This document shows, piece after piece, positions 1-64,000 of a stretch of DNA of 64,000 bases. Origin of the DNA: a virus; the IMG/VR virus record IMGVR_UViG_3300020190_000032, positions 1-64,000 of that record; one strand, written 5' to 3'. The position numbers were made by a program, and so were the translations under genes. Below the pieces are notes generated by a model that searched no databases, was not told the DNA's origin, and saw nothing but the letters and a program-made list of their open reading frames with translations. Numbering within the stretch: the first letter of the stretch is position 1; every line of letters starts with the position of its first letter.

Positions 1-54
1 CCAATCAGGATTGCTTATCGTTACAAAAGTTCACAAAAAAATAAACACTAAAAA

Positions 55-80
55 GCCCCTGGTACGGATGTACTAGGGGC
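55..80 (-). terminator. Intrinsic terminator for the leftward early genes
   Basis: Minus strand reads GCCCCTAGTAC-ATCC-GTACCAGGGGC followed by a T run, just after the stop of ORF 92..343. Confidence 0.65.
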
Positions 81-91
81 AGTTGGTTATA

Positions 92-343
92 TCAATCTAG
101 GTAGATTCTCGCCTCGTTGTTCAACTCCTGCAAAGTGTAAAGTATACCATAGCGTGTGAACATCTCAAGGATCGATGACTCCTTGTGCTTGTAAAGCACA
201 GTATCAGCAAAGTCGGGAAGATCTTTGAGGGGTGACACTAGCAGCCAGGGAAGACCCCAGTTTATACAATGATAATAATGGAAGTTGTCGCGGGCTTCCT
301 GTAAGGAATCAAGGAAGTTAAGGATCTGGGTTTGGGTTTTCAT
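92..343 (-). CDS. Hypothetical early protein (83 aa)
   Basis: ORF; its leader TCAACACAGACAAACCC-ATG resembles that of the neighbouring gene. Confidence 0.6.
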   Translation of the reverse strand: MKTQTQILNFLDSLQEARDNFHYYHCINWGLPWLLVSPLKDLPDFADTVLYKHKESSILEMFTRYGILYTLQELNNEARIYLD

Positions 344-385
344 GGGTTTGTCTGTGTTGAGTTGTTTAGTGTTAGTGGCGTGTGG

Positions 386-652
386 TTACTGTTGCTTAGG
401 CAGGTGCTTGTTAAGTGTAAACAACTGTTTGTGCCAGTCACCGATAGCGTCAATGCAAGATGCAACCGAGTTAATATCAAGATCCTCGCAGGGAATCATG
501 TCGTTGATTAACATGTTGCATACGTCAAGTAGGGCCATGCGATACCAGAATCGCTGATCTTCGTTGAGGTTGGTGTAGTGGGGGTTTGCTTCAGCCAGTG
601 CTGCCAGGTCATCGGCCTGCGTGATGATGGCTTCGGTGGTGCGGTGGGTCAT
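386..652 (-). CDS. Hypothetical early protein; probable start MTHRTTEAII at 652
   Basis: ORF 386..718; the ATG at 652 carries the shared leader GGGCAAGACCC-ATG with a TATAAT upstream on the minus strand. Confidence 0.6.
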   Translation of the reverse strand: MTHRTTEAIITQADDLAALAEANPHYTNLNEDQRFWYRMALLDVCNMLINDMIPCEDLDINSVASCIDAIGDWHKQLFTLNKHLPKQQ

Positions 653-803
653 GGGTCTTGCCCGTGTTGACTTCTTTATTATAAGGAGTTTATGGCCACC
701 ACTGCGGGCCTGTCGCATCTCGTTACATTAAAGAATGTTACAGCATCACTGGCCACCAATCCGCCTGGGGTGTATGATACAGGGGTAATCAAGGGCAAGA
801 CCC

Positions 804-1037
804 ATGAAAGCATTCCTCCTGGCTTCTGCGTTCTCCTGTGGTGCCGCCTTCGCTGGCGTATGGTATGCGACCAGCCAGGCCACCCCTGCGATTCAAGAGG
901 CGCGGCTCGAGACCCTAGGCGCGTGGTGCGACGCTGGGGAGCCTGAGGCTTGCCGCTTGCTTGCAGCCGAGACCCGTGGTCAGTGCGCCGGCCCCGAGGG
1001 CAGTGGCTGCCAGTACAGCAGTACTAGCATGAGATAA
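804..1037 (+). CDS. Hypothetical exported or membrane protein with Cys-rich C-terminus
   Basis: Signal-peptide-like N-terminus MKAFLLASAFSCGAAFAG; same 14-nt leader as the divergent gene. Confidence 0.6.
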   Translation: MKAFLLASAFSCGAAFAGVWYATSQATPAIQEARLETLGAWCDAGEPEACRLLAAETRGQCAGPEGSGCQYSSTSMR

Positions 1038-1280
1038 GGTAATCTTTCGGGGAGTACATTTATACTCCCCCACCCCGATTTTTCACACTCGACTCCTTGA
1101 CTGACCCCTCTAAAAATCTCGCAAAATTTCTGAAACCGAAGATGCCACTTTTAAGATTGACCACCCGATTTTTGATTATTGTATTTATGGTGATGATGTT
1201 TGATAGTGCGGTGGAGGCTGGACGGGAGAAGGGGGAGCAGAAGTGGAGGAGTTGTTGGGTGACGAGTGGAGTGAAGAGGG

Positions 1281-1490
1281 TTAGGGTGAGGTGTTAGAGA
1301 GGTGATGGAGGGTGATAAGGATATAGGAGAGGATTGGGAGGCCTACGAGAGCGGAGGAGATAGCGATACGGAGTTCATGATGACGAATACGGGTGTCAAT
1401 TTGTTGAATAATCCAGGAGTGAGAGGGAGTAGGCCAAGGGGATGAGGGGTAAGAAGGTTCTGTGCGACGGGATTGAGGGTTAGATGTCAT
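1281..1490 (-). CDS. Hypothetical small membrane protein
   Basis: IRHHELRIAISSALVGLPIL hydrophobic C-terminus; start overlaps the stop of 1487..1684. Confidence 0.55.
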   Translation of the reverse strand: MTSNPQSRRTEPSYPSSPWPTPSHSWIIQQIDTRIRHHELRIAISSALVGLPILSYILITLHHLSNTSP

Positions 1491-1684
1491 GATGAGGGGG
1501 AGATAGAGCGAAAGTAATCGCGTTGTTGAGGGGAGAGGAGGGGGAGGAGTTTAAGGAGTAATTTTTTAGAGGTATCAAAGCCGAGCGCATGATACATTTG
1601 TTGAAGTATTTGTGTTATAGCGATTGGTGATTTTGAGTGAATTGAGAGGATAAGGGATAAGGGGAGGAGGATATTAAGTGGCAT
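1487..1684 (-). CDS. Hypothetical protein
   Basis: ORF coupled to 1281..1490. Confidence 0.45.
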   Translation of the reverse strand: MPLNILLPLSLILSIHSKSPIAITQILQQMYHALGFDTSKKLLLKLLPLLSPQQRDYFRSISPSS

Positions 1685-1795
1685 GGTGGATTAATATAAT
1701 AATGTACCATTTTAACAATATTTTTAGGAAAACTATAGGTTAACGAAGAGAGAAAGTAATAAACTGGGAATACTAGGTGAGATTTAAGGTGTATT

Positions 1796-2200
1796 GTGGC
1801 TGTATTAGATGTAAGTAAGGGGTGGGTTGCGGGAGATGTTGAGAGAATTTTAATTGCGATTGGTGTATGGGTGAGTCCTTATACGATTACTGAGGCGACT
1901 GTTTGTTGTAATCAATTAGGTGCTAATAGTCCGACGTTAGTTGCGAAGGTAAGGGGATTATTAGGGGAGTTTGATGTTGCTGTTGCGAAGCAGAAGGAGG
2001 CGAATGTTGGGCAGGATACGGGTCGTGTACTTCGTAAAGCGGATGTTTTGGAGTGGGATACGGAGAATAGTGGGACACCATATGATGGTGCATTAAGAGA
2101 GAGGGCAAGAATTGTGAATGATTTAACGACAATTTTTGGATCCTGCCCTATTTTAATGCAGAAGGGTACGGATTCAGTTGTTGCTCTTTATCGATCATGA
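1796..2200 (+). CDS. Putative virion protein, possibly head-tail adaptor
   Basis: 134-aa ORF with LRKADVLEWD motif; preceded by late-type motif GGAATACTA at 1767-1775. Confidence 0.5.
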   Translation: MAVLDVSKGWVAGDVERILIAIGVWVSPYTITEATVCCNQLGANSPTLVAKVRGLLGEFDVAVAKQKEANVGQDTGRVLRKADVLEWDTENSGTPYDGALRERARIVNDLTTIFGSCPILMQKGTDSVVALYRS

Positions 2201-2379
2201 CTAAACACCCTGAAGTTAATGGATCTCTAGGCGAATTGATTGAATTTGTTGAACGTCAGGAGACAGTTGACGTTTGGTGTAAGGGATGCGAGATGTTTCG
2301 TAAGGCAAATAGTGCTTATGCGAAATATTTAAAGGGTGAGATCAGCGAATGTAGATTTTGCAGGGAAGACAATGTGTGA
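2197..2379 (+). CDS. Small zinc-finger-like protein
   Basis: CKGC...CRFC; ATGA overlap with upstream gene. Confidence 0.55.
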   Translation: MTKHPEVNGSLGELIEFVERQETVDVWCKGCEMFRKANSAYAKYLKGEISECRFCREDNV

Positions 2380-2491
2380 AATGTTGACTGAGGAGGACTT
2401 AAGGGGATTGATGGAGAGGGTTGAGGATCTTAAGATGAGTGAATTATTTGAGGAGCCTTGTCGTTTTATGGATGACGAGAAAGAAGAATGA
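2372..2491 (+). CDS. Small acidic hypothetical protein (39 aa, not in ORF track)
   Basis: MCEMLTEEDLRGLMERVEDLKMSELFEEPCRFMDDEKEE; overlaps previous stop. Confidence 0.5.
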   Translation: MCEMLTEEDLRGLMERVEDLKMSELFEEPCRFMDDEKEE

Positions 2492-2576
2492 CGTAAATAA
2501 GTTAATAGTTCTTTAAGAATTGAGGTAAACTGTATGAGTCCGAAAGGACTTGTACTTTTTGGTTTTTGTTTATCTC

Positions 2577-3656
2577 ATGACTGCTACTATTGCTCGTCAG
2601 CAACCAGTAAGTCAATGGGAGTCATTTTGTAACTGGGTTACGAGTACTTCAAATCGTCTTTATGTGGGATGGTTTGGGGCTTTAATGATTCCTTGCTTGT
2701 TGGCTGCGACCACTTGCTTTATCCTTGCGTTCGTTGCTGCCCCTCCGGTAGACATCGATGGCATTCGTGAGCCCGTTGCTGGTTCGTTGCTTTATGGCAA
2801 CAATATTATCAGTGGTGCTATTGTACCCAGTAGCAATGCTATTGGTTTACATTTTTATCCAATTTGGGAAGCCTCGACGTTAGAAGAGTGGCTTTATAAT
2901 GGTGGTCCATATCAATTGGTTGTATTTCATTTTCTGATTGGTGTTTTTGCGTATGCTGGTCGGGAATGGGAGCTTAGTTACCGATTGGGTATGCGTCCTT
3001 GGATTTTTGTTGCCTATCTCGCACCCGTTGCTGCTGCTGCTGCAGTGTTCCTTGTGTATCCATTTGGGCAGGGTTCCTTCTCTGATGGTATGCCTCTTGG
3101 CATTTCAGGAACATTTAATTTCATGCTTGTTTTCCAGGCGGAACATAATATCCTCATGCACCCCTTCCATATGCTTGGGGTGGCTGGTGTATTTGGGGGT
3201 TCTTTGTTCTCTGCTATGCATGGATCTTTGGTCACAAGTAGTCTTGTTCGGGAAACGAGTGAGGAAGTAAGTCAAAATTATGGTTATAAGTTTGGCCAAG
3301 AGGAAGAAACCTACAACATTGTTGCAGCACATGGCTACTTCGGACGACTTATTTTCCAGTACGCATCCTTTAACAATAGCCGTAGCCTTCATTTTTTTCT
3401 GGCTGCTTGGCCTGTTATTGGTATTTGGTTCACTAGTCTTGGCGTTGCTACGATGGCCTTTAATCTTAATGGGTTTAATTTTAATCAATCTATTATTGAT
3501 GATCAAGGCCGTGTTATCAACACTTGGGCTGATGTCCTCAACAGAGCAAACTTGGGATTTGAAGTCATGCATGAACGCAATGCACATAACTTCCCCCTCG
3601 ACCTCGCTGCCGTTGATGCAACGAATATTGCTCTTATAGCGCCGAGCGTTGGCTGA
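2577..3656 (+). CDS. psbA: Photosystem II D1 protein
   Basis: [52 protein letters not shown]; TyrZ and Mn ligands intact; Glu at position 130; no intron; start MTATIARQ at 2577. Confidence 0.99.
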
Positions 3657-3687
3657 TTGACTTTAGGATAACAGCAAGCTTATGATG

Positions 3688-3712
3688 GAGGGGTCCTCAC
3701 CCCTCTTTTTTT
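3688..3712 (+). terminator. Intrinsic terminator after psbA
   Basis: GAGGGG-TCCTCA-CCCCTC followed by T7. Confidence 0.75.
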
Positions 3713-4048
3713 ATGGCTTCAATTGAGAGCAGTGTACTTGATCTCGCTTGGGACACAGTACTAGACAGCATTGAATTGCCTTCAACGCAGATGCTTTTGC
3801 GTCAGCAAGGCAAAATTGAGTCAATCAAGGGCAACAGTGTGACAATTTCTGTTACTTCAGAATGGATTACCTTTTTAGAAAGCGGGAAAGAGATATTAGA
3901 ATCAGCGTTTAAAGAAGTATTTTCTTTTAAGGCTGAAATAACTGTTGTCAGGGCTGAGATGGAGCCTTTTAGGCGAGCAAAAGGCCGCATTTCTCGGATT
4001 TTATTAAATAAAAAGTCTAATTATTTACAAAGGTCTGGTCGGGATTGA
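3713..4048 (+). CDS. Stand-alone domain resembling the C-terminal domain of cyanobacterial DNA Pol III gamma/tau (DnaX)
   Basis: WDTVLDSIELPSTQMLLRQQ...VTISVTSEW resembles the picocyanobacterial DnaX segment recalled as WQQILxSLELPSTRMLLSQQ...AVVQVAGNW; TTGACT-18-TATGAT upstream (3657-3686). Confidence 0.65.
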   Translation: MASIESSVLDLAWDTVLDSIELPSTQMLLRQQGKIESIKGNSVTISVTSEWITFLESGKEILESAFKEVFSFKAEITVVRAEMEPFRRAKGRISRILLNKKSNYLQRSGRD

Positions 4049-4071
4049 CATCTTCTCAATCAACAATAAGT

Positions 4072-4270
4072 AGTCATTGATACTCATCGTTGAAGATTCA
4101 AGGAGGCGTGTGATGACGGTGCGTTTATCGTCATCGCATAGCTCTCCTGTTGATGTCCATGCAAGGCATGCGGGATTGGGGTCTTCGGGCTGATGCATGA
4201 GTCCTTCGGTTGATGCCCCACGTTAGGACATGACCACAGGCTCGCAAGGTTTCCTTTGGGATCATTTCCA
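4072..4270 (+). ncRNA. Candidate structured non-coding RNA of unknown family
   Basis: About 350-nt gap without a convincing ORF; long hairpin 4101-4148 whose G-U pairs favour the plus strand; multi-stem domain 4153-4231; TTGACA at 4045-4050. Confidence 0.5.
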
Positions 4271-4343
4271 TTTTTGAAAGATTTAATATTTTAATGGGTT
4301 GCCAACGGTGATAAAGGAGATATTGTTGATGCGGGGACGAGGG

Positions 4344-4370
4344 ACCACCAGTGGGCGCTGGTGGTTTTTT
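4344..4370 (+). terminator. Intrinsic terminator
   Basis: ACCACCAGT-GGGC-GCTGGTGGT followed by a T run. Confidence 0.7.
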
Positions 4371-4408
4371 ATTAAAGCCCTATAAACTGATTTAGTTACA
4401 AAAAGCCA

Positions 4409-4609
4409 ATGGCGAGACCAGATTCCGACGGATCCTCTGGTGGACTTGATTTTTTGGGGTTATTAACAATTCTATTTATTGGCCTCAAACTTGGTAATGT
4501 GATTCACTGGCCATGGGTCTGGGTTTTGTCACCCATCTGGATCTCGATGAGTATTTGGCTGATTGCTCTTGTTGTTGTTTGTGTTATTGTTTGTTGGAGT
4601 GCCAAATGA
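4409..4609 (+). CDS. Small two-helix membrane protein
   Basis: LLTILFIGLKLGNVIHWPWVWVLSPIWI, a common phage membrane-protein pattern. Confidence 0.75.
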   Translation: MARPDSDGSSGGLDFLGLLTILFIGLKLGNVIHWPWVWVLSPIWISMSIWLIALVVVCVIVCWSAK

Positions 4610-4785
4610 ACCAGCTTTCTGTTCCTGCTCAGCGTGTCCTAGAGGCAGCCATGCAATATGAGATCAACCCTGAGTGCTATTCGCGGGAAATCGCTGCGGT
4701 GACGCTACGGGCAATGGCTCTGCATTGCAGACGGGATACGCTTTTGTTGCTGTCTGTTGCTGATGAATTAGAGAGCAATGCCTGA
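4606..4785 (+). CDS. Hypothetical protein (MNQLSVPAQRVLEAA...)
   Basis: ATG at 4606 overlaps the previous stop (ATGA). Confidence 0.6.
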   Translation: MNQLSVPAQRVLEAAMQYEINPECYSREIAAVTLRAMALHCRRDTLLLLSVADELESNA

Positions 4786-4842
4786 AGCGCTTGTTGCTAT
4801 TACTATTCTCATTTGCCTGACTTACATTCTTACGAAAGACTA

Positions 4843-5208
4843 ATGAGTAACGACAAATTGGTGTTCATTTACACCACTCAAGACAACAAGATCAAAGAAA
4901 TCGAAGATTCTTTTTGTGATTTCAAGTTTGAATTAGAGCTTGATCCATCGGACATGTCAACCCATCAACTATTTGAAGCCTTTTCAAGGGTGCTTGCGGC
5001 GATGGATTATAATGAGTACTCAATCATGAAAGGCGCGTGTAATTTAGTATTCAATGAAATGCGTGACATGGAGCAAATGAATAAACTTATTGACGAATAT
5101 GATTTACTGGATATCCCAAAAGAGGCAGAGCAGCAACGGGAGCGTAGAAAAATGTATAAAGATGTAAACTATAGTAGTAAGGATAACGACGATTATGAAC
5201 CAAGTTGA
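4843..5208 (+). CDS. Hypothetical acidic protein
   Basis: ORF 4813..5208, probable ATG at 4843; part of an overlapping gene run. Confidence 0.65.
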   Translation: MSNDKLVFIYTTQDNKIKEIEDSFCDFKFELELDPSDMSTHQLFEAFSRVLAAMDYNEYSIMKGACNLVFNEMRDMEQMNKLIDEYDLLDIPKEAEQQRERRKMYKDVNYSSKDNDDYEPS

Positions 5209-5521
5209 TTATTTAGTTTATCATTGCATCCCTACAGGTTGGCAGACCATTGGGTCTGCTTTTCGTATGTGGAAAGATTTGATGATTGGTAATTACGCTG
5301 ATTATGCATTATTGAAGAATGATGATCCGTTTGAAGAGTGTAGAGATTGGTTTTGGGCGACACTTGGCGCTGATGAAGTGTTACCTAAAGCCTTTCTTGA
5401 GGATCTTCAGCAGATGATTGAACGAATCGAAAACGGTAGCGAGGTTTTAGTTGAGATGAATATTGATAGGATTGTAGAACTTGACAAAATCCTAGAGGAA
5501 TTCAACGATGGGGATGTTTGA
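5195..5521 (+). CDS. Hypothetical protein
   Basis: ORF overlapping both neighbours. Confidence 0.65.
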   Translation: MNQVDYLVYHCIPTGWQTIGSAFRMWKDLMIGNYADYALLKNDDPFEECRDWFWATLGADEVLPKAFLEDLQQMIERIENGSEVLVEMNIDRIVELDKILEEFNDGDV

Positions 5522-5912
5522 TTATTTTCGGTCTTCTTATGACCTTGGTGAGGGTTTTACTAATGTTTCCTGTCAGACCAAAGACATGGAGGCTTGTATC
5601 GGAGGGACGATGAGCCATTATTGGCTTTCACCGGCCGGCCATTTGTATTTAATGAGTTATAGAGGGACTCATAATTTTGAAATTATAGAGGAAGGGGATC
5701 CAGAGTATAACGATAGTCGTCAATTTTTAAATTATCGATGGGTTCCCACGGGGCAACATGGGAAAGTTGAGCCATATCATATAACTGCCTACGTTGAGAT
5801 TTATCCAGAAACTTGGGAGGGTGAGTGGGATGATTGGCCCAGGATGAAATTACACTTTAAAAGTGGTAAGCTGATTGAGTACAGTCGCTGCAAGCGTGGT
5901 GAAAATTTTTAA
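5508..5912 (+). CDS. Conserved phage hypothetical protein (MGMFD...QTKD type)
   Basis: MGMFDY and CQTKDME motifs typical of a widespread phage family. Confidence 0.7.
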   Translation: MGMFDYFRSSYDLGEGFTNVSCQTKDMEACIGGTMSHYWLSPAGHLYLMSYRGTHNFEIIEEGDPEYNDSRQFLNYRWVPTGQHGKVEPYHITAYVEIYPETWEGEWDDWPRMKLHFKSGKLIEYSRCKRGENF

Positions 5913-6141
5913 GTATGATCACCTGAGAGACTTTGGTGATGATTATCATTTTAGGTTCATTACTGTAGGCAAATATACCTTATTTAATGTAATTTTAAGC
6001 TGGTCCGACTACGGCGGGTGGCCTTATTTTCAAGTTTCTGGTGGACTTGGGTATGGCTCTTTGCTGATGGCGCTGTTTTCTTTTGGAAAGGCAGCAATTG
6101 AAGTCAGACTTTTGGATGAAGATTACCGGGTTAAACATTAA
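5875..6141 (+). CDS. Hypothetical protein (start uncertain, possibly GTG at about 5899)
   Basis: ORF continuing the overlapping run. Confidence 0.5.
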   Translation: MSTVAASVVKIFKYDHLRDFGDDYHFRFITVGKYTLFNVILSWSDYGGWPYFQVSGGLGYGSLLMALFSFGKAAIEVRLLDEDYRVKH

Positions 6142-6244
6142 GAAAATATAAAGCTGGTCTTAAGTGGACTGTCAGGGACTGCTGAGAAGCCCTTGGCTTG
6201 GCTGCCATGCAAGGTATATTAAGGTCTCATTCATCTTTGGATAG

Positions 6245-6640
6245 GTGCCAACTCCACGCGGTCCCCACAAACTGGCCAACACCAGGAGGCTGGTTGGTAA
6301 GGAGATTTTGCGTCACGTCCCATCATTTTACTTTGAAGGGGACGGAACAACGCCTGTTACTCAAGCGAGAGTAGAGGTTCGCCAGAATGAAATTACAGCT
6401 CCAGCCTTGATTTCGATAAGAAGAAACGAGTTAGCCGTGGATCATTTCTACCTGTCGAGCCAGGGAATGTTCGGCGTGGACTATGTTGAGTATAATTACC
6501 GCAGTTTTGCTGAATTAACCAGACTTCAGCGGCAATTATTTGAAAAGGGTGAGTTCAGGTGCGACCCTGACCAGCGTTTCCTGGTTTCTTTAGCGAATCA
6601 TGAGTATGAAGCTTACAAACCCGAGTATGCTTTTGTATAG
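6245..6640 (+). CDS. Hypothetical protein
   Basis: 131-aa ORF with its own intergenic leader. Confidence 0.6.
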   Translation: MPTPRGPHKLANTRRLVGKEILRHVPSFYFEGDGTTPVTQARVEVRQNEITAPALISIRRNELAVDHFYLSSQGMFGVDYVEYNYRSFAELTRLQRQLFEKGEFRCDPDQRFLVSLANHEYEAYKPEYAFV

Positions 6641-6833
6641 ATTAATACATATTTTCGTTTTTTCCGATAATATAACCCATGATCATGCCGCACATTAGGG
6701 CGATGGTCATATAGAGGCAGGTTGCTGCGAAGTCAATAAGCATCGAGAACTCTTCTTGTGACATGATTTTGATCTTTTTACTATTATACAACTTAGATCA
6801 TAGGGCTAGAATGGCATATGTTATGGGTTCAAA

Positions 6834-7064
6834 ATGAAAATGAAAAAGCTTGATTATGGTCTTGGATTGCTTACAGGCTTTGCTCTTGGAAGTCTTTTCC
6901 TTCTGTTCCCATCCTTCTTGGAGGCTTTCAAACCACCCCAGAAAGGGGTGGAGTCGCCCCGTTTTGAAGTGGTTGATAATTACAAGGGATGCGATATCGT
7001 CCGTTGGGAACCTTCGGGTTATGCTGAGTATAAATTTTTTCTCGATTGCAGGAGTCTAAAATAA
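6834..7064 (+). CDS. Small membrane-anchored protein
   Basis: N-terminal hydrophobic helix, then FEVVDNYKGCDIVRW...FLDC. Confidence 0.65.
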   Translation: MKMKKLDYGLGLLTGFALGSLFLLFPSFLEAFKPPQKGVESPRFEVVDNYKGCDIVRWEPSGYAEYKFFLDCRSLK

Positions 7065-7066
7065 CA

Positions 7067-7267
7067 ATGCAAGTAGTAGAAACTGAAGATGGGTTCGAAA
7101 TTTCTTGGGACCCAAACGACCCAGTTGAACGTGCCCTTAACGACTGGACTGAGCAAGATTTTTTGCAAATCATACTAAAAGAAGCTGAAAGAGTGCTGGC
7201 AAAACATGAAATTGCACAAAATGGTTCAGATGAGAACACTTTTGAGAAAGTCTTTATGGCAAAATAG
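7067..7267 (+). CDS. Small acidic protein, paralogue of 57044..57214
   Basis: MQVVETEDGFEISWDPNDP...WTEQDF. Confidence 0.6.
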   Translation: MQVVETEDGFEISWDPNDPVERALNDWTEQDFLQIILKEAERVLAKHEIAQNGSDENTFEKVFMAK

Positions 7268-7271
7268 GACA

Positions 7272-7376
7272 CGTTCATTCGCTGTTTTTGAATAGCGAAC
7301 GGAAGTAAGCCGACTTTTACTCGTATTCTTGATAAACGCTATTTATCAAGAATCCTGATAGCCGACTGAAGGAACG
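7272..7376 (+). promoter_or_regulatory. Glutamine riboswitch (glnA / Downstream-peptide class) with enlarged P3
   Basis: P1 CGTTC(7272-76)/GAACG(7372-76), P2 TTCGCTGTT/AATAGCGAA, junction CGGAAGTAAG and CTGAAG; lies directly before a YRG-motif DUF4278-type gene, the established context for this class. Confidence 0.8.
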
Positions 7377-7406
7377 CTCTTTAACCCTCGTTAAGGAGAT
7401 TCTGTT

Positions 7407-7595
7407 ATGTCGATTGCGACATATCGCGGTGTCAAGTATGACACTGACGTGCCCAAAAAAGAGTATGAGCAATGGTGGAATAAGATTCACCATGATGCCT
7501 CGCGGCATCTCATGTATCGCGGACGGGATTACCGTCCGTGTCAAACCAGCAAAGTCGTAGCATCTGCTACAATTTCGTTGCTGGAGGAACCATGA
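7407..7595 (+). CDS. DUF4278-type protein
   Basis: ATYRGVKYD and LMYRGRDY motifs; SD AAGGAG upstream. Confidence 0.8.
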   Translation: MSIATYRGVKYDTDVPKKEYEQWWNKIHHDASRHLMYRGRDYRPCQTSKVVASATISLLEEP

Positions 7596-7732
7596 CTACA
7601 CTCGCTCTGATTCAAGCACAACTCAAAAAACAGCAAAAGATCGGAAATTTTCCGTACTTGCGCTGGAAGCTGGCACAGGAGAAGGCAAATGCCATTACTA
7701 AAGCGATGGGAGAGGCCATCAGAAGGGCCTAA
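7592..7732 (+). CDS. Small hypothetical protein (MTTLALIQAQLKKQQK...)
   Basis: SD GGAGG; ATGA overlap with the DUF4278-type gene. Confidence 0.55.
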   Translation: MTTLALIQAQLKKQQKIGNFPYLRWKLAQEKANAITKAMGEAIRRA

Positions 7733-7838
7733 ACGCAACGATAAAAGCCGTCAGGCATCAGCGCGTCTAAGGCAAATCAAGAAGGCCACAAAGGCCCAAA
7801 TGAAGCGGCTCCGGGAACGGGGCCGTTTTTCTTTTTGA
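7689..7838 (+). CDS. Small basic protein (49 aa, not in ORF track)
   Basis: MPLLKRWERPSEGPKRNDKSRQASARLRQIKKATKAQMKRLRERGRFSF. Confidence 0.45.
   Translation: MPLLKRWERPSEGPKRNDKSRQASARLRQIKKATKAQMKRLRERGRFSF
7805..7836 (+). terminator. Intrinsic terminator
   Basis: GCGGCTCCG-GGAA-CGGGGCCGT followed by TTTTCTTTTT. Confidence 0.7.
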
Positions 7839-7839
7839 A

Positions 7840-7907
7840 GGGCACTTCCGGGAATCGAACCCAGCATTCTAGGCTGTCTGCCTAACGTGTTCCTACACCA
7901 AAGCGCC
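7840..7907 (-). tRNA. Non-canonical tRNA-like RNA (nominal anticodon GAC)
   Basis: Minus strand: GGCGCTT TG GTGT-AGGA-ACAC G TTAGG-CAGACAG-CCTAG AATG CTGGG-TTCGATT-CCCGG AAGTGCC C; all four stems pair, canonical T-loop, but 4-nt D-loop, A at position 33 and no encoded CCA. Confidence 0.65.
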
Positions 7908-7909
7908 AG

Positions 7910-8111
7910 AGGCCCCCATGTTTGAGCTTCGCACTGAGAGGCTTTGGGGGACTGCAGGAGGCGATCAACTCCCCTGGCCTACCGAAATAGGACTTCGTAC
8001 ACAAACCAAGTATTAGAGGACTTGATTTGGGATAGATGACTGAGGCGTGGGTATGCACCGACAATCGGGCTGGCGAACCAGGCGTAACGACCCAGAAGCC
8101 TCAGCTCTATC
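7910..8111 (-). ncRNA. Candidate multi-stem structured RNA upstream of the tRNA-like element
   Basis: Nested stems GATAGA/TCTATC, GCTGAGGC/GCCTCAGT, TGGGT/ACCCA enclosing CTGG-TTCG-CCAG and CCGA-TTG-TCGG; further hairpins at 8002-8029 and 7912-7991. Confidence 0.55.
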
Positions 8112-8113
8112 GA

Positions 8114-8647
8114 TTACATTATACCAAGATCTTGTAGTCGCTTGCGTACAACGTTCCACGAAATTGGGGTGTAGTTAATGTTTTCTACGCAGACGTTGAA
8201 ATATCGGAGATCTGGTAATCCTGTTTTTTCATCAGGAACAAGGCGAAAATGCAAGTGCCCGTGAATATTGGCCGAATACCGTGTTAAGTTCACTGGGTGA
8301 ACTGGTATATGAGTCAGAATTGCTCTATCAAGATAATGACATCCTCTTACGTCTTTGAAGTAAGGGAGATAATCGCTCATTTTAAAAATATCATGATTAC
8401 CACGAATTAATACCTTTGTACCATAAAGATAATCAAGACACTTTAAGCCCCTGCGAGGTATTGCAACGTCACCAAGAACATAGACTTTATCGTTTGGTGT
8501 GACGACACTGTTCCAGTTGCGAATCAGGTCATGGTTCATCTCCTCAATATCATCCCATGGTCGCAGAGGCGTGCCGTCGTCACGCAAAAATTTACACACG
8601 TTCGTGTGCCCGAAGTGCATATCGGATATCAGGAAAGTTTCTGCCAT
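8114..8647 (-). CDS. Calcineurin-like metallophosphoesterase
   Basis: All five motifs present: SDMHFGH, LGDV, GNHD, THIP, HGHLH. Confidence 0.92.
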   Translation of the reverse strand: MAETFLISDMHFGHTNVCKFLRDDGTPLRPWDDIEEMNHDLIRNWNSVVTPNDKVYVLGDVAIPRRGLKCLDYLYGTKVLIRGNHDIFKMSDYLPYFKDVRGCHYLDRAILTHIPVHPVNLTRYSANIHGHLHFRLVPDEKTGLPDLRYFNVCVENINYTPISWNVVRKRLQDLGIM

Positions 8648-8696
8648 AAGCCTATTTTACCGTTGTTGGCAATCTAGCCTAGGATTATTCTCTGGC

Positions 8697-9206
8697 ATGG
8701 CAAGTCCACTTTTAGAATTTGCAAATGCCAAGGTTAGAATTGTATCACCTGATACAGTTTCAAGGGATAATGATGGTCGTTTTGTAACAGCAGACAATAC
8801 TCATTATCTGCTCATATGTTACATGAAAAGAGTTCAATATACCGGTGTAACTTCGGGATCAAGGAAAATTCCACTAGCTTCAGAGCTTGACGGTCAGATG
8901 CTGCCAGGCGCAAGTGGGGATGAATTTTATTACAGAGGATATGCATTAGAGAAAGCTGTAATCGCAAGCGATGATCCCTGGATTCAAGATGAAGATGTTT
9001 CTACTTATGCATTCATGCCTCTTCTTGGGAACGAAGATTTCCTAAGGCCCCAGTCAGAAGTGTTGTTTACATTTGGCAGCCAGGAGCCTATGAGAGCTGT
9101 TATTCAACGCTGTAACGGTAAATTTGGCGGAACCGGTATTGATGAAATCATTTACCCTGCTATTGGCATTGAGTTTCAACTAACTGGAGCCGAAGTATTA
9201 AATTAA
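8697..9206 (+). CDS. Putative head-closure or neck protein; start MASPLLEF at 8697
   Basis: First gene of the neck/tail operon; late motif GGCAATCTA at 8668-8676. Confidence 0.55.
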   Translation: MASPLLEFANAKVRIVSPDTVSRDNDGRFVTADNTHYLLICYMKRVQYTGVTSGSRKIPLASELDGQMLPGASGDEFYYRGYALEKAVIASDDPWIQDEDVSTYAFMPLLGNEDFLRPQSEVLFTFGSQEPMRAVIQRCNGKFGGTGIDEIIYPAIGIEFQLTGAEVLN

Positions 9207-9760
9207 TGGCAAAAAACAAAGGTTTCGGTAAAGCCATCAAAGGAATTGCTTCCCTTGAAAAAAGCATGCAAGCAATAGCAAAACTTAAAGGCTTTAATGG
9301 TACGGCTAAATTCAACACCAAATTAGATCTCAGTGGCGTTGAAGAATTAAAAGAATTTGCACGTTATATTGACGCGCTGCCTGGAAAGATTGAAGAGGCG
9401 CATCACAAAACAATGGAAGTTATAGCATTAAGATTAAAGGAAGCCCTTGACGAGGCAATGAATGCAAATGTTTGGCAGTGGATATCTGACACTAGAGATA
9501 TTATTGATACCGGTGCCCTAAGGGAATCGGGTCGTGTGTCTTACAACAGATCTAGTCAGAATATATCAATTATATATGGAGAAGAGTATGCAGCGATTGT
9601 TCATTATGGTGGATATGTAAAATCTGGCTATAACAGTGATGTGCAAATATACTATCCAGCAAGACCTTGGATTCAGGCCGTTTTAACAGGAACAAACGGC
9701 ATAGCGATGTTCCCGTTTGCGGCGATATATAAAACGGAGTTCTTTAAGTTTTTTAGTTAA
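9206..9760 (+). CDS. HK97-gp10-like tail completion protein
   Basis: IDTGALRESG, YAAIVHYG and PARPW motifs. Confidence 0.7.
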   Translation: MAKNKGFGKAIKGIASLEKSMQAIAKLKGFNGTAKFNTKLDLSGVEELKEFARYIDALPGKIEEAHHKTMEVIALRLKEALDEAMNANVWQWISDTRDIIDTGALRESGRVSYNRSSQNISIIYGEEYAAIVHYGGYVKSGYNSDVQIYYPARPWIQAVLTGTNGIAMFPFAAIYKTEFFKFFS

Positions 9761-9792
9761 GAGTTGGTATACTATGGCGCTTGATTTCAGAT

Positions 9793-10386
9793 ATGAGAAC
9801 TCTTCCTTTTGTTGTAAAGCCTAAAAGGGTTTTTACCACTGTTAAGATCGGCAGGGAAGACATCGGCATCCTTGAAATCGAGAAGCGGGGTTACTTAACG
9901 GTAAGCGAAAAGGCATTTGTTGATGCCGTAATGCAAGGTGCCGATGCAGTAACCTCAGTCGTGGCCCTGGCAACACGAATTAGCAGTAAAACGGGTCATA
10001 CAACTGAAGAATGCTATACCGCAATTATGGGCGCAATCCAAGGTGATCTCACAAGTCGCTTTGCAATTAAAATTAAAGAACAGTATCCTGATGAACTGGG
10101 TACGATTCTGACGCAGATGTCAGAGTCTGTGCAGAAACGTGCCATTGCTGCAGCTACAGTTCTGATCAAATCAAGAATTGATTCTGAGTGGAGCGTGGAA
10201 GACACTCTGGAACAGGATCCTGAGCTAATTAATGCCTTTGCGGAATTTTACGGCCAAGAAGAAGCCGGCATTGCAGCAGCTTCAGAAGGGGAAGCAACTG
10301 AGCCCACAGCGGAAGAAATTGTGGGAAAGTCAACAGAGGAGAATGGGCAAGAGTCATCGAATTCGACTCAATCTTCTGGGAATTAA
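9793..10386 (+). CDS. Tail assembly chaperone (gpG-like)
   Basis: In tail operon; in-phase G-GGA-AAG slippery site at 10323-10329. Confidence 0.8.
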   Translation: MRTLPFVVKPKRVFTTVKIGREDIGILEIEKRGYLTVSEKAFVDAVMQGADAVTSVVALATRISSKTGHTTEECYTAIMGAIQGDLTSRFAIKIKEQYPDELGTILTQMSESVQKRAIAAATVLIKSRIDSEWSVEDTLEQDPELINAFAEFYGQEEAGIAAASEGEATEPTAEEIVGKSTEENGQESSNSTQSSGN

Positions 10387-10958
10387 AAGTTTTATTTCCT
10401 GGTGACTCAGAATTTACTTTTAATCGATATTGGGATCTTCCTTATCGCTATGTTCTGGATGCGTATGATTTCGCAAAGAAAGAACAGGTAAGGAATTGGC
10501 ACGTTCAAGAGGCACCTACAGCTCTTCTTACCTCTGTCATTGCTAACTCCAATAGAGATCCCAAGAAAAAAAGAGAACCATACAAGATGGATGATTTCTT
10601 CTTGTATCAACCTCGCGATGCAAAAAATATCCCAACTAGCGTGTATGGCGCTGCTGCGATGGAGCTTGCAGCTAAAAATCTTCTGCCTCCTTGGGCATTA
10701 TTTGTGTTTAAGGACCTTAAGGAAGCTTCTGATGGCCCACCACCACAGTTGCTTGCTTACATTGGTGAAAATGCGATGATACTTGCGCCGTTACACTACG
10801 AAGATAGAGTTAAAGGTATGGTGATAGCAACCGAGTCAGCAAGTCAAAAACGCATGACAATGACATCACCATGCGGCAGAAAAATATATGTTGAACTGCC
10901 ATTTGTTAATGGCAAGTTCTACGCACAAGAAGATGTCGAACTGCCTTTAATTAGCTAG
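10323..10958 (+). CDS. -1 frameshift extension of the tail assembly chaperone (gpGT-like)
   Basis: The -1 frame is open from 10323 (GKVNRGEWARVIEFDSIFWELK...) through the tracked ORF 10587..10958. Confidence 0.8.
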   Translation, partial: GKVNRGEWARVIEFDSIFWELKVLFPGDSEFTFNRYWDLPYRYVLDAYDFAKKEQVRNWHVQEAPTALLTSVIANSNRDPKKKREPYKMDDFFLYQPRDAKNIPTSVYGAAAMELAAKNLLPPWALFVFKDLKEASDGPPPQLLAYIGENAMILAPLHYEDRVKGMVIATESASQKRMTMTSPCGRKIYVELPFVNGKFYAQEDVELPLIS

Positions 10959-11337
10959 CCATCCACTGCTCATAGATGCAGCTTTGGACGATACCTGTTT
11001 GCAGCCAGTTCTTAATTCTCAGTTCTGAAGTAGCCGAATAAAACTCCTGCCTCCTGTACCATTGGGTCCATTCTTCACTACCCTTGGAATGATTGCATCT
11101 CTTGCAAGCCGGAACGCAATTACTGGTGCGATCTTCGCCTCCTTTACTCTTAGGTCTAACATGATCCAAAGTTAGGCTCTTTATGTCGATTGGCGGGCTG
11201 CCACAATAAGCACATTTGTTGTCCCATGCATCACGAATCGATTGCCTCCAAAGACGCTTTGCTTCTTTACCGCTCATGGCCTCAAGGTTGAAAAGGTACT
11301 CACAAGCCCTTTCTCGGGGCGTGTTCCAGAGGCTCAT
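10951..11337 (-). CDS. HNH endonuclease
   Basis: CAYCG, TLDHVRPKSKGG and NCVPACKRCNHSKG motifs. Confidence 0.92.
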   Translation of the reverse strand: MSLWNTPRERACEYLFNLEAMSGKEAKRLWRQSIRDAWDNKCAYCGSPPIDIKSLTLDHVRPKSKGGEDRTSNCVPACKRCNHSKGSEEWTQWYRRQEFYSATSELRIKNWLQTGIVQSCIYEQWMAS

Positions 11338-11452
11338 CGTCTACGGGGCAGGAATGGTGTAGACGACGAAACGACCAATCGTCATAAGCATTCTTGCACC
11401 TGCTATATGGTTCCACCTATGGCACCCTAGTGAGCAGGAATTTAAGCAGAAA

Positions 11453-12355
11453 ATGAATCAAGTTTATCCAGATACTCCTGGTGTAATCTATAGGATTCTT
11501 GCTGCTGATCCTGAATTCAGTTCACATATTGGCAGTTACAAGTTTGCTAATAATCAAATAGAAGATGCAATTAGCATGTTAACACCAGGCAGCAGTGTTC
11601 CTTCTGTTCAAAGTGTTACTGGCGTTGAATGCATTATTCATGATATTTCTGATATCAAAAGAGTTGACTTCCTTACTGATAACAGTATTCTAGTTAATGA
11701 ATGGAAAGTCTTCCTTGTTGCATGGGATCCGGCGACTGGCGAAGATGTAAACAACGCTGCCCGCCGGATCATGGAACTATTTCGTGGGGCGACATCGACG
11801 CAGACCGTAAGAACGTCAGAGGGCTTGAATGCAAGAGTTCAGACGGTAGTGACAATCCCATCCAATCAACCACTTGACATTGATGGAATGGCCATCTATG
11901 GTCCGCAGCCTACTGTTACTTTAACGTCCAACAATAATTATATCTTGCCTGGTCAAGATGTAATTATCTCTTGGGTAACTACTAATGCACTGCGTGCAAC
12001 ACTGAGCGAAGGCATTGGGAATATTCCCTTGACAGGTAATCAGACTTTTACTGTTGATAGAACCACGACCTATAGTATTAGCGCAGAAAACGACTTTACA
12101 AGTGCGACAGCAGGAATTGAGATCGTAGTGTTAGATCCTGTCGTGGCAATGTTTGAAGTCAACCGAGTTGGATTGACCAATCAATATACATTTACTTGGG
12201 CGACATCTCATGCGCAAGAAGTCAGGTTCAATGGTCGTTATGACTGGCCCTTAAATGGTAGCACGACGCTAACCGTTACTTCTCCTACTGAATTCATTTT
12301 AGAGGCTTACAGTACACAAGGAACGGACGAGGCATCTGTAACAGTCACACCGTAA
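11453..12355 (+). CDS. Putative tail terminator-like protein with C-terminal Ig/PKD-like repeats
   Basis: Directly before the tail tube gene; two Thr-rich beta repeats (ISWVTTNA...TTYSISAEN; FTWATSHA...TEFILEAY). Confidence 0.55.
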   Translation: MNQVYPDTPGVIYRILAADPEFSSHIGSYKFANNQIEDAISMLTPGSSVPSVQSVTGVECIIHDISDIKRVDFLTDNSILVNEWKVFLVAWDPATGEDVNNAARRIMELFRGATSTQTVRTSEGLNARVQTVVTIPSNQPLDIDGMAIYGPQPTVTLTSNNNYILPGQDVIISWVTTNALRATLSEGIGNIPLTGNQTFTVDRTTTYSISAENDFTSATAGIEIVVLDPVVAMFEVNRVGLTNQYTFTWATSHAQEVRFNGRYDWPLNGSTTLTVTSPTEFILEAYSTQGTDEASVTVTP

Positions 12356-12455
12356 AAGTAAAAATTAAGTAGGGTTCCATTTTGGCAACCTACAGGAGAG
12401 GGGTGGGTCCCCCCGATTTTGTCGTTTCGGCCGGATTCATTCCGGATTTTTATCC

Positions 12456-13091
12456 GTGGCAAACTATTCCGCAGCCTTTGGCTACGACGTTTATATCTTA
12501 CCTCTGGCCTCCAATGAGGTTGATATTGCGTTTACTGGTGTTACAAAGGCAATTGGCACCTCTGCGACCACTGCATTCCTGAAGACTGACAGTGCTGCTT
12601 CTGGCGATGGTTTAAACATCGTTACGCCTAGCGCAACTATTGCCTTCAGCGGCTCTACTGGTAAGTTTACTGTTGAGAGCACTCTCTATGATATGGATGG
12701 TAAGGATCAACCTTTCCGTCTGTATGGTCTGACCAACGCAGCACTCGAAACCGATACTTCTTCTGAAGACATCGTTACCTATGACGATGAAACTAAAGGT
12801 TTCAACACCTCGATTGCAACTTCCAAGTCCTGGAGCGTGAGTCTTGAGGGTGTGGCTGACTTCCGTGACGCTGGTTATCAGGTGCTTCGCCTGGCTGAAC
12901 AGAACACTGTGTCGAACAGCCTCCGCGTGAAGTTCGTTCGCATTGGCCCCACCGGTACCGATGAGGCCGTGTATGGTTATGGTACGCTCCAGGGTTATAG
13001 CGAGTCGATTGAAGCAGGCTCGATTGTGTCCTGGTCTGCCACCCTGCAGGGCTATGGCCCGTACAAGCTGGATCTGGACGCCAACCCCTGA
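12456..13091 (+). CDS. Major tail (tube) protein
   Basis: TSKSWSVSLEG and VSWSATLQGYG; high-expression codon bias; own terminator; precedes the tape measure gene. Confidence 0.85.
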   Translation: MANYSAAFGYDVYILPLASNEVDIAFTGVTKAIGTSATTAFLKTDSAASGDGLNIVTPSATIAFSGSTGKFTVESTLYDMDGKDQPFRLYGLTNAALETDTSSEDIVTYDDETKGFNTSIATSKSWSVSLEGVADFRDAGYQVLRLAEQNTVSNSLRVKFVRIGPTGTDEAVYGYGTLQGYSESIEAGSIVSWSATLQGYGPYKLDLDANP

Positions 13092-13114
13092 GATCACTTA
13101 TCTCAACTAGATTT

Positions 13115-13138
13115 GGGGGTCGAAAGACCCCCTTTTTT
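13115..13138 (+). terminator. Intrinsic terminator
   Basis: GGGGGTC-GAAA-GACCCCC followed by T6. Confidence 0.9.
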
Positions 13139-13172
13139 GTTGGCAGACTAATCTAGCCTGTGCTTTGATCCT

Positions 13173-16100
13173 GTGGCTGACGGCGACCTGATAATTAGTT
13201 TTAGAACGAAAGGAGAAGCCGAAAGTTTTATCAGGGCCACAAAGGGTGCAAAATTATCGGTTGAAGAGCTTGCTGCTGCTGTCGTAAAAGCGGGTGGTGC
13301 TCTTGGTGATGTATTTGATGAAGTTTATAATCTCAATATTGGAGCTAGAGTTGCCGGTCTAAATGAGGTCAAGGGTTACAAAAAAGTTCTTAGCGATACA
13401 GAGCAACAAATCCTTGATCTGATCCGTGCGATTGAGAAGAAGAACAAAGCGGATCAAGGTAGTTTAACAAACTTAAGGCAATCCTTGAATCAGGCAAAGC
13501 AAAAGCTTGCCAGCATGAGTAAGGAGAATGCTGCTTATGACGCTCAAACGCAAAGAGTAAATAAACTAACGGAGGCATTGCGTCGTGCGCAAGGTATTGA
13601 AGTAGGCAGTCTTGCTGATATTAATCTTAACGTAAAAGATCTTGAAAAAAGACTTCAGATTGAAAATCTATCTGCCGATGCAAGGCAGCGCCTTACAAAT
13701 GAAATCAACGAATATAATGTTGCTGCGCAAAGAGCGAGAGGAATTGAAGCGGGGAGCATTGCGGATCTACGCCAACAACAACAAGAGCAAGAGCGCTTAG
13801 CGCAAAGTTTGCGCGTAGGTAGTGATGCCCAACTCCAGGCAGCCAAGAACGCAAAAGCCTTGGGTGATCAAATTGCCGCTGCAACGCCTAAGACATTTTC
13901 ATTGATTGGAGCTTTAAATAAAGTTGCAACTGTTCAGGCTGGTATTATAGCCATCACTGCAGCTATTGCTCAGGTTGCGGGATCTGTTGATCAAGTCGTA
14001 AAAAGATTGAAGGCCGTAGAGTCTTTTGATCTTGCCCTTAAAAATGTTGGAGTAAGTGCATCTGAAAGTGCCAGATTCTTCCAGCAAGCCGCTGATACAG
14101 CCAATAGTCTTGGGGCGCCTTTAGAACAGGTCGAAAAAGCATATAAAAGAATTGTTCCACCTTTGAAAAATATTGGTGCAACTACCGAGGACACTGATAA
14201 GTTTATTGAGAATCTGACCGCCAGAACACAGATTCTTGGTTTGTCAACTGAAGAATCTGGCCGATACCTTGAAGCGTTTGCTCAGGTATTGAGCAAGGGT
14301 AAGCTACAAGGTGAAGAATTAAACCAGCAGATCTCTGAACTTGATGGTGCGTTCAGGGGTCAATTAGCGGATGCTCTTGGTGTAACAACCCAAGAACTAA
14401 CCGTAATGGTTGAGAAAGGGGAAGTCACATCAGATGTGTTTTATAAAGCTTTCAACAGCATGCAAAATGGTGTTGAGCTTTTGACGGGTGGACTGGAGAG
14501 TGGAAACGCAACCATTCAACAGCTACAAAACTCAATTACTAATTTAAATACGAAGACACTAGAGGAAATTGGCAAGAATATTGAGCCAGGAATTAGAGCG
14601 TTTCTCGCCGCTGCCGCTGCCTTCAGCAAACTCGTTAATGAGATTGCTAAATCACCACTTGGTGAGCTTTTGGCAGAGGTATTTAATCAAGTAGCCTATG
14701 CAACTAGAGCACTTATTGATGGCCTGGCTTTATTGACGAAGACATTGCTATTGGTTATAAACCCAATAGCCAAATTGCTCCAGTTATTTACTCCGCTTAT
14801 ATCGGTTCTCGTACTGCTTAAGACTGCAACGCTAAGCGCTGCCTTGGCGAAAAAGGCATTTAAGGTTGTACTAGTTCAATCCAAGGCTGCTGCGCTGGCA
14901 AATGCCACGAGCCTTCAATTACTGACTGGCAGCGTTGTTAAGTTTGGCGCTGCAATTAAGTCTCTGTTAACTCTCAAGGTTGGTAAGTTTCTTTCCGATC
15001 TCGGTCTTTCGGCGACATATGCGCTTCGCGCATTGAACATCGATATCATCAATAGATTTATTGATGCACTTGGCCGCTTGCGAGCTGCGCAGGCCGCTGG
15101 CACAACAATGGATTTTGTGTCTGTCGCTGGGCAAAGGTTTAAAAACTCCATGAGTGGATTGGGAGATTTAATTAATGCTATTGTATTTAAATTGGGAGCG
15201 TTTACGGCTAAAGCAAAAGCAGCGGGTCAAACGATTGCTAAAAATGTTGGCGACTTCTTTAAATTCAAGAGGGCTGCAGATGGGACCAGAATCGCCTATG
15301 ACGGTGTGGGCCGCGCTGCGGCTAATGCGACTGTAGATATTTCTGCGAATGCGGCCACAGTTAGCAGGGAGGTTGTTCCCGCACTTGGGAAGGTTGGTAA
15401 GACGGCAGGCTTGGCAAATGGTCAACTTGCGCGTGCTGGTGTAGGCGCTGGCAACTTCCTTAAGACATTGCTTAACTTTGGAAAGGCCACTCTTGTCACG
15501 GCGGTTGTGACTGCAGCCTTACAAGGCTTGCTACAAGTGCTTGAAGGCTTTAGCCAGGGCGGTGATCAAGCCAAACAGCCATTAGGAGAGTTGGAAGGTA
15601 CACTACGGCAGCTTGGAATTCAAACTAAAACAACACACGGGGCATGGCTTGGATTCCTTGATGACCTGCGCAGGATTCCAGGTGTTGAAAAAGTAATTGA
15701 TTTTATTCAACAAATTGGAGATAAATTAAAAGCACTTGGACTTGCTGCTGGAGGAGATAGAGGTCTTAGTAATCTGTCTGATAAATTTGATGACATTGAA
15801 AAAGCGGCTAAGAAAGCTGGTGCCGGCGGGCTTAATGATTTTGCGAATGCATCAAAACTCAACAAAGAAGAAGCGACTCAACTGGTCGGCGGTCTTCGTG
15901 CTACAGAAAAGGCCTACGAGGAAACTGCCGCCAACATTGAAAGCCAGATCGCTGCACTGAAGTCATCCGGCGGTGCCACGCAGGATCAGATTGAAGTACT
16001 CGAAAGGCAGAAACAGGCGGCTGAGCAAGGTGCTGATAGAGCCAACTACTACGCCAGTGAATGGGAAAATGCAACCAAGACACAAAGGGAAAGCGTAAGT

Positions 16101-17909
16101 GCTATTGAAAAGACAGGCGATGCCCTTAAGGACGTAAAAATAGCTCAGCAACAATATTTTAATTCTATTGACGCTGATAAGCAAGCTCAAATCAACGCCC
16201 TGCAAGATCAATACAACAAGGGTCAAATCAGCAGTGCAAGTTTTGCAACGCAAAGTGCTAACTTACAAAAACAATCAACAGACCAAAAACTTGCTGCAAT
16301 TGCAAAAGAAAAAGCGGCTCTTGAGAACAGGGCTAAAACACAAACCACTGTTGATTATGCAGCCTATAGGCGGATTCAAGAATTAACCCAACAAGAGCAA
16401 GCATTGCGCTCTGGAGCCGCTGTTCAAACTCAGCAACTATCAGAAGAAGAAATAAAAGCCATTCAAGAAAGACAGAAAGCGGTCGAAAGCCTTGCAGGAA
16501 GCTATAAGGATCTTGGAAGCATTGCATCTACTGCTGTTAACGACCTTGGTTCAAGCGTGGAAGGCGCCCTTGAAAGCCTTGCCGATACTATTACTCAACA
16601 AGCCGTAATCAACTTTAGTATTACTGGTGATCAATCTTTCCTGCAACAAACACTTGACAATCAAGGTAAAATTCTTGATTTCCAATACACGATTGGCGCT
16701 TTAAAAATTAAACAACAGCAAGCAGAAAAGCAATTTGAACTTGAGCTTCAAAAGCTCAAGATTCAAACGGCTTTAATCGAGGCTCAATCTGCAGCCGCTG
16801 GTGGTGATCCAATTGCCAAGCAAATGGTAGAAGCATATGAACGTCAGCTTGCAATTATTCCTCAAATCCAGGCTGCAAACCAGATTACATCTGATGCAGC
16901 TCTTATTGGCCTTGAAGCTGAAACGCAGCAAAAGCAAACACAGTTAAACCTTGCACGCGAAGCCCAAGGCTTACCTCCTGTCAATATTGTGGATATCGAA
17001 TCTGCCGGCAGCCTCCAAAGTAAGTTTGATGGTATTTACAACAGCGCTAAAACTGCTGCCTCTCAAATTGGTAATGCTGCAACAACAAGTATTAACCAGG
17101 GTACACAAAAACTTGCTCAAGGTGTAACAGGTGTTAATACTGCTGTTGCTGGAACCGCTGGTACAGCGAAACAGGCTGGCACTGCATTTGAGCAAGCAGT
17201 AACAAACCTGGAGCAAGGAATTAAAAAGTTAAGCGCTGCGGAACTAACAAAAGGTTTACAGGAAGGCGGCAAGAAGGGTGGCGAGGCGTTTAACGCTGAG
17301 GTGAAGAAGTCTCCAGGCTTAATCAATCAGGCCGTTCAGGCTGCAAAGGGACTTGGCGACCAGTTCTTGGCGACTGTTAATCCTATCCAAAGAATGAGTA
17401 ACGAAGTAAGAACAGTTATAGGCCTGGTTCAACAATTGAGCGGAGCAGTGGGCAGGATACCTTCAGGTAGCAATGCCAGGGCAATGGGCGGTCCGGTCGC
17501 TGGGGGTCAGACTTACCTCGTTAATGACGGTGGCGGCAGAGAGGCATTTATGAATAAGACGGGTCAAATTAGCTTACTGCCTGCAGGTAGAAACATCAAA
17601 TGGAGAGCACCTGGCGATGGTTTTGTGCTTCCCGCTCCAATGACTGCATCGCTGGTACAAAACAGTCAGATCAACGCAAAGATTGCAGCCGTAAACAGTG
17701 CCTCCGCCACAAGACCCAATAATGCATATTCGTCTGGGCTGTCAAATTCCGGCAACCTAATTCAGCAAATGGGTGCAATGATGGGAGGCGCTACGACTCA
17801 GCGCATCACCAATAATGTCACCATTCAGAGTCAATCGCCTGTTATGGATGCATCCAAGATCATGGCGAATGTTGCAAGGCTTAAGGCGCGGAGAGGCATA
17901 AGAGGATGA
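13173..17909 (+). CDS. Tail tape measure protein
   Basis: 1578-aa Ala/Leu/Gln helical protein; AFAQVLSKGKLQGEELNQQISE core; hydrophobic middle; RAMGGPV...YLVND motif near the C-terminus. Confidence 0.95.
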   Translation: MADGDLIISFRTKGEAESFIRATKGAKLSVEELAAAVVKAGGALGDVFDEVYNLNIGARVAGLNEVKGYKKVLSDTEQQILDLIRAIEKKNKADQGSLTNLRQSLNQAKQKLASMSKENAAYDAQTQRVNKLTEALRRAQGIEVGSLADINLNVKDLEKRLQIENLSADARQRLTNEINEYNVAAQRARGIEAGSIADLRQQQQEQERLAQSLRVGSDAQLQAAKNAKALGDQIAAATPKTFSLIGALNKVATVQAGIIAITAAIAQVAGSVDQVVKRLKAVESFDLALKNVGVSASESARFFQQAADTANSLGAPLEQVEKAYKRIVPPLKNIGATTEDTDKFIENLTARTQILGLSTEESGRYLEAFAQVLSKGKLQGEELNQQISELDGAFRGQLADALGVTTQELTVMVEKGEVTSDVFYKAFNSMQNGVELLTGGLESGNATIQQLQNSITNLNTKTLEEIGKNIEPGIRAFLAAAAAFSKLVNEIAKSPLGELLAEVFNQVAYATRALIDGLALLTKTLLLVINPIAKLLQLFTPLISVLVLLKTATLSAALAKKAFKVVLVQSKAAALANATSLQLLTGSVVKFGAAIKSLLTLKVGKFLSDLGLSATYALRALNIDIINRFIDALGRLRAAQAAGTTMDFVSVAGQRFKNSMSGLGDLINAIVFKLGAFTAKAKAAGQTIAKNVGDFFKFKRAADGTRIAYDGVGRAAANATVDISANAATVSREVVPALGKVGKTAGLANGQLARAGVGAGNFLKTLLNFGKATLVTAVVTAALQGLLQVLEGFSQGGDQAKQPLGELEGTLRQLGIQTKTTHGAWLGFLDDLRRIPGVEKVIDFIQQIGDKLKALGLAAGGDRGLSNLSDKFDDIEKAAKKAGAGGLNDFANASKLNKEEATQLVGGLRATEKAYEETAANIESQIAALKSSGGATQDQIEVLERQKQAAEQGADRANYYASEWENATKTQRESVSAIEKTGDALKDVKIAQQQYFNSIDADKQAQINALQDQYNKGQISSASFATQSANLQKQSTDQKLAAIAKEKAALENRAKTQTTVDYAAYRRIQELTQQEQALRSGAAVQTQQLSEEEIKAIQERQKAVESLAGSYKDLGSIASTAVNDLGSSVEGALESLADTITQQAVINFSITGDQSFLQQTLDNQGKILDFQYTIGALKIKQQQAEKQFELELQKLKIQTALIEAQSAAAGGDPIAKQMVEAYERQLAIIPQIQAANQITSDAALIGLEAETQQKQTQLNLAREAQGLPPVNIVDIESAGSLQSKFDGIYNSAKTAASQIGNAATTSINQGTQKLAQGVTGVNTAVAGTAGTAKQAGTAFEQAVTNLEQGIKKLSAAELTKGLQEGGKKGGEAFNAEVKKSPGLINQAVQAAKGLGDQFLATVNPIQRMSNEVRTVIGLVQQLSGAVGRIPSGSNARAMGGPVAGGQTYLVNDGGGREAFMNKTGQISLLPAGRNIKWRAPGDGFVLPAPMTASLVQNSQINAKIAAVNSASATRPNNAYSSGLSNSGNLIQQMGAMMGGATTQRITNNVTIQSQSPVMDASKIMANVARLKARRGIRG

Positions 17910-18307
17910 ACACGGGAATAAAGATTCAATACGGAACAAATATTGTAGGGTTTGAGAACTTTACTGATACTCAATTCCCTCGTTCTTATATGGCGCAAGC
18001 CAATCTTGAATTCTCTCAACTGGGAACTGCTTATGCTAGCGGCCCTGCTCGGAAGCAAAGAAAAATGTGGTCAATATCTTCAATCATAAAGAGAAGTGAA
18101 GTTTCCACATTGATGTCATTATACGAGGCTTGGGATGCAAAGCGGGCAGAGGGAGACAATCTTGCCACTGTAAAATTAACAGACTATCTTCTTTCTCCTA
18201 CTGGTGTTACCCATAAAGTTTTTATCACAGAACCACCTGCTATCACAAAATTAGGTGCTGGAAACAATAACTTTTTTGTGGCAACTATGGTTATGGTGGA
18301 GACTTAA
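17906..18307 (+). CDS. Putative distal tail protein
   Basis: 133 aa, immediately after the tape measure gene with ATGA overlap. Confidence 0.6.
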   Translation: MNTGIKIQYGTNIVGFENFTDTQFPRSYMAQANLEFSQLGTAYASGPARKQRKMWSISSIIKRSEVSTLMSLYEAWDAKRAEGDNLATVKLTDYLLSPTGVTHKVFITEPPAITKLGAGNNNFFVATMVMVET

Positions 18308-20917
18308 ATGTCATATATAAACACTACAACACCAACAAGAATTTGGGTTGGTGGCAGAGAGTATACAGAATTTTTGTTAAGCGGTTCGGTTAGTGATGAA
18401 TCGACGCTTTCAAGCAGTATCGTCAAGACCAGTGGTACTATCGTTTTAGGTGGTGTTCATAATTCTATCCTAACGAAAGAATTTCCTCTGCCAATTGGCA
18501 GCCCGATAATTATTCAATGCACTCTACCTAACAATCAAAGTGCCAGGCATCCCAGAGGCGCTTTATATCTTGTAAATACTACTATAAACTATGAGCAGCA
18601 GACTGTCACACTTGAAGTTGGTTGTTCTCTTTATCTAGCAAGTGTTTACGAAAGCTCTTTTACGACAAGAATTGAAAGTCTTTTTAATCTTATACCTGAG
18701 AGGTACGATGTTTTTGATGTTAAAAACTTTGATTTAAGTGAACTTGGAAATGTTCTCCAGTCCTTAGGGTACGTCATGTACCAGGACAAATACGGGAGTA
18801 TTCAGTGCGTTAAAGCATTTGGTGGTACAAATTTTGGATCTGCCAGTGGATCTTCTAAATTTACTTCATATGATGATTCAACAGCTATCTCAATTGAGTC
18901 TCTTTCCGATACATCTTCATTGATCGATCCTAGCGAATTGACTATAACAATGAGTTGGGATATTCCTATGTTTGAAGAAGAGGACCCCGAAGAAGAAGAT
19001 GATAATGATGGTACGCCCGATGAGGATGAGGCTGATCCATGCAAGGAAGAAGGCGGCCAAGGAAAAGGAGGTGCCATTGACGAAATTCAGTATTTAAATA
19101 CAAAGTATTTCCAACTGTTGTCGGAGGACGAGTGCTTAAAGGTCTACGATGGTAAAATTTATACAGAAAATCCAGAAAAGATATACGCCTGTGGTAAATT
19201 CATTAATCCTCAATATACAACCGATTTACTAGCTGCAGCAAATGATTTTTGCAAGAAACCTTTAACACTTGGGGAATGGATCAACGAAGACACCGAAGAT
19301 TGGGGATACTCGGTCAAGGGTTCACTGAAAACATTTGAAGACGCTTACTTCGGCGATTTTGTTAAAAAATACCAATACACTGAATACGAAGGTCCAGGGA
19401 AACAACTCTCATACGAAGAGAGCTGGGAAGAAATGAGTGTTTGGAGAGCGGGGGATGCTGCAATTTCTCAATGGTTTGAGAACTGTAGCAAAGAATACGA
19501 TCTGGCAGTCGAGGAAGCTAATGCGCTTTCAAATGAAATGAACGAATATGCGAGATTGAGAGATGAGAATGATATAAACCTAAAGGATGCTGCAGAGAGG
19601 GCTTGCCTAAAAGTTGATGAAATTGTCCAGATGGATACGACAAAAGGCTTCTATGATTGCCTGTTTTCCGATAGAGCGGAACTAAGAAAGCGTCGTGTAA
19701 TTTACGCGAGAGCTGTTAGGAGTTTAACCGAATTTCATTTGCAAGGTATATTTGGATGGAAAACAAGCACTAACAGAAACACAAAGAAAATATTCTTTGG
19801 GAATGGTGGCGAAATAGTAAGTGTAATTGAAAAACAATATGTCTATAGTGGTGGAGCCAAAGCGACAGTTGATTTAATCAAGAGGGCTGGTGAAATATTT
19901 GAAGAGGCTGAGTCAGATGGCACTGTAGTTGACAATAGAGGAGAAAGGAGAAGTGGAAAATTTTTCTTTTCTCCTCCTTTAGATAAAATTTTGCGCACTC
20001 AGACCGATTATGAAGAGCTACAGCAGGGCACTGATTTTTATGTGGGTGGTGTTTACTATCCATACTGGCCAGTGGAGTTTTTAAAGAGTGAAACTATTGA
20101 AGAATATCTTTACGGTGTAGACGGTGCTGGCACAGTAACGCAAAAGATAACAAAGATTGACTACGAAAATCCTGAAAACAATACTGTTGACATCAAGGTT
20201 TCCACTGATAATTCAACTGCTGCAACCGCGCAACCAAGAAATGCGGCTGACACGCCTGATAAGTGCAAAGACGCAGATGGTGATGGCATCCCTGACAGCC
20301 TTGACCAAGACATGGATGGCGACGGAATACCTGATTCCGACGATCCTGACCGAGATGGAGATGGAGATCCAAATTCATCCGATCCCGATCCAGATGACCC
20401 TACGGTTAATTCTTATACTGAATTGACGGGCTGTAATATCCCAACTGAACAAAGGGAAGTTATATACAGGATGACATTAGGAAACAGGACTCAGACTCTT
20501 CCTGGGTCATGGCTGGGCGGGTTCTCACCGAGTCCGGAGGAAATCTCAATGCCGATTAGCTTTAAACCCTTAATACCTGAAGAGCTTCAGGATAAAACAG
20601 ATGAAGACATGACAAAATTAAACTGTAATATTCTTACTAATAAATTCATCAGCACTGCTACATCCAATATGCGTAACTATGAAAAATATATAAACAAGTA
20701 TTTAGCTGTTGAGGTTGCAAAAAGAAGAATGGACAATCGCGGCGTTAGAGTTGTTGAAAAAATGCGTCCCGAGTTATTTGAATACTATCCATTTATGCCA
20801 ATCACAGTTGTTATTAATGCAAACAAGAAAAAACTTTTGACTAGAACAAGTGCGGCGACTTGGGCTTTTGACTCAACAAATGCCCTTTGTTCGCTTGATT
20901 GTTATGTACTAAATTAA
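18308..20917 (+). CDS. Putative tail hub/tip protein with thrombospondin type-3-like Ca-binding repeats
   Basis: Position after the distal-tail-like gene; DADGDGIPDSLDQDMDGDGIPDSDDPDRDGDGDPN. Confidence 0.6.
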   Translation: MSYINTTTPTRIWVGGREYTEFLLSGSVSDESTLSSSIVKTSGTIVLGGVHNSILTKEFPLPIGSPIIIQCTLPNNQSARHPRGALYLVNTTINYEQQTVTLEVGCSLYLASVYESSFTTRIESLFNLIPERYDVFDVKNFDLSELGNVLQSLGYVMYQDKYGSIQCVKAFGGTNFGSASGSSKFTSYDDSTAISIESLSDTSSLIDPSELTITMSWDIPMFEEEDPEEEDDNDGTPDEDEADPCKEEGGQGKGGAIDEIQYLNTKYFQLLSEDECLKVYDGKIYTENPEKIYACGKFINPQYTTDLLAAANDFCKKPLTLGEWINEDTEDWGYSVKGSLKTFEDAYFGDFVKKYQYTEYEGPGKQLSYEESWEEMSVWRAGDAAISQWFENCSKEYDLAVEEANALSNEMNEYARLRDENDINLKDAAERACLKVDEIVQMDTTKGFYDCLFSDRAELRKRRVIYARAVRSLTEFHLQGIFGWKTSTNRNTKKIFFGNGGEIVSVIEKQYVYSGGAKATVDLIKRAGEIFEEAESDGTVVDNRGERRSGKFFFSPPLDKILRTQTDYEELQQGTDFYVGGVYYPYWPVEFLKSETIEEYLYGVDGAGTVTQKITKIDYENPENNTVDIKVSTDNSTAATAQPRNAADTPDKCKDADGDGIPDSLDQDMDGDGIPDSDDPDRDGDGDPNSSDPDPDDPTVNSYTELTGCNIPTEQREVIYRMTLGNRTQTLPGSWLGGFSPSPEEISMPISFKPLIPEELQDKTDEDMTKLNCNILTNKFISTATSNMRNYEKYINKYLAVEVAKRRMDNRGVRVVEKMRPELFEYYPFMPITVVINANKKKLLTRTSAATWAFDSTNALCSLDCYVLN

Positions 20918-21784
20918 ATGACTACTGCAATCAGCCCAGATCTATTTAATATTTATGCACCAGTTGCGACTGGGTCAACTGGAGTTGTCTTGATTTCTCC
21001 TGCATTGCTGCATTTGCCAGCAAAAGCAACATATGTAGTTTTCAATGAGGTTCCTACCGCAGGGGTTATTAAGCTTGACGGTGTCAATATAGTGGCTGGT
21101 GTAACAGAGATCTCAAAAGCAGACGTACAGGCAAATAAGCTTCAATGGCATAGCAACCTTCCTAATACTACGCAATTCCTTGATGTATCGTATTTTGGAT
21201 TTGACGAGAATGATCAAATAGTTTCATTGCTTCAGGTATATTATCCGCCTGACATCGTTAGTGATATAACCATCAATGTAGTCAATGGTGGTAATTTTTT
21301 AACTGGTGAAGAAGGCTTTGGCATAGCTCCAGATGGCGGTGATTTTGACGCTGGAGGATTTGTTATTAATGGTTACTCATATGATGGTGGTGATTTTAAT
21401 ACTGGCGACAGAGTTGGCGTCGCTCCACCGCCATTAAGTAATTATAATTTCTATGCTGACGGAGAACTGGATCCCGAGGTCGAAAACATCGTAATGCTCT
21501 TGGATGAGGATTTGATGCCCATCCAAACATCTCAGTTGCCAAATACGCAATTTATTGATTCTGGTGTAATCATGCCGGATCTGCTGTTCAATCTGGATTA
21601 TACTATTGAGTTGCAGATTAGCTATGTAACCAAGTTCTTTGAAGGATTTAACTATGGATCAATCGTACCTAATGCTGGCTATGATATCGACTATGGTGCA
21701 ATTACGTCTGAGCCCGATGAAGGCTATGACTTCAATAGTATTGTGAATTATGAAGAGCCGGTGCCCGGCAACGTAGCAACCTAA
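20918..21784 (+). CDS. Putative tail-tip structural protein with three (D/N)GG(D/N)F motifs
   Basis: VNGGNF, PDGGDF, YDGGDF; position in the tail operon. Confidence 0.55.
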   Translation: MTTAISPDLFNIYAPVATGSTGVVLISPALLHLPAKATYVVFNEVPTAGVIKLDGVNIVAGVTEISKADVQANKLQWHSNLPNTTQFLDVSYFGFDENDQIVSLLQVYYPPDIVSDITINVVNGGNFLTGEEGFGIAPDGGDFDAGGFVINGYSYDGGDFNTGDRVGVAPPPLSNYNFYADGELDPEVENIVMLLDEDLMPIQTSQLPNTQFIDSGVIMPDLLFNLDYTIELQISYVTKFFEGFNYGSIVPNAGYDIDYGAITSEPDEGYDFNSIVNYEEPVPGNVAT

Positions 21785-21815
21785 TAGGCACACTAGTTGA
21801 GAAAAATCCGGTCGG

Positions 21816-22244
21816 ATGTCAATTATTAGTACGACCGAATTACAGAGGCAGGCTGTAACAGCGGTCACGGATAGAGACTTTGAGGCAATACTCTTAAACA
21901 GCACAAAGCCTTATAATTCAACAACGACATACGCATCTTATATCGAAGACGAGCTTGAAACTACTGCCGGTGGATACACTCGCATTCCCTTTACGTTTAA
22001 CACTTCAGATATAACAGTTACGGCAACTGGTGTTCATACTGTTAGCCGGTATTTGACATGGTTTCACAATGGCAATGCAGAAGCCATGAATTTCGATCAT
22101 ATTCTTGTTGTTGAAAAGGAGTTTGCGCAACCACTTAATTTTTATTATGTTGTTGGCGTCTACAATCTTGGTGTTGGTTATACTTTAAGGCTCTTTGGCG
22201 AAAGAGCAAGATTTTCACTACGTTTTAATGTTAAGAACAAATGA
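21816..22244 (+). CDS. Putative tail structural protein
   Basis: ELETTAGGYTR motif; late motif at 21787-21795. Confidence 0.6.
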   Translation: MSIISTTELQRQAVTAVTDRDFEAILLNSTKPYNSTTTYASYIEDELETTAGGYTRIPFTFNTSDITVTATGVHTVSRYLTWFHNGNAEAMNFDHILVVEKEFAQPLNFYYVVGVYNLGVGYTLRLFGERARFSLRFNVKNK

Positions 22245-22516
22245 GTAACACAAGTGGCAAGACTTTACTGGACCTAGTAAATGAGTCCGCTCAGGCCAAT
22301 CGTTTAAACACGGTTGAAAATGCTTTAGCCGGCGGCGGATTAGGGCAAAAGAATTTCAATGCAACCTGGCGCGGTTTTGAGCTTAACGGGCGCCCTACGG
22401 TCAAATACAAAGGATCCCTTTACAATGTAAACGGAGACGGCTTCACGGGGCTCCCAATGAATTCTAGCGTGACTTTAAGAGTCGGGAAGAATACGCTGTC
22501 TGCTTCCTGGCGATAA
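22241..22516 (+). CDS. Putative small structural protein
   Basis: Coupled ORF; WRGFELNGRPTVKYKG resembles WMGYNSANKPTVKKNG of the next gene. Confidence 0.55.
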   Translation: MSNTSGKTLLDLVNESAQANRLNTVENALAGGGLGQKNFNATWRGFELNGRPTVKYKGSLYNVNGDGFTGLPMNSSVTLRVGKNTLSASWR

Positions 22517-25500
22517 TGGGTGCATTTGAAGAGCTTCAGAAAAAATTAGACGCTCTTGCCAAGGAAGCCAGAGCTATCCTTCAAGCCAAGAAGGTTAGCG
22601 AGATCAAGGGCATTCCAGGTGAAGCTGAATGGATGGGATACAATTCAGCAAATAAACCAACTGTAAAAAAGAATGGCGAAATACTTATCGTAAAAGCGAC
22701 ATCTTCGATTAATTTGCCTATTGGCTCTAAAGTTTATATTGATGAAACTTTTACCATACAATATAAAACTAAAAAGCCTCCCAAGAAAGATAAGGCAGAC
22801 GAAAGGAAACAGGCTAATTATGACCGCAGGCCATTCAAAAGAAGAAGAAAGGTTCCAATTCCCCCTAAAGTCATCAAGACTGTCAAAGGTTCAACTTGGT
22901 TGGTTTACCATGAATACCTTAAAGAATTAAATCTTACAACTGAAGCACAAATAGGTACAAACCCTCAGCTTTTTGGGTGGAGTCTTTTTCTGTCACTGGC
23001 CCCGCTAGCGATTCTTAGCGGAGGCTTACTACTTGGAGTTATCTACTGGACATTGTTTGAATTTAAAATTGAACCAGTTGATCCAATCATTGTAAACGAT
23101 TTATCTAAGCAAGAAAATCATCCTGATATTTTAACTAACACAAATTTAAATGCTGATGACTATAATTATTTTCTAATTCTCCAGGGTGTCGTCGATCAAC
23201 TATTTACAAGTAGCGGTTTACTGGCTTACCCCCCCAGCCAAGCAGATGGTTTTTGGTTAGGCAAGAATTTAGCAATATCTAATAACATTTTCTTTATTGG
23301 CCAAACCAATCAGACGAGTGTTGAAACATTTACACCTGGTGCAGGATTAACATTTAGCGACAAGATATTTATTAGGCCTTGGACCTACAATGCTGCTGAC
23401 AAGTTGGTTGGATTGTTGACTCATTTTGGTCCAGGCAAAGTTCAAGCTTGTCTATATCGTGTGGTTGGCGTTTTTCCTCCAAAGAGATTTAAGATCAATA
23501 TTCACGCTTGGCAGACACCTGATAGAGAACTGCCTGATTTAAATCCTGCAAGCGAGAATTATTATCAAACTCTGAACGAACTGCTTCCAATGAAGCATAA
23601 GCAATTTGTGATTCCGGATGACATAACAGAGTGGAATTCCTTGCTTGGGAGTGGTATAGTATCAGAAAATGAACAAGATGTTTCCGAGGTGATTCCATAT
23701 GAGATTATTCCTGCGCATGACTTCCAGACCTATGATAATCCAGAGGCAGCTTATGATTTGACAAAGTTTGCAGCTTATTCGCAGAATAATTTATATCTAA
23801 ATTATGTAGTAAAAGCTTATGCTCCTTGGACTGATTTAGGTGATACCTTTAGGATTAATTATTACGCTTTAAACATTAAAGCGACTAACCTTCCTGATGA
23901 TGGTGGGATTGAAGTAAGTTATTCATTCAAACCATGCACGCTTGATTTGCCGGAGGAATTTAAATTTGATGGGAAAATTTATCTTGAAGATCCAAAATTT
24001 CCATTGCAGGGTGGTGAGCGGAATGTAGCCAGAAGGCAGATAACTTATACAATTAAAGGAACTGATGACCCAACCGCAAATGTTAGCCAAGTTGTAATAT
24101 CAGCGATCAGGGGTGATACAGAAAAAAGAGGTCTTCTTTCTGGAAGCGATCCTGACGCAATCCCAGTTTCAATTGATCAGGAGACAGGAAAGTATAAGTA
24201 TGTCCCTGGACAGAATTTAAAGTTTGAGGTTTCAGGCGCACCACAGGGCTTTTTATTGGATACAAATACTGGTGAATATGTGTTTGATCAAAATATCTCA
24301 CCCTATGCTGTGTATAATAACGGCCAAGGAACACAGTTTGATTTTGAATACACGGTGGAGGATTCGGTTGGAACAAAATCGACAGGAATTATTACAATTT
24401 ATTTGATTGGCGGAAACACTGGATTTGTATCAAGTGGATCAGAATTGATAGGATCTATTGCGAGCAGTAGTACTGGCGATGGAGGCGCTCCACCATTAAA
24501 TGAATGGGACCCGGATCCTATTATTGAATCTACCGAAACAGGAGAAGAGCAAACCTTTGAAAAGATTACCACTACGATACCATTGCCGAATGAAGACACT
24601 CAAGGTAATGTTTGGGGTTACGCCGGAAGAAGGGCTCAAGTAAAAATAAAAGATACAGCCCCGCCAATTATTAAACTTAAAGTGGGAGGTCAGTATTTTG
24701 ATAACCCAGCAGGCTTTAGTGAAGAAGATTTTATCTTCTCTGTAAAGACTGATCAAGGGCGGATCGGCAGTGCAAACAATTTTATTGCTGATTTTACAGT
24801 CAAAAAAGCTAACTATGATCGTCTTGGCCCAGACCAAGAACTTACAATTACCTACACGATTGAAGGATTGCTGAACAATGCGCCGTTCGTAGGTAATTTT
24901 GAAAATTTGATTGATTACCAGAAGAGAAAAATTAGAAGTGATTTTATTAAGTTTGCTTTTGCTGGAGATTGGAGAAAGAATATATTCAATGAAAGACAAG
25001 AACAGCCCGCTAATAATATTTTTGCTGATGTGGTAGGCGATTCTCCGACTAGAGATACATTAAACTTACCGGAACTGAATATTGATATTACGGAAAGAGA
25101 TGTGACGGCAAATTGGATCAGAGAATTTACATGGTATAGCGAAGAAGAGGGCAAAGAAGATCCAAAGTATGCATTGAGATTTCAACAATCTGATGACAGT
25201 TCGACTACATATGAAGATGAGTACGTCAAGATTGTCCCCTTAGCCTGGGATTTTTCAAGCCAGTATAAAGAATTACTGTTTTATGCCGCAGATGATGTAA
25301 ACAAGATTGAAGCACTTGACGAGGAATCGGTCTTGGAGGCGATTGCAAACGCTAGTCAGGTACAAATAAAGAAGAAATGGCTATGGGACGCACTGCCTTT
25401 CGGGATGGATCGGAATGACCAAACTGGTAAGAAATGGAGGCTTGACAGAGAAAGAACACAACCTCTAAAAGGCTATATGATCTTTGGTTGGTCTAGTTAG
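22516..25500 (+). CDS. Large putative tail protein with VCBS/cadherin-like domain
   Basis: LSGSDPD, GFLLDTNTGEYVF and FEYTVEDSVG motifs; basic N-terminus and one hydrophobic helix. Confidence 0.6.
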   Translation: MGAFEELQKKLDALAKEARAILQAKKVSEIKGIPGEAEWMGYNSANKPTVKKNGEILIVKATSSINLPIGSKVYIDETFTIQYKTKKPPKKDKADERKQANYDRRPFKRRRKVPIPPKVIKTVKGSTWLVYHEYLKELNLTTEAQIGTNPQLFGWSLFLSLAPLAILSGGLLLGVIYWTLFEFKIEPVDPIIVNDLSKQENHPDILTNTNLNADDYNYFLILQGVVDQLFTSSGLLAYPPSQADGFWLGKNLAISNNIFFIGQTNQTSVETFTPGAGLTFSDKIFIRPWTYNAADKLVGLLTHFGPGKVQACLYRVVGVFPPKRFKINIHAWQTPDRELPDLNPASENYYQTLNELLPMKHKQFVIPDDITEWNSLLGSGIVSENEQDVSEVIPYEIIPAHDFQTYDNPEAAYDLTKFAAYSQNNLYLNYVVKAYAPWTDLGDTFRINYYALNIKATNLPDDGGIEVSYSFKPCTLDLPEEFKFDGKIYLEDPKFPLQGGERNVARRQITYTIKGTDDPTANVSQVVISAIRGDTEKRGLLSGSDPDAIPVSIDQETGKYKYVPGQNLKFEVSGAPQGFLLDTNTGEYVFDQNISPYAVYNNGQGTQFDFEYTVEDSVGTKSTGIITIYLIGGNTGFVSSGSELIGSIASSSTGDGGAPPLNEWDPDPIIESTETGEEQTFEKITTTIPLPNEDTQGNVWGYAGRRAQVKIKDTAPPIIKLKVGGQYFDNPAGFSEEDFIFSVKTDQGRIGSANNFIADFTVKKANYDRLGPDQELTITYTIEGLLNNAPFVGNFENLIDYQKRKIRSDFIKFAFAGDWRKNIFNERQEQPANNIFADVVGDSPTRDTLNLPELNIDITERDVTANWIREFTWYSEEEGKEDPKYALRFQQSDDSSTTYEDEYVKIVPLAWDFSSQYKELLFYAADDVNKIEALDEESVLEAIANASQVQIKKKWLWDALPFGMDRNDQTGKKWRLDRERTQPLKGYMIFGWSS

Positions 25501-25535
25501 ACGAGCGGTATCCTAATGGCAGATTGGCTTTATGA

Positions 25536-28500
25536 ATGGCTCTGCAGATAAGGAGGGTAACAGAAGCGCAGCGCCCTTTGATTACACCTGTTATAGGAGA
25601 GCCGGTATATGCATACGATTCCAATAAGCTCTATGTTGGGGATGGTACTACACCAGGTGGGATTAATGTCATTGAGACTATCCTTGTGCAGGATTTTCTC
25701 GATGCCGAACTGGAAAATGAAGATTTAATTCATGGTACGTTTATATATTATTCAGACGCCGAGAATAAATGGAAAATTGGCAAGCCAATAATTACGACAA
25801 GCGACCTTGAAGATGTAACCGAAGCAGAGGATCTTGAGCCTGGCTTCATGATCGTTTATAATTCTACGACTGAAAAATGGGTTATTCGAGAACAATTGCC
25901 TAAGGCTATCACAGATATTGATGGCATCTCTATTGAAGAAAACCTAGCGGTTGATAGTCTTTTAGAGTATAACGAAGAGACCCAGAACTTTGAATCAAAA
26001 CCAATTCCGCCAGTACCTTCAATTGGCGATTTACTTGGTGTTGAAATTACGGATCCCGAGAAGAGGGGTCACATGCTTTTCTTGGATGAAACCACGAATA
26101 ACTTTTTTAACGAATATGTTTTAAGTACAACCAAGGCAAATTATCACGCAAATTTGTCTAATTTAAATAATCTTGATACCATCAAATATAACGGGACTAG
26201 TGGTCTTTTTGAAAAGAGCACACCGTTTCTTAAAGATGTAAACCTGGTGAGCCTTGATGGCCTTGAGGAACCGCCTCCGGATGATGTCACAATTGAGGTA
26301 ATCATTAATGACGGAAAATTTATCTTTGATGAAGTCAGGGTAGCGCCTATCCTCAAACTTTTTAATGATCGTGATTATATCTTTGACCTCTCAGATCCAT
26401 CTTTACTTGGTAAAACATTTAGGTTCTCTACGACACTTGACGGCACACATAGTATTGACCCTCCTGGGGTAATACTGGAAAGTAACAGATTTGTAATTAC
26501 GGGAACTCCTGGTGTTGATGGCGAGTTCAGAATAAACTTTACAGGATTTGGAGAAAATCCCCCGCCAAATGACTTTTTCTATTTTTGTGTAGAGGAGCCG
26601 GAATTCGGAAATGCAGTTCAGGTGACGCCACCGCCAGCTCCCAAGCCTTTTGTTATGCAATGGGATGATACGCTGGAAGCTTTTAATGCAAAAAGATTTA
26701 GCTATACACTTGGAGAGTTTGGCAATGTTTTAATCACTTCTGATGAAGAAGGTAATATAGCCAACTATCAAATGTTGAGCTGGGATGCTGGATTACAGAA
26801 GTGGACAACTCCTCTTGACAGAGTTGCTGGTGTTGGCATTGGCAATTCACTGCCTAGGACCAGGACGCAATTCTCAAATGCAATGTGGAGAGGTGGCGTA
26901 CAGGGCTTAGGGACTTTTGACTTAAATTTAGAAGACGGAGAAGAACTTAAAAGTATCAAGATTAATCTTGATGAGCTTGAAATTGAAGGACAAGAGGAAG
27001 AATTTGATGCATTCTTCTTTGATAGCGAAGAAGAGCGCGAAGAGTTCATGGAAGCTCTTGAGGAGGCCGAGCGAGCATTAGGTCCTGGTGGGATCTTATC
27101 GAGAGAGGCAATTGATGCAATTGCCAAAGAAAAAGGCGCAAAAGTAGCGCGAATGAAAACAAATAAAAAGGAATACACTCGTACTGGTAAATCAGCTTTA
27201 AATAGACCTGGATTAGAAGTCGTCGGCGGCGGCGGCGGCGGTTTTGGAGGCGGATTTGGTGGTCTCTCTGGATTAGCTCTCGCCACGGTCGCGGCGGGAG
27301 GCGGCGGCGGTGGAGGCGGCGGCGGGGGCGGTGGTGGAGGTGCTGGATCTGATGAGCCTGGCCTTGACGCACTAACTACGCCAGTTCCAAGTCCGGAAGA
27401 AGAGGCTGAGGCATTTAAAGATGCTTACAAAAATCTTGGTAATAATTTAAAAAAAGTCTTTGGCGCTTTAATGGCAAGGCGTCGTTTATTAAAGAAGTTA
27501 CTGCCTGATTCACTTGCTGGTGGTGGCAGTGGCGGTGGGCTTGAACTTGAATTTGAAACCGTAGATCCAACTGGTGCATCAAGTCAAGACAAGCCTCCAA
27601 TTATGATGGGCTGGAGAGCTAGTACCGATGTCTATGGTTACTATTATTTCACCTATACCCAGCGTGCATCTGCATTAACTTATAACAGTAGAAATCATTG
27701 GCTGCTGGCTCAATCTTACATGCGACGTTGTGCTTGCACGATAAGCAGGCTGAATACATTTAAAGTTGTTTATTATTATGACGCTGATGATTCCCGCTTT
27801 ATGGCGGGTGAATGGCTGCGAATTGTTGAGTGGCAAAATCCTTCATCTCTTTATACAGGACAATTAGACGAATTCACTTCTACAACTATTCGTGACACGC
27901 TTGAGGAGTGGGATCCAGGCACAACTTACAGAAAAGGATCAAGGGTAATTTATGATGATAAGGTTTGGGAATGTCTAATTGAAACCTCAACCGCATCAGC
28001 ACCTGCTCCAGGTACTAAGCCGGCACCGTTATCTGTTAGCGGTGAAACCGTACAAATGTTTGTTGAGATACCGGCATTCAGTGTAAAATCCCAATTGTTC
28101 GAAGGTGTTTATCAATTAAGATGTACGCCAGGAAAAAATACTTTTGGTGGAAAAACACACCCTGTCTTCAGATTTGGCGAACCTGGTGACGATGCCGACT
28201 TTGTTTACGTTGGCGTTAATTTGCAAACGCAAAGCGCCTTAAGTGTATTGCCAGAGGGTGCAGGCAATATCCAAATTCATGTTAACAATAAAGCTGCACA
28301 CCGTCAGAATCTAGCCAATCAGAATGCAGACATTGGAGTCTTCATGTATGACATCAATGTTCATTCTGCGCTTCAGCATTTAATGGTTGCAGAATTTCAA
28401 ACATTTAATATTGAGAAACGTCTTGGAGAATGCAATTTAGCCGCTAGTGTTTTACAGTATTCTAATGAACGTTCTTTTAGTCTTAGTCTTGGGAATAGCT

Positions 28501-31500
28501 CTGGGGCAACACCTCCCACGACCGGACAGAATTCCATGCCGGGCGGAATTGTCACCTATAGAGGTATCTTCAGACCATATGGCAACCAAGGTTATTTTAT
28601 TGATGGCTTGAATGTTAATGCGGCAGATGGTGCTGCTTGTTTCAACCTGGATGGTGGCCTTCATAATGATGGGGCTGTTCAACCTGCTGGTTATACCTTC
28701 TTAGAAAACCTGCCTAGACCCATTTTGGATGCGAATGGAACTGGAGCATCGTTTATATCTAATTTTTATACATGGCGTAGAACTGATTACAGCGACTTTG
28801 TATTCTATTTGCCCAAAACACTTGGCGGAGGAAGAGATGCTTTACTGGGAGATAGAATTAAATATAGAAATGTTCCAAATACTTCAACCCTAATTGTTCC
28901 CAGCACTGGGTCTCCATACGCCCCTCCCGTCAATCAAACATTGGGTGAGAATGGCCCATTTAATATGAATCTGCAACCTGCAGTTGGCTCGAATCATGTT
29001 TATGGCGTGAGATGGTGTGTCAAGAGACGTGGTGCTCCTTTGACCCCGAAGACCCAAAAGGTTGGAGAGAAAGACCTAGGTACAATTACAGATGCGAATG
29101 GTAACGTTATAGCTACGAATGTAGAACAGTCAGCCGCAGAGCCGGGGCAGACTTGGACTAAAGACAAAACAGTTGATGTTTTGGAGGTTGTTGCAGGCAA
29201 TGACATTAAGACTGGGGAAGCAGGCACTGCTACTGCAAGTCTTGGGCGAATCGTGGCAAGTAAGTCTGCGGTTTGTATTGGTCTCTGCGACGAAAGTTCA
29301 ATCTTCCAATATGGATCTTATCGCTATGATCGATGGCAAAGTTTTAGATCAGAGTTTCCCAATAGACCTCACTGGTTACTTGTGCCTAGTGAAGGTAATT
29401 CTATTTATACTGCACCATTTCCACATTCAACGCTTGATTATGGTGCCTTAACAAACATAATAAGTCCTACGCAATTTGGTGGATCGGCCGGCGTAGTTGT
29501 TGCCAAAATACCTCCACAAGGAAATGGTAGTGGCTTTGTAAATGCCAGTTGGGTTGGTGGTGGTTTTATTGGGAACACCTCCCAGCCAGTTCCAGATAAT
29601 AGGGAAATTTTAATCTTAAGATTCCCTATGGGTACTGGAACTGATCAATCTACTCAGTGGACGTACCATTGGTACTATTTTGTTGATGGAACCACGGTTA
29701 GCAATACTTTTGTCGCTGGTTTAGTCCAAACTAGTGTGTTTTCTGAGCAGGCTGACAATAAATGGACATCTGTTGCATGGTCTCCTGGCCTTTCCCGTTA
29801 TGTGGCTGTAGCTAATTTGTATGGTAGCAATGATGTCATGTACAGCGCCAACGGTAAGCGCTGGACAGGGATCTTTGGTTCTTTTGTAAATGCTGGATCA
29901 CATGGTACAGTCTTATGGGCATCTAATATCAATAAGTTTGTATCTTTCTCCGGTTCAGACTCATTACATGGCAATATTTCTACTTCATCAAAGATCGCAA
30001 CAAGTAGTGATGGTATAACTTGGGTTCAGCAAAGCGTCGCGTTATCGCCAAATGCTCCAACGTTGTCATGGTATAAAGCAATAACATGCGCAGCATACTC
30101 ACCTCAACTTGGATTAATTGTAGCCCTCTCTCCGCAGAGTGGTCAGCCCGGCGCATCTGTATTGAGAAGTACTAATGGTGTTGACTGGATTCATGGATCT
30201 TCTCCAAATAGTGAGTCATTGAACTGGTCTAGCATTTGCTGGTCGCCCGAAAAGAATTTATTTGTTGCTGTTCATGATACGAACAGTCCGAATTTCAACA
30301 CTCCAGTGATGACGAGTCCAGATGGTATCAACTGGACTGCCAGAAGCGTTCCAAATAGTGAAGCAAATAGGTTCAAATCAGTTGTATGGGCTAAAGAACT
30401 TGGATTGTTTGTTGCCATTGGTATTTATGGAACAGCTAACAACGATGTAATGACAAGTCCAGATGGGATTACCTGGACCCTGAGATCTACAAATAAATTT
30501 TTGCCATGGAAATCAATCGCCTACTCTTCAAAGTTGCAGTTATTAGTCGCAATTACAGATCAGCAAAATGTTAGTGGGGCAATTATTACCAGTCCTGATG
30601 GCATTGTTTGGACTACCAGGTTAAATCCAGCCCCGGCAAATTCTTGGTCTTCTGTTATTTGGAATCCAGACAGAGAGGAATTTTTGGCTGTGGCTAGTTA
30701 TGGTGTTGGTGATAGGGTTATGACAAGTATTGATGGTATCAACTGGTCGACTCAGACAAGCGTTTCTTGGCCGCCGTCAGGCACAATGGGTCAATACATA
30801 CGATGGGATCACATTGTTAACGGTGTTGGCACCCAGATTACAACAGGGAATCCACCGGAAATACAAAAGTTTAACCCGATCAGCAAAAATCAAAAGAGTT
30901 CTCTGCCTCTTACTTATACTTTATCTCCAGGATACAATCCAACCTGGACATCTGCCGGCAGTGAGTTCTTTAAAGCAAATATGGTTTGGATCGCCGATCC
31001 AGCCCTTGATGATGGAGGGGAAAGATCGCTCAAGAGCTTAGAGGACCAAGAGATTACAATTTCCTATCGGATGAGGATACCTTCTGGTATCAGCAGCTTG
31101 ACTCAGAGCTTGAAGATCAAAGGTGCTGCTGACAATCAGATGACCGTTCAAGTCTTAAATCCAGTCACAAATGTAACTTATACTTTGTTGCAGTCTACAA
31201 GTTTTGCAAATACGACAGAAGTAACCATCCCACTTATACAGGTTGAACAATACTTTAGTCCTCAGCAGGTACATACTCAAGGTAAGTGGCTTGTTTTGAT
31301 GGTAAAACTTAAAAACTTGCCGAGGCCAGGCTTACCACTTACCGAGTTATACAATGTAAATTCATCAGCCTTTGCGCTATCAATTAATGCCACAATTTAT
31401 GGAACTGAATATACATTATTCAACGCAAAGGAATGGGCAAGCATACAACACGCTATCTATGGTCAAGGACTCCATAATCAAATGGGTACGCCAACAAATA

Positions 31501-31790
31501 GAATGATTGAAGCGGCATTGGGGGCTCCAAGCTATGGTCCGTATGCAGTGGTTAGAGATAATGGTAATAATACTAATATTACGGACTGGTTTGCAATGTG
31601 CGGTTTAGAAGGAAGACCAGTTGGAACTGTGATTGGTCTCTTTGTTGATAGATCTGGTTCCATGACACAAAGTACAATTCAAGCATCTTATACTTATTTT
31701 TATGAAAGGTGTCAGCAAGCCGGATTAATTATCAATGAGGTTCAGAATTCAAATGAAGACTGGATAACTCCATTTATTACTGAAATTTAG
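25536..31790 (+). CDS. Giant multidomain tail fibre / adhesin (2084 aa)
   Basis: Mtd-N-like start (LQIRR...GEPVY...LYVGDG), LxDV/W repeats, poly-Gly linkers, Asp-box propeller repeats (SPDGITWT), C-terminal FVDRSGSM. Confidence 0.8.
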   Translation: MALQIRRVTEAQRPLITPVIGEPVYAYDSNKLYVGDGTTPGGINVIETILVQDFLDAELENEDLIHGTFIYYSDAENKWKIGKPIITTSDLEDVTEAEDLEPGFMIVYNSTTEKWVIREQLPKAITDIDGISIEENLAVDSLLEYNEETQNFESKPIPPVPSIGDLLGVEITDPEKRGHMLFLDETTNNFFNEYVLSTTKANYHANLSNLNNLDTIKYNGTSGLFEKSTPFLKDVNLVSLDGLEEPPPDDVTIEVIINDGKFIFDEVRVAPILKLFNDRDYIFDLSDPSLLGKTFRFSTTLDGTHSIDPPGVILESNRFVITGTPGVDGEFRINFTGFGENPPPNDFFYFCVEEPEFGNAVQVTPPPAPKPFVMQWDDTLEAFNAKRFSYTLGEFGNVLITSDEEGNIANYQMLSWDAGLQKWTTPLDRVAGVGIGNSLPRTRTQFSNAMWRGGVQGLGTFDLNLEDGEELKSIKINLDELEIEGQEEEFDAFFFDSEEEREEFMEALEEAERALGPGGILSREAIDAIAKEKGAKVARMKTNKKEYTRTGKSALNRPGLEVVGGGGGGFGGGFGGLSGLALATVAAGGGGGGGGGGGGGGGAGSDEPGLDALTTPVPSPEEEAEAFKDAYKNLGNNLKKVFGALMARRRLLKKLLPDSLAGGGSGGGLELEFETVDPTGASSQDKPPIMMGWRASTDVYGYYYFTYTQRASALTYNSRNHWLLAQSYMRRCACTISRLNTFKVVYYYDADDSRFMAGEWLRIVEWQNPSSLYTGQLDEFTSTTIRDTLEEWDPGTTYRKGSRVIYDDKVWECLIETSTASAPAPGTKPAPLSVSGETVQMFVEIPAFSVKSQLFEGVYQLRCTPGKNTFGGKTHPVFRFGEPGDDADFVYVGVNLQTQSALSVLPEGAGNIQIHVNNKAAHRQNLANQNADIGVFMYDINVHSALQHLMVAEFQTFNIEKRLGECNLAASVLQYSNERSFSLSLGNSSGATPPTTGQNSMPGGIVTYRGIFRPYGNQGYFIDGLNVNAADGAACFNLDGGLHNDGAVQPAGYTFLENLPRPILDANGTGASFISNFYTWRRTDYSDFVFYLPKTLGGGRDALLGDRIKYRNVPNTSTLIVPSTGSPYAPPVNQTLGENGPFNMNLQPAVGSNHVYGVRWCVKRRGAPLTPKTQKVGEKDLGTITDANGNVIATNVEQSAAEPGQTWTKDKTVDVLEVVAGNDIKTGEAGTATASLGRIVASKSAVCIGLCDESSIFQYGSYRYDRWQSFRSEFPNRPHWLLVPSEGNSIYTAPFPHSTLDYGALTNIISPTQFGGSAGVVVAKIPPQGNGSGFVNASWVGGGFIGNTSQPVPDNREILILRFPMGTGTDQSTQWTYHWYYFVDGTTVSNTFVAGLVQTSVFSEQADNKWTSVAWSPGLSRYVAVANLYGSNDVMYSANGKRWTGIFGSFVNAGSHGTVLWASNINKFVSFSGSDSLHGNISTSSKIATSSDGITWVQQSVALSPNAPTLSWYKAITCAAYSPQLGLIVALSPQSGQPGASVLRSTNGVDWIHGSSPNSESLNWSSICWSPEKNLFVAVHDTNSPNFNTPVMTSPDGINWTARSVPNSEANRFKSVVWAKELGLFVAIGIYGTANNDVMTSPDGITWTLRSTNKFLPWKSIAYSSKLQLLVAITDQQNVSGAIITSPDGIVWTTRLNPAPANSWSSVIWNPDREEFLAVASYGVGDRVMTSIDGINWSTQTSVSWPPSGTMGQYIRWDHIVNGVGTQITTGNPPEIQKFNPISKNQKSSLPLTYTLSPGYNPTWTSAGSEFFKANMVWIADPALDDGGERSLKSLEDQEITISYRMRIPSGISSLTQSLKIKGAADNQMTVQVLNPVTNVTYTLLQSTSFANTTEVTIPLIQVEQYFSPQQVHTQGKWLVLMVKLKNLPRPGLPLTELYNVNSSAFALSINATIYGTEYTLFNAKEWASIQHAIYGQGLHNQMGTPTNRMIEAALGAPSYGPYAVVRDNGNNTNITDWFAMCGLEGRPVGTVIGLFVDRSGSMTQSTIQASYTYFYERCQQAGLIINEVQNSNEDWITPFITEI

Positions 31791-31822
31791 GGAGGGAATA
31801 CTATTTTGACTTAGGATTCGCC

Positions 31823-33832
31823 GTGGCACTTCAGTTTCGCAGGGGCACAGAAGAAGAACGGGAGCAAACTACTTTTGTCCCCCTGCTTGGGGAGCCGGTA
31901 TATACAACTGATACCAAACGTCTTTATGTCGGAGACGGTAGTACGGCTGGAGGGAATCCTGTTGGCTTTAATAATAAATTAAGTGATTTACAGGATGTAG
32001 AATTAATATCGGAAGTAAGCATTCCTATCTCCGCTATCGCCGCGACCGCTGGCGTTGTATCGATAGTTACTACCTTGCCGCACGGATTAGAGACTGGTCA
32101 ATTTCTGTATGTTTATTCAACGTCTCGCGCAGCAGTTAATGGCGTAAGACAGATAACGGTTACCGGAATCACCTCGTTAACATTTCAAGCTGCTACACCA
32201 GATTTTCCAAGTACAAATGACGCAGGCGCCGTAAAATACGAACCACAAGATAAAGCGATACTTGCTTGGGATCAAGCAACTGGAAAATGGGGTGAGCAGG
32301 TTTATGTTTATAAGCTTGAAGATTTGGGTGATGTTCGAATTACAAATCCCCAACAAAATCATATTATTCAATACACAGCAATTCCTGTTGGGAACATAAC
32401 AGACGAAGAAGATCAGATTGTTGAATCTGGTGTTGAAGAGCCGGATAATATTCCAGAAGGGTTGACATGGACTCAAACAGGAACAATCTCAAAATTCTTA
32501 AATAAGCAATTTGGTATTGGGATTGACAATTTAACTGATGTACTTATAAACCAATCTACTCTTTCGGATAACCAAATTCTTGCCTATGATTCTACGCTAA
32601 CAATATGGAAGAACCAAGATTATGTGAATGATATCAACGATCTTGCCGATGTAGATTTAACAGCGTTACCTGATCTAACACAAAATCTTGCAAGAATTTA
32701 CATTGGAGGATCTTTTGCTAAAAATGACAAAGTTAATGTTCAGATTACTGGAACCTTGTACACTTATACAGTTACTCAGCAAGATATAAACAATATTGAG
32801 GAAACCACCAGCACAGATGCGCAGTTTGATGCAGAGATGTTGCTGCTGATTGCTGGTCGGATTCGTGATCAAATAAATGCTGACGAAGATTGTCCTGTCG
32901 TTGCGACTAGGTCAAATGGTGTAATCACGTTAACTCCAAAAACAGCTCCAGTAAATCTAAATTTAACAGTAAGTATTGATGAAGCAGATCCAACGGATGC
33001 TTTTGTTCCCACAATAACCAAATTTGAACCAATAACTTCTCAAGTTTTATCATATGATGGAACAAAGTGGACTAACAAAGCTCTTGAAATAAATAATTTC
33101 AGTCTTAATGCTTTAAATGATGTTGATATTGATAATCCTGAGAATGGTCAGATCCTGCAATATAACTCTACTAGTTCTACATGGAAAAACGTAGCGAACT
33201 TTATCAGCTTAAGTCAATTTGCGGATGTAGAAATAATTGATCCGGAGAATGGTAATGCACTTATTTATAATGATACAAACGATAAGTTTGAAACAAGGTC
33301 TTTTATACTTGATGACCTAATAGATGTTAACGACCCAAGCTTTACAGAAATTATACCTGATGGCGCCATTCTGGCGTATGACGAAGCAGCGGAAGCCTGG
33401 ACACCTCAACAGTTTTCAAGTTTGTCTTCCAGGACTGAAGTAAGTTTTTATAGTGGCCCACTTGAAAACCTTGAAGTAACAACTGTAGATTTTGAAGCGT
33501 TTACTGGGTACGCTTTATTCAAGATGAAAGCTTCAGCCCCGTGTACCGTTACGTTCTATGTAAGTGACTATGAGCGCGAATTTGACCTTGATAGAGCTGA
33601 AGATGAACTGCCAAGAGTTGGGGCTGGAATTTTTGCTGAACTTACTCCAACTGACACATCTTGGAGGAGAGTAGCGCCTGTGATTTATGGTTTTAATGAT
33701 GATGTACCGATCACAAGGACTGCATATGCTAAGGTAAGAAATAGAAGTGGTTATTACCAGCAAAATATACAAATTTCATTGGTGATACTTCAAATTGAAG
33801 AAGATCCCGAGCAGGCTGGCGAGGGAGACTAG
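31823..33832 (+). CDS. Tail fibre-like protein
   Basis: MALQFRRGT...LGEPVYTTDTKRLYVGDG; repeated LxDLxDVxIxxPxxGxxLxY...W units. Confidence 0.8.
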   Translation: MALQFRRGTEEEREQTTFVPLLGEPVYTTDTKRLYVGDGSTAGGNPVGFNNKLSDLQDVELISEVSIPISAIAATAGVVSIVTTLPHGLETGQFLYVYSTSRAAVNGVRQITVTGITSLTFQAATPDFPSTNDAGAVKYEPQDKAILAWDQATGKWGEQVYVYKLEDLGDVRITNPQQNHIIQYTAIPVGNITDEEDQIVESGVEEPDNIPEGLTWTQTGTISKFLNKQFGIGIDNLTDVLINQSTLSDNQILAYDSTLTIWKNQDYVNDINDLADVDLTALPDLTQNLARIYIGGSFAKNDKVNVQITGTLYTYTVTQQDINNIEETTSTDAQFDAEMLLLIAGRIRDQINADEDCPVVATRSNGVITLTPKTAPVNLNLTVSIDEADPTDAFVPTITKFEPITSQVLSYDGTKWTNKALEINNFSLNALNDVDIDNPENGQILQYNSTSSTWKNVANFISLSQFADVEIIDPENGNALIYNDTNDKFETRSFILDDLIDVNDPSFTEIIPDGAILAYDEAAEAWTPQQFSSLSSRTEVSFYSGPLENLEVTTVDFEAFTGYALFKMKASAPCTVTFYVSDYEREFDLDRAEDELPRVGAGIFAELTPTDTSWRRVAPVIYGFNDDVPITRTAYAKVRNRSGYYQQNIQISLVILQIEEDPEQAGEGD

Positions 33833-33893
33833 ACGCCTTAACAATAGGTATCCTACGTCGCACTAAACAAGGAGCAGTGATTGCTCTTTTTAT

Positions 33894-34622
33894 ATGAACG
33901 AAGAACTGAATCAGGCGACCGAGATGGAAGCCACGCAGGTTCCGGAAACAACTGTTGAAGAGACAGGGGTTGAAGAAAAAGAGGATATTCAAAATCTTCT
34001 TAAGGCATTAAAATCCGAAAGAGAAGCTCGTAAGACTTATGAGCGTCAAATTAAAGAGAAGGAAAAACAGTTAGAAAAGTTTAAAGAGTTTAATCCGGAA
34101 GAGTATCGCAAACTTCAGGCCGATGCCGCTCGCGCTGCGGAAATTGAATCGCGTTATGGCGAATCAATCCGTGCCATTGAAGAAAAATACGGCCGCCAAG
34201 CGGCAGAAGCAGAGCAAAGAGCGAAAGAGCTTGAATCAAAGAACCGAGAGTTCATTAAACGGTATGCATTAGAGAAAGTATTTAATTCCGCTGGTGGTAG
34301 AACTGATTCCGCTGACGGTATTTCTTTCTTTGATATGTTTGCCAGTCAACTGAGCTCTCGTTTTCGGCAGGAACCTGACGGCAGTCTGACGCCACTTGAC
34401 TCACAGGGGGACCCAATCCTTGATACCGAGACAGGTAAGCGTTTGACGCCTGAAGAGTTTGTTGCGCAGTTTAAGTCTCATCCTGTTTATGGTACATTTT
34501 TTAAGGGTGTCAAAGGTTCTGGAGCTGGCTTGAATTATGGTGGCACTGATGCCAATGGTCAACCAATTGAGGATCTTTCGTCTTTATCTCGGGACGAATT
34601 ATTCTTGAAAGCCTTTGGCTGA
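33894..34622 (+). CDS. Capsid scaffolding protein
   Basis: Acidic N-terminus, coiled coil (LKALKSEREARK), FFKGVKGSGAG near the end; directly before the capsid gene. Confidence 0.8.
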   Translation: MNEELNQATEMEATQVPETTVEETGVEEKEDIQNLLKALKSEREARKTYERQIKEKEKQLEKFKEFNPEEYRKLQADAARAAEIESRYGESIRAIEEKYGRQAAEAEQRAKELESKNREFIKRYALEKVFNSAGGRTDSADGISFFDMFASQLSSRFRQEPDGSLTPLDSQGDPILDTETGKRLTPEEFVAQFKSHPVYGTFFKGVKGSGAGLNYGGTDANGQPIEDLSSLSRDELFLKAFG

Positions 34623-34627
34623 AGCGG

Positions 34628-34649
34628 AAGCCCCGAAAGGGGCTTTTTT
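34628..34649 (+). terminator. Intrinsic terminator
   Basis: AAGCCCC-GAAA-GGGGCTT followed by a T run. Confidence 0.85.
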
Positions 34650-34803
34650 ATTGGGAAGAATAAATATTTTTGGAACTATATGATAGAAAGCACCCGGTTT
34701 TGGCTGGCCGAGATGGTTGGGCAGGCAGGGTGTTCCGATGTTGGGGCGTGAGGCCCTAAGCAACGTTTCACCTTTCCTTGTTCACATCTAAAGGAGTCTT
34801 AAA

Positions 34804-35706
34804 ATGGGCCTTAGTTTATCTGAAGCCAAAAAGCATGCTTCTAATCCCCAGGAGCTTGCCGTTATTTCTGAACTCTCCGCTGGTCCCCTGCTGAGCGTTC
34901 TGCCTTTCCGTGAGATCCAGGGCAATGGCCTGTTCTGGAAGCGTGAAGAGTCCCTCGGTGACGTGGGTTTCCGTAACTATAATGCTAGCTACGGTGAAGC
35001 CTATGCTGAGGTGAGCCAGCAGTCTGAAAGCCTCCGTCTGTTCGGTGGCGACATCAAGATTGACCGTGCCATCCTGGACCTCGAGGGTTCTGAATCCCGC
35101 GCTTATCAGGTGCAGGCTAAGACCCGCGCAATGCGTCTTTCCTGGGAGTCGCTGTTCATCAACGGCGATTCGGATCAGTCCCCCAGCGAATTTGACGGCC
35201 TGGCTACTCGCCTGCCGGCTAGTGCCTATGCATCTAACAGCCAAGTGATCCGTAACGCAGCTTCCGCTGCTGCCCTGGACCTGAACGCTCTGGACGAAGC
35301 TATTGACGCTGTGGACGCACAAGGCGGCACCAAGTATCTGGTGATGTCCAAGTCTGCTCGTCGTCACCTGACCAAGCAGGCTCGCACTTCTTCCCAGATT
35401 GATATCGCTCGCAACGAGTTCGGCTACCAGCAAATGGTGTATGCCGGCCTGCCCGTGATTGAGCTGGATCGCGACCACCAGAATGCTCCCATCCTGGACG
35501 GCACCCCCGCTGATCAGTCGATCTATGTGGTGACCTTCGGCGGCGACCTGCTGACCGGTATCCAGAACGGTGGCATTCAGGTGCGTGACCTGGGTGAGTC
35601 CACTGCTTCTCCTCAGGTGGTGATCCGCGTTGAGTGGTACTGCGGTCTGGCCATGATCAATGGTCGCTCGGCTGCTCGCCTGTGCAACGTGAACGCTACT
35701 GCCTGA
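34804..35706 (+). CDS. Major capsid protein
   Basis: 300 aa; LLSVLPF, FINGDS...EFDGL and RVEWYCGLA motifs; strong C-ending codon bias; SD AAGGAG; flanked by terminators. Confidence 0.9.
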   Translation: MGLSLSEAKKHASNPQELAVISELSAGPLLSVLPFREIQGNGLFWKREESLGDVGFRNYNASYGEAYAEVSQQSESLRLFGGDIKIDRAILDLEGSESRAYQVQAKTRAMRLSWESLFINGDSDQSPSEFDGLATRLPASAYASNSQVIRNAASAAALDLNALDEAIDAVDAQGGTKYLVMSKSARRHLTKQARTSSQIDIARNEFGYQQMVYAGLPVIELDRDHQNAPILDGTPADQSIYVVTFGGDLLTGIQNGGIQVRDLGESTASPQVVIRVEWYCGLAMINGRSAARLCNVNATA

Positions 35707-35734
35707 TCTTGATAGACTGGTAAGTGTGGGGAAT

Positions 35735-35758
35735 GAGGGGCTTCGGCCCCTCTTTTTT
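35735..35758 (+). terminator. Intrinsic terminator
   Basis: GAGGGGC-TTCG-GCCCCTC followed by T6. Confidence 0.9.
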
Positions 35759-35838
35759 GCCTTTTAGGAAACATACTTTAGAACCACCAGCGCTTGTTCC
35801 TGATCTGCGCGTTGGTTTTTCCGTCGTTTTTATTAATT

Positions 35839-36189
35839 ATGGCACGTCGTTCTACTGGTATTTTCCCCCGCGAAAAATTTGATCTTGACGCAAATCTGGC
35901 TGTTACCACCAGCGATGCTAATCTGGGTGTGACCCTGAAGTACATCAAGACCATCCGCGTGATTCTCGTTAATAGCGCAATCACAGGCAACGCTACCGTC
36001 ACCTTCAACATTGGCGGCCGCGATGTTGTATTTGGTGCTAATGATCTGGATCTGAATGGTGTTGGTATTGCTCACGTCCGTGGCGCCCTGTGCGACGCTG
36101 ACAACCTGGTGAAGTACACCATTGCTGCTGGCACCGGCACCGCTACTGTTGGCGGCGCTTTCCTCGACGTGGTCGAGAACGTCGGCTGA
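35839..36189 (+). CDS. Putative capsid decoration/cement protein; start MARRSTG
   Basis: Follows the capsid gene with the same high-expression codon bias; beta-rich. Confidence 0.65.
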   Translation: MARRSTGIFPREKFDLDANLAVTTSDANLGVTLKYIKTIRVILVNSAITGNATVTFNIGGRDVVFGANDLDLNGVGIAHVRGALCDADNLVKYTIAAGTGTATVGGAFLDVVENVG

Positions 36190-36210
36190 TTTTTCCTCAA
36201 ACGGAATAAT

Positions 36211-36236
36211 AAGGGTGACTTTTGTCGCCCTTTTTT
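36211..36236 (+). terminator. Hairpin / probable terminator
   Basis: AAGGGTGAC-TTTT-GTCGCCCTT followed by a T run. Confidence 0.6.
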
Positions 36237-36242
36237 ATTGCC

Positions 36243-36482
36243 ATGCATTTACCCAAACTGCCTACCATCTTTACAAAAGACGGGGAACAACGTAAGGTTT
36301 ATCACACTGTTGAAGCCCGTGAATTATCTGCTGCTGGTTGGGTAGAGGTTGCCGCCCAGAAACCTGCTGACGCAGAAGTTACAAAACCATCAGAAGAGAA
36401 GGAGACAGTAGAGGAGAAGCCAAAAGCAGTCAAGCCTAAAACTGTGGCACTCAAAGAGACTGAAATCGAGGAGTTTAAGTGA
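36243..36482 (+). CDS. Hypothetical protein
   Basis: ARELSAAGW motif with a Lys/Glu-rich tail, as often seen after capsid genes. Confidence 0.6.
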   Translation: MHLPKLPTIFTKDGEQRKVYHTVEARELSAAGWVEVAAQKPADAEVTKPSEEKETVEEKPKAVKPKTVALKETEIEEFK

Positions 36483-36661
36483 ACGAGCCCGAATATTTAA
36501 CAGGCCCGAGATATATTGAAGGCGTTAATTTAGACGCCGATATTATTGCGTCTCAGCCTGTTATTCATAAAAGGCAAGTAACTGATCCCGTGAACGATGG
36601 CAGTCTTGGTAAGCCTGCATACGCTCCGGGATCCACGAACAAAGATGGATCACCTTTTTAG
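36479..36661 (+). CDS. Hypothetical protein
   Basis: SD GAGGAG; GTGA overlap. Confidence 0.55.
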   Translation: MNEPEYLTGPRYIEGVNLDADIIASQPVIHKRQVTDPVNDGSLGKPAYAPGSTNKDGSPF

Positions 36662-36663
36662 TC

Positions 36664-36792
36664 ATGCCATTTAAATCGGCAAAACAAAAAAGATTTTTAT
36701 ATGCTTTTGAGCCAGAAGTGGCTAAAAAGTTTCAACGTGAAGAAGATAAAGTAAAGGCAAAGCGGAAGACTAAGAAAAAGGGGAAGAAGTAA
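36664..36792 (+). CDS. Small basic protein (MPFKSAKQKRFLYA..., not in ORF track)
   Basis: MPFKSxKQ...PEVAKKF pattern; Lys-rich tail. Confidence 0.65.
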   Translation: MPFKSAKQKRFLYAFEPEVAKKFQREEDKVKAKRKTKKKGKK

Positions 36793-36944
36793 TGGCTTTA
36801 CCGCTATCTACGGCCAAGCAAGTATCGCGGAAGAAGTCTTCCTGTAAGGTCATTAGTGAGTATTCGTCTAAAGCTTCACCTAAAAGGACTAAGCCTTTTA
36901 ATGGTGCTACTGATCGCTTTCGGCCTGCCAATAGGAAGAAGTAA
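36792..36944 (+). CDS. Small basic protein (not in ORF track)
   Basis: TAATG coupling at both ends. Confidence 0.55.
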   Translation: MALPLSTAKQVSRKKSSCKVISEYSSKASPKRTKPFNGATDRFRPANRKK

Positions 36945-37243
36945 TGGCACAGAAGAAAAGATCTACCGCCGATTTTTACGCAAAAAATCCTGAGGCATAT
37001 AAAAAGAAACTCGCCTACGACAAAAAACGTAACTCGAGCCCAGATCGCAAGGAATACCGGGCTGAACTGGCTCGTGAGCGACGTGCTAGAGGGATCATGG
37101 GCAAGGGCGGAAAAGATGTCAGTCACGCTGCTGGAGGCGGGTTTAAACTTGAGGAACCGAGCAAAAACCGGGCTAGAAACGGACATGGCAACAATGGCAG
37201 ACTTGCGCCGGGCAAGGGTAGCAGGAAATCCACCAAGAAGTAA
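36944..37243 (+). CDS. Basic protein with degenerate HNH-like motif
   Basis: GKDVSH...EEPSKNRARNG. Confidence 0.6.
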   Translation: MAQKKRSTADFYAKNPEAYKKKLAYDKKRNSSPDRKEYRAELARERRARGIMGKGGKDVSHAAGGGFKLEEPSKNRARNGHGNNGRLAPGKGSRKSTKK

Positions 37244-37277
37244 AGGGGCGGAATACTAGTTCAGCTCTTAAACGGAA

Positions 37278-38807
37278 ATGCCGATTCCGGCCAATCGTGC
37301 GAAGATACAGCTTGCGCGAGGCAATTACAACAATCTACTTGCCAATGTAGGTGAGTTTGCCGAAGGCGAGCTTTCTTATGCAAAAGATGAAAATCTTTTA
37401 TATATTAAAGAAGAAGGTCAATTAATCCGCCTCGAGTATGTTACTCGGGCCGATCTTGATCAGGCTGTAGAAGATTCTATTGATCTTGAGGTATATGGTG
37501 GCGATGGTCTTTTAACCGTTAATGGTGGCGAAGGATCTTCCCCTACCACTACGTTATCTGTTGATGAAGTCTGGTTAAGAGATAAGGTTGGGATTACTGA
37601 TTCAAAGGAACCTGCTGGATTTGTCGATAAGACAACGACGGTTATTGCCTATCGCCCTGTTGAGCAGCAATTTTGGCTTTATCCTACGGGAGCATCTGCG
37701 GCTGTATGGTGTCAAGGAGTAAAGCATACTTTTACGACATACAAGTCGGTTGCGGAACCAACGACAAGCGGTATTTATTATATTTATCTTGACAGTAGCG
37801 CTAATTTACAAATTAAATCAACTGAATTTAATTACAAACTAGACACTCCCGTTTGCCAGATTTACTGGAACGAGACGCTGGGTGCTCCACAATTGCTTGT
37901 TGATCACAGGCATGGAATTGCGATGAATTGGGCAACCCAGGAATTCCTGGAGTTAGCCACCAGTGCTGCTGTTAAGACAGGATTTACTATTTCTGGTATT
38001 ACCAATAATCCAAATGGTAATACCGACAGTCATGCAAAGTTTGCACTGACGGGTGGGACGGCACTGTTCCAAGACGTAAAGATTGAAGTTGATCATAGCG
38101 CAACACCTGCTCCGAATGTTGCGTCAAATTTATTTCAGCAGATATTAAATCCAGTAGCAAAGTTACCTGTTTTTCATCAAGATGGATCGGAATGGAAGTA
38201 TTCTACGCCTTCTGATTATGCGTTTGTTGTTGAAACGGGAGTTCCTGTTTACAATAACTTTAATGTAACTTGGCAGAAACAGCAAGTAGGAAATGGTAAA
38301 TACTTTATTTCTTATATTGCAGCGACTGGCAATACTGAATATCCCGCTGTAGCATTTTCTGGCCAGCAGCAATATAACGATTTAAGCGCTGCGGAAGCTG
38401 CTGTCTTTGGTGATTTAGATTTAAATGGTCTTGAGGTAATACCGATCAGAATATTATATAAAATTATTTATAAATACAGCACAGCTTATACGAGTACAGT
38501 TAAAGTTACAATTGAAGGATATCAAGACCTTAGATCATCTGGCGTCAACGGAGCAACTGCTGGAGTTACGGATCACGGTAGATTAGGTGGTCTTTTAGAC
38601 GATGACCACAGCCAATATGTTCATGTATCTATTGATAGAGTCATTAGCGCTGATCATAGTCATTCTGGCACAATTGACATTACAAATGAAACTCAAAGTA
38701 CAAGTGCAGAGACTGGTGCCTTGCGGATTGCCGGTGGCGTAGGAATATCCGGTAATCTTAATGTTGCCGGTGATATTGGTGCTACTTTAGACGGCGGAAA
38801 TTTTTGA
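37278..38807 (+). CDS. Fibre-like structural protein
   Basis: KIQLARG...EGELSY N-terminus; DHGRLGGLLDDDHSQY; GALRIAGGVGI; ends LDGGNF. Confidence 0.75.
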   Translation: MPIPANRAKIQLARGNYNNLLANVGEFAEGELSYAKDENLLYIKEEGQLIRLEYVTRADLDQAVEDSIDLEVYGGDGLLTVNGGEGSSPTTTLSVDEVWLRDKVGITDSKEPAGFVDKTTTVIAYRPVEQQFWLYPTGASAAVWCQGVKHTFTTYKSVAEPTTSGIYYIYLDSSANLQIKSTEFNYKLDTPVCQIYWNETLGAPQLLVDHRHGIAMNWATQEFLELATSAAVKTGFTISGITNNPNGNTDSHAKFALTGGTALFQDVKIEVDHSATPAPNVASNLFQQILNPVAKLPVFHQDGSEWKYSTPSDYAFVVETGVPVYNNFNVTWQKQQVGNGKYFISYIAATGNTEYPAVAFSGQQQYNDLSAAEAAVFGDLDLNGLEVIPIRILYKIIYKYSTAYTSTVKVTIEGYQDLRSSGVNGATAGVTDHGRLGGLLDDDHSQYVHVSIDRVISADHSHSGTIDITNETQSTSAETGALRIAGGVGISGNLNVAGDIGATLDGGNF

Positions 38808-38844
38808 TAGTAGGAATGATATAATGACTGCTTAAGTTTTTAAA

Positions 38845-39996
38845 ATGGCTAGTGCCATCAGGATCAAGCGGAGAGACGCCAGTGGTGCCGCTGGAGCACC
38901 CGCAAATCTGCTTCATGCCGAGTTGGCATTTAACGAAGCTGATAAAACACTTTATTATGGTTTTGGGTCTGGGGTCGGGAGCAACTCCAGTTCAATTATT
39001 TCAATAGCCGGCGAGGGTGCGTTTTTTTCCAAGAGTATTGTTCAGCAGGCTAATAAAGTTTTAGCAGGCCCTGCAAGTGGTGCAGATGCTGCGCCGACGT
39101 TTAGGACGCTTGTTGCTGATGATATCCCGTCGCTGACAGCATCAAAAATCAGCGATTTTGACACTCAGGTCAGAACAAATCGACTTGATCAGATGGCGGC
39201 TCCGACCGCCTCTGTTGCGTTTAACGCCCAAAAGATCACAGGTCTTGCGGATCCTACTGACGATCAAGATGCTGCAACAAAAGCATACGTTGATGCTGCC
39301 CGCAGTGGTCTTGACGTAAAAGCAAGTGTCCGTGCTGCTACTATTGGCAATATCACTCTGTCTGGCACGCAGACAATTGACGGCGTTGCATTAGTTGCTG
39401 GCAACCGAGTCCTCGTCAAAAACCAATCTATTGCTGCCGACAACGGCATTTACGTTGTCGCATCGGGTTCTTGGTCTCGTTCCGATGATGCTAACAGTGA
39501 TGTCGAGGTTACACCCGGCATGTTTACCTTCGTAGAAGAAGGTACTGCAAATGCTGATTCCGGCTGGGTTCTTACTAATAATGCGACCGTAAATCTTGGT
39601 CTTACCGGTCTAGCTTTTTCCCAGTTCTCCGGTGCTGGACAAATTACTGCTGGTGCCGGTCTTACCAAGACTGGCAATACTATTGATGTCGGCGGTACTA
39701 CCAACCGAATCACAGTAAATGCTGATTCGATCGATATTGCTTCGACTTACGTCGGCCAGAGTTCAATTACAACACTTGGCACCGTAACCAGTGGCACATG
39801 GAACGGTACTACTATTGGTGTTGCCTATGGTGGAACTGGTTTGACTTCCGCAACTAAAGGTTCTGTCCTGGTTGCAAATGCTGCTAATACCTTAAGCGCT
39901 TTGGATGGTGGTGGGGTCAATGATGGATTGCTTTTTTATACCGCAAGTTCAGACACAATCTCCTGGACTAACGAAATCGATGGCGGCACATACTAG
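38845..39996 (+). CDS. Fibre / head-decoration-like structural protein
   Basis: IRIKRR...AELAF; DAATKAYVD; RVLVKNQ...NGIY; ends IDGGTY. Confidence 0.8.
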   Translation: MASAIRIKRRDASGAAGAPANLLHAELAFNEADKTLYYGFGSGVGSNSSSIISIAGEGAFFSKSIVQQANKVLAGPASGADAAPTFRTLVADDIPSLTASKISDFDTQVRTNRLDQMAAPTASVAFNAQKITGLADPTDDQDAATKAYVDAARSGLDVKASVRAATIGNITLSGTQTIDGVALVAGNRVLVKNQSIAADNGIYVVASGSWSRSDDANSDVEVTPGMFTFVEEGTANADSGWVLTNNATVNLGLTGLAFSQFSGAGQITAGAGLTKTGNTIDVGGTTNRITVNADSIDIASTYVGQSSITTLGTVTSGTWNGTTIGVAYGGTGLTSATKGSVLVANAANTLSALDGGGVNDGLLFYTASSDTISWTNEIDGGTY

Positions 39997-40062
39997 GTAG
40001 GAACCCTAGGACGCCATTAGATAATGGCTCTATAGGGCTTTATAGCCGCCGGAGAATGCCAC

Positions 40063-40968
40063 ATGGCAGCGCCAGTTGTTAAGCTAAAGCGGTCTAGCGT
40101 ACCAGGAAAAATACCGCTTACTACGGACATTGATCTGGGCGAAATTGCCATAAATACGTTTGATGGTAAAGCATATTTTAAAAAGGATAACGGCACTGAG
40201 TCTATCGTTGAGATTGGTACTGGTGCCGGTGGTGGCGGTGGAGGCAGTTACACCGCTCCTGCAATTTTAACTTTATATAATAAGAATAATTCTGGAGGTC
40301 CGGCAACATTTGACGGAACAGAAACAAGATTTCAGTTAAGGGATTCTCCCGGAAATATTGTTACCGTCAGCAGTGCTCTTCTGGCTGCAATTAGTGTAGA
40401 TGGTGTTATCCAAAAACCGAATAGTGGTATTCCTGTTGGTAGCTTTGAGGGATTTTATGTTACCACAAACGCAACATTAGGATATGATATTGTTTTTGGC
40501 TCTGCTCCTTCTAGCACCTCTACATTTTTCGGTGTTTTAAGTGGTACGTTTGCTGCAACAAGCGGAACGACCGGGATAACAAAGCTTGATAGCCTTACCA
40601 GTCAATTCAACGGTACTGCAACATCATTCACTTTAAAAGTAAACAATGTTGCGTATGCACCAGAATATGCAAATGCAGTCTTAATTATTGTTGGTGGCGT
40701 TGTTCAGATTCCAACTTCTGCTTACACAATATCTGGTTCAACGATTGCGTTTACGTCAGCTCCACCAACTGGAACCAGTTTCTATGGAATCGATTTCAAA
40801 ATAGGTGATAGTGGTGGCAGTGCATCACTGATCACAGAAAATAAAATTGTAATCGATCAGAATGTAACAATTGGAGTTGGGTATAATGGGTTAAGCGCTG
40901 GCCCGATTGAGGTTGCGGCAACCTATAGCGTTGAAGTTCCCTCCGGTGGCACCTGGGTGATTCTCTGA
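40063..40968 (+). CDS. Fibre-like structural protein
   Basis: VKLKRSSVPGKIP...LGEIAINTFDGK; two FxGxxTxF repeats; C-terminal SAGPIEV...WVIL. Confidence 0.75.
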   Translation: MAAPVVKLKRSSVPGKIPLTTDIDLGEIAINTFDGKAYFKKDNGTESIVEIGTGAGGGGGGSYTAPAILTLYNKNNSGGPATFDGTETRFQLRDSPGNIVTVSSALLAAISVDGVIQKPNSGIPVGSFEGFYVTTNATLGYDIVFGSAPSSTSTFFGVLSGTFAATSGTTGITKLDSLTSQFNGTATSFTLKVNNVAYAPEYANAVLIIVGGVVQIPTSAYTISGSTIAFTSAPPTGTSFYGIDFKIGDSGGSASLITENKIVIDQNVTIGVGYNGLSAGPIEVAATYSVEVPSGGTWVIL

Positions 40969-41630
40969 TGACTTACGGATCTGTCAAAATTGATTCTATT
41001 GTTACGAGCACTCAGACCGTAACGGTAGACACCCTGAAGAGCGTTATAGACGCGGCTTTAGCTAAGTCCGGTGGGACGATGACTGGGGCGATTGTATTTG
41101 CCGCCGGACAGACTACGCCTGCAGTTGCTGCAATTACAAGTGGCTCGATTAGTGGGATCAATGATCTTGCTATTGCCGATGGCGGAACTGGAGCTAGTTC
41201 CGCTTCTGCCGCAAGAACAAATTTAGGCTTGGTGATCAACACTGATGTTCAAGCATATGATGCTGATACAGCTAAAACAGATATTGTTCAGACGTTTACG
41301 GCTGGGCAACGCGGCGAAGTAACAACTGTGACGAGTTCTGCCGGTGCTTTGGCGATTAATTTTGATGACAGTAATAATTTTATTTGCACATTAAGTCAAA
41401 ATATTACTTCCGTGACATTTACGAATGCTACGGCCGGTCAGTCTGGTTCTATTTTTATCAAGCAGCCGGCGTCAGGTGGTCCTTACACGGTTGGCGGTTG
41501 GGGCAGTGGGTTTAAGTTTTCTGCCGGTACGGCGCCAACAATTACAGCTACAAGTTCGAAAACAGATAGAATTGATTATGTGGTGATTGGTGCATCCGAA
41601 GTGCAAGTTGTTTGGACGGGTAACTACTGA
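40968..41630 (+). CDS. Fibre-like structural protein
   Basis: GGTMTG and LAIADGGTGASSASAARTNLG motifs. Confidence 0.75.
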   Translation: MTYGSVKIDSIVTSTQTVTVDTLKSVIDAALAKSGGTMTGAIVFAAGQTTPAVAAITSGSISGINDLAIADGGTGASSASAARTNLGLVINTDVQAYDADTAKTDIVQTFTAGQRGEVTTVTSSAGALAINFDDSNNFICTLSQNITSVTFTNATAGQSGSIFIKQPASGGPYTVGGWGSGFKFSAGTAPTITATSSKTDRIDYVVIGASEVQVVWTGNY

Positions 41631-44413
41631 TGTCTATTGTTGGAAGCAACGTACTTGCTGGCGCAAGTGGTCAATCGAGAGGCATTAAAATCGAAAGAAG
41701 CCTTCGTTTCAATAGTATAGACAGTGCCTTCTTGTCCCGCCAACCATCAACGGCGGGCAATAGGAAGATCTTTACATTATCTTTTTGGTGGAAAAATACC
41801 GTCAGGTCAACAGGGCTTCAGCGACCTATTTTTGTCGCTCAGGAGGCTTCGCCGCGAAAGGAATATTGGACAAAGTTGGTAACAACCGACGGTAACATTC
41901 TTTCCTTTGCTTCACGATCTGGCGGAGCAGATATTTTTAGCCTAGTTACCACACAAGTCTTTCGTGACCCTTCAGCTTGGTATCATATTGTTTTACAAGC
42001 AGACACTACGCAGGCAACCGCATCAAACCGCCTACGGCTTTATGTCAACGGCACGCAGGTTACTACGTTCAGTACAGCAACCTATCCATCTCCAAGTCTT
42101 GATATTGCTTACATCAACGAGTCTGGGGCGTCGCATTTCCTAGGCAGGTATTTAGACAATACATACGAGTATCTTGATTCCTATCTCGCCGACATCTGGT
42201 TCGTCGACTCACAAGCGTTGACCCCATCAGCATTTGGGGAGTTCGACACCAACAACGTCTGGCAGCCCAAGGCATACTCCGGCAGCTACTCAGGCAACTC
42301 CTTTCACCTCGACTTTGCCGACAACAGTGCAGCAACCGCCGCCGCATTAGGGAAGGACACTTCTGGCAACGGGCATAACTGGACGCCGAACAACCTATCG
42401 GTCACGGCTGGTGCAGGAAACGACAGCCTCGTAGACTCCCCCACTAATTACGGCACCGATACAGGCGCTGGTGGGGAGGTGAGGGGAAATTATGCGACGT
42501 TGAATCCGTTGGCTAAGGGCACAACCCAAGTGCTTGCCAATGGAAATCTCGATGTACTAGCACCTTCTGGTCACGGAACGACAAATGCAACGATTGCGGT
42601 TACCGCTGGACTCAAGGCATACATGGAGTTCACCCGCACGGGCGGCACAGAGGGTGGAGGGTGGGGATTTACTAGCAACTTAACCCCTTACTCTGGCTAT
42701 CCAGGAAACGCGTCGAATCTCTGGTGGGTGTATGACAATGGCGGTAACTTTGTGTATGAAAACAATGGCACGACAACGCAATACGCATCAAAAACAACCA
42801 ATGGGCAAATTCTTCAGCTTGCTATTGACTACGATGCTGGTAAAGCATGGATTGGCATAAATAATACCTGGTTCACTGCAGCCAACGCCACTACTGGTAA
42901 TCCATCAACAGGCGCTAACCCTACCCTTACGTTTTCAACCACCCTGCCACTCTTCCCTTTGGTTGAAGCTGCGGGCTGGACAGTTGCTTGCAACTTCGGC
43001 CAACGCCCCTTCGCCTACACCGCCCCCAGCGGCTTCAAGGCACTCTGCACCGCCAACCTGCCGACGCCGACGATTGCCAAAGGCTCGGACTATATGGACG
43101 TAAAGCTCTACACCGGCAATGGCTCAACGCAGACCATTAGTGGGCTGAACTTCTCGCCTGACTTTGTTTGGTTGAAATCTAGAAGTTCTGGTTCCTATAG
43201 CCACAATATTTATGACATTGTGCGTGGAGCGACAAAAATTATTTATAGCGACAGCACTTCAGCAGAAAATACAGATGCTAGTGGCCTGACTGCTTTCAAC
43301 TCTGATGGTTTTAGCCTTGGAAGCACCGCTGCTACTAACGCAAGTAGTACAACTTATGTCGGCTGGTGCTGGGACGCCGGCGCCAACAGCAGCAAGACCT
43401 ACACCGTCACCGTTGTCAGCGATAAGTTTCACATCGACGGCAAACAGCAACCCACGCTGAACCTAGAAGAAGGCAGCACATACACCTTTGATCTATCTGC
43501 TGCGTCTAACTCTGGGCATCCATTCCGGCTATCAGAATCAGCCAATGGACCTACGCAATACACAACAGGGGTGACGACTAGCGGTACTGCCGGCAATGCT
43601 GGCGCTACTTTGACAATCGCCGTTGCATCAGGCGCACCCACGCTGTACTACTTCTGCACCAACCACAGTGGAATGGGCGGGCAGATCAATACGAACACCA
43701 CCGCAGGCGCGTCCAACTTCGCAGGCAGCATCACTTCTCAGGTGAGGGCTAATGCTAGTGCGGGGTTTTCGGTGGTTACTTATACGGGGACGGGTTCTGC
43801 TGGCACAGTGGGGCATGGGTTGGGTGTGTCCCCCGAGTTCATCATTGTCAAAAGTAGAAGCAGTACAGCGGACTGGCACATTTGGCATCGCAGCTTGAAC
43901 AATGGAGTCAGCGCTGGGCAGTATGTACTCATCTTTACAACTGCATCCACTTTTGGCCCAAACGCTACTTGGTGGAATAACACGACGCCATCTTCTACTG
44001 TTTTTAGTGTCGGTGGTGGTAGCGGAACAAGTGGTAGCAGTTCCACCTACGTCGCCTACTGCTTCGCCCCAGTAGCCGGGTACTCTTCTTTTGGCAGCTA
44101 CACCGGCAACGGCAGCGCGAATGGTCCCTTTGTTTATACCGGGTTTAGGCCGAGGTGGATTCTGTTTAAAAACAGTTCCGTGGGCGTAGAAGATTGGTGG
44201 CTGCACGACACAGCGAGAAATACTTACAACGTCATGACAAGCCTATTGGTTCCAAACTCTAGTAACGCAGAAGCCACAAGCGCTGGCCACAGTGTTGATG
44301 CGTTATCCAATGGCTTCAAGATCAGGACTACGGCGCAAGGCGTTAATGGTTTGCACACCATTGTGTACGCCGCCTTCGCCGAGCACCCCTTCGCCTACGC
44401 TCGCGCTAGGTGA
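41630..44413 (+). CDS. Receptor-binding fibre with ConA/LamG-like, SPRY-like and cupredoxin-like domains
   Basis: RSLRFNS, FRDPSAWYHIV, NFGQRPFAY, repeated YTGNG...PDFVWLKSR units, HPF...YFCTNHSGMG. Confidence 0.8.
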   Translation: MSIVGSNVLAGASGQSRGIKIERSLRFNSIDSAFLSRQPSTAGNRKIFTLSFWWKNTVRSTGLQRPIFVAQEASPRKEYWTKLVTTDGNILSFASRSGGADIFSLVTTQVFRDPSAWYHIVLQADTTQATASNRLRLYVNGTQVTTFSTATYPSPSLDIAYINESGASHFLGRYLDNTYEYLDSYLADIWFVDSQALTPSAFGEFDTNNVWQPKAYSGSYSGNSFHLDFADNSAATAAALGKDTSGNGHNWTPNNLSVTAGAGNDSLVDSPTNYGTDTGAGGEVRGNYATLNPLAKGTTQVLANGNLDVLAPSGHGTTNATIAVTAGLKAYMEFTRTGGTEGGGWGFTSNLTPYSGYPGNASNLWWVYDNGGNFVYENNGTTTQYASKTTNGQILQLAIDYDAGKAWIGINNTWFTAANATTGNPSTGANPTLTFSTTLPLFPLVEAAGWTVACNFGQRPFAYTAPSGFKALCTANLPTPTIAKGSDYMDVKLYTGNGSTQTISGLNFSPDFVWLKSRSSGSYSHNIYDIVRGATKIIYSDSTSAENTDASGLTAFNSDGFSLGSTAATNASSTTYVGWCWDAGANSSKTYTVTVVSDKFHIDGKQQPTLNLEEGSTYTFDLSAASNSGHPFRLSESANGPTQYTTGVTTSGTAGNAGATLTIAVASGAPTLYYFCTNHSGMGGQINTNTTAGASNFAGSITSQVRANASAGFSVVTYTGTGSAGTVGHGLGVSPEFIIVKSRSSTADWHIWHRSLNNGVSAGQYVLIFTTASTFGPNATWWNNTTPSSTVFSVGGGSGTSGSSSTYVAYCFAPVAGYSSFGSYTGNGSANGPFVYTGFRPRWILFKNSSVGVEDWWLHDTARNTYNVMTSLLVPNSSNAEATSAGHSVDALSNGFKIRTTAQGVNGLHTIVYAAFAEHPFAYARAR

Positions 44414-44466
44414 CGTAAATACATTAAACTTTTACTTGGCACCCTAAATCGACTACCATTTCAATC

Positions 44467-45018
44467 ATGTTTTTACTGGACGGCAAACCTATTTCCTTGG
44501 ATGCTCCATTCCAAACAGAAGATGGTCGTCAGTTTCCTGCAAACTTCCTCCGTCTTGCAACACAAGAAGAACGTGAAGCTATTGGTATCACAGAAGGAAG
44601 TGATCCTCCGGTTTTTGATCAGAGGTATTACTGGGGTTACGATTCTGAGAATAATTTAATTCCAAAACAACTTGAAGACGAATCTATCTTGGACGAAGAT
44701 GGTAATGATACTGGCAGTATTCAAACAGGATTAAAGACGCAACTAATCCGCCAACAGAAAGAAATCGCCGGTTCATTGCTCGCCTCAACCGACTGGTATG
44801 TAACCCGTAAAACTGAAACGGGGGCCGACATTCCTCAAGATGTGTTGGCTTACAGACAACAAGTAAGAGAAGTCAGCAACTTAAGAGAGCTTGAAATTTC
44901 TGAAGTTACAACTGTTGAAGAATTAGTGGTATTACTAAATAGCCAGCCAACTATTTTTGATCCGGAAACGGGAGAAACTGTTCCCAACACTGATTCGTTT
45001 ATTACTCCTTGGCCGTAA
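44467..45018 (+). CDS. Tail fibre assembly chaperone-like protein
   Basis: LLASTDWYVTRK...YRQQVR motif; follows the fibre gene. Confidence 0.7.
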   Translation: MFLLDGKPISLDAPFQTEDGRQFPANFLRLATQEEREAIGITEGSDPPVFDQRYYWGYDSENNLIPKQLEDESILDEDGNDTGSIQTGLKTQLIRQQKEIAGSLLASTDWYVTRKTETGADIPQDVLAYRQQVREVSNLRELEISEVTTVEELVVLLNSQPTIFDPETGETVPNTDSFITPWP

Positions 45019-45056
45019 ACCAATGGAAGCCTATGCCTGTAGACTCACCAGGGTCC

Positions 45057-45158
45057 ATGGCTGAAAAGTGGATTCAAAAAGCAATTAAGAAAAAAGGCGT
45101 GACTGGTCGCCGAGCACACCTTGCTGAGACTCTCGGCAAGCCTCGCAAAGGTAAGTAA
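45057..45158 (+). CDS. Short basic peptide (33 aa, not in ORF track)
   Basis: MAEKWIQKAIKKKGVTGRRAHLAETLGKPRKGK; late motif at 45025-45033. Confidence 0.5.
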   Translation: MAEKWIQKAIKKKGVTGRRAHLAETLGKPRKGK

Positions 45159-45160
45159 AA

Positions 45161-45403
45161 ATGCTTGAATTAATGGCTGCAATTACTGGTGGCTTAATTG
45201 GACTGAGTGGGATTGCCGCCGGGTCGATAATCAAAAGATCAGGTGATGGTAGGGACGCTATTGTCAAATTAAGCATGGGCATTGAACATATTGGCTCAGA
45301 GCTGCAGGCGTTAAGGCAAGACATGAAAGAAGATCGCCGCGAGATCTATGGTCGCCTTGGTACTGCCGAGCAAAGAATTTCTGCATTAGAAGCAAAGCAA
45401 TAA
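45161..45403 (+). CDS. Membrane-anchored coiled-coil protein in the lysis region
   Basis: N-terminal hydrophobic helix; C-terminal EQRISALE. Confidence 0.7.
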   Translation: MLELMAAITGGLIGLSGIAAGSIIKRSGDGRDAIVKLSMGIEHIGSELQALRQDMKEDRREIYGRLGTAEQRISALEAKQ

Positions 45404-45447
45404 TTCGATAAATTTGTTGGCACACTAGGGCAACCGATAGATTTATC

Positions 45448-45636
45448 ATGTTGGGAATTACTGCTTGGTTCCTGGCTCATGGAACCGAAGTATTTGCTGC
45501 TTTATTTGCCGTTCATGCAGCGGCTGTTGCTGTGGTGAACTTAACCCCAACACCAAAGGACGACGAAGCAGTCGCAAAGTATTATAGAATTATTGAATTT
45601 GCCGCTGGCCTTTTCACCCGTCTAGCCAAGAAATGA
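45448..45636 (+). CDS. Putative holin
   Basis: Hydrophobic helix plus LTPTPKDD motif; upstream of the endolysin. Confidence 0.65.
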   Translation: MLGITAWFLAHGTEVFAALFAVHAAAVAVVNLTPTPKDDEAVAKYYRIIEFAAGLFTRLAKK

Positions 45637-45797
45637 TTGATAAAAACAAAAAAGATTTAACGCCATCCGAAAGGATGGCTATTTGTCGTAGCTGCATATA
45701 TTTTGAAAGAAAGTTTGCTCGTTGCTCACAATGCAACTGCTGGATGAACGTCAAGACTCAAAAGCCAGATGAATCTTGTCCGCTTGAAAAATGGTAG
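45633..45797 (+). CDS. Small Cys-rich protein, copy 1 (DUF6171-like; not in ORF track)
   Basis: ERMAICRSC...RCSQCNCWM..KT...CPLEKW. Confidence 0.75.
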   Translation: MIDKNKKDLTPSERMAICRSCIYFERKFARCSQCNCWMNVKTQKPDESCPLEKW

Positions 45798-45806
45798 GAT
45801 TTAAAA

Positions 45807-45971
45807 ATGGATAATGAAAAGAAAAGAATTACTGACCCTGCTGAGCGGATGAAGATCTGCAAGCAATGTGAATACCTTACTAGTCAGTTTGCACGGTGTA
45901 AGATATGTGGATGTTTTATGGCAATCAAAACCAAGATTCCCATGACAAAATGCCCAGATGGGCGCTGGTGA
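45807..45971 (+). CDS. Small Cys-rich protein, copy 2 (DUF6171-like; not in ORF track)
   Basis: ERMKICKQC...RCKICGCFM..KT...CPDGRW. Confidence 0.75.
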   Translation: MDNEKKRITDPAERMKICKQCEYLTSQFARCKICGCFMAIKTKIPMTKCPDGRW

Positions 45972-46000
45972 TGGTACACTAGTTCGCATTATTTTTACCA

Positions 46001-47149
46001 ATGTCGGTAACATCTTGGCATCTAATTGCCGAGCTAGCTGTTAAAGCTGGCTGCAAATTTCCTGAGCTAGTTGCCGCACAATGGGCATGCGAATCAGGCT
46101 GGGGCCAGTATCAGTCTGGTAAAAATAATTTTTTTGGTATTAAAGGTCCTGGAACTAAGAAAGAAACTAAGGAGTGGGATGGTGCTAAATTTGTTACCAT
46201 TGTGGATGAATTCAAGGACTATTCGTCTCCAGAAGAATGTGTCAATGACCTTGTCGAAAAATGGTATAAGGATTACAAGGGATATTCCGGCATCAATAAC
46301 GCTCCAAACAGAGAAGAAGCTGCAAGGCAATTAGTGAAGCAGGGGTACGCCACGGATCCTGCGTATAGTTCAAAATTAATAGATATCATGAGTCGTAATG
46401 CTCCTCCCGATCCGAACATGCGGAAACCGACTGAGGAGTATGTAAGGCTTGTTGACGCCGCTAAATATTTCCGTGGTGAAAAGCATCAGATTGAGGCTCT
46501 AGAGGCGCTAGAAGACACATTAACTGAACAACAGAGGGAAGACTTCACAAAGAGCTTCAGAGGCCCTCAGAAGCCTCCTAGGGCGCCCCTACCGGCAAAG
46601 CCTAAATTCCCTTTGGATGTTGTTTATTTTTATCAAAGAGACAGTAAGACGGGTCACGGAGAAAGATCCTGTCAGTCGTCAGCTATTGCCATGGCGATTG
46701 AATACATTGACCCTGAAATCATCTTTGATGATGATGAATACTTAAGAAAAGTCTTCAAGTACGGTGATACCATCTCTCAGCTTGCTCAGAAAAAAGCGCT
46801 TGACAGTCTTGGTATCAAAAACCAATTCAAAATGAATGGCTCTGAGCAAGATTTGATCAATTTATTGAACAAAGGTTATCCTGTTCCCATCGGGATTCTT
46901 CATAAAGGCAGTATTTTTGCCCCGACAGGTGGCGGACATTGGATAACCTTGATTGGCTTTGATGAAAAGCATTTTTATGTTCATGATCCGTTCGGCGAAC
47001 TTGACTTAATTAATGGTGGATATCCAAAGACAGGTCCCACAGATGGTAAGTGCAAAAAATATACACGCACAAACCTGATGAAGCGTTGGCTGATTACCAG
47101 TAAGTCAGATGGCTGGCTTTGGGATTTTTCCGCTAATACAATTAAATGA
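46001..47149 (+). CDS. Endolysin: GH73 glucosaminidase plus C39-like peptidase domain
   Basis: AQWACESGWG, NNFFGIKG and GYATDPAY; C-terminal YQRD...RSCQSS...GGHW...HDPFG. Confidence 0.9.
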   Translation: MSVTSWHLIAELAVKAGCKFPELVAAQWACESGWGQYQSGKNNFFGIKGPGTKKETKEWDGAKFVTIVDEFKDYSSPEECVNDLVEKWYKDYKGYSGINNAPNREEAARQLVKQGYATDPAYSSKLIDIMSRNAPPDPNMRKPTEEYVRLVDAAKYFRGEKHQIEALEALEDTLTEQQREDFTKSFRGPQKPPRAPLPAKPKFPLDVVYFYQRDSKTGHGERSCQSSAIAMAIEYIDPEIIFDDDEYLRKVFKYGDTISQLAQKKALDSLGIKNQFKMNGSEQDLINLLNKGYPVPIGILHKGSIFAPTGGGHWITLIGFDEKHFYVHDPFGELDLINGGYPKTGPTDGKCKKYTRTNLMKRWLITSKSDGWLWDFSANTIK

Positions 47150-47352
47150 CACAAGTAGTACTACCATTTTTGCCAGGATATTACTGGGATGGGAGAACGC
47201 TACGCAGTACAGGCGTAGCGATATATCCCAGTCAACATGTAAGTTTAAAGAATGGTGAGATTATGTATTATGTACGACCTATAGGCTGGGGGTGTTCTTG
47301 TTATATTCGACATCAGGGCATTCTTGATTACATTGCTGGACTGGATTTGTAA
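47146..47352 (+). CDS. Hypothetical protein
   Basis: Start overlaps the endolysin stop region. Confidence 0.45.
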   Translation: MTQVVLPFLPGYYWDGRTLRSTGVAIYPSQHVSLKNGEIMYYVRPIGWGCSCYIRHQGILDYIAGLDL

Positions 47353-47488
47353 TCCAGCAAACAGCGCCATTCTGAGCCCATTCGGCTCTTAGTCTATCAA
47401 TCTCAGAAACTAAGACTTCTTCGCTTCTTGTTATCCCGCAGGAATACCGATTTAAGATAGCAGTTTGCATGATCTCCAAGCAACCCTA

Positions 47489-47869
47489 TCATTCTTCCTG
47501 ATTTATTGCCGGGCCAGTAGCAATTACTTCGTGAAGGTATCGCTCAACATTTTCGACTTCCCAGTCATGTTCGTTGGCGAGAACATTGCCAAGAAGGTTT
47601 AAACTATCTTCATGATCTTCGTTCCATTTGCCTGACTTAAGTGCATCATTTCTGATTTCATTGATACCTAACAGAACATTAAGTTCAGAGATTTCTTCTT
47701 CTTGCTCGCTTATGACCTGCGCATGGCGCATTCTTTCTTTATCAATTAAAGTAAGCACTATCCAGCCAATTTTGCCATTTATAATAATTAAACCTTCTGC
47801 TATACCTTTGATTATTTTAAGTATGAGCAGGTTAGTATGGCTAACAAGGCTGAATAGTGCGTTTTTCAC
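47489..47869 (-). CDS. Hypothetical protein
   Basis: GTGA overlap with the helicase stop. Confidence 0.6.
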   Translation of the reverse strand: MKNALFSLVSHTNLLILKIIKGIAEGLIIINGKIGWIVLTLIDKERMRHAQVISEQEEEISELNVLLGINEIRNDALKSGKWNEDHEDSLNLLGNVLANEHDWEVENVERYLHEVIATGPAINQEE

Positions 47870-49617
47870 ATCAATAATCCCATAGATCGTTTTCGTTGTT
47901 CGATATCACTAATCGTAGTATCTGATTCGATCGAGGTAGTTTCGTAATCGATCCTGATAATGCTTTTTTCATGGAAGCCTTTTATACTTTCAAGGATGTC
48001 CTCACCTTGCTTCCATAGGGCTTGTCTGCCTCTTACTTTAGAGTGCCATACCTCAAGGTCTCTATTTATTTTATCGCCATCAGCTTTAACACGTCTGATT
48101 AGCCATGTTGCATGAGAGACATGCGCCAAAGCGTCAGTTCCGCGAATCTCATTAAGTTGGGGTTCGGCACTGGAAGTTGCATCCATTCCAACACGATTAA
48201 GCTGAGCAAGTACGAATAAATCAATATCCAATTCTTTGGCAGCCGTCATAAGTTTATAGGCTCTGTCTTCAAGCATTGCACTAGGATTACTGGCTGAACC
48301 GCCTTTGTGCCTGGCCAGTGCGTGGAAGTGATCAAGAACAACGGCCCTAAGTTCAGGGTTCTTAGCTTTCATGCTTCTCATCGTGTTTATACATGTGTCT
48401 ACACATGCGCCCCAAGGAGCCTCAATAAGCATTTTGCCACCAACCTCGTCGAGCCTCATTGAGACTTCGGCGACGATTCGTGCAATACGTTCTTGTGCTT
48501 GGGTCGCTCCCGGCAGTTCTAGTTCGCCAACCGTAACATGACCTATTTTGTCTGGGGTTGTTTTTCTCCAGTGGTAAGGAGAAATCAAACTTTTACTGAG
48601 ATTTGCAATCAGACGTGCTTCGATTGCCCGATTTTCAAGTTCAGCAGAAATGAATCCAACCGTCAGACCACCTTTTGCAAGGGATGCGGCCACATGAACG
48701 CCAAGAGCAGTCTTGCCAACGCCAGTCCTTGCTCCGACAACCATTAATCTGCCTGCGCGAGGTGTGTGAGGTCTTGGCGGGGCAACGCCACCTTCAATAT
48801 CAAGGTCAAAAGCGGGAACACCGGTAGAAACTGGTTGATCTTGGATCTTGGCATTCAGAATGTAATCAGCCCAATTGAGACGCCCCGTGCCGGGATCGCC
48901 AATGATTGATTGAACCAAGTCAACAACCTGTCCTTGATTACCAATAGAACCGCTCAGCATTCCAATACCTTCAAGCGTTCTTTCGTGCAAGAACTCCAAG
49001 GCCTTGGAAAGATTGGGGTCTGTTTTTAGGAATTGATTGGAAAGGTAAAGTGTTTCCTTGAATAAACTTGAAACACGTTTTTGCTTAAGAATGTCAAGGG
49101 CCGTATTCCATTCAGACGCAGCATCTCCATAAGCCTCTATCGTTTCCGAGTCTGCAAGTTCAGAAATAGTCTCACAAAAATCAGAAAAAGAAACATTATT
49201 ATTATTTTTTATGATAGATTCATAGCCAGTTATGATGCTATCTTTTGATATTGTTTTACCCGTTCTTTCGCCGATGAAAGTTAAGTCAATCTCTTTTGCA
49301 ATTGCCCTGAAGACCATTGACGACCATAGATTTTCAGGAAGTTCCTGCCCATGGCCAACACCAAAAGCGGTTCTGAGTTGAGACCATAGTTCCCTAGCTA
49401 CACCAGAAACACTGCTGAGAACGCGACTTAAAACAATTGCTTCTTGATTTAATGTGTCTTCACGTTCTGCAATAGTTGTTGGCTGAAGCTTTTCAACCAA
49501 TCTTGCAGATGCCATGACGGTCTCAATAGCAGCTTGATTTGTTCCGCAAATTTTGTCATCTTGTACTTCAAGCAGCCCGAGATCAACTGCTTTCTGGATG
49601 TAAAAGGGAAGTGTCAT
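47866..49617 (-). CDS. dnaB: DnaB-like (SF4) replicative helicase
   Basis: Walker A GARTGVGKT, ISAEL, VVLDHF, LAQLNR. Confidence 0.88.
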   Translation of the reverse strand: MTLPFYIQKAVDLGLLEVQDDKICGTNQAAIETVMASARLVEKLQPTTIAEREDTLNQEAIVLSRVLSSVSGVARELWSQLRTAFGVGHGQELPENLWSSMVFRAIAKEIDLTFIGERTGKTISKDSIITGYESIIKNNNNVSFSDFCETISELADSETIEAYGDAASEWNTALDILKQKRVSSLFKETLYLSNQFLKTDPNLSKALEFLHERTLEGIGMLSGSIGNQGQVVDLVQSIIGDPGTGRLNWADYILNAKIQDQPVSTGVPAFDLDIEGGVAPPRPHTPRAGRLMVVGARTGVGKTALGVHVAASLAKGGLTVGFISAELENRAIEARLIANLSKSLISPYHWRKTTPDKIGHVTVGELELPGATQAQERIARIVAEVSMRLDEVGGKMLIEAPWGACVDTCINTMRSMKAKNPELRAVVLDHFHALARHKGGSASNPSAMLEDRAYKLMTAAKELDIDLFVLAQLNRVGMDATSSAEPQLNEIRGTDALAHVSHATWLIRRVKADGDKINRDLEVWHSKVRGRQALWKQGEDILESIKGFHEKSIIRIDYETTSIESDTTISDIEQRKRSMGLLM

Positions 49618-50624
49618 TGTTGAGACTCGATGAAGACGTTGTTCGATTGCAGTTGCTGATTTATAGTGTCAAGTTCTTCTTGCCAACGTTTAATATCTGC
49701 TTCGTTATTTCGATTGCGGGCTTTTTCATATTCAAACGAAATATATTTATAAGTTCTAATAAGATCCTTCTGCTCTTGGTTTAGTGTGTCGCTCTTATTT
49801 GTAGCCTCGGAATCATCTTGTCCAAGTATAAAAAGATTCTCAACATTTTTTAATTTAGTATCATGCGGATTACCATAACCAAAGACCGCGCTAAAATTTC
49901 TACCACTTTGATCAATTTTGTTTGACCAAAAATCGCTTCTTTCTATACCTTTGCACACATATTCTATTAAGTAACAAACATCTGATTGTTTTTGGCCAAG
50001 ATTTTTAAGATGCTTGTTAATAGCTTCAAGTTGCTTCGACGAAAGTGTACGAATTTTAGAATAACTTTCTGGCTTATGAGAATTCCAGCATTGAATAATG
50101 CTTGCAACTGTTTGCGGCCTTACAGGTTCTTCTTTCTTTAACATTTCTTTTTTGCTACTCGAAGCAGGTTGATCTAATTTCTGTTCTACAGGAAGTGCAA
50201 CAACATTAACCGGCAGTTCATCTTGGTCTGTATAACCGAATTCGAACTTCACGGTAGGTATGAATTCGTCAATAATATTTTTATAGGCCGCATAAGGATC
50301 ATGCATTGTCACGGTGCCATTATCTTCAACGGTGACAAAACCTTCTTCAACAAGTTGCGCTAGGCAACTCCTTCGTGCTTTTGTTGCACATCTCATCATC
50401 TTTTCGCAGTCAGCCCAGGAAATATTTTGAGCAGCGGGGTGAACCGCCGCCAGCCAGAGCCAGAGAAGTCGGGCCTGCTTTGTAAGCCGATTATTAAAAA
50501 CTATTTCATTTAAAGGCGCTCTGACGAAACCACCCTGGTAGTCCCAGGGCCTTGCAACTTTGTTCAGGCGGCCAACAGGCAAGGCGTCGACTTCAGGCAT
50601 TGGTTCGACAGGGATCGCAAGCAC
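49614..50624 (-). CDS. Putative replication initiator (N-terminal winged HTH)
   Basis: LTKQARLLWLWL...LAQLVEEGFV; IIQCWN motif; ATGA-coupled to the helicase. Confidence 0.65.
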   Translation of the reverse strand: MLAIPVEPMPEVDALPVGRLNKVARPWDYQGGFVRAPLNEIVFNNRLTKQARLLWLWLAAVHPAAQNISWADCEKMMRCATKARRSCLAQLVEEGFVTVEDNGTVTMHDPYAAYKNIIDEFIPTVKFEFGYTDQDELPVNVVALPVEQKLDQPASSSKKEMLKKEEPVRPQTVASIIQCWNSHKPESYSKIRTLSSKQLEAINKHLKNLGQKQSDVCYLIEYVCKGIERSDFWSNKIDQSGRNFSAVFGYGNPHDTKLKNVENLFILGQDDSEATNKSDTLNQEQKDLIRTYKYISFEYEKARNRNNEADIKRWQEELDTINQQLQSNNVFIESQQ

Positions 50625-50659
50625 CTTAAGGGGGTAGTCAAGGGGGGTTGTTTAAATAC

Positions 50660-50788
50660 AGGTTGTCTTAAGCAACCTTTGGGGTTTCCTCAGGCTAGGT
50701 TTGGGGTATCCTTAGGCAACCTTTAGGGGTTTCCAAAGACCACCCTACCTTTAATATATATATATAAGATTATTTTAGATTTTTTAAT
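50660..50788. repeat. Iteron-like repeats plus AT-rich tract (candidate origin or divergent operator)
   Basis: CTTAAGCAACCTTTGGGGTTTCC (50667-50689), CTTAGGCAACCTTTAGGGGTTTCC (50711-50734), partial TTTGGGGTATCC, and an alternating AT run at 50754-50766. Confidence 0.6.
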
Positions 50789-51067
50789 ATGGGAAAACGG
50801 GGAAGACCAAAAAGGGAAAAACCGCTGACGGACGAGGAACTGGCACAAAGGAGAGCCCGTTACAACTCAACCCGGAAGCAAGCCCGTAGGCTGGCCTCAC
50901 AGCAGCTCAAGGAGGAGCGACGGGAGTGGGAGGAAGTCGGCTGGATTGTCAGAAAAATGAATCGGGAAGCTGGGTTGAGTCAGGAAAGAATTTGGGAGCT
51001 GCTTGGTGGACTGGTAATTCGAAAGAAAATAAAAAAATGGTGCTCTGATGACTTCTCACCTCGTTAG
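50789..51067 (+). CDS. Putative DNA-binding protein (AT-hook plus HTH-like)
   Basis: KRGRPKR N-terminus; GLSQERIWELLG. Confidence 0.6.
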   Translation: MGKRGRPKREKPLTDEELAQRRARYNSTRKQARRLASQQLKEERREWEEVGWIVRKMNREAGLSQERIWELLGGLVIRKKIKKWCSDDFSPR

Positions 51068-51091
51068 CCTGTTTTCACTCACCTGATACCC

Positions 51092-51793
51092 ATGCCTCAG
51101 GAACTCCCTCAACTGGGTGGCATTGCCACCAAAGATCTGGTCGAACATATTGGTAGTGGCAGCTTTAAAGCTTCATATATCAACTGGAGCCGTACTATGG
51201 AATTGCTCCGTAAACATGCTCCAGGTTGGATGGTGGAGCAAATTTTTATGGAAGATGGCAATTCTTTGCATGCCTCTCCGGTCGGCGCAAAAATTTACTT
51301 AAGGTTTCGCCATCTAGACGGAACAGTTACGACCGCTGTTCCTCAGGCCGTGATGGACCATCGAAATAATTCGATCCCTTACGACAAAATTACTTCTCGT
51401 GACGAGACTGATACGCACAGAAGAGGTTCTTGCCTGTTAGCTGCCTACCAGTTCGGATTGGCTTATGAGCTTTGGGCCAAGATGCCCTTGGAGAATGGCT
51501 ATCAAGTTGCTGATGAGCAGACGATTGAAAAAGCTCGTCAGGGAACTGGTGCCACTTCAGACCCCAAGCCAACTGCTGCTAAGCTTGCGGCTACTCCTGC
51601 GGCAGAGGCAACAGAAGCTGACTTCATTAAGGCTTGTATCGCCAAAGGGCTAAATGAAGAGGCAGCAAAGAGTCTTGTTTCCAAGCTTAAAGGTGACTTC
51701 GGCAACGGAATCAAAACCATTGCAGACAAAGATGAAGTATTTGTATCAAAACTTAATGCCAAATTTCAGGCTAGTCCAGGAGAGGATTATTGA
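51092..51793 (+). CDS. Single-strand annealing protein (Sak/Rad52-like)
   Basis: SYINWS, AVMDHRNNSI and RR..CL.A...FGLAYELW motifs. Confidence 0.75.
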   Translation: MPQELPQLGGIATKDLVEHIGSGSFKASYINWSRTMELLRKHAPGWMVEQIFMEDGNSLHASPVGAKIYLRFRHLDGTVTTAVPQAVMDHRNNSIPYDKITSRDETDTHRRGSCLLAAYQFGLAYELWAKMPLENGYQVADEQTIEKARQGTGATSDPKPTAAKLAATPAAEATEADFIKACIAKGLNEEAAKSLVSKLKGDFGNGIKTIADKDEVFVSKLNAKFQASPGEDY

Positions 51794-51866
51794 TATTGAC
51801 GACATAGCCAAAGAGCTTGCGCTGTTTTTTAATGGCGTTATCGTCAAAACTGAAGAAATCTTTTAG
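51786..51866 (+). CDS. Possible peptide resembling the extreme C-terminus of cyanobacterial DnaX (start uncertain)
   Basis: IDDIAKELALFFNGVIV; SD-like AGGAGAGG at 51778-51785; only ATT codons nearby, or the ATG at 51654. Confidence 0.4.
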   Translation: MIDIDDIAKELALFFNGVIVKTEEIF

Positions 51867-51922
51867 GGGGCTTGACTGCCCCCTTTCTATTGATTATCCT
51901 CTACCTGAATCTTTTTCTTTCC

Positions 51923-52717
51923 ATGGCCGCCGACTGCGACACCGTCAAATTTTGGCTTGATGCTGCGGGTCGCTATCCAGTTCTAAAAACCGATCAAGTT
52001 TTATTGCTTGCTAAGCAGATCCAATCAAATTCTCCCGAGAGTCTTGCGTACAAAAAGGCATTACAAAAACTTGTACGACATAATCTTAAATTGATCCCAA
52101 CGGTTGCTCGTCGGGCAATGAGAAATAAATATGGCAAAAACTTTGGTGGCAGTTACACGGAAGATGTATTTCAGTGTGGCGTTGTTGGATTAATGCGAGC
52201 TGCTCAAAAATTCGATCCAACTCGTGGTTATGCTTTTAGCACTTACGCGGTTGGATGGATTTACCAAGCCATGCAACGTGATCTTTATAACAATATGTCC
52301 CCAATCCGTGTCCCTGAAAATACAATTAGAGAATATTACACAATATTTGTTAAGTCAAATGACAACCTTGCCCTTTCTGACGTAGACCCTAAAAAGATGA
52401 TTCGATACATGGATACGGCAAGTGCAATTCGCTGCAGATCATTGGATACCTATAGGCCCTCAGGGCACGCTGAAGATGGGCTTACAGAAGGCATTGAAGT
52501 CGCGTCCGATGACAGTCCTAAGGGTATTGAGCCTATTGACAAAATCATCGACATGTCTGACTGTTCAGACCTAGCCAAGCAAATGGTCTTGGATTACTAC
52601 CAGGATAATTTGACGATGCTTGAAATTGGTGAAAAAAATGGAGTTTCAAGGGGTCGGGTTTCCAAAATGATTCAAGCATGCCTCAAGGATCTCCGCGAGA
52701 AGTTATCGGCGGTATAA
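51923..52717 (+). CDS. RNA polymerase sigma-70 family factor (RpoD/group-2-like)
   Basis: Region 1.2 AGRYPVL, region 2 LVRHNLKLI and GLMRAAQKFDPTRGYAFSTYAVGWIYQAM, region 4 TMLEIGEKNGVSRGRV. Confidence 0.93.
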   Translation: MAADCDTVKFWLDAAGRYPVLKTDQVLLLAKQIQSNSPESLAYKKALQKLVRHNLKLIPTVARRAMRNKYGKNFGGSYTEDVFQCGVVGLMRAAQKFDPTRGYAFSTYAVGWIYQAMQRDLYNNMSPIRVPENTIREYYTIFVKSNDNLALSDVDPKKMIRYMDTASAIRCRSLDTYRPSGHAEDGLTEGIEVASDDSPKGIEPIDKIIDMSDCSDLAKQMVLDYYQDNLTMLEIGEKNGVSRGRVSKMIQACLKDLREKLSAV

Positions 52718-52747
52718 TTTAAGGTACTCGCCCTTTTGGGTAACGCA

Positions 52748-53104
52748 ATGGCATCTATCGCCCTCGCCGGCAAAGTGGTCGGCAAAAACGGTGAATCCCC
52801 TGTCTCTCTTAAAGAAGGCAAGGATTATACAATTGCTTCCTTTTCCATCAAGGACAGCACTTATTGCTACTTCAAGAATAAGGATGACAATCCCGGTCAG
52901 TTTTATCGCTGTGAGGTTCTCGGCAAGCAGGCAGCCCTGGCTGCAGAGCGCCTGAAGCGTGGAGACCGAGTTGCTGTGTCTGGTCAGCCTGTCTGGCGTG
53001 AATACAATGGCAACAAGTATCTTGATGTAAAGAATTGCCAGATCACCTTCCTGGAGGATCTTGCAAAAACTGGTACAAGCAGTTCTGGTGAAGACTTGTT
53101 CTGA
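52748..53104 (+). CDS. ssb: Single-stranded DNA-binding protein
   Basis: FYRCEVLGKQA...LKRGDRVAVSG; acidic C-terminal EDLF. Confidence 0.88.
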   Translation: MASIALAGKVVGKNGESPVSLKEGKDYTIASFSIKDSTYCYFKNKDDNPGQFYRCEVLGKQAALAAERLKRGDRVAVSGQPVWREYNGNKYLDVKNCQITFLEDLAKTGTSSSGEDLF

Positions 53105-53221
53105 CTGAGGAATTCTGTAAAATTCCTTTGAAGAACTGGTAAACCACATGGTGGGAGCAGCGATTGCTGTTCTCACCATTTTTATTCCATTATCAGTTGT
53201 CTTGTTAGACAGCAAAGGGCC

Positions 53222-53641
53222 ATGCTCACAGCAAAACAACGGTCAATGTTACCTGGTGGACTAGGTCCATTGGTTGATGAAAATCCGTTGTTAACCCATG
53301 CCCATATTAGACCTTACATTATTGCGATTTTATTACATCGTGGTGGTGTTCGTTTCGATGAAATTCTTTCAGCGCTTACTCCGCATGCCGCTCAAATTGA
53401 CTTGAAGGTTGGAGCTTACGGAGAGCTTGATGATTGCGATCCCGATAAATCAAGGCTTGAACTGCTCACTGAAGAAGTGCTTGCGGAAATGCTAATAGAA
53501 CGGCTGATTAGATATAATGACGAAAAAGATCTCTGGGTCCTTTCCAACGGGAAAAAACAAAATAATTTGACAACCATTATTGCATGGGCTTCTGTTACTG
53601 GCGGACAAATTCCACACCATCTTTTAATTGATGTCGATTAA
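53222..53641 (+). CDS. Hypothetical protein
   Basis: 139-aa ORF starting an overlapping run. Confidence 0.65.
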   Translation: MLTAKQRSMLPGGLGPLVDENPLLTHAHIRPYIIAILLHRGGVRFDEILSALTPHAAQIDLKVGAYGELDDCDPDKSRLELLTEEVLAEMLIERLIRYNDEKDLWVLSNGKKQNNLTTIIAWASVTGGQIPHHLLIDVD

Positions 53642-53894
53642 AATGAAAAAACTTGAAGCTAAAATTAAGCAGAAAAAATTACACCTTGAAACTGCAGCAT
53701 GGATGAACAAGCATCCATACCCACTTCCTTTGTTTAGCAAGGGTCAAGAGGTTGAGGTTTACCGAGGAGCAGTTTGGAACCTTGGAACTGTGATTGAAAG
53801 CACAAGTAGGGGCTGTATTGTTAAAATGGAAGAACCTCTAGGCGATATTCGGGTTTACGACGCTCGTTGTATTCGACCGACTGCCAAGCTCTGA
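53628..53894 (+). CDS. Hypothetical SH3/Tudor-like protein
   Basis: FSKGQEVEVY..W..GTVI pattern. Confidence 0.55.
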   Translation: MMSIKMKKLEAKIKQKKLHLETAAWMNKHPYPLPLFSKGQEVEVYRGAVWNLGTVIESTSRGCIVKMEEPLGDIRVYDARCIRPTAKL

Positions 53895-54335
53895 ATGAAA
53901 CGTCAACTGCAAATTGCGTCGGCATGCGACGAGATCAAAACCTTACTGATTGATAAAAATCTTCGCTACGGAGATAGCGCTTTAAATCCAGTTCGAATTT
54001 TTAGCAAATCGGACGCAGTCGAACAAATTCTAGTTCGTATCGACGACAAACTCAGCAGGATTCAACGTGGTGCGGGGCTGATAGCAAGTGATGAAGATGT
54101 TGTCAATGATCTCATTGGCTATCTTATTCTTTTGAAAATTGCTCTTAAGGAAAATATTCAGCCGGAACATGATTCAATCACTGGCAGTTTTTTTACCTCA
54201 AGAAGCGAGTACGATAATATTTTATTACGCAATAACTCTGATTCCATAAATCGTAATGACGTGTGGGACGGAGCTGATATTGACTCTCCATTTGATTTTT
54301 ATATTGATACTATTAATTCACGCAGTCCCGATTAA
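53895..54335 (+). CDS. DUF1599-like nucleotide-modification-associated protein
   Basis: KNLRYGDSA...RIDDKLSRI...DLIGYLIL. Confidence 0.7.
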   Translation: MKRQLQIASACDEIKTLLIDKNLRYGDSALNPVRIFSKSDAVEQILVRIDDKLSRIQRGAGLIASDEDVVNDLIGYLILLKIALKENIQPEHDSITGSFFTSRSEYDNILLRNNSDSINRNDVWDGADIDSPFDFYIDTINSRSPD

Positions 54336-54694
54336 TGGACTACCCGGAAATCATACTGCCTTTGCGTTTAATGTCAAAGGCCAGGCCGAGAGTAACCAGC
54401 ATGGGCACTTATATGCCAAAGCCTTATCAACTTTGGCGTAAAGAATGTGCTGATTTACTAAAAGAAGCTTGGCAAAGGCCTCCATTAGATCATCCTATAG
54501 CGGTAGAGATTGACTGTTATGGGACTGCTCGCGGTGATATTGATAATTATATGGGCGCTCTTTTTGATACTGCGAACGGAATAGTTTGGACAGACGACAG
54601 AGCTTCAATTATTCAACGGGCGACAATCAGTTATTACAAGCGACCGATACTTGAGAGCTGCTGGAAGCTTAGGGTCTCAGACCTGCTAGAATAG
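54335..54694 (+). CDS. rusA: RusA-like Holliday junction resolvase
   Basis: SKARPR and GDIDNY...D...WTDD motifs. Confidence 0.85.
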   Translation: MDYPEIILPLRLMSKARPRVTSMGTYMPKPYQLWRKECADLLKEAWQRPPLDHPIAVEIDCYGTARGDIDNYMGALFDTANGIVWTDDRASIIQRATISYYKRPILESCWKLRVSDLLE

Positions 54695-54711
54695 TCAGAG
54701 TTATCAAATTT

Positions 54712-55596
54712 ATGACAGACTTCAAGGCGGAGGTTTGTTATTTTCAGCAAGACGGTGAATATCGTCGCCAAGCCGGTGAAAGCCAGTCGCACCTGAAATC
54801 AATACTGCTTAGTCCAGCCCATTACCAAGCCAACAGGAAACGTCGCTTTAGGGCGTCTTCTGTCATGACCATTGGCACTGCTACACATTGCAGGGCCTTA
54901 GAGGGCGACCAAACATTTGAAAACAGTTTTGTCCTGAAGCCTGAAAATGTAAAATATACTACAAAAGAAGGCCGAGAGTGGCGTGACTCACAAGGGAATA
55001 AAACCATTCTCGTAAATGACGGGATTGACCATCAATGGGATTGTGTAATGGGTATGACCGAGGCCCTGAGAAAGATGTCTTGGTTCGATCCGTCTCAGAA
55101 AGATTACAGAAAATACAACGAAGTATCTTTCTACTGGGAAGAGATGGGCATTCCTTGTAAGGCAAGGCTTGATAGGATTCTTGTGACTGATGACGAAGTT
55201 CATGTTATCGACTTAAAGACCACGGATTCAATTTCTGTGGAAAAGTTTCAGAGTAAAGCAGTTGACCTTGGCTACGATTTTCAGGCGGGCTGGTATTCAC
55301 ATGCCGCTGAATTGGTGTACGAAAAGCCGGTCAGATTTACTTTTGTTGCAATTGAACGCAATGAGCCATGGTCTGTTGGCATTTTTGAGGTGCCACAAGA
55401 CATGATGCAAGAAGCTAGGCGTAAAAACGAAAAAGCACTCAAGACCTTAAGGAAATGTTTGGATACTGGGGAGTGGCCAGGCATCCTTCCAGTCCCTAAA
55501 ATCCTTGAGTACCCGCGCTGGTACACACCAATTTCCGATACAGTTAACCTAGAACCTGCCAACAGCAATAGCAATGACTTCGTCCCACTTTTCTGA
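54712..55596 (+). CDS. RecE/exonuclease VIII-like PD-(D/E)XK nuclease
   Basis: SQSHLK, GTATH, CKARLDR, IDLKTT, YDFQAGWY. Confidence 0.88.
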   Translation: MTDFKAEVCYFQQDGEYRRQAGESQSHLKSILLSPAHYQANRKRRFRASSVMTIGTATHCRALEGDQTFENSFVLKPENVKYTTKEGREWRDSQGNKTILVNDGIDHQWDCVMGMTEALRKMSWFDPSQKDYRKYNEVSFYWEEMGIPCKARLDRILVTDDEVHVIDLKTTDSISVEKFQSKAVDLGYDFQAGWYSHAAELVYEKPVRFTFVAIERNEPWSVGIFEVPQDMMQEARRKNEKALKTLRKCLDTGEWPGILPVPKILEYPRWYTPISDTVNLEPANSNSNDFVPLF

Positions 55597-56239
55597 TTGC
55601 AAGCTCGTTAGCATTACTCCCAATGCGGAAGAACAACTTGTGTTCTTTGCTCGGGTTAGTAATCCGAAGGGCCAAGACAACAAGGATACGGCTCCTAAAT
55701 TAATTAAATACTTAATCACTCATAAGCATTGGTCGCCATTTCAATTGGCAGACATGACCATTGAGATTAATACAACAAGAGCAATCTCTGCGCAGATTTT
55801 GCGACATAGGGCCTTTACATTCCAAGAATTTTCTCAGCGATATGCTGACGTTGGACTTCTTGGGGCACCAATTGTGCCGCACCTTAGAGCGCAAGATTTT
55901 AAAAACCGTCAAAACAGTACGGATGACTTAGCGGAAAGACTTGGAGCGGAAAAGCTCAGCTCTTTCTATAGAAGAATTTCTAACTTATTTGAGGAATCGG
56001 AGCATCTTTACGGTGAGATGGTTTCTGTCGGCGTGGCAAAAGAATGCGCAAGGAGTATTTTACCCTTGGCATCGCGAACTCGCTTGTATATGCATGGTTC
56101 AGTGCGTGATTGGATACATTATCTACAGGTTCGCAGTGGAGTTGAAACTCAACTTGAACATCGGGAGATTGCTTTAGCAATTCTTGAGATCTTTAAGCAG
56201 CAATTACCAAACACCTATGAGGCCGCATTCGGATCCTGA
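55574..56239 (+). CDS. thyX: Flavin-dependent thymidylate synthase
   Basis: HWSPF, QILRHRAFTFQEFSQRY, KECARSILP, TQLEHR. Confidence 0.97.
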   Translation: MTSSHFSDCKLVSITPNAEEQLVFFARVSNPKGQDNKDTAPKLIKYLITHKHWSPFQLADMTIEINTTRAISAQILRHRAFTFQEFSQRYADVGLLGAPIVPHLRAQDFKNRQNSTDDLAERLGAEKLSSFYRRISNLFEESEHLYGEMVSVGVAKECARSILPLASRTRLYMHGSVRDWIHYLQVRSGVETQLEHREIALAILEIFKQQLPNTYEAAFGS

Positions 56240-56241
56240 AA

Positions 56242-56430
56242 ATGTTAAAACCCAAAGTTTATCCGGTTCTGCTGCAGGCAATTGAAGAAGGAGTTCTTTA
56301 TGGTTATAACAGGGCTCATAAGCATGTTGAAAAACCAGATGATATTCTTCTTGTAGATACCATTGTTAAATGCACCATGGAAGCGGTGCTGGAGTGGTTT
56401 GAGATTGAGGATAGCAATATGGCATCCTAA
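56242..56430 (+). CDS. Hypothetical protein
   Basis: AIEEGVLYGYNRAHKH...EWFE. Confidence 0.65.
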   Translation: MLKPKVYPVLLQAIEEGVLYGYNRAHKHVEKPDDILLVDTIVKCTMEAVLEWFEIEDSNMAS

Positions 56431-56450
56431 CGGGATTCATAAATTAACTA

Positions 56451-57038
56451 GTGGCAGGTCATTGCTACGATTTCCGCAGGGGATACGAGATTAGAACCAA
56501 ATATGGTAAGCATGAAAATGCTAACCAATTTAAAGCGTTCCAAGAATACTTAAGGATGGGCGCTAATCGCTCATTTGAACCTGTAGCAAAAACTGCAAGT
56601 GTAGATTCAAGTACAGTTCGTACTTGGGCTAAAAAGTTTGAATGGGAAAAAAGAGCAGCTCAATGGGATAAAGAGCAGGTTGCTATGACTTGGCGTGATG
56701 CAGATAAGATGCGCGAAAGGCGTCATAAGCAATCTATTATTGAATTTAGAGATGCATCTGAGCGGCAAGCTCGTATGATGATGGAAATCTCTGAAGACCT
56801 TCTTTGCGTTCTAACTAAAAGAGTTAAAGATGCTCAAGATCGAGGCGAGGAGGTCCCAATGGCTCTTGTTTCTGGTTTGCTTCGTGCAACGGCTAACATC
56901 ACAGAGCAATCGAGACAAGCCTGGGCATCTGCCTTAGGTGTGGAGGATATGCTACAGCTTGTGGAGCAGGAACTTGAACGAGTTACAGTCGAAGAGATTG
57001 ACGAAGTAGATGATGATATAATTGAGTTAGACGAATAA
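56451..57038 (+). CDS. Putative terminase small subunit
   Basis: AFQEYL.MG..RS HTH and WAKKFEWEKRAAQWD; upstream of the large subunit; late motif at 56421-56429. Confidence 0.75.
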   Translation: MAGHCYDFRRGYEIRTKYGKHENANQFKAFQEYLRMGANRSFEPVAKTASVDSSTVRTWAKKFEWEKRAAQWDKEQVAMTWRDADKMRERRHKQSIIEFRDASERQARMMMEISEDLLCVLTKRVKDAQDRGEEVPMALVSGLLRATANITEQSRQAWASALGVEDMLQLVEQELERVTVEEIDEVDDDIIELDE

Positions 57039-57043
57039 AACAA

Positions 57044-57214
57044 ATGGAAGATCAAAAATTAAGAGTCATTGAAAACGAAGACGGCAGTCTCACTATTGAA
57101 TGGGACGAAGATCATCCGTTTGCTTCCATTTTTGAAAGCTGGACTGAGGATGACTGGGTTGAATCTATTCGCCTTGGCAGTGAAAGAGCCAAGGAACTAG
57201 AAAATGGCCAATAA
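57044..57214 (+). CDS. Small acidic protein (56 aa, not in ORF track)
   Basis: RVIENEDGSLTIEWDEDHP...WTEDDW, similar to 7067..7267. Confidence 0.65.
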   Translation: MEDQKLRVIENEDGSLTIEWDEDHPFASIFESWTEDDWVESIRLGSERAKELENGQ

Positions 57215-58724
57215 ACTCGGCAGGGATTACTTACAAAAATCAGCAAGATCTCAGGGGATGCTTAAAGCCCTGAGAGAAAAGAAGCTGCAATTAAAAGAGA
57301 AAGGGGAACGAATACTTCTTCATAAATTCATCAAAGAAGTTTATCCAAATTACAAGTTCTATAAATTTCACGCCGTATTAATTAAACAACTTCAACGGAT
57401 TATTGACGGAGAATGCACAAGGCTAATTTTGCAGGTTCCGCCAAGAACGGGGAAAAGTCTTCTCAGTTCTCAGTTACTTCCTGCTGCATACCTGTTGGCG
57501 CATCCAGATCGGTTTGTAGGTATATCTTCTTATTCGGCAGAACTTAGTCAAGGATTCTCCCGCAAGGCTAGGGACTTCTTTAAAGAAGCTGGAGGGCAGC
57601 TAGACCCCACCTCTCAGGCCGTGAATGCCTGGGGGACCCAGGGCGGTGGTGGTTTATGGGCGGCAGGTGTTGGGGGTGCCATTACGGGCCGTTCTGGCCA
57701 CCTCCTCATTATTGATGACCCCGTTAAAAACAGGGAAGAAGCCGAAAGTCCTCGTTTGATGGAAAAGCTTTGGGACTGGTATGCATCAACCCTGTATACA
57801 CGTTTGGAGCCTGAGGTTGGATCTATTGTTGTCATTCAGACTAGATGGTCTGAAACAGACATGATTGGACAACTTATTGAAAACGAGCTTAATGTAAGCG
57901 AACGAGGTAGAGAGAATTGGACTATTGTTGATTTACCTGCATTGTTTGAGGATGAAGGAAGTCGTCCACCCTTACCTGGGCATTGTGAAGTAGTGCCCGA
58001 TTGGCGAGAAGAAGAAGGTCAGGCATTATGTCCTCAAAGGTATGACGAGGAAGATTACGAAAGGATTAGGGAAGCAATTGGAGCGCGAGAATTTGCCTCG
58101 CTTTATCAACAAAGACCCGCCCCGGTTGGCGGTAACATGTTCAATCCTGATTGGTGGCAATATTATGAACATGATACAATTATGCCGGATTTTAGCAGAA
58201 TAATGCTTTCTGTTGACTGTACCTTTACGGACGCAAATACGAGTGACTTTGTTGTCGGCGCTGTTATTGGCCAAGCGGGTAATTCATTTTATGTTTTAGA
58301 TTTATTTAGGGAAAAAACTGACGTTATTGGCACTATGTCAATGATTTCAAGAATGTACAAACGACACGTCCTTGACGGAACAGTTATTGAACTTGCTGCA
58401 AGTGGTTATGCTGTTTATCAAATGGCCAAAAAGAAAATTCCAGGATTGATTGGATTCAAGCCAGAAAAGAGCAAAGAGGCTAGGGCTGCTGGCATTGTTC
58501 CTGTGGTTGAAGCTGGAAATGTCTATTTGCCCGCTAGCGCTCCTTGGCTTGATGCCTTTATATCAGAATTTAGTTTGTTCCCAGCGGCAAAAAATGACGA
58601 CCAGGTTGACGCTGTGACAATGGCGATCAACTATTGCCTTCAAAGAACCGCACCTCAGTTGACTCAGGTTACTTGGGGTAGGGGCACAAGATATATTGAT
58701 GAAGGCAGTATCTATAACTCATAG
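57204..58724 (+). CDS. Terminase large subunit
   Basis: Walker A PPRTGKS, Walker B LLIIDDP, QTRW, LYQQRP, nuclease motif DDQVDA. Confidence 0.96.
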   Translation: MANKLGRDYLQKSARSQGMLKALREKKLQLKEKGERILLHKFIKEVYPNYKFYKFHAVLIKQLQRIIDGECTRLILQVPPRTGKSLLSSQLLPAAYLLAHPDRFVGISSYSAELSQGFSRKARDFFKEAGGQLDPTSQAVNAWGTQGGGGLWAAGVGGAITGRSGHLLIIDDPVKNREEAESPRLMEKLWDWYASTLYTRLEPEVGSIVVIQTRWSETDMIGQLIENELNVSERGRENWTIVDLPALFEDEGSRPPLPGHCEVVPDWREEEGQALCPQRYDEEDYERIREAIGAREFASLYQQRPAPVGGNMFNPDWWQYYEHDTIMPDFSRIMLSVDCTFTDANTSDFVVGAVIGQAGNSFYVLDLFREKTDVIGTMSMISRMYKRHVLDGTVIELAASGYAVYQMAKKKIPGLIGFKPEKSKEARAAGIVPVVEAGNVYLPASAPWLDAFISEFSLFPAAKNDDQVDAVTMAINYCLQRTAPQLTQVTWGRGTRYIDEGSIYNS

Positions 58725-58752
58725 TGATACACTGGTATAAATAGTTATTTAA

Positions 58753-59379
58753 ATGGCACGCAAAGCCAGGCAGTTTCAATTATCAAAAGAGCAACAAAAG
58801 TTAGCCTCTGATAATATCAACTTAGCTCGCCGTGAAGCTTGGCGGCTACAAAGAACAACTGACATCGATTACGATACCCTTGAGGGCGCTGCGCTGGAAG
58901 GATTATGCAAGGCGGCGTACAGATATGATCCTTCTTCTGGTTATAAGTTCAGCAGCTTAGCGGTCCCCACAATTAGAGGAGAACTTCTTCACTGGATTAG
59001 AGATAAAACATATTCAATGCGTTTGACGCACAAGATGCGTGAGACATGGATCAGAGGCAGAAAGTTATTATATAAAGGATTCTTGGATGACGAGATTGCA
59101 AAGGCTCTGGAAATAACCTCTGAAGAATGGCAGGAAATTAAAGGCGTTTGCTCCGGCCCGCCACTTGAGTTGAACGATCAAGCCAATCCAACAGAGTCAC
59201 TTGAGCCAGAGGAAATTAATTTTGCAGAAAGGTTTCAGGTATTAACCAAAATGGGATGGAGTCAAATGACGGAGCAGGAGCAGCAAATGATTTCAAATTA
59301 TTTCAACAACCCTTCGACTCGCATACCGTACAATCAGGTAAAGGCTTTTACTGAAAACTCAATTCGATTTGATGTCTAA
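58753..59379 (+). CDS. Second sigma-70 family factor (SigF/SigB-like, group 3)
   Basis: DNINLARREA and GLCKAAYRYDPSSGYKFSSLAVPTIRGELLHWIRD; region 4 looks degenerate. Confidence 0.88.
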   Translation: MARKARQFQLSKEQQKLASDNINLARREAWRLQRTTDIDYDTLEGAALEGLCKAAYRYDPSSGYKFSSLAVPTIRGELLHWIRDKTYSMRLTHKMRETWIRGRKLLYKGFLDDEIAKALEITSEEWQEIKGVCSGPPLELNDQANPTESLEPEEINFAERFQVLTKMGWSQMTEQEQQMISNYFNNPSTRIPYNQVKAFTENSIRFDV

Positions 59380-59424
59380 AATCTTTATTTAGTCTCACTT
59401 TGAGACGTTGCAGTCCGCGATGAC

Positions 59425-61032
59425 GTGGATACACTGCAAATATTAAAAGGACTCGGTTTGGCGCTTTCAGAGGAAACGATAGAAAAGATTAAGAGCCTGA
59501 CGGTTTCTGCCGTTCTTGAAAAAGAAGGTGTATTTCTTAAAAGAGTAGGAAGAGAATTCGTTACACATTGTATTTGGCATAAAGATAAAAATCCATCTCT
59601 TACGATCTCAGACGAAAAAGGTTTCACTTTTTGTCACGTCTGCAGAGAGGGTGGTGATGTAATCAGTTTCATTAAGAAGAAGTATGGCTTAAATTTCAGG
59701 GAGGCTTGTGAAAGGATTGCAGCATCAAATAATATACAGGTTATCTACAAGGACGAAGATCCCGGTGTAGCAATTGAGAAAAAGAAAAAAATCGATGCCG
59801 CATTGCATGAAGCTCATCAAAAACACGAGTATTTTAGGTCGACATTAAAGCAGAGTGAAACTGCTATTAATTTTATTAAACAGCGTGGTATTTTACCTGA
59901 AACTTCTAGGCAGTTCAGTCTCGGTTATGACCCAAAAGAAAATCGACTTGTAATACCTATTAAAGATTACATGGGTAGAGTTGTTGGCTTTAGCAGAAGA
60001 GCAATCGGAGATGATAGGCCAAAATATAAAAACACTGAAAATAATCTCATTTTCAATAAGTCAGAAATTGTTTTCAACGAATATGATGCAATGGAGTCGA
60101 TGCGCTCCGAAGGGCAATGTATTTTCGTAGAAGGTCATATTGATGTCATTTCGATGTGGCAAGCTGGCATTAAAAATGTTGTTGCTTTGCAGGGTACTGC
60201 TTCTCCATCTGACAATGTTATACAGCGAATGATGCGCAGAACAAATAGTTTTGTTCTTTGCATGGATGCTGATGAGGGCGGTGAAAAAGCTATAGGAATA
60301 TTTTTAAACGCAGTTAAGTCTTTGACGTTATCTGGAAAGCTTGACGTAAAAATAGCTTCAATATCCGGCGGCAAGGACCCAGATGAAGCAATAAAAAATG
60401 GTTTTAATATTCAGGATGCTATTGACAATGCTATTCCATGGCTTGATTGGATTCTTGATAAATGGCTTTTAAATTTAGACTTTACTAATACATCAAAAAT
60501 TCAAGAAGTTGAAAGTAAAGTCAAAGAACTTATTTCAAATATAACCAGTTCGGCTTTACGGGCTCATTATTTTGACAAGGCGGCAATTCGGCTTGCTCAG
60601 AACAAACAAAATGTCGCGGCGGAAATACTTAAAAATCTTCAGTCAGATACCTCTTGCACACCGGGACAAAGGGTTTGGAGAAGGCCGGATAAATATTGGA
60701 CTCGCTCCATTGTGGAAAAAAGATTACTTCGTCTTTATATCCATCAGCCATCTTTGCGGTTTATGCTTGGATCATTAATGGATAACTTGATTAATCCGGA
60801 TATGATCTGGCTTTGGAGTAGGATAAAAGAGCTTGAAGGGCAGTCTTTGGTTGACTGCACTCCTTATAGCGTTATGGCTATACTTGCAGTTGCTGAGCCT
60901 AGGTACTTACAAAAGTTAAGGCCACTTGCAAGGCCAACTGTGAAAGTTGACGATTCTGATCAAGTCTTGATTCATATTGAAGACGTAATGACAAAGTCGA
61001 TTACTGAAGAAATCGAAGGCACACTATCCTGA
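59425..61032 (+). CDS. dnaG: DNA primase (start may be TTG at 59458)
   Basis: CHC2 zinc finger (CIWH...CHVC), PKYKNT, TOPRIM VEGHIDV and MDADEGG. Confidence 0.95.
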   Translation: MDTLQILKGLGLALSEETIEKIKSLTVSAVLEKEGVFLKRVGREFVTHCIWHKDKNPSLTISDEKGFTFCHVCREGGDVISFIKKKYGLNFREACERIAASNNIQVIYKDEDPGVAIEKKKKIDAALHEAHQKHEYFRSTLKQSETAINFIKQRGILPETSRQFSLGYDPKENRLVIPIKDYMGRVVGFSRRAIGDDRPKYKNTENNLIFNKSEIVFNEYDAMESMRSEGQCIFVEGHIDVISMWQAGIKNVVALQGTASPSDNVIQRMMRRTNSFVLCMDADEGGEKAIGIFLNAVKSLTLSGKLDVKIASISGGKDPDEAIKNGFNIQDAIDNAIPWLDWILDKWLLNLDFTNTSKIQEVESKVKELISNITSSALRAHYFDKAAIRLAQNKQNVAAEILKNLQSDTSCTPGQRVWRRPDKYWTRSIVEKRLLRLYIHQPSLRFMLGSLMDNLINPDMIWLWSRIKELEGQSLVDCTPYSVMAILAVAEPRYLQKLRPLARPTVKVDDSDQVLIHIEDVMTKSITEEIEGTLS

Positions 61033-61049
61033 CGGTAACACCATGAACA

Positions 61050-61277
61050 ATGGGGCTGTACTTTCTTTATCTGACGCTCATCTGTTTAGCCATTTTTTAT
61101 CCTGTCGATGCGGCCATTGCTGCTGAGACCATCTGGTTGAAGGTGAAAATCTTTTTTCTGGATGCCGTTTTGCTTATTCAGTCCTACATTATTTACCGTA
61201 AACTGAAAGCGGATTTTGAGAGGATGCAAATTCCTGTTCCTCCTTTCCGCTTTACCTCAATACAGGAACGACACTAA
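61050..61277 (+). CDS. Small membrane protein
   Basis: Two hydrophobic segments. Confidence 0.55.
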   Translation: MGLYFLYLTLICLAIFYPVDAAIAAETIWLKVKIFFLDAVLLIQSYIIYRKLKADFERMQIPVPPFRFTSIQERH

Positions 61278-61426
61278 TGTCCAAGAAGACTGCCACCGTA
61301 TTTGAATCTGCGCCTCCTAAGCGAACAAGAATTGGTGACGGCCGAAGGGTCAGAACCCGTCTGGCACAAGGTCGTACAAAGCGCAGTCCTAAGCGTAAAT
61401 TCTACAGAGGACAAGGTAAGGGTTGA
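61277..61426 (+). CDS. Small basic YRGQG-motif protein (not in ORF track)
   Basis: PKRTRIGDG...KFYRGQGKG; TAATG coupling. Confidence 0.7.
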   Translation: MSKKTATVFESAPPKRTRIGDGRRVRTRLAQGRTKRSPKRKFYRGQGKG

Positions 61427-61429
61427 GTC

Positions 61430-61744
61430 ATGATTAGTAACGAGGGGCAGTACATCAAGAAAGTCTGTGACGAAGTTCATCTTCTGCTTTTAGAAGATCG
61501 AATTGCTGAGGCTGCCTCTCTGTTGTTTGAAATTAACAAAGAAGACAGCAGCTTTTGGTATAAAGCTAAAATTGCTTTATACAAATCTGCTGTAGGGCAT
61601 CGCGAGCTATTCGTGATAGCAAGCCTCATTGGCGTGGCAGAAAAGGACGAACTTGACCAGTCCTACCATTTAGTGCCAGGTCTATTTGCACTTCGCAAAC
61701 AAAATCATGATCACTCAAAAGGATTCATCCCACCAAAAGGATGA
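61430..61744 (+). CDS. Hypothetical protein
   Basis: 104-aa ORF. Confidence 0.5.
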   Translation: MISNEGQYIKKVCDEVHLLLLEDRIAEAASLLFEINKEDSSFWYKAKIALYKSAVGHRELFVIASLIGVAEKDELDQSYHLVPGLFALRKQNHDHSKGFIPPKG

Positions 61745-61841
61745 GCCAGTTAAGGATTTAGACCAAGAACGTGCTGACTTTTGGCAGAAAAAGTGCCTTG
61801 AAGAGCCAGCTTGCATTGGTTGCAAAATTTATGATTTATAA
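61707..61841 (+). CDS. Short CP12-like protein (44 aa, not in ORF track)
   Basis: C-terminal FWQKKCLEEPACIGCKIYDL fits the CP12 pattern C-x3-P-x4-C-(R/K)-x-Y-D. Confidence 0.6.
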   Translation: MITQKDSSHQKDEPVKDLDQERADFWQKKCLEEPACIGCKIYDL

Positions 61842-61891
61842 GGAAATTTGTAGCCAACGCCGGTAGACTGTATCTACCGATCATCACACGG

Positions 61892-64000
61892 ATGGCAGAA
61901 TTTTCCAAGGCCGCTCCCAGTGCAGAGGCAGTTTTCTATCGCACTTACAGCCGCCGCAAGGCTGATGGGACAAGGGAGAATTTCAAGGAGGCTATGACCC
62001 GTTGTGTTAACTCAATTGCAATAATCGGTCAGTTTACAAATGAAGAAAAGCATCTCGTTATCAAGCAAGCTCTAAAGCAGGCATGCTTCCCGTCTGGCAG
62101 AGCTTTTTGGGTCGCCGGTACGGAATGGGCTAAAAAGAAACAAAACTATAGTGGTTGGTACAATTGTACTAGTACTAGGGTTGTAGACCTAGAGGCCTTT
62201 GAGCTAATCATGGAGCTTGCCATGATGGGCTCAGGCACTGGAGCGATGCTTGAGACGCATGTTATTGATGCATTGCCTTCGGTTGAAAATTTTATTGATA
62301 TTGTACTAACGACAGAAGTTGGCGGCATTGAACCTGCGCAGAGGCAGGATGAAACTTTTGTTGTTACTCCGGAAGAGAGTGGCGAGAATGAGTATGTATT
62401 GGTCGTTGGCGATAGCCGCCAAGGCTGGGTAAAAGCTTATCGGGCGATCCTCGATCTTGCTTGCAATCCTACTGGTAATGACGTTCAATTAATCATTGAT
62501 CTTGGAAATATTCGTTCTGCAGGCGAAAAGTTAAAAGGTTTTGGTGGAACTGCCAATCCAATCAAGCTGCGAGAGATGTTCGAAAGGGTTGCAAAAATCC
62601 TTAACAAAGCAGTTGGTCGCAAGTTGACTGCCATCGAATGCTGCCTTATCATTGACGAGGCTGCAGCCTGCGTTGTTGCCGGCAACATTCGTCGCAGCGC
62701 AGGAATGAGACAATTCTCTTGGGATGATACCCAAGCAGTTAACTCCAAATCCGGTCTTTATTCCCAAGATGAAAACGGCAACTGGCGGGTCGACTCCGAA
62801 AAAGAAGCCCTTCGGATGGCTAATCATACTTCCTGCTATCACTTTAAGCCTTCAAAAGATGAAGTAGAAGAGTCAATTCGCCAGCAGTTCTACAGCGGTG
62901 AAGGAGCTATTCAGTATGTCCCGCAGGCTCTTTTGAGAGCCAATGCTGACTTGCTTGATACGGAAGAATCAAAACAGCGCTTCCTAAGGGAGTATGCAAA
63001 GGGGCGTGAATTTGCAGAATCATTCTTAGTTTTATACGGCTACGAGAAGGGAATCAAATTGCAAAAGAGAGAGGCTGAGCATCGGATTAGCCGGTACGGC
63101 CTTAATCCTTGCGGTGAAATCATTGGCAGCGACTTCCACTGCAATCTTTCTGAAGTACATTTGAATACAATTGATCCTAACGATCGTCAGGCTCAAATTG
63201 ATGCTTTCAAGGCTGGGGCTTTACAAGTTGCTGCCTTACTGCACCATGAATTTAAAGATGAGCGCTATCAATACAGCCGTGAGATTGACCCCATTGTTGG
63301 CGTAAGTTTTACCGGTCTGTTTGATTTCTTTGTTCAAGCCTTTGGAGCCGAATGGCTTAGCTGGATGATGAAGGGTCGTCCTAATAATAACGCTGGCAGA
63401 AAGTATCAAGATTTAGAAATGAAATACTTGGCGCTTTGGCGTTCTATTGTTAGGGAAACGATTTCCGAATACTGCATTAAACACGGACTGCGCGTACCCA
63501 ACCGTACAACAACCGTACAACCTGCTGGCACGAAAAGTTTGCTTACAGGTGCTTCTTCTGGATGGCATCCTCCCAAAGCTCAACGTTTCATCCGTCGTAT
63601 TACTTTTGGCAAGACCGACCCGTTGGTGTCAGCTTTGAGAGATTGGGGTTACAATGTTATCCCTGCTCAGTCAGCAAAAGATGAAAATGGCAATCTTTTG
63701 GATGACATCCTTGACGATCGCGTTCAGGAAGTTTTGGTTGAAATTCCCACAGAGGTATCCTGGGCTAATCTTGAGGGATGTGATCAGTTTGAATTAAGCC
63801 AATTGCCTGCAGAATCTCAATGGGGTCTGTATATGCAGGTTCAAAAGTATTACACTGAACACAATACAAGCGCCACCATTGAATATAGAGAAAACGAAAT
63901 CCCAGTTCTGACTGAGTTAATTCACGACTCAATCAAGAATGATACTGGCTACATCTCTGCCGCCTTGCTAGCTCGGTTTGACGAAAATGAAACCTTCCCT
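61892..64000 (+). CDS. nrdJ: Class II (B12-dependent) ribonucleotide reductase, runs off the window end
   Basis: VFYRTYSRR, FPSGR, YNCTS, AGNIRRSA, GLNPCGEI, TTVQPAGTKSLL. Confidence 0.95.
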   Translation, partial: MAEFSKAAPSAEAVFYRTYSRRKADGTRENFKEAMTRCVNSIAIIGQFTNEEKHLVIKQALKQACFPSGRAFWVAGTEWAKKKQNYSGWYNCTSTRVVDLEAFELIMELAMMGSGTGAMLETHVIDALPSVENFIDIVLTTEVGGIEPAQRQDETFVVTPEESGENEYVLVVGDSRQGWVKAYRAILDLACNPTGNDVQLIIDLGNIRSAGEKLKGFGGTANPIKLREMFERVAKILNKAVGRKLTAIECCLIIDEAAACVVAGNIRRSAGMRQFSWDDTQAVNSKSGLYSQDENGNWRVDSEKEALRMANHTSCYHFKPSKDEVEESIRQQFYSGEGAIQYVPQALLRANADLLDTEESKQRFLREYAKGREFAESFLVLYGYEKGIKLQKREAEHRISRYGLNPCGEIIGSDFHCNLSEVHLNTIDPNDRQAQIDAFKAGALQVAALLHHEFKDERYQYSREIDPIVGVSFTGLFDFFVQAFGAEWLSWMMKGRPNNNAGRKYQDLEMKYLALWRSIVRETISEYCIKHGLRVPNRTTTVQPAGTKSLLTGASSGWHPPKAQRFIRRITFGKTDPLVSALRDWGYNVIPAQSAKDENGNLLDDILDDRVQEVLVEIPTEVSWANLEGCDQFELSQLPAESQWGLYMQVQKYYTEHNTSATIEYRENEIPVLTELIHDSIKNDTGYISAALLARFDENETFP

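Follow-up and report, generated by a model that had tools for sequence, protein, structure and literature searches.

A conserved GGHANNCTA box upstream of viral late genes as a candidate promoter for a phage-encoded SigF-like sigma factor

The 9-bp box GGHANNCTA recurs at a fixed distance upstream of viral particle, lysis and packaging genes in IMG/VR record IMGVR_UViG_3300020190_000032, and we consider it, with a probability of roughly 60% and judging from sequence, to be a promoter of late genes that lacks a −35 element and is read by a sigma factor of the phage itself (sigma 2). The window analysed, from a virus of cyanobacteria, was the stretch of 64,000 nucleotides at positions 1 to 64,000 of the record. 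The sequence GGHANNCT(A) would be the core of an extended −10-type promoter without −35 element, numbered by analogy as G−14, G−13, H−12, A−11, N, N, C−8, T−7 and A−6.

The 21 copies of the 9-mer cited in the initial annotation and its two near-matches (2524 and 61862) were all verified, both in letters and in coordinates. When both strands of the window were counted together, the broader pattern GGHANNMTA showed a weak excess (51 copies vs. 39.4 ± 5.3 in shuffles, with 1 of 100 shuffles reaching at least 51). The signal of this pattern is one of strand and position, with 39 of the copies on the + strand and 12 on the − strand. Over the entire record of 84,315 bp, the forward strand had 32 copies of GGHANNCTA and the reverse strand 4, and the control, in which the pattern was read backwards, gave 17 and 16 copies, respectively. 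Order-3 Markov simulations yielded 12.3 ± 3.8 forward copies, with a maximum of 25 in 200 runs, and 7.9 ± 2.8 reverse copies. In addition, when 12,187 gapped words were scanned without bias over 97 upstream 50-mers, pieces of the motif came out on top (GCA-N2-CTA, 9 observed vs. 0.61 expected, P = 1.4e-8). The ATA-ending variants, which had been cited together with the CTA copies, showed no enrichment as a group (16 forward and 12 reverse) and, taken one by one, are less sure than the CTA copies. The commonest exact 9-mer in the window was GGAATACTA, with 3 copies.

Half of the forward copies (16 of 32) end 15–27 nt 5' of a + strand start, where 0.41 would be expected given that this zone makes up 1.28% of the genome (binomial P = 2.6e-22). 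This count rests on a gene list in which starts were moved to the in-frame ATGs 8697, 9793, and 45057 and the ORF at 61050 was added, and with the untouched heuristic gene calls it was 12 of 32; gene calls and several start codons were heuristic and made in this analysis. Nine of the 32 copies lie within genes, too far from any start codon, a number close to that expected by chance. The spacing of 18–23 nt claimed initially was found for 16 of the 21 cited copies (13 with untouched starts), and the other five (12384, 33847, 34672, 36203, and 40000) end 31–123 nt 5' of the start. Inspection of upstream sequences agreed with the earlier remarks that most boxed genes have no Shine-Dalgarno sequence and that the box has no −35 partner.

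All sites described here are on the + strand. The first class A box, a copy of GGAATACTA, lies at 1767..1775, 20 nt 5' of GTG 1796 (134-aa ORF), with a second copy beside it at 1727–1735. The boxes at 8668..8676 and 9766..9774 end 20 and 18 nt 5' of the re-assigned starts ATG 8697 and ATG 9793, respectively, and that at 11421..11429 ends 23 nt 5' of ATG 11453, the start of a virion structural protein gene. The box at 12384..12392 is located 63 nt 5' of the major tail protein gene (12456), which would thus have a long leader. The next one (13142..13150), 22 nt 5' of the tape measure gene, begins 9 nt past a terminator hairpin (13115–13132) and its T run. Further copies were found at 21787..21795, 20 nt 5' of ATG 21816; at 25507..25515, 20 nt 5' of ATG 25536 (2084-aa virion/fibre protein); at 31795..31803, 19 nt 5' of GTG 31823 (fibre with Mtd_N domain); and at 33847..33855, 38 nt 5' of the scaffold gene (33894). 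Class A boxes are also present at 36764..36772 and 37250..37258, both 19 nt upstream of the respective starts (ATG 36792, 50-aa ORF; ATG 37278, 509-aa protein), at 40000..40008, 54 nt 5' of the fibre gene 40063, and at 44438..44446, 20 nt 5' of ATG 44467 (fibre-assembly-like). The series continues at 45025..45033, 23 nt 5' of the re-assigned ATG 45057 (33-aa ORF); 45419..45427, 20 nt 5' of ATG 45448 (62-aa ORF); and 45973..45981, 19 nt 5' of the endolysin gene (46001). The box of terS (GTG 56451) lies within the preceding ORF at 56421..56429, 21 nt from the start, and the last one (61018..61026), located where the primase gene ends, is 23 nt 5' of ATG 61050, which opens a 75-aa ORF missed by the gene caller and added by hand.

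Regarding the ATA variants, the copy at 22485..22493 lies within the preceding ORF, 22 nt 5' of ATG 22516 (994-aa protein). Two copies, at 34654 and 34672 (34654..34680), stand immediately 3' of a terminator, 141 and 123 nt 5' of the major head gene (34804); this gene has an AAGGAG of its own. The variant at 35767..35775 follows a terminator (35735–35752) and ends 18 nt 5' of TTG 35794, and that at 38813..38821 ends 23 nt 5' of the head decoration gene (38845). The variant at 36203..36211, cited in the initial annotation, is doubtful and may be a chance match; it lies 31 nt 5' of a start codon and a terminator-like hairpin (36211–36232) begins on its final base.

The near-matches upstream of psbA and nrdJ are not weak copies of the box and constitute a separate subclass (class B, GGTANNNTG). 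It is marked by T at −12 and G at −6 and is found in relatives before the sigma 2 gene. The psbA site (GGTAAACTG, 2524..2532) is 44 nt 5' of the true psbA start, ATG 2577, and a hairpin (2532–2555) begins on its final base; the nrdJ site (GGTAGACTG, 61862..61870) is 21 nt 5' of nrdJ (61892). The class A box was found upstream of the sigma 2 gene in none of 66 unique upstream regions, and it heads terS in 18 of 59, nrdJ in 30 of 51, and portal in 20 of 40 cases among relatives. The regulon is therefore not purely late, given the nrdJ cases. The earlier remark that no box was noticed before replication genes holds for the replication module of the window, where no forward GGHANNCTA or GGHANNMTA copy was found between 45973 and 56421. 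A box for each late gene, as had been suggested, applies to about half of them, while the rest overlap or abut the preceding gene. What could be tested in silico in the earlier reading was sustained, and its treatment of the psbA and nrdJ sites and its gene-by-gene scope need correction.

The box is common to S-CBS2, P-SS2, and 80 IMG/VR relatives, with unchanged spacing and over a family G+C range of 42 to 61%. It occurs 36 times forward and 4 in reverse in S-CBS2 (22 of the 36 properly spaced) and 18 times forward and once in reverse in P-SS2 (12 of the 18 properly spaced). The 80 IMG/VR loci held 299 forward and 35 reverse copies, of which 138 and 1, respectively, were spaced (reversed-pattern control, 20 and 17), although these counts are not independent events because the loci share ancestry. 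Two cyanosiphoviruses without a sigma 2 relative lack the box: S-CBS3 had no copy on either strand, and the first 50 kb of S-CBS4 had 3 forward and 6 reverse copies, with 0 and 1 spaced. Among 154 unique sites, the distance from box to start was 19–22 nt in 104, with a mode of 20 nt, purines were found at +5 after the box in 103 and at +6 in 111, and there was no −35 element, no column from −50 to −3 exceeding 0.15 bit. The reverse complement was depleted on the antisense strand of 64 de-replicated loci (31 vs. 79.3 ± 8.2 simulated; 20 runs, lowest 65). A box lies within 12 nt 3' of a terminator-like hairpin and T run in 24 of 441 unique sites (1 of 441 at the control offset), and a terminator directly 5' of the box takes up the space that a −35 element would need.

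The proposed reader, sigma 2 (58753..59379, + strand), is a 208-aa SigF-like protein in which domains 2 and 3 are present and domain 4 is reduced to three helices. Its best NCBIfam match was cyanobacterial SigF, limited to profile positions 28–197 of 258 and far below the curated cut-off (87.6 vs. 261 bits). Pfam region 2 was matched by 31 of 31 family members and region 4 by 0 of 31 at E ≤ 1, in agreement with the degenerate region 4 noted initially. The profile alignment to FliA ends at residue 214 of 254, short of the helix-turn-helix. The AlphaFold model (pLDDT 78.8) ends in three helices, a C-terminal domain of confident fold whose structural alignment reaches the domain 4 end of solved sigmas; some DNA contact by this domain may take place. 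The most variable part of the family is the last helix, and in region 3.0 the H and E line up with their SigA counterparts. Identity among relatives is 41–73%. With P-SS2 ORF003 and S-CBS2 gp077, both at the same place after terL, it is 45% and 60%, respectively.

The phage encodes another sigma factor, the RpoS/RpoD-like sigma 1 (51924..52717, + strand; true start ATG 51924), with regions 1.2 to 4.2. It is preceded by a sigma-70-type promoter, TTGACT-17-TATCCT (51865..51900, + strand), whose −35 hexamer is the loop of a terminator-like hairpin (51865–51884). That sigma 1 reads the box, with the GG as an extended −10 contact and sigma 2 doing something else, is unlikely, even though it possesses region 3.0 and the complete domain set. 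It was present in 52 of 80 related loci, the other 28 having too little upstream DNA to tell, and since both sigmas occur in all 52 long-enough loci, co-occurrence cannot separate the two candidate readers. However, the base at −12 is A or C in 19 of the 22 window sites, which is poor for primary-type sigmas. Sigma 1 retains a full region 4 helix-turn-helix, yet there is no conserved −35, and with 28–50% identity among relatives it is far less conserved than sigma 2 and much more variable than the invariant box. Moreover, the replication genes adjoining it have TGnTAnnnT-type elements and not the box. Primary-type sigmas need no −35 element at extended −10 promoters (cited in PMC6495340), but GG-type −10 regions are documented for group-3 sigmas (PMC2532724; PMC6495340).

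Reading by a host sigma (SigF/SigJ-type, or sigma A with a phage activator), with the phage sigmas serving other genes, is improbable. The box does resemble the J-Box and the SigF −12 region (PMC6495340; PMC2532724), but a third G, as in the J-Box, is avoided (G directly 5' of GG in only 9 of 154 sites), the box is missing from the two cyanosiphoviruses without sigma 2, and P-SS2 keeps it although group-3 sigmas are rare in marine Prochlorococcus, according to the P-SS2 paper's remarks on them (PMC2784084). Slightly less probable still is a signal at the RNA level, for processing or for translation, that keeps a constant distance 5' of starts within long late transcripts. The tight spacing to start codons, unusual for promoters, and the scarcity of Shine-Dalgarno sequences would fit it. 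Nevertheless, the antisense depletion, the boxes directly 3' of terminators, and the two most abundant virion genes, with their own ribosome site and a box 63 and 123 nt away, point to a box that works at the DNA level, as does the base-for-base match to mapped −10 regions, including the two bases flipped out by sigma.

Three known promoter systems, as described in the corresponding passages of the literature, come closest to the box. The box is in register with the SigF −12 region and the J-Box (GG at −14/−13, A at −11, CT at −8/−7), which supports the group-3 analogy drawn initially. The J-Box of Nostoc punctiforme SigJ, GGGaAtacT, has a near-invariant A and T and a weak −35, and its G run acts as an extended −10 (Gonzalez et al., 2019, PMC6495340). 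Both elements have a G run abutting the hexamer aAtacT, contained exactly in GGAATACTA, a weak or absent −35, and a SigF-related group-3 sigma as reader, presumed for the phage box. Unlike the J-Box, with three invariant G, the phage box has two, prefers A after the T, ends 18–23 nt from start codons, serves viral particle, lysis, and packaging genes, and has as presumed reader a 208-aa protein with incomplete region 4 instead of a full-length sigma. Synechocystis PCC 6803 SigF requires GGTAA (−14 to −10), with a T at both −12 and −7; its promoters are read only by SigF, which controls its own gene (Asayama and Imamura, 2008, PMC2532724). The register G−14, G−13, T−12, A−11 is the same as in the phage box, but the pilA1 promoter depends in addition on a TAGGC element at −32 and on an upstream stretch rich in AG, while the phage box has no conserved upstream element. 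Phage T4 late promoters, at which gp55 is the reader together with gp33 and the sliding clamp gp45 (Geiduschek and Kassavetis, 2010, PMC2988020), share the single −10-region element without −35, a sigma-like factor from the phage that reads no −35, and many late units with one promoter each. They differ in that the box sequence is unrelated, that sigma 2, with domains 2, 3, and a portion of 4, belongs to the ordinary sigma-70-family proteins and is not minimal like gp55, and that neither gp33 nor a phage clamp was found. A clamp-binding-like C-terminal tail, as in gp55, is carried by the sigma of many relatives and not by that of the window.

The motif with its counts, spacing and conservation and the domain composition of the two sigmas are results of the analysis; promoter function, transcript starts, the reading sigma, and the timing are what we infer. 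Host core RNA polymerase with the SigF/SigJ-like sigma 2 would read the box, domains 2 and 3 contacting the hexamer and the GG and the reduced domain 4 reading no −35. Transcripts would start at a purine 5–6 nt past the box, giving leaders of about 13–18 nt for most late genes; those of the major head and tail genes would be longer and carry a Shine-Dalgarno sequence. The 28-nt gap that follows terL contains an extended −10-like element (TGATACACT, 58725..58733, + strand), 19 nt 5' of the sigma 2 start, where relatives carry TGnTAnnnT or GGTANNNTG. This host-like element makes a cascade likely, in which host sigma A or sigma 1 would turn on the sigma 2 gene and sigma 2 would then turn on the genes for particle, lysis, and packaging, each unit separately.

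The box, probably a promoter with a reader encoded by the phage itself, would follow a strategy already known among viruses. P-SS2 ORF003 and S-CBS2 gp077, of the same protein family and in the same place after terL as sigma 2, were annotated as 'type III/group 3 RNAP sigma factor' (Sullivan et al., 2009, PMC2784084), and the promoter passages of that paper give sigma-70 promoters only, predicted by BPROM, and name no target motif. If read in this way, the box would supply the missing target of the group 3 sigma of P-SS2 and S-CBS2.

The genome is rated complete in IMG/VR, with a length of 84,315 bp of which the window covers the first 64 kb, and the G+C content of the window is 43.8%. Our own heuristic gene calling placed 83 of the 97 genes on the + strand. 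Comparison with Pfam and PHROGs named psbA, the genes for neck protein, major tail protein, tape measure and several fibres, those for scaffold, major head, head decoration and endolysin, as well as terS, terL, primase, nrdJ, dCTP deaminase and portal, together with a replication block containing DnaB (minus strand), SSB, exonuclease and ThyX. Two sigma factors are encoded on the + strand: the RpoS/RpoD-like sigma 1 (51924-52717), whose true start is the ATG at 51924 and which lies directly upstream of ssb, and sigma 2 (58753-59379; 208 aa), flanked by the terL and primase genes. The gene order is shared with Synechococcus phage S-CBS2 and, more loosely, with Prochlorococcus phage P-SS2.

Several other elements were detected. 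The longest psbA ORF opens at TTG 2550, yet the PsbA-like sequence starts at ATG 2577. A glutamine riboswitch (Rfam RF01739) was found at 7270-7380 (+), scoring 40.5 bits against a gathering score of 35, with a small ORF (ATG 7407) downstream. ARAGORN placed a tRNA-Val (GAC) gene on the minus strand at 7840-7907, and three tRNA genes (Arg-TCT, Met-CAT and Leu-TAA) lie outside the window (genome 67462-67691, +). Three genes that look early, distributed over both strands, have the sequence GGGCAAG(A/C)CCC immediately upstream of their ATG, at 793-806 (+), 650-663 (-) and genome 82025-82038 (-). In addition, two clusters, each of three iteron-like direct repeats with the unit GGGGT(A/T)TCC followed by AG(A/G)C(A/T)ACC, were located at 50681-50745 and, outside the window, at genome 83119-83215. 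The former adjoins an (AT)n run at the point where the helicase operon and the replication genes diverge, and the latter is near the right end; both may be origin or operator sites.

The motif GGHANN(C/A)TA had been proposed as a -10-only promoter before the late genes; its CTA-ending form, GGHANNCTA, is hereafter termed the box, or class A. The initial annotation had cited 21 copies, variants included; its letters were present at every position, and 16 of the 21 end 18-23 nt before a start codon, the spacing claimed for most of them. When a loose pattern was counted on both strands of the whole window, the 51 matches were barely more than the 39.4 ± 5.3 of the shuffled sequences; the signal resides in strand and position and not in the raw window count. 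Across the 84-kb record, GGHANNCTA occurs 32 times forward and four times in reverse, against 17 and 16 for the same pattern read backwards, and order-3 Markov simulations gave 12.3 ± 3.8 forward copies (maximum 25 in 200 runs). Of the forward copies, 12 end 15-27 nt upstream of a gene start as the genes were originally called; once three starts were shifted to in-frame ATGs and one ORF was added there were 16, with 0.41 expected (P = 2.6e-22). A test free of gene calls, which accepted any start codon opening at least 40 codons 17-25 nt downstream of a copy, retained 19 of the 32 forward and none of the four reverse copies of the record. When 12,187 gapped words were compared blindly across 97 upstream regions, fragments of the box came out on top. 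Chance or base composition as the cause of the box is ruled out by the strand counts, the Markov simulations and the word scan. The replication block, between 45973 and 56421, holds no forward copy. The ATA-ending variants (34672, 35767, 36203 and 38813) were not enriched as a class, and the site at 36203 is doubtful. Classic sigma-70 promoters were also considered as an alternative for the late genes and were rejected, as consensus scans gave no excess over the shuffles (37 vs 36.1, 40 vs 34.3 and 31 vs 33.3).

It had also been stated that the copies share no obvious -35 element. Alignment of the 22 best window sites confirmed this, nothing being conserved upstream and the largest column reaching 0.41 bit. 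A wider set of 154 unique sites, taken from this phage, S-CBS2, P-SS2 and 79 related loci, likewise gave no -35 element, with no column between -50 and -3 above 0.15 bit. In this set the base 5' of GG is G in only nine sites, the two N positions favour T/A and then A/C, and the hexamer preference is H-A-N-M-C-T. Purines are found at the fifth and sixth base 3' of the box, in 19 and 18 of the 22 window sites and in 103 and 111 of the 154 sites, respectively. The gap from box to start codon peaks at 20 nt (42/154) and measures 19-22 nt in 104 of the 154. Between the box and the portal gene (genome 64757-64829, and related loci) there is a leader of about 64 nt, in which a hairpin is conserved among relatives.

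S-CBS2 carries 36 forward and four reverse copies (control 14 and 12), and the 22 properly spaced among the 36 precede annotated structural proteins, tape measure, endolysin, terS, ribonucleotide reductase and portal genes. In P-SS2 (52% G+C) there were 18 forward copies, 12 of them spaced, and one reverse copy. The 80 IMG/VR loci around sigma 2 (1.27 Mb, G+C 42-61%), which are not independent samples, yielded 299 forward and 35 reverse copies; spaced copies numbered 138 forward and one reverse, those of the reversed pattern 20 and 17. The signal was absent from two cyanosiphoviruses without a sigma 2 relative, namely S-CBS3 (0 and 0 copies) and the first 50 kb of S-CBS4 (3 and 6 copies, spaced 0 and 1). 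A published account of the box was not found in the main text of the papers searched, and public sequencing runs queried with 33800-43799 included no RNA run listed as containing it.

Three results point to the box acting as a DNA rather than an RNA signal. In 64 de-replicated loci its reverse complement was seen 31 times, against 79.3 ± 8.2 in simulations (lowest 65 in 20 runs), which is the expected outcome of selection against stray antisense promoters; this depletion was seen only in the pooled loci and is not significant in this genome alone (4 vs 7.9 ± 2.8). A terminator-like hairpin with a T run lies at most 12 nt 5' of the box in 24 of 441 unique sites, against one of 441 at a control offset, for example before the tape measure and major head genes in both the window and S-CBS2. 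Given that transcription of a gene that follows a terminator has to be started afresh from a promoter, these sites support a DNA signal, and a -35 element would not fit where the box directly follows the terminator. Finally, the box is retained before the two most abundant virion genes but lies 63 and 123 nt away from them, and the major head gene has an AAGGAG of its own. The tight spacing at the other genes would best be explained by a densely packed genome, in which promoter and leader are as short as function allows.

In the register of mapped promoters, the phage box reads G-14, G-13, H-12, A-11, N, N, C-8, T-7, A-6, and the purines that follow it fall at -1/+1. For recognition by SigF of Synechocystis, a promoter must have GGTAA in the '-12 region'; the G positions are -15 to -13, and T occupies -12 and -7 (PMC2532724). 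The J-Box of Nostoc punctiforme, GGGaAtacT, is common to about 93 SigJ-dependent promoters, in which the hexamer is centred about 10 bp upstream of the mapped transcript start and expression is sigma-dependent (PMC6495340). Its hallmarks are a near-invariant A(-11) and T(-7), taken as flipped bases, and an absolutely conserved G trio before the hexamer; domain 3 is considered to read the G run as an extended -10, and these promoters have a weak -35 (PMC6495340). The phage box shares the -10 hexamer pattern aAtacT (A at -11, T at -7) and resembles the J-Box in its weak or absent -35 (at most 0.15 bit in the 154 sites and 0.41 bit in the 22 window sites), but it has two G instead of three, with a preceding G in 9/154 sites. 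The commonest exact copy in the window, GGAATACTA (three copies), includes the J-Box hexamer. The box would show host-type J-Box/SigF logic taken over by a virus.

With regard to the proposed reader, sigma 2 has at least 682 relatives, the best 120 of which are 193-222 aa long. Its best match is NF005644 (cyanobacterial SigF), at 87.6 bits against a cut-off of 261 and over profile positions 28-197 of 258; judged by this profile, it is SigF-like and not a SigF orthologue. Pfam Sigma70_r2 (domain 2, regions 2.1-2.4) was matched in all 31 aligned family members, and domain 2 was aligned to 8b3z_D with a VIA-align Z of 14.0 and an rmsd of 1.9 Å over 77 residues. In region 3.0, H and E residues match their counterparts in SigA. 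Domains 2 and 3 are present in the AlphaFold model (mean pLDDT 78.8), together with a linker that is disordered and, at the C terminus, three helices modelled with confidence (157-170, 174-185 and 193-205). Canonical sigma domain 4 has four helices, and in that of sigma 2 one is predicted to be missing. The C-terminal part is also the most variable stretch of the family. The initial annotation had suggested a degenerate region 4: Pfam region 4 at E ≤ 1 was matched in none of the 31 aligned members, and the profile alignment to FliA covers region 4.1 and ends at residue 214 of 254, before the helix-turn-helix, whereas structural alignments run on to residue 208 and match the end of solved sigmas. 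A profile search of genome contigs for prophage or cellular copies of sigma 2 gave 85 pattern matches, of which none was confirmed.

Sigma 1, whose alignment to RpoS spans region 1.2 to the end of region 4.2, is the rival reader of the box. Co-occurrence was uninformative as a means of separating the two sigmas. Both are found in 52 of the 80 loci, and the 28 loci without a sigma 1 match all have less than 8.6 kb of DNA upstream of sigma 2, sigma 1 lying about 6.3-9.3 kb upstream elsewhere; co-occurrence therefore cannot assign the box. Sigma 2 is favoured because GG-type boxes are documented for group-3 sigmas, because the absence of a -35 element goes together with its incomplete region 4, because the -12 position is A or C in 19 of the 22 window sites, and because its conservation is much higher (identity of 41-73%, against 28-50% for sigma 1). 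The P-SS2 paper lists both sigmas and predicts only sigma-70 promoters (BPROM); as early as 2009 it guessed at an own regulon for the group-3 sigma (PMC2784084). The box and the phage sigma thus make up a candidate pairing, new as a sigma-promoter pair and of a kind already known.

The near-matches that had been noted before psbA (GGTAAACTG, 2524) and nrdJ (GGTAGACTG, 61862) are present, and they represent a distinct subclass, class B, in which -12 is T and -6 is G. The corresponding word GTA-N2-CTG is itself enriched in the upstream word scan (7 seen, 0.88 expected), and among boxes ending in G, T predominates at the third position. In the orthologous nrdJ promoter GGNANNCT is kept in 45 of 51 unique relatives, with A, G or T as the ninth letter; 36 of these 45 are class A or B and, read by eye, the other nine end in T or C. 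Since the ninth letter varies while GGNANNCT stays, the core is an 8-mer. In marine relatives the nrdJ class A box is preceded, at a distance of 10-15 nt, by a -10 hexamer resembling TATACT, so these promoters look tandem. Upstream of the sigma 2 gene in relatives (66 unique regions), class B was found in 39, TGnTAnnnT in 16 and class A in none; the window has TGATACACT at the same place, 19 nt upstream of the start codon. The replication genes are preceded by TGnTAnnnT in 12-20 regions each and almost never by class A. A canonical TTGACT-17-TATCCT promoter precedes sigma 1 (51865-51900), its -35 hexamer being the loop of a terminator hairpin. Many relatives repeat this design before sigma 1, with TTGACA in the hairpin loop and then CATACT. 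Hairpins also start at the last base of the box at 2532 and 36211, and a promoter is followed by a hairpin at 3657-3706; this arrangement suggests that transcripts begun there skip the terminator. In the simplest reading, host sigma A would be responsible for transcribing sigma 1 together with the early genes. Transcription of sigma 2 would depend on an enzyme of the sigma A type, with either the host factor or sigma 1, and sigma 2 would open the class A units.

Among the complete distinct sigma 2 proteins of the related loci, 27 of 65 end in Q-x-[SC]-L-F and nine more in LF, an ending that sits at the tip of an extension of about 36 aa. Most sigma 2 proteins of the relatives measure 242-244 aa and have R-x-Q-x-S-L-F as an invariant ending, as exemplified, outside the window, by the related loci L048:10556-10732, L042:3801-3977 and L056:10556-10732. 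The Q-x-[SC]-L-F tail comes close to the consensus for binding the beta clamp: it departs from the bacterial QL[SD]LF at a single position, as does the working QPDLF of the phage Mu late activator (PMC12867686). In S-CBS2 (NC_015463, about 57,400-57,570; locus L012) the annotated gp077 (206 aa) stops early and the +1 frame encodes a tail ending in QGSLF; therefore, the record carries a frameshift, real or due to sequencing error, which hides the tail. The sigma 2 of the window ends in ...IRFDV, without the tail, and Q-x-[SDE]-[LM]-F occurs in no called protein of the 84-kb record; unlike T4 gp55, this sigma has no C-terminal clamp-binding epitope. No phage-encoded sliding clamp, the counterpart of T4 gp45, was found in a search of the record for the bacterial beta-clamp C-terminal domain PF02768 (no match; controls matched in 11 of 14 genomes).

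A 'fused late-transcription sigma' is described as not yet found in the T4 literature (PMC2988020). We tentatively suggest, while considering it rather unlikely, that the sigma 2 family is that fused sigma, a single chain in which domains 2 and 3 would read the -35-less box, the stump of domain 4 would hold the polymerase flap and the C-terminal R-x-Q-x-S-L-F tail would tether the enzyme to the host beta clamp. If so, the tail would have disappeared from the clade of the window, or been replaced there, and the same promoters would operate in that clade uncoupled from replication. A fold test of the tail with two copies of the Synechocystis clamp, a stand-in, gave 0.56 (runs 0.70, 0.56 and 0.52; best of three controls 0.00), which lends weak support. 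The model may have memorized solved structures in which a clamp binds a peptide. Contact agreement in these runs was at least 87% and partner pLDDT at least 47. In calibration, 116 of 157 solved complexes came up to the mark, as did 2 of 215 mismatched pairs; scores of 0.60 or less accounted for just 18 of the 157 and for both of the mismatches that passed.

P-SS2- and S-CBS2-type siphoviruses are the main known long-tailed viruses of marine and freshwater picocyanobacteria. A defined box with a predicted start point makes it possible to map about 25 transcription units in each genome, and it allows late and early genes to be sorted in uncultured relatives and start codons to be corrected. The putative sigma-promoter pair would be useful for cyanobacterial synthetic biology as a short, -35-less, orthogonal promoter that is directly testable. 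Through the clamp-binding-like tail of most relatives, a possible connection of replication with late transcription becomes accessible to testing and, if the fused sigma proved true, late transcription in these viruses would be coupled to DNA replication, as in T4 and, according to a report of 2026, phage Mu (PMC12867686).

Follow-up and report, generated by a model that had tools for sequence, protein, structure and literature searches.

The window analysed was the first 64 kb (64,000 nucleotides) of an IMG/VR record of 84,315 bases, rated as 100% complete by CheckV. The 111-aa ORF named in the first-pass annotation was confirmed exactly, at 3713-4048 on the plus strand, with an ATG start, 111 codons and the peptide quoted there. 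It begins 56 bases after the psbA stop codon, and its product is referred to here as P0001. The features relevant to the analysis were as follows.

2577..3656 (+): psbA (photosystem II D1), the upstream neighbour adjoining the ORF
3657..3686 (+): sigma-70-like promoter candidate, TTGACT-18-TATGAT (consensus match alone, 10/12)
3687..3712 (+): psbA intrinsic terminator, an 8-bp G+C-rich hairpin and T-run (terminator scan, RNA fold, sequence)
3713..4048 (+): P0001, stand-alone DnaX(tau)-type KH domain protein, 111 aa and stop (ORF list, PF23007, NF011510)
3713..3964 (+): P0001 residues 1-84, predicted type-II KH / DnaA-domain-I-like fold, net acidic (AF2, VIA-align)
3965..4045 (+): P0001 residues 85-111, predicted disordered basic tail (pLDDT < 50 for 85-110, composition)
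47866..49617 (-): DnaB-like replicative helicase (PF03796 DnaB_C, E 6e-16; phrog_19)
52736..53104 (+): SSB (PF00436, 36.8-37 bits)
59425..61032 (+): DnaG-type primase (Zn_ribbon_DnaG, DNAG_N, Toprim)

The candidate promoter overlaps the psbA stop and lies just 5' of the terminator hairpin (3687-3706), its -10 box ending 1 base before the hairpin, and the T-run of the terminator ends directly at the ATG of the ORF. A transcript from this promoter would be expected to start inside the hairpin and to carry a short U-rich leader. With regard to the sigma70-like promoter claimed earlier, the site itself was present with 10 of 12 consensus matches, but promoter-like sites as a class showed no enrichment there (7 were found, shuffles giving 4.8 +/- 2.4), and for this reason it is treated as a candidate only. 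No Shine-Dalgarno sequence was found at a usable distance from the ATG at 3713. When sequences of the same composition as the ORF were shuffled, the frame was open by chance in 4/20000.

The ORF was covered by contigs of all four lake-water runs that were compared, with no difference within it, and a 4615-base contig spanning 3210-5400, from psbA through genes beyond the ORF, showed 0 differences (3 runs). Since these contigs bridge the junction between psbA and the ORF, the junction is real DNA. Among 23 runs, no RNA run containing the ORF stretch was found; the 20 that contained it were lake-water DNA. All 20 were labelled as lake-water metagenomes, with 19 flagged as possible sources, and they may represent one campaign.

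The phage is a siphovirus, with a tape measure, tail tube, major capsid protein, terminase and portal. Other genes included, besides psbA, two of the sigma-70 family and those for class II ribonucleotide reductase, ThyX, dCTP deaminase, RusA and a PD-(D/E)XK exonuclease. The helicase, primase and SSB that the first-pass annotation had placed in the window were corroborated by the PF03796, DnaG-type and PF00436 matches; its 'initiator' was not identified, and the 335-aa ORF beside the helicase matches nothing. The claim that the window lacks a polymerase was upheld and extended to the rest of the genome, as six-frame searches revealed none of families A, B or C in the complete record, and scans of 77 ORFs with Pfam and of 55 ORFs with PHROGs also gave no polymerase. 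A very divergent polymerase may exist among the ORFs that belong to no family, two of which (335 and 509 aa) gave no useful PDB sequence match. The ORF at 3713-4048 sits 44 kb from the helicase gene, amid small ORFs without assigned function.

The phage D1 was 88% identical to a Cyanobium copy, the closest of the five genomes compared, versus 82-85% for Prochlorococcus copies and the copy of a large-genome cyanobacterium. Based on this and on the lake-water origin, the host is probably a freshwater picocyanobacterium. The best KH-domain scores of P0001 were obtained with Prochlorococcus-size genomes; a Prochlorococcus host was considered from this and not adopted, given the lake-water origin and the D1 nearest to Cyanobium, and the likeness is possibly compositional.

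Family and fold of P0001

P0001 scored 30.0 bits with PF23007 (DnaA_N-like_STI, the DnaX/STICHEL KH domain), above the cut-off of 27 (E 5.8e-7), residues 5-77 aligning to positions 6-83 of 86. The NCBIfam model of cyanobacterial DnaX, NF011510 (640 positions), matched residues 6-83 with an E-value of 2e-13 through its positions 442-519 alone; the score was 50 bits, where the cut-off for the whole protein is 593. Clamp-loader domains I-III (AAA+) were found neither in P0001 nor elsewhere in the phage genome. In a BLASTP comparison with the C-terminal part of Cyanobium DnaX, P0001 was 34% identical over 82 aa (E 5e-15), a likeness far beyond chance, and its identity to any DnaX was 31-47%. These matches bear out the earlier proposal of a free-standing homologue of a domain from the tau-specific C-terminal extension. 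The DnaX motif on which that proposal drew was also largely correct: in Synechococcus UW140 and in a Cyanobium MAG, DnaX reads ...LWQQIL..L.LPSTRMLLSQQA.L.RLDG.R.VV.V.S.W... in this region.

An exhaustive HMMER search of 1.84 billion representatives returned 79 proteins at E <= 0.001, P0001 included. PF23007 was present in 72 of the other 78, of which 10 also had clamp-loader domains, and several of the 78 carried the name DnaX in their source records. Beyond the P0001 cluster, identity to the best relative among these representatives was 33-41%. Protein P0002, from an insect record, was considered as a relative and taken as spurious, with 11 short stretches and no Pfam family. The PHROGs search with P0001 gave nothing below E 0.05, PDB sequence searches with P0001 or with the profile of alignment A2 gave chance matches only, and a word-index search found only P0001 itself among proteins of near length (1/9 candidates) and none among 303 longer ones.

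For the cellular distribution, 185,579 species genomes were scanned with the pattern ST[KRQ]MLL[SRT]QQ, which favours picocyanobacteria. At least 572 loci were found, the best 80 comprising 77 from Prochlorococcus, 2 from Cyanobium and 1 from Synechococcus. Every one of these 80 lay in dnaX. In 73 cases the ORF was 400 aa or longer, 6 loci were truncated at the end of a contig, and a stop preceded the remaining one. In an even sample of Cyanobacteriota, P0001 matched 86 of 401 genomes and PF23007 matched 91 of 201. Among 14 named control genomes, PF23007 was found in Synechococcus elongatus only.

Twelve columns were at least 90% conserved in an 80-sequence alignment (A2, which omits rows P0002, P0003, P0045, P0056 and P0064). 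P0001 was identical at 10 of these, the exceptions being L35, which is I, and R58, which is G; the second variant of the protein, P0080, has R at position 58. The conserved motif kept in P0001 consists of W13, P23-S24-T25, M27-L28-L29, Q31-Q32, W51 and E63.

No Pfam match to P0001 was obtained at E up to 10 for either DnaA_N (PF11638) or the E. coli tau domain V family. When aligned by hhalign with five cyanobacterial DnaA N-termini, P0001 gave an E-value of 0.012 with 73 collinear columns and 16% identity. In cyanobacterial genomes PF11638 finds DnaA only (5/5) and misses the DnaX domain. Because the likeness to the DnaA profile is marginal and PF11638 finds DnaA alone, P0001 is, judged by its sequence, a DnaX-type member of the fold class and not a DnaA fragment. 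The outcome that the first-pass annotation named as refuting, best hits to no more than a generic DnaA N-terminal KH-like fold, was thus not the one obtained, since in sequence P0001 matches DnaX in particular. In the DnaA profile alignment, the invariant M27-L28 and W51 stood opposite a T-W pair and the W after 'APN.F', which we take to be the partner-contact patch of DnaA domain I.

The AF2 model of P0001, based on an 80-row alignment, showed the order helix, helix, strand, strand, helix, helix, strand. Block pLDDT values were 72 for residues 1-10, 86-90 for residues 11-80 and below 50 for residues 85-110. Residues 1-84 contain 7 K/R and 14 D/E, versus 9 K/R and 1 D/E in the tail (85-111). 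Neither DnaX nor the second phage lineage described below has anything corresponding to this basic tail.

In comparisons of the model with solved structures using VIA-align, the highest score was for domain I of B. subtilis DnaA (4tps_D; Z 11.9, rmsd 2.1 A over 79 residues, Foldseek E 1e-4), followed by domain I of H. pylori DnaA (2wp0_D; Z 8.7), V. cholerae DciA bound to DnaB (8a3v_D; Z 8.3) and the N-terminal domain of E. coli DnaA (2e0g; Z 6.8). The match to E. coli tau domain V was weak (5fku_E; Z 5.6, rmsd 5.3 A, Foldseek E 0.02; 2aya, E 0.033). Marsin et al. (PMC8216460) assign DnaA domain I, DnaX domain V and the N-terminal domain of DciA to one type-II KH fold. The suggestion in the first-pass annotation that the domain represents the alpha- and DnaB-binding part of the E. 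coli type was not supported in that form, the fold being DnaA-domain-I-like and the score for domain V only Z 5.6. In the ESM Atlas structure search, the nearest entries were cyanobacterial DnaX (TM 0.73). Since DnaX of Bacillota and Chloroflexota were also listed, KH-type modules in this position of tau are apparently widespread.

The same structural neighbours, DnaA domain I and DnaB-bound DciA, would also suit a helicase adaptor, in which P0001 binds a DnaB-type or other phage helicase and aids its loading or regulation with no direct link to Pol III alpha. DnaA domain I is indeed called the DnaB-binding domain in PMC8216460. However, by sequence P0001 groups with DnaX and not with DnaA or DciA, as reflected in the marginal DnaA profile E-value and the lack of any DnaA_N match, and in this phage 44 kb separate the ORF from the helicase. 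Such an adaptor is regarded as unlikely.

In Prochlorococcus DnaX, the KH domain occupies about residues 424-500 of 565-587. It is the sole folded part of the tau-specific C-terminal extension in cellular DnaX, and the 3' part of the gene after it encodes a low-complexity linker and then an A-x-FFNG end motif, whose residues A, F, F, N and G were invariant in 40/40 picocyanobacterial DnaX C-terminal regions (alignment A4). Its earlier designation as the C-terminal domain of DnaX was therefore amended, as the linker and the invariant motif come after it. Both are absent from P0001. In E. coli, binding of alpha requires the extreme C-terminus of tau. In the AF2 model of a Prochlorococcus DnaX C-terminal region, pLDDT was about 95 for the KH domain and about 43 for the linker, and the end motif formed a helix (137-146) with a block mean of 80. 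This model prompts the idea of a contact between the KH domain and the end motif of DnaX, in which case the tail of host tau might also be captured by a free KH domain.

Free-standing copies in other genomes

The ORF at 3713-4048 was a singleton in one phage species, represented by two protein variants (G58R, S71C) on 20 contigs. No orthologue of P0001 was found in any other phage. The KH domain was present in 0/80 neighbourhoods of a conserved adjacent cyanophage gene, tblastn with P0001 and a lineage-2 protein gave no match in 50,697 GenBank phage records, and IMG/VR scans with P0001, P0006 and P0040 as single queries returned nothing.

An alignment-based scan of IMG/VR identified 10 loci (GC 32-38%) with free-standing ORFs of 76-83 aa, termed here lineage 2. 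Their proteins are 37% identical to P0001 and end right after the KH domain. A small siphovirus represents the lineage, in a record of 35,193 bases that is 93% complete. It encodes a primase-helicase of the Prim-Pol/VapE type, a PD-(D/E)XK exonuclease and a helicase of the SNF2 type, and no polymerase of families A, B or C was found in it. The KH gene lies within the replication module. Its stop overlaps the start of the helicase gene (ATGA or TGATG) in 10/10 loci, and the primase-helicase gene is divergently upstream in 8/10, the two other loci being too short to tell. Pairwise dN/dS values were 0.11-0.58, mostly 0.13-0.27, by which measure the lineage-2 KH gene is under purifying selection.

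A quick maximum-likelihood tree was calculated from 117 rows and 70 columns. Rows without PF23007 (P0002 and P0056), identical sequences and domain matches spanning <= 55 profile positions were excluded, as were most of the proteins in the P0003 and P0006 clusters. The lineage-2 proteins formed one clade (support 87) within a 56-row Prochlorococcus DnaX clade (support 99). P0001 was placed apart from lineage 2 on a long branch, its origin not being resolved by this quick tree. Lineage 2 is a second, independent phage capture, in an unrelated siphovirus. An assignment of lineage 2 to the MPP-C podoviruses was considered and rejected, with a tape measure and lambda-like tail genes present and no match to an isolate phage. 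In the Atlas, an 81-aa PF23007 cluster of 54 members was also seen, and half of its few taxon-labelled members were viral.

The lineage-2 gene order bears in two ways on the helicase adaptor. Its gene is translationally coupled to a helicase gene at all 10 loci and faces the primase-helicase, as an adaptor gene might; however, the coupled helicase is of the SNF2 type and not of the DnaB type.

Further copies were found outside recognised phages. A free-standing marine family (P0006/P0040) comprised five short loci, around which no clear phage genes were found, and 2/5 had internal stops. In two proteins, P0059 and P0064, a ThsB-like TIR domain is joined to one or two copies of the KH domain. 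In addition, a free-standing copy of 105-113 aa adjoins a gene pair encoding a STAND NTPase and a TPR protein in 5/5 genomes having it, and as these neighbourhoods are from close relatives with proteins 86-100% identical, they count as about one observation.

The TIR fusions and the STAND-TPR neighbourhoods could indicate an anti-defence decoy, with free P0001 blocking immune sensors that bear the KH domain or masking the phage protein that they sense. The TIR and STAND proteins are, however, only putative defence proteins, and in PADLOC-DB 0 families matched P0001 or the lineage-2 protein at E up to 0.001. A decoy would also leave the position of the lineage-2 gene in a replication module unexplained, and this role is considered improbable.

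The third nucleotide positions of the codons in the ORF matched those of the phage, with a GC3 of 0.357 versus 0.358 for the phage helicase gene. From this agreement, together with the low identity to DnaX (31-47%), the capture of the dnaX domain by the phage is estimated to be old. The same data bear on whether the ORF is a functionless passenger, that is, a leftover of host DNA acquired near psbA which is still open yet unused. Its occurrence in a single phage species, its position directly behind a terminator with no ribosome-binding site, its absence from RNA runs and the internal stops in the related marine family are each compatible with this. Yet the frame has stayed open at this degree of divergence from DnaX, an outcome that was rare in the shuffles, its start and end coincide with the domain borders, 10 of the 12 nearly invariant residues are kept, the codon GC3 is that of the phage, and purifying selection acts on the parallel capture in the other lineage. 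We assign only a slight probability to a passenger.

Proposed role and comparison with known systems

The best explanation, which is favoured tentatively and at slightly less than even confidence, is that P0001 acts in trans as a mimic of the tau domain at the site of a host-tau partner, diverting or uncoupling the host replisome. The long-ago capture from a cyanobacterial dnaX would have involved only the KH-type domain of the tau-specific extension, with the basic tail as a new element. Because P0001 keeps the conserved surface motif and has lost the clamp-loader body, the linker and A-x-FFNG, it would be expected to bind the partner of the tau domain without tethering that partner to the host clamp loader, and hence to be a trans-acting mimic. 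The most likely site of use would be the replication fork, in a phage with its own helicase, primase and SSB and no polymerase. There, P0001 might hand host Pol III to the phage replisome, via its tail or a second surface. Alternatively, it might detach the partner from host forks and thereby uncouple them. We infer that P0001 is made and bound to a replisome protein, as well as the direction of its effect. The partner could be Pol III alpha, by analogy with E. coli tau domain V, although this identification is doubtful.

In favour of the mimic, two unrelated polymerase-less siphovirus lineages carry a gene for a tau-extension domain, and the lineage-2 copy is part of a replication operon and under purifying selection. 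Against it, the P0001 gene is beside psbA, 44 kb from the helicase, with a terminator directly upstream and no Shine-Dalgarno sequence, and has no orthologues in other phages. In the protein, the A-x-FFNG motif is missing, the allele in the window has G at the nearly invariant R58, and the likeness to E. coli tau domain V is weak.

A broader proposal, more speculative and rather unlikely, is that polymerase-less cyanophages repeatedly steal the tau KH domain as a free coupling factor and that TIR and STAND proteins carry it as bait in an arms race. If true, host Pol III would be plugged into a replisome composed of phage helicase, primase and SSB, cyanobacterial TIR and STAND immune proteins would use the KH domain as bait for phage replication proteins, and the arms race would be centred on the tau C-terminal domain.

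To our knowledge, the takeover of the host replicase by polymerase-less phages has been detailed for very few systems, none of them a cyanophage. No description of a phage-encoded DnaX or tau domain was found in the full-text literature searched, largely main texts outside subscription journals; the first-pass annotation knew of no such mechanism in cyanophages, and the search likewise found none for phages generally. The KH domain and the theme of host-replicase hijack are already known, and what is new is that the tau domain itself is carried by a phage. Such a phage gene provides a concrete handle on replicase takeover by polymerase-less phages, and it singles out one domain of cyanobacterial DnaX. 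The domain moves as a module from one setting to another, among them the replisome, phages and proteins with a likely immune role. Should P0001 bind alpha or the helicase, the cyanobacterial replisome would have in it a small natural inhibitor or adaptor.

Among known proteins, the KH domain of cyanobacterial DnaX (PF23007; NF011510 about 442-519) has the sequence family, the fold and the W...LPST.MLL.QQ...W motif in common with P0001. Unlike DnaX, P0001 stands alone, without the AAA+ domains I-III, the linker and A-x-FFNG, and with a new basic tail.

A free C-tau fragment of E. coli reportedly binds both DnaB and alpha and partly replaces tau in trans. E. coli tau couples DnaB and Pol III alpha via domains IV and V (PMC11470591). 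Domain V (2AYA; 5FKU/5FKV chain E) holds the equivalent position, as the folded domain of the tau-only extension, and is likewise placed in the type-II KH class in PMC8216460. Its structural likeness to P0001 is weak (Z 5.6; Foldseek E 0.02-0.03), with no sequence match. DnaA domain I (4TPS, 2WP0, 2E0G) and the DciA N-terminal domain (8A3V, 7YKM) provided the best solved folds (Z 11.9 to 6.8), and in sequence the likeness of DnaA domain I to P0001 is marginal.

Two phage systems offer parallels. The MPP-C cyanopodoviruses, as presented in PMC9860041, have a helicase/primase and SSB but no polymerase, and recruitment of host Pol I or Pol III has been proposed by the authors; the terms 'DnaX', 'tau' and 'clamp' do not occur in that paper. 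This phage is alike in having a helicase/primase and SSB and no polymerase gene. In Bacillus phage SPP1, the helicase G40P binds host tau and so brings in the host polymerase (work cited in PMC5737612; discussion in PMC9860041). SPP1 is, like this phage, a siphovirus with its own helicase, and it uses host Pol III through a contact via tau. The difference is that SPP1 fits its helicase to host tau, whereas this phage carries a piece of tau itself.

Viral matches to the KH domain and other proteins containing it

The AlphaFold2 model of P0001, the 111-aa stand-alone KH domain protein of the lake phage, was matched at E under 0.001 by a sole viral predicted structure in BFVD, G9BWD0 (148 aa), with an E-value of 6.7e-5 and an rmsd of 1.8 Å over 72 columns. 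A tau-domain gene encoding 76-83 aa was also carried by a marine 35-kb siphovirus lineage that is without a polymerase (contigs L004-L013; whole record L014/L015), where it overlaps the start of a SNF2 helicase gene:

L014:9101-9340, KH gene of the marine siphovirus lineage

A third free-standing family, of 81-130 aa (proteins P0006 and P0040), was found on the marine metagenome contigs L200, L201, L209, L211 and L231. The tree placed this family inside a Prochlorococcus DnaX subclade, and two of the five loci exhibited an internal stop. The adjoining genes (TPR, GIY-YIG-like and DUF4116) were not clearly phage genes.

Further architectures holding the domain were drawn from the loci L238, L239, L240 and L241 and the proteins P0044 and P0003. 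Among them were an additional DnaX paralogue, 508-518 aa long, which ends in the KH domain without the linker or end motif, and a separate ORF of 268-309 aa corresponding to the C-terminal part of tau alone, with the KH domain, the linker and an ADMFDGEVV end. The remainder comprised a MUG113 domain with a KH domain (388 aa), a KH domain with an HNH nuclease (245 aa) and three KH domain copies in tandem (338 aa).

Other features of the lake phage genome

The following features were identified in the window, or in the genome where stated:

7270-7380 (+), glutamine riboswitch RF01739, 40.5 bits against a cut-off of 35
7407-7595 (+), 62-aa ORF downstream of the riboswitch, matching DUF4278 below the threshold (23.3 bits vs 25.3)
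7840-7907 (-), tRNA-Val (GAC) gene
10951-11337 (-), free-standing HNH endonuclease gene within the tail module
25536-31790, 31823-33832 and genome 73837-75813 (L002:12837-14810), Mtd_N-start proteins
34804-35706, major capsid gene
51872-52717 and 58753-59379, two sigma-70-family genes

Three large phage proteins start with the Mtd_N domain (major tropism determinant N-terminal); despite these, no reverse transcriptase (RVT_1) was found in the phage genome. The major capsid gene had a GC content of 0.574 and a GC3 of 0.635, the window mean of 0.438 being far lower.

KH domains on or beside putative immune proteins

Free-standing PF23007 proteins of 105-113 aa were present in five of the 401 sampled cyanobacterial genomes, all of them large (L110-L114), with a mutual identity of 86-100%. 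An example locus is:

L110:4936-5253, free-standing PF23007 protein

In all five loci, the PF23007 gene was divergent from a gene for a STAND (NB-ARC/NACHT-like) NTPase, after which came a TPR gene. On the opposite flank of the PF23007 gene, a Uma2 nuclease gene was seen in both of the loci scanned there (L110 and L114).

The exhaustive HMMER search matched two proteins in which a ThsB-like TIR domain was fused to the DnaX-type KH domain, present as one copy in P0059 (277 aa) and as two copies in P0064 (321 aa). These two proteins may be immune sensors that use the replisome domain as bait.

Follow-up and report, generated by a model that had tools for sequence, protein, structure and literature searches.

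AbiF (Abi_2) is a HEPN RNase that acts as an abortive-infection toxin, and its antitoxin is the abiF RNA (Rfam RF03085), named RCd22 in Clostridioides difficile and AbiFr in the case of PbAbiF. This RNA has been described as a type III antitoxin (10.1101/2025.04.15.648962; PMC12737573), complete AbiF systems are reported to be borne by prophages in some cases (10.1101/2025.04.15.648962), and AbiF has lately been presented as the ancestor of Cas13 (Cell 2025 paper, as cited). Only a single natural phage RNA that imitates such an antitoxin is widely known, namely pseudo-ToxI of phage PhiTE, which is described as mimicking ToxI, the antitoxin component of the type III ToxIN system (PMC3475682). 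For the Synechococcus cyanophage S-CREM1, an Rfam match to the abiF sRNA was listed and called probably functional (PMC9964418), and the accessible part of that paper mentions neither a decoy role nor the junction with a tRNA nor a phosphoesterase. This listing was the only published trace found, and in the literature, supplementary files apart, we found no paper on a junction of the abiF motif with a tRNA or a tRNA-like RNA, on a link between abiF and a phosphoesterase, or on a phage AbiF decoy.

Here, we analysed a stretch of 64,000 nt (the window) from a complete 84-kb cyanophage genome from a lake, and examined a minus-strand cassette in which a calcineurin-like metallophosphoesterase gene (PE; 8114-8647, 177 aa) is followed by about 206 nt of structured RNA, a 68-nt tRNA-like RNA (TLS; 7840-7907) and a terminator-like hairpin (7802-7829). 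The TAA stop codon of PE occupies 8116-8114 and the first RNA module begins 2 nt later at G8111; the phosphoesterase, the stems, the cloverleaf and the terminator all lie where an earlier note, made from the sequence alone, had placed them. The RNA of about 206 nt is a chain of modules, M1 (8031-8113), M2 (8002-8024), M3 (7951-7999) and an abiF-type motif in a compact form (7912-7950), and a spacer (7908-7911) precedes the TLS, all on the minus strand. In the terminator scan, the G+C-rich hairpin showed 12 pairs, seven of them G-C, followed on the plus strand by the T run TTTTTCTTTTT; it adjoins the end of the minus-strand unit, on which strand the T run is poor, and terminates the convergent plus-strand genes. 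At the other end of the RNA, an extended -10 promoter-like box, TGGTATAAT, can be read within the last PE codons (8118-8126, minus strand) and would place the start of the RNA near G8111. This candidate promoter was not called by a simple promoter scan, which demands both hexamers, and a box of the form TGnTATAAT, TATAGT or TATACT stands ahead of the first RNA module in six relatives as well (L001, L003, L057, L077, L023 and L183), in differing reading frames.

Folding of 7830-8116 alone gave a result at chance level (z = -1.52; 15 of 200 shuffles as good), so the nested stems rest on the comparison with relatives. That comparison bore out the approximately 200 nt of nested stems described earlier, since the TLS, M1 and the abiF-type motif covary, and M3 does so weakly. 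No Rfam family was assigned to 7951-8113, either by a gathering-score scan of the whole window or by a search over 7600-8800 at E<=10. GOLLD, tmRNA and tRNA were rejected as identities of the RNA for want of an Rfam match, and the ctRNA and MicA rows appearing at E<=10 reflect the terminator hairpin, with scores expected by chance. Among GenBank phages, no DNA similar to 7600-8700 was found, nor any for a type-B RNA. A prophage attachment site was also considered and dropped, the element being a complete covarying cloverleaf in lytic-type genomes.

The comparison with Rfam by cmscan that the earlier note had proposed returned nothing for 7951-8113 and, for 7912-7950, an abiF match of 36.1 bits, 0.9 bit under the gathering score of 37 (E 1.4e-4 in 1.2 kb and 2.4e-6 over the whole phage genome, in which it is the single abiF match). 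The motif is formed by P1 (CCCCCA/UGGGGG), P2 (AGC/GCU) and the conserved AAGCCUCUCA and GCUCAAAC. In the cmscan alignment, the 6-bp P1 and 3-bp P2 around AAGCCUCU...GCUCAAA, with the 3′ bulge, are present in the window copy, which therefore has the two-helix fold and both strings of RF03085; it differs from RF03085 in being a single copy rather than two, in scoring below the cut-off, in having no Abi_2 gene after it and in being followed 5 nt later by the TLS. In 11 related contigs, the motif in this position, immediately before the TLS on its 5′ side, exceeded the cut-off with 41.9-55.7 bits, including L057 (53.2 bits) and L077 (55.7 bits), the others being L200, L235, L204, L238, L179, L185, L223, L197 and L181; by a pattern test, an abiF-type motif lies directly 5′ of the TLS in 32 of 49 loci. 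Across five phage and five host sequences, 97.5% of cells in the abiF fold were paired and six of nine pairs had changed on both sides. Many relatives carry an extra hairpin in the P2 loop, and the same form was found upstream of Abi_2 in the host locus L140.

The junction between the motif and the TLS is also shared. In the window, the spacer together with C7912 makes 5 nt (CCUCU) between P1 and the TLS 5′ end, and L057 and L077 have the 5-nt spacer UCACU at the same place. In two cyanomyoviruses cultured on Synechococcus sp. CB0101, S-CREM1 and S-SZBM1, abiF (52.2 and 55.7 bits, respectively) is followed by UCACU and then by a real tRNA-Gly or tRNA-Ala. The window thus resembles S-CREM1 in having the same motif 5 nt ahead of a tRNA fold in a cyanophage, but the partner in S-CREM1 is a real tRNA-Gly within a myovirus tRNA array, and in the window it is a non-decoding TLS beside PE. 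Other structured RNAs also accompany phage tRNA arrays: the wcaG, manA and abiF RNAs of S-CREM1 each stand just before a tRNA, and GOLLD lies within a 17-tRNA array in L005 that also contains a PE homologue. Unlike those manA, wcaG and GOLLD arrays, the window has a single non-decoding TLS and no array, and its RNA matches none of these families.

The first module, M1, comprises an outer helix (GAUAG/CUAUC), a 7-bp inner helix (CUGAGGC/GCCUCAG) and a loop opening with UUCUG. A covariance model of it built from phage sequences only (R2) matched the window once, at 46 bits with the window itself in the training set. Its inner helix was 100% paired in 22 sequences, with both-side changes at five of the seven pairs, and in 28 sequences all 196 of 196 cells were paired. 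Among cyanobacteria, R2 matched one of 151 genomes of the phylum and three of 151 genomes of the picocyanobacterial family to which G111 belongs (G111, G523 and G457; 55.9-56.9 bits), and every host match stood 134 nt ahead of an Abi_2 domain and in its orientation. The remaining two intact Abi_2 genes of the family, in G522 and G446, are preceded at 119 nt by abiF-type motifs of 30.7 and 33.1 bits, so that the two identifiable modules of the window match both leader types of the family. The abiF RNA likewise precedes Abi_2 in the psbA-bearing genome L142 (43.1 bits) and in L151-L153 (55.3 bits), and blastn of the host Abi_2 upstream regions against the phage RNA regions returned only the abiF and M1 matches. 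Of 401 genomes sampled across the cyanobacterial phylum, 32 had an Abi_2 match above the Pfam cut-off, as did six of 151 in the G111 family; this rarity in the likely host family counts against a decoy role. The psbA of G111 is 87% identical to that of the window.

The intervening modules gave less. M2, a small hairpin CAAGUCCUCUAAUACUUGG followed by UUUG, is identical to that of L003 over 23 of 23 nt and is present in L183 too, and M3 (AAGUCC, a hairpin, GGCC and a second hairpin) had 88.8% of cells paired in eight aligned phage sequences, with weak covariation. M3 was tried as a third mimic and rejected: its model R3 gave scattered matches in 88 of 151 genomes, none above 26.8 bits, which we read as noise due to G+C-rich hairpins and to the rough calibration of the model. 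No counterpart was found for M2 or M3.

The toxin that such leader RNAs accompany in hosts was not found in the phages. A Pfam search for Abi_2 gave no match in any of six phage genomes, five of them rated complete and that of the window included, and tblastn with four host Abi_2 proteins gave none in 49 loci totalling 549 kb. Given modules that are homologous to the leader RNAs of host Abi_2 genes, the absence of the toxin from the phage DNA searched, helices that covary and parts that are linked, the cassette is, on balance, probably an RNA counter-defence unit, in which toxin-less AbiF antitoxin mimics would be freed by tRNA-processing enzymes. As we picture it, the candidate promoter in the end of the PE gene, together with read-through from PE, would yield a transcript of about 270 nt made of separately folded modules, the first (M1) and the last (abiF-type) imitating both kinds of leader or antitoxin RNA that stand ahead of picocyanobacterial AbiF toxins. 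Since the phage lacks the toxin, these RNAs would silence the AbiF of the host: they would bind it and hold silent what infection would otherwise set free.

The logic of this proposal would be that of pseudo-ToxI. As in the published description of PhiTE, a phage RNA resembles a host type III antitoxin in a phage without the toxin, and the proposed effect is the silencing of an abortive-infection RNase. Relative to that description, the window has no tandem repeats, and it would target the HEPN family of AbiF instead of ToxN, combine two different types of mimic in one transcript, and add a tRNA-like 3′ handle and a linked PE. Pseudo-ToxI was reportedly selected in the form of escape mutants, and the array of the window is instead fixed in a natural phage lineage.

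ARAGORN called 7840-7907 (minus strand) as a 68-nt tRNA-Val(gac) with the four arms of a cloverleaf: a 7-bp acceptor, a 4-bp D stem with the 4-nt loop AGGA, a canonical T arm, and an anticodon loop CAGACAG with A33; the discriminator is C and there is no CCA. The 21 pairs have covariation support: 93.3% of cells are paired, 11 of the 21 pairs show changes on both sides, and no shuffle among 500 did as well. The Rfam tRNA model RF00005 gave no match at the TLS even at E<=10, and U33 and a normal D-loop are absent. A model of the TLS family (R1) gave 84.2 bits for the window, and real tRNAs scored 13-38 bits with it. All 20 aligned TLS sequences have A at position 33, A33 and the short D-loop are kept across 23 aligned matches, and the best-conserved part is the anticodon arm, GGCA(C/G)A(U/C)AGCC, which is seen again in another tRNA-like family and, as a fragment, in S-SZBM1. 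In 151 cyanobacterial genomes no family-level match was found, the best host matches being tRNA-Gly(UCC) at 41-43 bits. The TLS is a covariation-supported, phage-only family, and its identification as a real tRNA or as a copy of a host RNA was rejected on the lack of both a tRNA-model match and a family-level match in those genomes.

The sole other Rfam model touching 7841-7907 was that of the mascRNA-menRNA family (RF01684), which is eukaryotic; it was rejected at 22.9 bits (22.4-26.9 bits in relatives) against a cut-off of 42.5. The likeness to the mascRNA/MALAT1-type element is in working principle only, a tRNA-like fold ending a longer ncRNA at its 3′ side. With A33 and a 4-nt D-loop the TLS cannot decode, and it retains the acceptor arm and the T arm, by which RNase P and RNase Z recognise a tRNA. 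Most likely, it is a processing handle through which the 3′ end of the antitoxin mimic would be fixed 5 nt past P1.

That the cassette is instead a functionless relic, the remains of a phage AbiF superinfection-exclusion system that has lost its toxin, joined to a decaying tRNA gene, seems to us very improbable. The reported carriage of complete AbiF systems by prophages (10.1101/2025.04.15.648962) would suit such an origin, as would the closeness of the TLS to tRNA-Gly, but compensatory changes maintain the helices while PE falls to about 43% identity among relatives, the very departures from a tRNA, A33 and the short D-loop, have been kept throughout the 23 aligned matches, and the toxin turned up neither in the 49 loci nor in the six genomes searched.

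The TLS and PE are constant companions. In 47 of 49 loci PE lies beside the TLS on the same strand, upstream of it in 12 loci and downstream in 35, so the parts whose co-occurrence the earlier note had left to be checked do occur together, and their structures covary. In 10 loci the TLS ends 11-14 nt ahead of the PE start, and in nine a conserved ORF of 64-69 aa, absent from the window, begins 0-4 nt past the TLS. Close relatives differ in how many RNA modules they carry, some having none and others up to about nine; L001 and L002 hold the TLS and PE only, with no antitoxin-like module, and L212 holds a related tRNA-like RNA and an abiF-type motif with no PE in the 9.6 kb covered.

These spacings would also suit a purely regulatory role, in which the modules and the TLS are cis or trans regulators and punctuation of the PE operon, determining where the mRNA ends and how stable it is, like the tRNAs within mitochondrial transcripts, with no part in anti-defence. 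The short distance from the TLS to the PE start, the ORF that follows the TLS like a nearly leaderless mRNA cut free, and the start of the window RNA 2 nt past the PE stop all favour it. We nevertheless hold it to be quite unlikely, because two modules closely copy host Abi_2 leaders, M1 occurs in hosts only ahead of Abi_2, the unit of abiF and tRNA is found in myoviruses where PE is not nearby, and module content differs so widely among close relatives.

PE itself belongs to the Metallophos family. It matched Pfam PF00149 at 22.4 bits (cut-off 21.5) and PHROG 547 'phosphoesterase' at E 7.7e-49, and the D-x-H, G-D, G-N-H-D and G-H-x-H motifs are all present, the metal-binding residues D9/H11, G59-D60, G83-N84-H85-D86 and H129-G130-H131-x-H133 being invariant in 15 homologues; that of L003 is 69% identical to the window PE. 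An assignment as PdeM (NCBIfam TIGR04123) was rejected at 28.7 bits against a cut-off of 150. An AlphaFold2 model (pLDDT 90.7) was ranked by Foldseek closest to 1xm7, followed by LpxH, MJ0936-type, YfcE and other structures, a general fold being common to all, and 1xm7, the best PDB match, is a protein of unknown function. RNA-end-healing phosphoesterases include the Clostridium thermocellum Pnkp phosphatase and lambda phosphatase. A profile search of PDB sequences with PE at E<=0.01 returned only 1xm7, a phosphohydrolase and SacC, and recognised RNA-healing phosphoesterases were absent from it. Co-inherited with the TLS, PE may possibly heal the 2′,3′-cyclic-phosphate ends that HEPN cleavage produces. 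As a separate observation on the 3′ end of the module chain, an RNase P cut would leave a 3′-OH on the mimic RNA, a point against the decoy proposal.

Distant PE homologues lie amid real tRNA genes in eight loci (L005, L012, L061, L063, L067, L070, L075 and L076), and others have no tRNA or tRNA-like RNA nearby (L006-L011, S-CBS4 and BUCT-ZZ01); the cultured relatives S-CBS4, BUCT-ZZ01 and MW202697 have PE and no tRNA-like RNA. The first group bears on a counter-defence centred on the tRNA fold, the version offered in the earlier note, in which the TLS would bait or inhibit a host nuclease directed at the anticodon loops or the 3′ ends of tRNAs, PE would heal the cyclic-phosphate ends and the upstream modules would be accessory. 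Such a role is compatible with AbiF mimicry, and it draws on the linkage of TLS and PE in two gene orders, on L001 and L002, which retain these two alone, on the anticodon arm as the most conserved and recurrent part, on the PE homologues among tRNA genes, and on the cutting of tRNA anticodons by Cas13a, a related HEPN enzyme (Jain et al. 2024, as cited). It is less easily squared with 1xm7 as the nearest PE structure, having no known function, with the missing RNA-healing enzymes in the profile search, with the many PE homologues lacking a tRNA-like RNA nearby, and with L212; we judge it unlikely, if still worth weighing.

The proposal that the RNAs are AbiF antitoxin mimics in its turn leaves three observations unaccounted for, namely the constant pairing of TLS and PE (47 of 49 loci), the module-less TLS and PE of L001 and L002, and the conservation of the anticodon arm, for which an RNase P handle alone would have no use. 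A three-part anti-HEPN system, in which the mimics sponge AbiF, the TLS acts beyond its use as a handle, its invariant anticodon arm making it a bait or inhibitor at the natural tRNA target site of the nuclease, and PE heals the cyclic-phosphate ends of any RNA still cut, is a speculative option to which we give little weight. Of the counter-defence idea put forward earlier, the general notion of an RNA decoy, with processing of an ncRNA at the tRNA-like end, agrees with this evidence. The evidence does not point to the specific mechanism suggested there, a substitute tRNA or decoy against anticodon nucleases together with RNA-end repair; the identifiable modules instead resemble AbiF/Abi_2 antitoxins.

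If the antitoxin-mimic proposal is true, a widespread family of lake cyanophages carries both host AbiF leader types as natural RNA inhibitors of HEPN nucleases, phages borrow the tRNA-processing machinery for maturing such RNAs, and M1 is a second, so far undescribed, class of leader RNA of picocyanobacterial Abi_2 genes. Should the three-part system hold, the strictly paired non-decoding TLS and small PE would be a functional RNA-enzyme pair of an undescribed kind.

The virus record containing the window comprises 84,315 bases and is rated complete. The presence of psbA (2550-3656), encoding a protein that shares 79-87% identity with copies from cyanobacterial genomes, identifies it as a cyanophage. 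The minus-strand unit that the earlier note had placed amid plus-strand genes was confirmed, and consists of a phosphoesterase ORF of 177 aa (8114-8647, minus strand), a stretch of about 206 nt without a notable ORF, a 68-nt cloverleaf (7840-7907, minus strand) that ARAGORN reports as tRNA-Val(gac), and a terminator-like hairpin (7802-7829). The ORF was assigned to the calcineurin-like metallophosphoesterases by Pfam (22.4 bits; cut-off 21.5) and PHROG 547 (E 7.7e-49), and all metal-binding motifs are conserved across 15 homologues. Because the nearest solved relative, 1xm7 from Aquifex, is of unknown function, healing of RNA ends by this enzyme remains a guess. The 5' end of the phosphoesterase gene shares 149 nt with a plus-strand ORF of 235 aa (8499-9206), which matched no Pfam or PHROG family and probably starts further downstream. 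On the other side, a glutamine riboswitch (RF01739; 7270-7380, plus strand; 40.5 bits) whose second stem contains a 56-nt insertion precedes a DUF4278-like ORF of 62 aa (7407-7595, plus strand). This pair also adjoins the cassette in the phage loci L001, L002, and L183, and Glutamine-II riboswitches were found near the cassette in L032, L058, L039, L023, L181, and L197. L183, whose phage is closely related to that of the window, also harbors a group I intron (10289-10525, minus strand; 80.8 bits).

The tRNA-like RNA at 7840-7907 lacks CCA, carries A33, and has a D-loop of 4 nt. IMG/VR was scanned twice by pattern using the anticodon arm alone as the query; the first scan returned 44 loci, 23 of which contain the element as judged by context, and the second yielded 80 loci, with 101 stretches reported. 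When scored with R1, a model of the tRNA-like RNA family on which real tRNAs reach 13-38 bits, 25 of these 80 loci gave 64.7-89.4 bits and five gave 36-46 bits. The cloverleaf was supported by covariation: across 23 matches (18 distinct), 93.3% of the cells are paired and 11 of 21 pairs changed on both sides, while none of 500 shuffles was as good and slid controls reached at most 52.5%. No family-level match to R1 was obtained among 151 cyanobacterial genomes, in which the best host matches were tRNA-Gly(UCC) at 41-43 bits. A second kind of tRNA-like RNA (L212 3292-3367, minus strand; also L211, L237, L203, and L234), scoring 36-46 bits with R1, has the anticodon arm GGCAGAUAGCC in common with the first and differs in the D and T arms; in L212 it is preceded by an extended abiF-type motif, and no phosphoesterase was found within the 9.6 kb examined. 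A further tRNA-shaped module of 93 nt (L004 3509-3601; also L003 and L018), reported by ARAGORN as tRNA-Phe and carrying the T arm GCAGGUUCGAUACCUGC, directly follows the phosphoesterase stop.

The linkage of the tRNA-like RNA with the phosphoesterase, which the earlier note had put up for testing, held in a set of 49 loci, comprising the window, 22 first-scan loci, L077, and 25 second-scan loci. The 22 were obtained after merging those on contigs already counted, with L002 and L054, identical here to L001, left out. A phosphoesterase homologue adjoins the tRNA-like RNA on the same strand in 47 of the 49, lying upstream as in the window in 12 loci and 11 to 674 nt downstream in 35; in the remaining two, the sequence covers only 315 and 279 bases after the tRNA-like RNA. 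For comparison, a homologue of any kind is present in 2,060 of 50,697 GenBank phage records. These tRNA-like RNAs thus form a conserved family of their own that goes with the phosphoesterase. The converse is not true: phosphoesterase homologues without the RNA were found in L006-L011, S-CBS4, BUCT-ZZ01, and MW202697, and homologues amid real tRNA genes in L005, L012, L061, L063, L067, L070, L075, and L076. In L005 (55% identical to the window's enzyme), the gene lies alongside 17 tRNAs and a GOLLD RNA (107-568; 213.8 bits), which encloses a tRNA-Arg within that array. In nine related phage loci (L026 6856-7047, L040, L023, L032, L039, L058, L021, L027, and L077), a conserved ORF of 64-69 aa (MARYRIV..., WFWWE motif), absent from the window, begins 0-4 nt beyond the tRNA-like RNA, an arrangement resembling a nearly leaderless mRNA made by 3' processing of the tRNA type.

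Between the phosphoesterase gene and the tRNA-like RNA, close relatives differ by whole modules of RNA. L001 and L002 (phosphoesterase 82% identical) have no modules, L004 (69%) has an intervening RNA of about 200 nt, and in L003 (69%) this RNA reaches about 550 nt, in which the window's pieces recur with their order kept. On the minus strand of the window, these are M1 (8031-8113), M2 (8002-8024), M3 (7951-7999), and an abiF-type motif (7912-7950), followed by a short spacer and the tRNA-like RNA. Folded alone, the RNA was no better than shuffled sequence (z = -1.52; 15 of 200 shuffles fold equally well). An extended -10 box, TGGTATAAT, lies at 8118-8126 within the last codons of the phosphoesterase gene, and relatives have similar boxes ahead of their first module, even with a different reading frame; as judged from this box, transcription of the RNA probably initiates separately near G8111. 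In L183 (phosphoesterase 76% identical), the abiF-type module appears to have lost its inner part: a bare hairpin, CCCCUC-AAAAC-GAGGGG (4105-4119), stands in its place, and in L226 (80%) M1 directly abuts the tRNA-like RNA. Further shared modules upstream of the abiF-type module occur in L023, L032, L039, L057, L077, L179, and others, including a pseudoknot-like CUCCAUUGCUCUGUCGAUGGAGAGCAGC, UUCCCGCUCUGC...GCAUCGGGC, and GAGCCCUCGACCCAUUUGGCAAGCUCGACGGAC; several contain CUCUG, as do M1 and abiF.

In the RNA that the earlier note had described as structured and ending in a tRNA-like fold, the Rfam tRNA model found no match at the cloverleaf even at E<=10, and abiF RNA (RF03085) was found at 7912-7950 with 36.1 bits, just under the gathering score of 37 (E 1.4e-4 in the 1.2 kb searched; 2.4e-6 in the whole genome). 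Eleven related contigs pass the abiF cut-off directly 5' of the tRNA-like RNA (L057, 53.2 bits; L077, 55.7 bits; nine more, 41.9-55.7 bits), and a simple pattern test placed an abiF-type motif there in 32 of the 49 loci. Many other loci carry an abiF core with a hairpin inserted into the P2 loop, a form also found upstream of Abi_2 in the host locus L140. In an alignment of five phage and five host copies, 97.5% of the cells pair and six of nine pairs changed on both sides. Judged by these matches, the last module of the window's RNA is an abiF RNA, a kind of RNA shown in published work (10.1101/2025.04.15.648962; review PMC12737573) to serve the AbiF/Abi_2 HEPN RNase as its antitoxin by binding it directly.

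Two cyanomyoviruses cultured on Synechococcus sp. CB0101 also carry an abiF motif, S-CREM1 at 52.2 bits and S-SZBM1 at 55.7 bits; UCACU comes next, and then a real tRNA-Gly or tRNA-Ala, respectively. The S-SZBM1 motif is preceded by a weak M1 match (31.6 bits), and no phosphoesterase homologue lies within 2.5 kb of either site. The window has the 5-nt spacer CCUCU at the matching position, and UUACU follows the abiF copies of hosts. The junction of abiF with tRNA is general, and the shared order of abiF, 5-nt spacer, and tRNA or tRNA-like 5' end suggests that RNase P, by cutting at that 5' end, would give the mimic a defined 3' end.

On the host side, 32 of the 401 genomes sampled from the cyanobacterial phylum have Abi_2 above the Pfam cut-off. 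An abiF RNA lies just upstream of Abi_2 in L142 (43.1 bits), whose genome has psbA, and in L151-L153 (55.3 bits), in whose genomes psbA was not found; in three more host loci, the abiF match upstream of Abi_2 is below the cut-off. M1 shares the layout of abiF, in which an outer helix is combined with an inner helix that ends in AGC and a loop that starts with CUCU. Its 7-bp inner helix is paired in 196 of 196 cells over 28 distinct phage sequences, and five of the seven pairs changed on both sides in 22 aligned sequences. R2, a model of M1 trained on phage sequences only, matched one of 151 phylum genomes and three of 151 genomes from the picocyanobacterial family that includes genome G111 (G111, G523, and G457; 55.9-56.9 bits), in every case 134 nt upstream of an Abi_2 domain on the same strand. 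Abi_2 is present in six of these 151 family genomes: three genes have an M1 leader, two (G522 and G446) have an abiF-type leader 119 nt upstream (30.7 and 33.1 bits), and one is broken. M1 is a predicted second leader type of Abi_2, and the window thus carries one look-alike of each leader type seen in this likely host family. The M1-led gene of G111 lies within L154 (contig C42, 300-2560) among small ORFs that by eye resemble toxin-antitoxin pairs of RelE-like, ribbon-helix-helix, and HTH types.

Pfam detected no Abi_2 in the window's genome or in those of five related phages, of which four are rated complete, and a tblastn search of the 49 loci (549 kb in total) with four host Abi_2 proteins gave no match. 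The reading best supported by these comparisons is that the RNA would string together mimics of the AbiF antitoxin, with no toxin, and end in a processing handle derived from a tRNA; it may work like the pseudo-ToxI RNA of phage PhiTE, as outlined in the available text of PMC3475682. Its weak points are that the window's abiF motif falls just under the cut-off and that Abi_2 is rare in the host family. The mimic array also gives no explanation for M2 and M3, the strict link between tRNA-like RNA and phosphoesterase, the loci with only these two (L001 and L002), or the strong conservation of the anticodon arm.

In the literature searched, abiF is mentioned for a cyanophage only once, as an Rfam hit listed for S-CREM1 (PMC9964418), and the available text of that paper mentions neither a decoy role, the tRNA junction, nor the phosphoesterase. 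This analysis contributes a model of the tRNA-like RNA with covariation evidence for it, its likeness to tRNA-Gly, its association with the phosphoesterase in either gene order, and the match of two modules of the window with the two leader types that Abi_2 has in one host family.

Follow-up and report, generated by a model that had tools for sequence, protein, structure and literature searches.

The window considered here is the whole stretch of DNA that was analysed, namely the first 64,000 nucleotides of the IMG/VR virus record IMGVR_UViG_3300020190_000032. The complete record has 84,315 bases and is rated complete. The presence of psbA in the genome identifies the virus as a cyanophage, and its closest isolated relatives are the Synechococcus siphoviruses S-CRES1-3 and S-CBS2. 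In the replication and recombination block of this genome, the minus strand encodes a DnaB-like helicase and a replication protein; a Sak/Rad52-type annealase, a sigma factor and SSB come next. Genes for RusA, a PD-(D/E)XK nuclease, ThyX, a DnaG-type primase and a class II ribonucleotide reductase are found further along. No DNA polymerase of family A (PolA), family B (PolB) or the Pol III alpha type was detected in the 84-kb genome. The end of the annealase gene overlaps a second, hidden reading frame, and the locus contains the following features.

51092 to 51793, plus strand: Sak/Rad52-type single-strand annealing protein of 233 aa, ending ...SPGEDY and TGA (ORF, Pfam, homologues)
51756 to 51866, plus strand: possible free ORF of 36 aa from an in-frame ATG, MPNFRLVQERIIDIDD... 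(start-codon inventory; similar called ORFs elsewhere)
51763 to 51769, plus strand: AAA TTT C, inside the open +1 frame, from which we infer a candidate +1 slip site (tRNA-Phe moving from UUU to UUC)
51778 to 51793, plus strand: AGGAGAGG then ATTATTGA, that is, a Shine-Dalgarno-like run, in-frame ATT codons at 51786 and 51789, and the annealase stop
51789 to 51866, plus strand: conserved peptide hidden in the +1 frame, IDIDDIAKELALFFNGVIVKTEEIF followed by TAG, the numbering starting at the codon overlapping the annealase stop (conservation, codon pattern, NF011510 tail match)
51865 to 51900, plus strand: terminator-like hairpin starting at the peptide stop codon, with a promoter-like site, ahead of the sigma-factor gene

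The annealase gene and the frame across its stop

The annealase was matched by the Pfam model SSAP_Sak (PF06378) with an E-value of 0.0014 and 18.6 bits, which is below the cut-off of 22.3. At E <= 1e-10 the protein has 1608 homologues. PF06378 is on record for many of these, and many of the homologues so recorded are 53-70% identical to the window annealase. The homologues in the S-CRES phages are annotated as Rad52 recombinase. A scan of genome contigs with the annealase led to two metagenome-assembled (MAG) contigs, both non-cyanobacterial. At the C-terminus, acidic residues followed by a final Y, W or F are found in 119 of the 120 best homologues.

The initial annotation of this DNA had pointed to a peptide hidden in the +1 frame over the annealase stop, and the letters bear this out. 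Across the TGA at 51791-51793 the +1 frame reads ...QERIIDIDDIAKELALFFNGVIVKTEEIF and ends at the TAG at 51864-51866. The run AGGAGAGG is located at 51778-51785, an ATT at 51789-51791 overlaps the TGA, and the GC hairpin reported behind the peptide is a 7-pair G+C hairpin with a T-rich tail at 51865-51884. The statement that no ATG lies nearby was mistaken: an in-frame ATG at 51756-51758, 35 nt ahead of the annealase stop, opens an ORF of 36 aa. The core residues of the peptide are encoded at 51816-51818 (L), 51828-51830 (F) and 51834-51836 (G). The Shine-Dalgarno-like run need not be a signal, because the same bases encode the conserved P-G-E-D of the annealase tail. The promoter-like site has the form TTGACT-17-TATCCT, with TTGACT in the hairpin loop and TATCCT 17 nt further on. 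The same terminator-like hairpin with TTGAC in its loop is seen in relatives.

The 361 bases from 51600 to 51960 were recovered identical and without gaps in contigs from all four lake-water runs, which possibly belong to the source campaign and are therefore not independent. A six-frame scan of the window with a profile HMM of the peptide found only the site itself and no second copy.

Conservation and coding signature

Conservation in related phages was one of the checks proposed for the hidden peptide. Sequence in all three frames was followed over the annealase stop for 79 sources. Besides the window, these comprised four annotated phages and 74 viral contigs; three of the sources end before that stop. 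From the 79, 46 sources were picked by eye in which a peptide with the core L/F-x3-F-x-G-x-[ILV] lies just past the annealase stop, and these represent 34 distinct peptides; S-CRES2 reads as S-CRES1 and was left out of this count. The 33 remaining sources are incomplete or have the N-terminal Sak domain alone in common. Three extra loci came from a peptide-based scan (L093 and L094, both +1, and L085). In the peptide-negative group, the annealase is followed by ORFs ending ...SRFFKG, which we take from our own reading of the sequence to be ribbon-helix-helix-like. These ORFs reach about 0-3 bits against the peptide HMM and were not counted.

The frame of the peptide relative to the annealase is not fixed. 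It is +1 in 39 sources, -1 in six (L009, L014, L020, L034, L037 and L039) and 0 in one (L008), where the peptide lies behind a single TGA. The encoded peptide is 16-44 residues long across the group. Its F and G are invariant in the 34 peptides, and 2-14 residues follow the G. Over 12 core codons of the 34 sequences, pairs of sequences differ on average by 0.485 at the first codon position, 0.387 at the second and 0.681 at the third, and the invariant glycine is encoded by GGN with a free third base. The greatest variation thus falls on third positions although the amino acids are retained, a hallmark of selection for a protein encoded on the plus strand. The stretch is thus a conserved, previously unannotated coding element.

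The annealase itself appears to retain its own end. A peptide fused in frame to the annealase was sought in the 120 best homologues and occurs in none; together with the 119 termini in Y, W or F, this indicates that the normal annealase stop is kept.

Database searches with the peptide returned little. Alignment against longer proteins gave no match among 8000 candidates at E <= 10, a search of the ESM Atlas gave no usable match, and a Pfam scan of the peptides gave nothing relevant at E <= 10. Among 1.84 billion protein representatives the only matches were nine small ORFs of 25-76 aa. ORFs of 36-37 aa that resemble the window ORF have been reported by gene callers (P0003, P0005, P0007 and P0009). 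The protein library consists of called ORFs only and is therefore biased towards versions with a start. In the marine loci L087-L091, the motif lies in a free ORF of 45-46 aa, whose own ATG overlaps the stop of the preceding gene; neither this small ORF nor its contig matched isolated phages. In the literature searched, no account of a tau-like phage peptide or of a recoded annealase was found.

A polymerase gene of these three kinds (family A, family B or Pol III alpha) was likewise found in none of 25 related records, whereas the peptide is present in 18 of them, six of which are at least 95% complete. The presence of a phage DNA polymerase was considered as a divider between peptide-positive and peptide-negative phages and was rejected on this count. 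Phages of this kind, having no polymerase gene, must capture the replicase of the host.

Likeness to the C-terminal tail of tau

The peptide had been likened to the extreme C-terminus of DnaX, and this likeness holds in an unbiased scan. Among 18950 NCBIfam models searched with E-values up to 10, the only family matched by any peptide was NF011510 (DnaX gamma/tau), and the match always falls at model positions 590-626 of 640. The E-values are 0.19-0.2 for the window, 0.053 for L007 and 0.014-0.086 for seven of ten further relatives; they are weak singly, and the queries are related to one another. Matches were obtained for 10 of 29 peptide entries (9 distinct peptides, some having been entered repeatedly). 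Twelve of the 29 entries, repeats of the same peptide included, have no NCBIfam match, and among the alignment members of at least 20 residues NF011510 was matched by one of 19. The six -1 class peptides (for example, L009, L034 and L039) and several others have no NCBIfam match. Of 14 control genomes, Synechococcus elongatus was the only one in which NF011510 passed its cut-off. Against the likeness, a search of the PDB with a profile of the peptide gave no tau chain at E <= 10, and the C-terminal 159 residues of E. coli tau were not matched by the peptide HMM. The link to tau has been drawn from the NCBIfam model and from E. coli tau. As judged from these comparisons, the likeness to the cyanobacterial tau tail appears specific but statistically modest.

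E. coli tau ends in ...TLRRFFDAELDEESIRPI, and its residues L627, F631, A633 and L635 are conserved and required for alpha binding (Jergic et al. 2007, PMC1888804). The tail that binds alpha is unstructured, and lengthening of the C-terminus disrupts the binding (PMC1888804). The spacing of these four residues equals that of the phage core L/F-x3-F-x-G-x-[ILV]. Both are short segments near a C-terminus in which an FF pair is followed by D or N, with about ten residues past the small residue. There are also differences. The phage glycine is invariant where E. coli has alanine, the phage peptide lies outside any clamp-loader protein and follows an annealase out of frame, and it has no profile-level match to E. 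coli tau. The PDB entries 5fku, 5fkv, 2aya and 8gj0 are listed for the tau system. At most, the peptide may function as a tau tail does; it does not qualify as a DnaX, since the AAA+ clamp-loader domains are missing.

A beta-clamp-binding motif was also considered. The clamp-binding consensus is QL[SD]LF. In the phage peptides the residue four positions before FF is S, E, G, R or N, and no Q is conserved there. The invariants of the peptide alignment are F and G, not the L-x-L-F pattern of the clamp motif, and this candidate was rejected.

A second tau-like piece in the genome

The initial annotation had further proposed that the phage may carry both parts of the tau C-terminus as separate genes. 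The other piece lies near the start of the window.

3713 to 4048, plus strand: ORF of 111 aa, the other tau-like piece (NF011510 positions 442-519, E 5.8e-14; PF23007, E 5.8e-07)

Both pieces match NF011510, so in this phage both map to one tau of the cyanobacterial type. The piece at 3713 to 4048 is absent from all five complete relatives that bear the peptide, so the two pieces are not a general pair and the peptide presumably works without it. A search with the 111-aa ORF found no longer proteins, the ORF had no match in viral contigs, and BLASTP gave no alignment with domain V of E. coli tau.

Start codons and candidate recoding signals

The relatives differ in whether the peptide frame contains a start codon. 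No ATG, GTG or TTG lies in the open frame ahead of the core in L008, L037, L039 and L043. Five of the six -1 loci have no start codon ahead of the conserved FPRL block, and in many W-class loci the nearest start is 74-146 nt upstream. L093 and L094 have no start, and their +1 frame opens exactly at an A-run. The ATG of the window type occurs in two of eight Y-class loci (the window and L007), the loci having been gathered regardless of a start.

A heptamer C_CCA_AAG or A_AAA_AAG, lying in frame 0 in the final 60 nt where the -1 frame is open, occurs in all six -1 loci and in only 2 of 28 +1 loci (Fisher p = 2.1e-5, uncorrected for kinship). The heptamers have at least three separate placements among the -1 loci. 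Both are rated highly shift-prone in E. coli (Atkins and others, PMC5009743). The window annealase has no heptamer of the C_CCA_AAG or A_AAA_AAG type. RNA regions downstream of the -1 loci fold with a z of -2.4 in L037, the single locus of the six with a significant hairpin there, and of -0.70 to +0.79 in the others (7 regions, 6 loci).

The +1 class has no common shift site or stimulator, and its last sense codons are UGG, UAU, UAC or UUU. A test of the prfB type across the relatives found no shared Shine-Dalgarno-like run, and the window P-site codon is UAU. By our own base-pair reasoning, UAU_UGA and UGG_UGA presumably re-pair poorly in +1. The sequence AAA/CAA TTT C, which includes the candidate slip site of the window, is found in the window, L006, L007, L010, L043, L085 and L093. 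In L006, L007, L085 and L093 the +1 frame opens just 29-38 nt ahead of the stop. The window RNA from 51794 to 51866 folds better than its shuffled versions (z -2.8). Conservation of this fold was not seen (10 sequences gave 0 consensus pairs), and an Rfam scan of 50500-52500 gave no match at E <= 1. The only tRNA is tRNA-Val, so no suppressor tRNA is available from the phage.

How the peptide may be made and used

The initial annotation had named three possible ways of making the peptide, namely the ATT start, an internal ATG at 51654 or a frameshift. Read as sequences, the relatives favour recoding over the ATT start or the 51654 ATG. That the frame of the peptide varies and a start codon is mostly missing points to a C-terminal extension on a fraction of the annealase molecules. 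The reading that we prefer is that the peptide would be such a recoded extension on part of the annealase, with a core that copies the C-terminal tail of cyanobacterial tau. We give this reading a probability of about 0.5. Most ribosomes would end at the conserved acidic-aromatic terminus of the annealase. A minority would shift -1 at C_CCA_AAG or A_AAA_AAG in the six -1 loci or +1 near the stop in most loci, the window included, and in one locus (L008) a minority would read through the UGA. We infer both the frameshift itself and the fusion product.

Sak proteins form rings. The tail of the minor product may bind the Pol III alpha of the host and deliver it to the DNA ends that the annealase has paired; with a tau tail attached to the annealase ring, alpha would be placed at paired 3' ends. 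Binding of alpha by the tail is modelled on the tau tail of E. coli and is proposed by analogy. If the tail were instead made as a free peptide, it would be expected to compete with host tau.

Such a free-standing small protein is the most serious alternative. It would start at the ATG at 51756 (36 aa) or at the ATT at 51789, six bases past AGGAG (25 aa). As a soluble copy of the tau tail it would serve as a decoy or adaptor, in competition with host tau for alpha. The ATG and the ATT codons do exist in the window, L007 has the same ATG and L006 and L010 have a TTG. The nine called ORFs that are the only library matches and the marine ORFs with their own ATG fit this explanation as well. The tau C-terminal domain expressed alone has been shown to be lethal to E. 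coli (PMC1888804), and a decoy could thus shut off host replication. Against this, many relatives provide no usable start (L008, L037, L039, L043, L093, L094 and five of the six -1 loci, which overlap in part), the library is skewed as described above, and the ATG at 51756 is not preceded by a Shine-Dalgarno-like run. Furthermore, the isolated tail of E. coli tau binds alpha far more weakly than the whole domain does (PMC1888804). A free protein is in our view possible, above all in the window, but less likely than recoding.

The other two explanations question what the peptide is for. The peptide could be real and unrelated to tau, serving as a different docking motif (for instance, with the sliding clamp, SSB or the phage helicase as its partner), and the DnaX matches would then arise by chance. 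The low significance of the NF011510 matches (0.014-0.2) among mutually related queries would fit this, as would the -1 class peptides L009, L034 and L039 without an NCBIfam match and the failure of the peptide profile to find a PDB tau chain or anything in the C-terminus of E. coli tau. We consider it improbable, because DnaX had been named before any search was made and was then the sole family of 18950 to be matched, in a constant C-terminal register; a second piece of NF011510 lies in the same phage, and the core lacks the leading Q of the clamp motif. There may also be no functional peptide, the conservation reflecting RNA or DNA signals (the terminator or the sigma-gene promoter) or a leader ORF that controls the terminator purely by being translated. 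The peptide stop abuts the terminator-like hairpin with its promoter-like site, and the RNA ahead of it folds well (z -2.8). Third codon positions that vary most over kept residues, a motif that changes frame relative to the annealase with its amino acids unchanged, the lack of a consensus RNA structure in 10 relatives and the empty Rfam scan of 50500-52500 all argue the other way, and this last explanation has very little probability.

The recoded extension can also be set in a wider evolutionary frame, which we offer as a tentative picture that may well prove wrong. In a lineage of polymerase-less cyanobacterial siphoviruses, a stolen tau tail would be carried by a few subunits of the annealase ring, and the recoding event would have drifted between -1, +1 and readthrough while its product stayed the same.

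Comparison with known systems

The proposed arrangement resembles the -1 shift at A_AAA_AAG in dnaX (tau/gamma) and the gpG/gpGT pair of phage lambda, in which one gene gives two products through a low-frequency shift, here proposed to lie near the 3' end (PMC5009743). The downstream frame likewise has no start of its own, and the heptamers A_AAA_AAG and C_CCA_AAG are identical in the six phage -1 loci. The gpG/gpGT pair may serve as a model for a minor, longer annealase, and there too the kind of shift varies between viruses (PMC5009743). For example, a haloarchaeal myovirus very likely uses +1 for its tail chaperone pair, whereas related viruses use -1 (PMC5009743). The present case differs from both dnaX and lambda in that the shift would add a host-derived docking tail to a protein. 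It differs also in that most members, the window included, need a +1 shift and have no recognised +1 site.

The +1 cassette of prfB (RF2) consists of a Shine-Dalgarno-like run and CUU_UGA_C. The window is similar in having the Shine-Dalgarno-like AGGAGAGG two bases ahead of the last sense codon, a UGA stop and a need for +1. It is different in that its P-site codon is UAU and not CUU, with presumably poor +1 re-pairing. In addition, its Shine-Dalgarno-like run is not conserved in the W-class relatives and is explained by the P-G-E-D residues.

Capture of the host replisome has a parallel in SPP1, whose helicase gp40 recruits it through DnaX and DnaG (PMC6316719). SPP1 is likewise a polymerase-less siphovirus with its own DnaB-family helicase, and its capture of host Pol III involves a contact with tau. 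SPP1 binds the tau of its host, whereas here a phage copy of the tau tail would contact alpha directly and bypass host tau.

Implications

How phages that lack a polymerase capture the replicase of their host is poorly understood. The locus described here offers a candidate docking peptide, with DnaE as its likely partner and the annealase as its likely carrier. It would also add a recoding case in which a single conserved product is reached by three kinds of event, and examples of this sort make it easier to locate hidden coding regions overlooked by gene callers. If the peptide does compete with tau for alpha, it could be used to probe replication in cyanobacteria. If the recoded extension is made and used as proposed, strand annealing in these phages would be wired directly to the Pol III alpha of the host, and recombination-dependent replication would have a coupler of viral origin, with the host clamp loader bypassed.

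The annealase terminus and the gene behind it

Most of the observations below concern two features of the window and their counterparts in the compared loci (annotated phages and viral or metagenome contigs, numbered L001-L094).

51092..51793 (+), Sak/Rad52-type single-strand annealing protein (annealase)
51789..51866 (+), conserved tau-tail-like peptide, out of frame past the annealase stop

Among the best 120 annealase homologues (P0010-P0129), 119 have a terminal Y, W or F behind acidic residues. By sequence, the ordinary annealase end resembles an SSB-type tail, since the phage SSB finishes ...SSSGEDLF (53080-53104) and the annealase ...GEDY (51776-51793).

In annealase relatives that lack the peptide, the slot before SSB is filled by an ORF of 58-86 aa with its own start (L045, L051, L052, L054, L055, L057, L077 and L078). 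Judged by eye from its sequence, this ORF looks ribbon-helix-helix-like. Its C-terminal end reads ...SRFFKG or ...KFFNG, and against a profile HMM of the aligned peptides it scored only about 0-3 bits. The FFNG core of the peptide was also found in marine metagenome contigs (L087-L091), within a free-standing ORF of 45-46 aa (for example, L091 2462-2602) whose ATG overlaps the stop codon of a DUF1651 gene. These marine ORFs gave the best tail matches to the DnaX model (NF011510; E 0.015-0.046) and had no match in isolated phages.

Slippery heptamers and an interrupted gene

An additional in-frame C_CCA_AAG or A_AAA_AAG, both slippery heptamers for -1 frameshifting, lies past the Sak domain boundary at about codon 142-156 of the annealase in 18 loci (L001, L004, L008, L012, L017-L019, L021-L024, L027, L030, L035, L036, L038, L040 and L044). 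There, the -1 frame reaches a stop 12-23 codons downstream, and this second heptamer could yield a truncated annealase isoform, or it may merely reflect an Ala-Pro-Lys-rich linker. The window annealase has no such heptamer. Codon 137 of the recombinase in phage S-CRES2 (L002 1495-2190) is an in-frame TAG, which has led to its annotation as two genes; the S-CRES1 recombinase is unbroken at the matching position.

RNA structure and genome context

The window RNA at 51794-51866 folds into a stem that joins GAC GAC (Asp) codons of the peptide to its GTC GTC-like (Val) codons (z -2.8), with no conservation among 10 relatives. On the 3' side of the peptide (51865-51900), the loop of a terminator-like hairpin contains TTGAC, followed about 17 nt downstream by a -10-like hexamer; terminator and sigma-gene promoter therefore overlap. 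The same arrangement recurs right after the peptide stop in L003, L006, L007, L010, L017 and L035.

The phage genome carries psbA (2577-3656). No match to PolA, PolB or Pol III alpha was found anywhere in the complete 84-kb genome, which still encodes helicase, primase, SSB, RNR and ThyX. Finally, a contig from a MAG labelled Bacteroidetes (L081 1501-1680) matches only annealase residues 169-228, the C-terminal domain; the domain may occur in another context.
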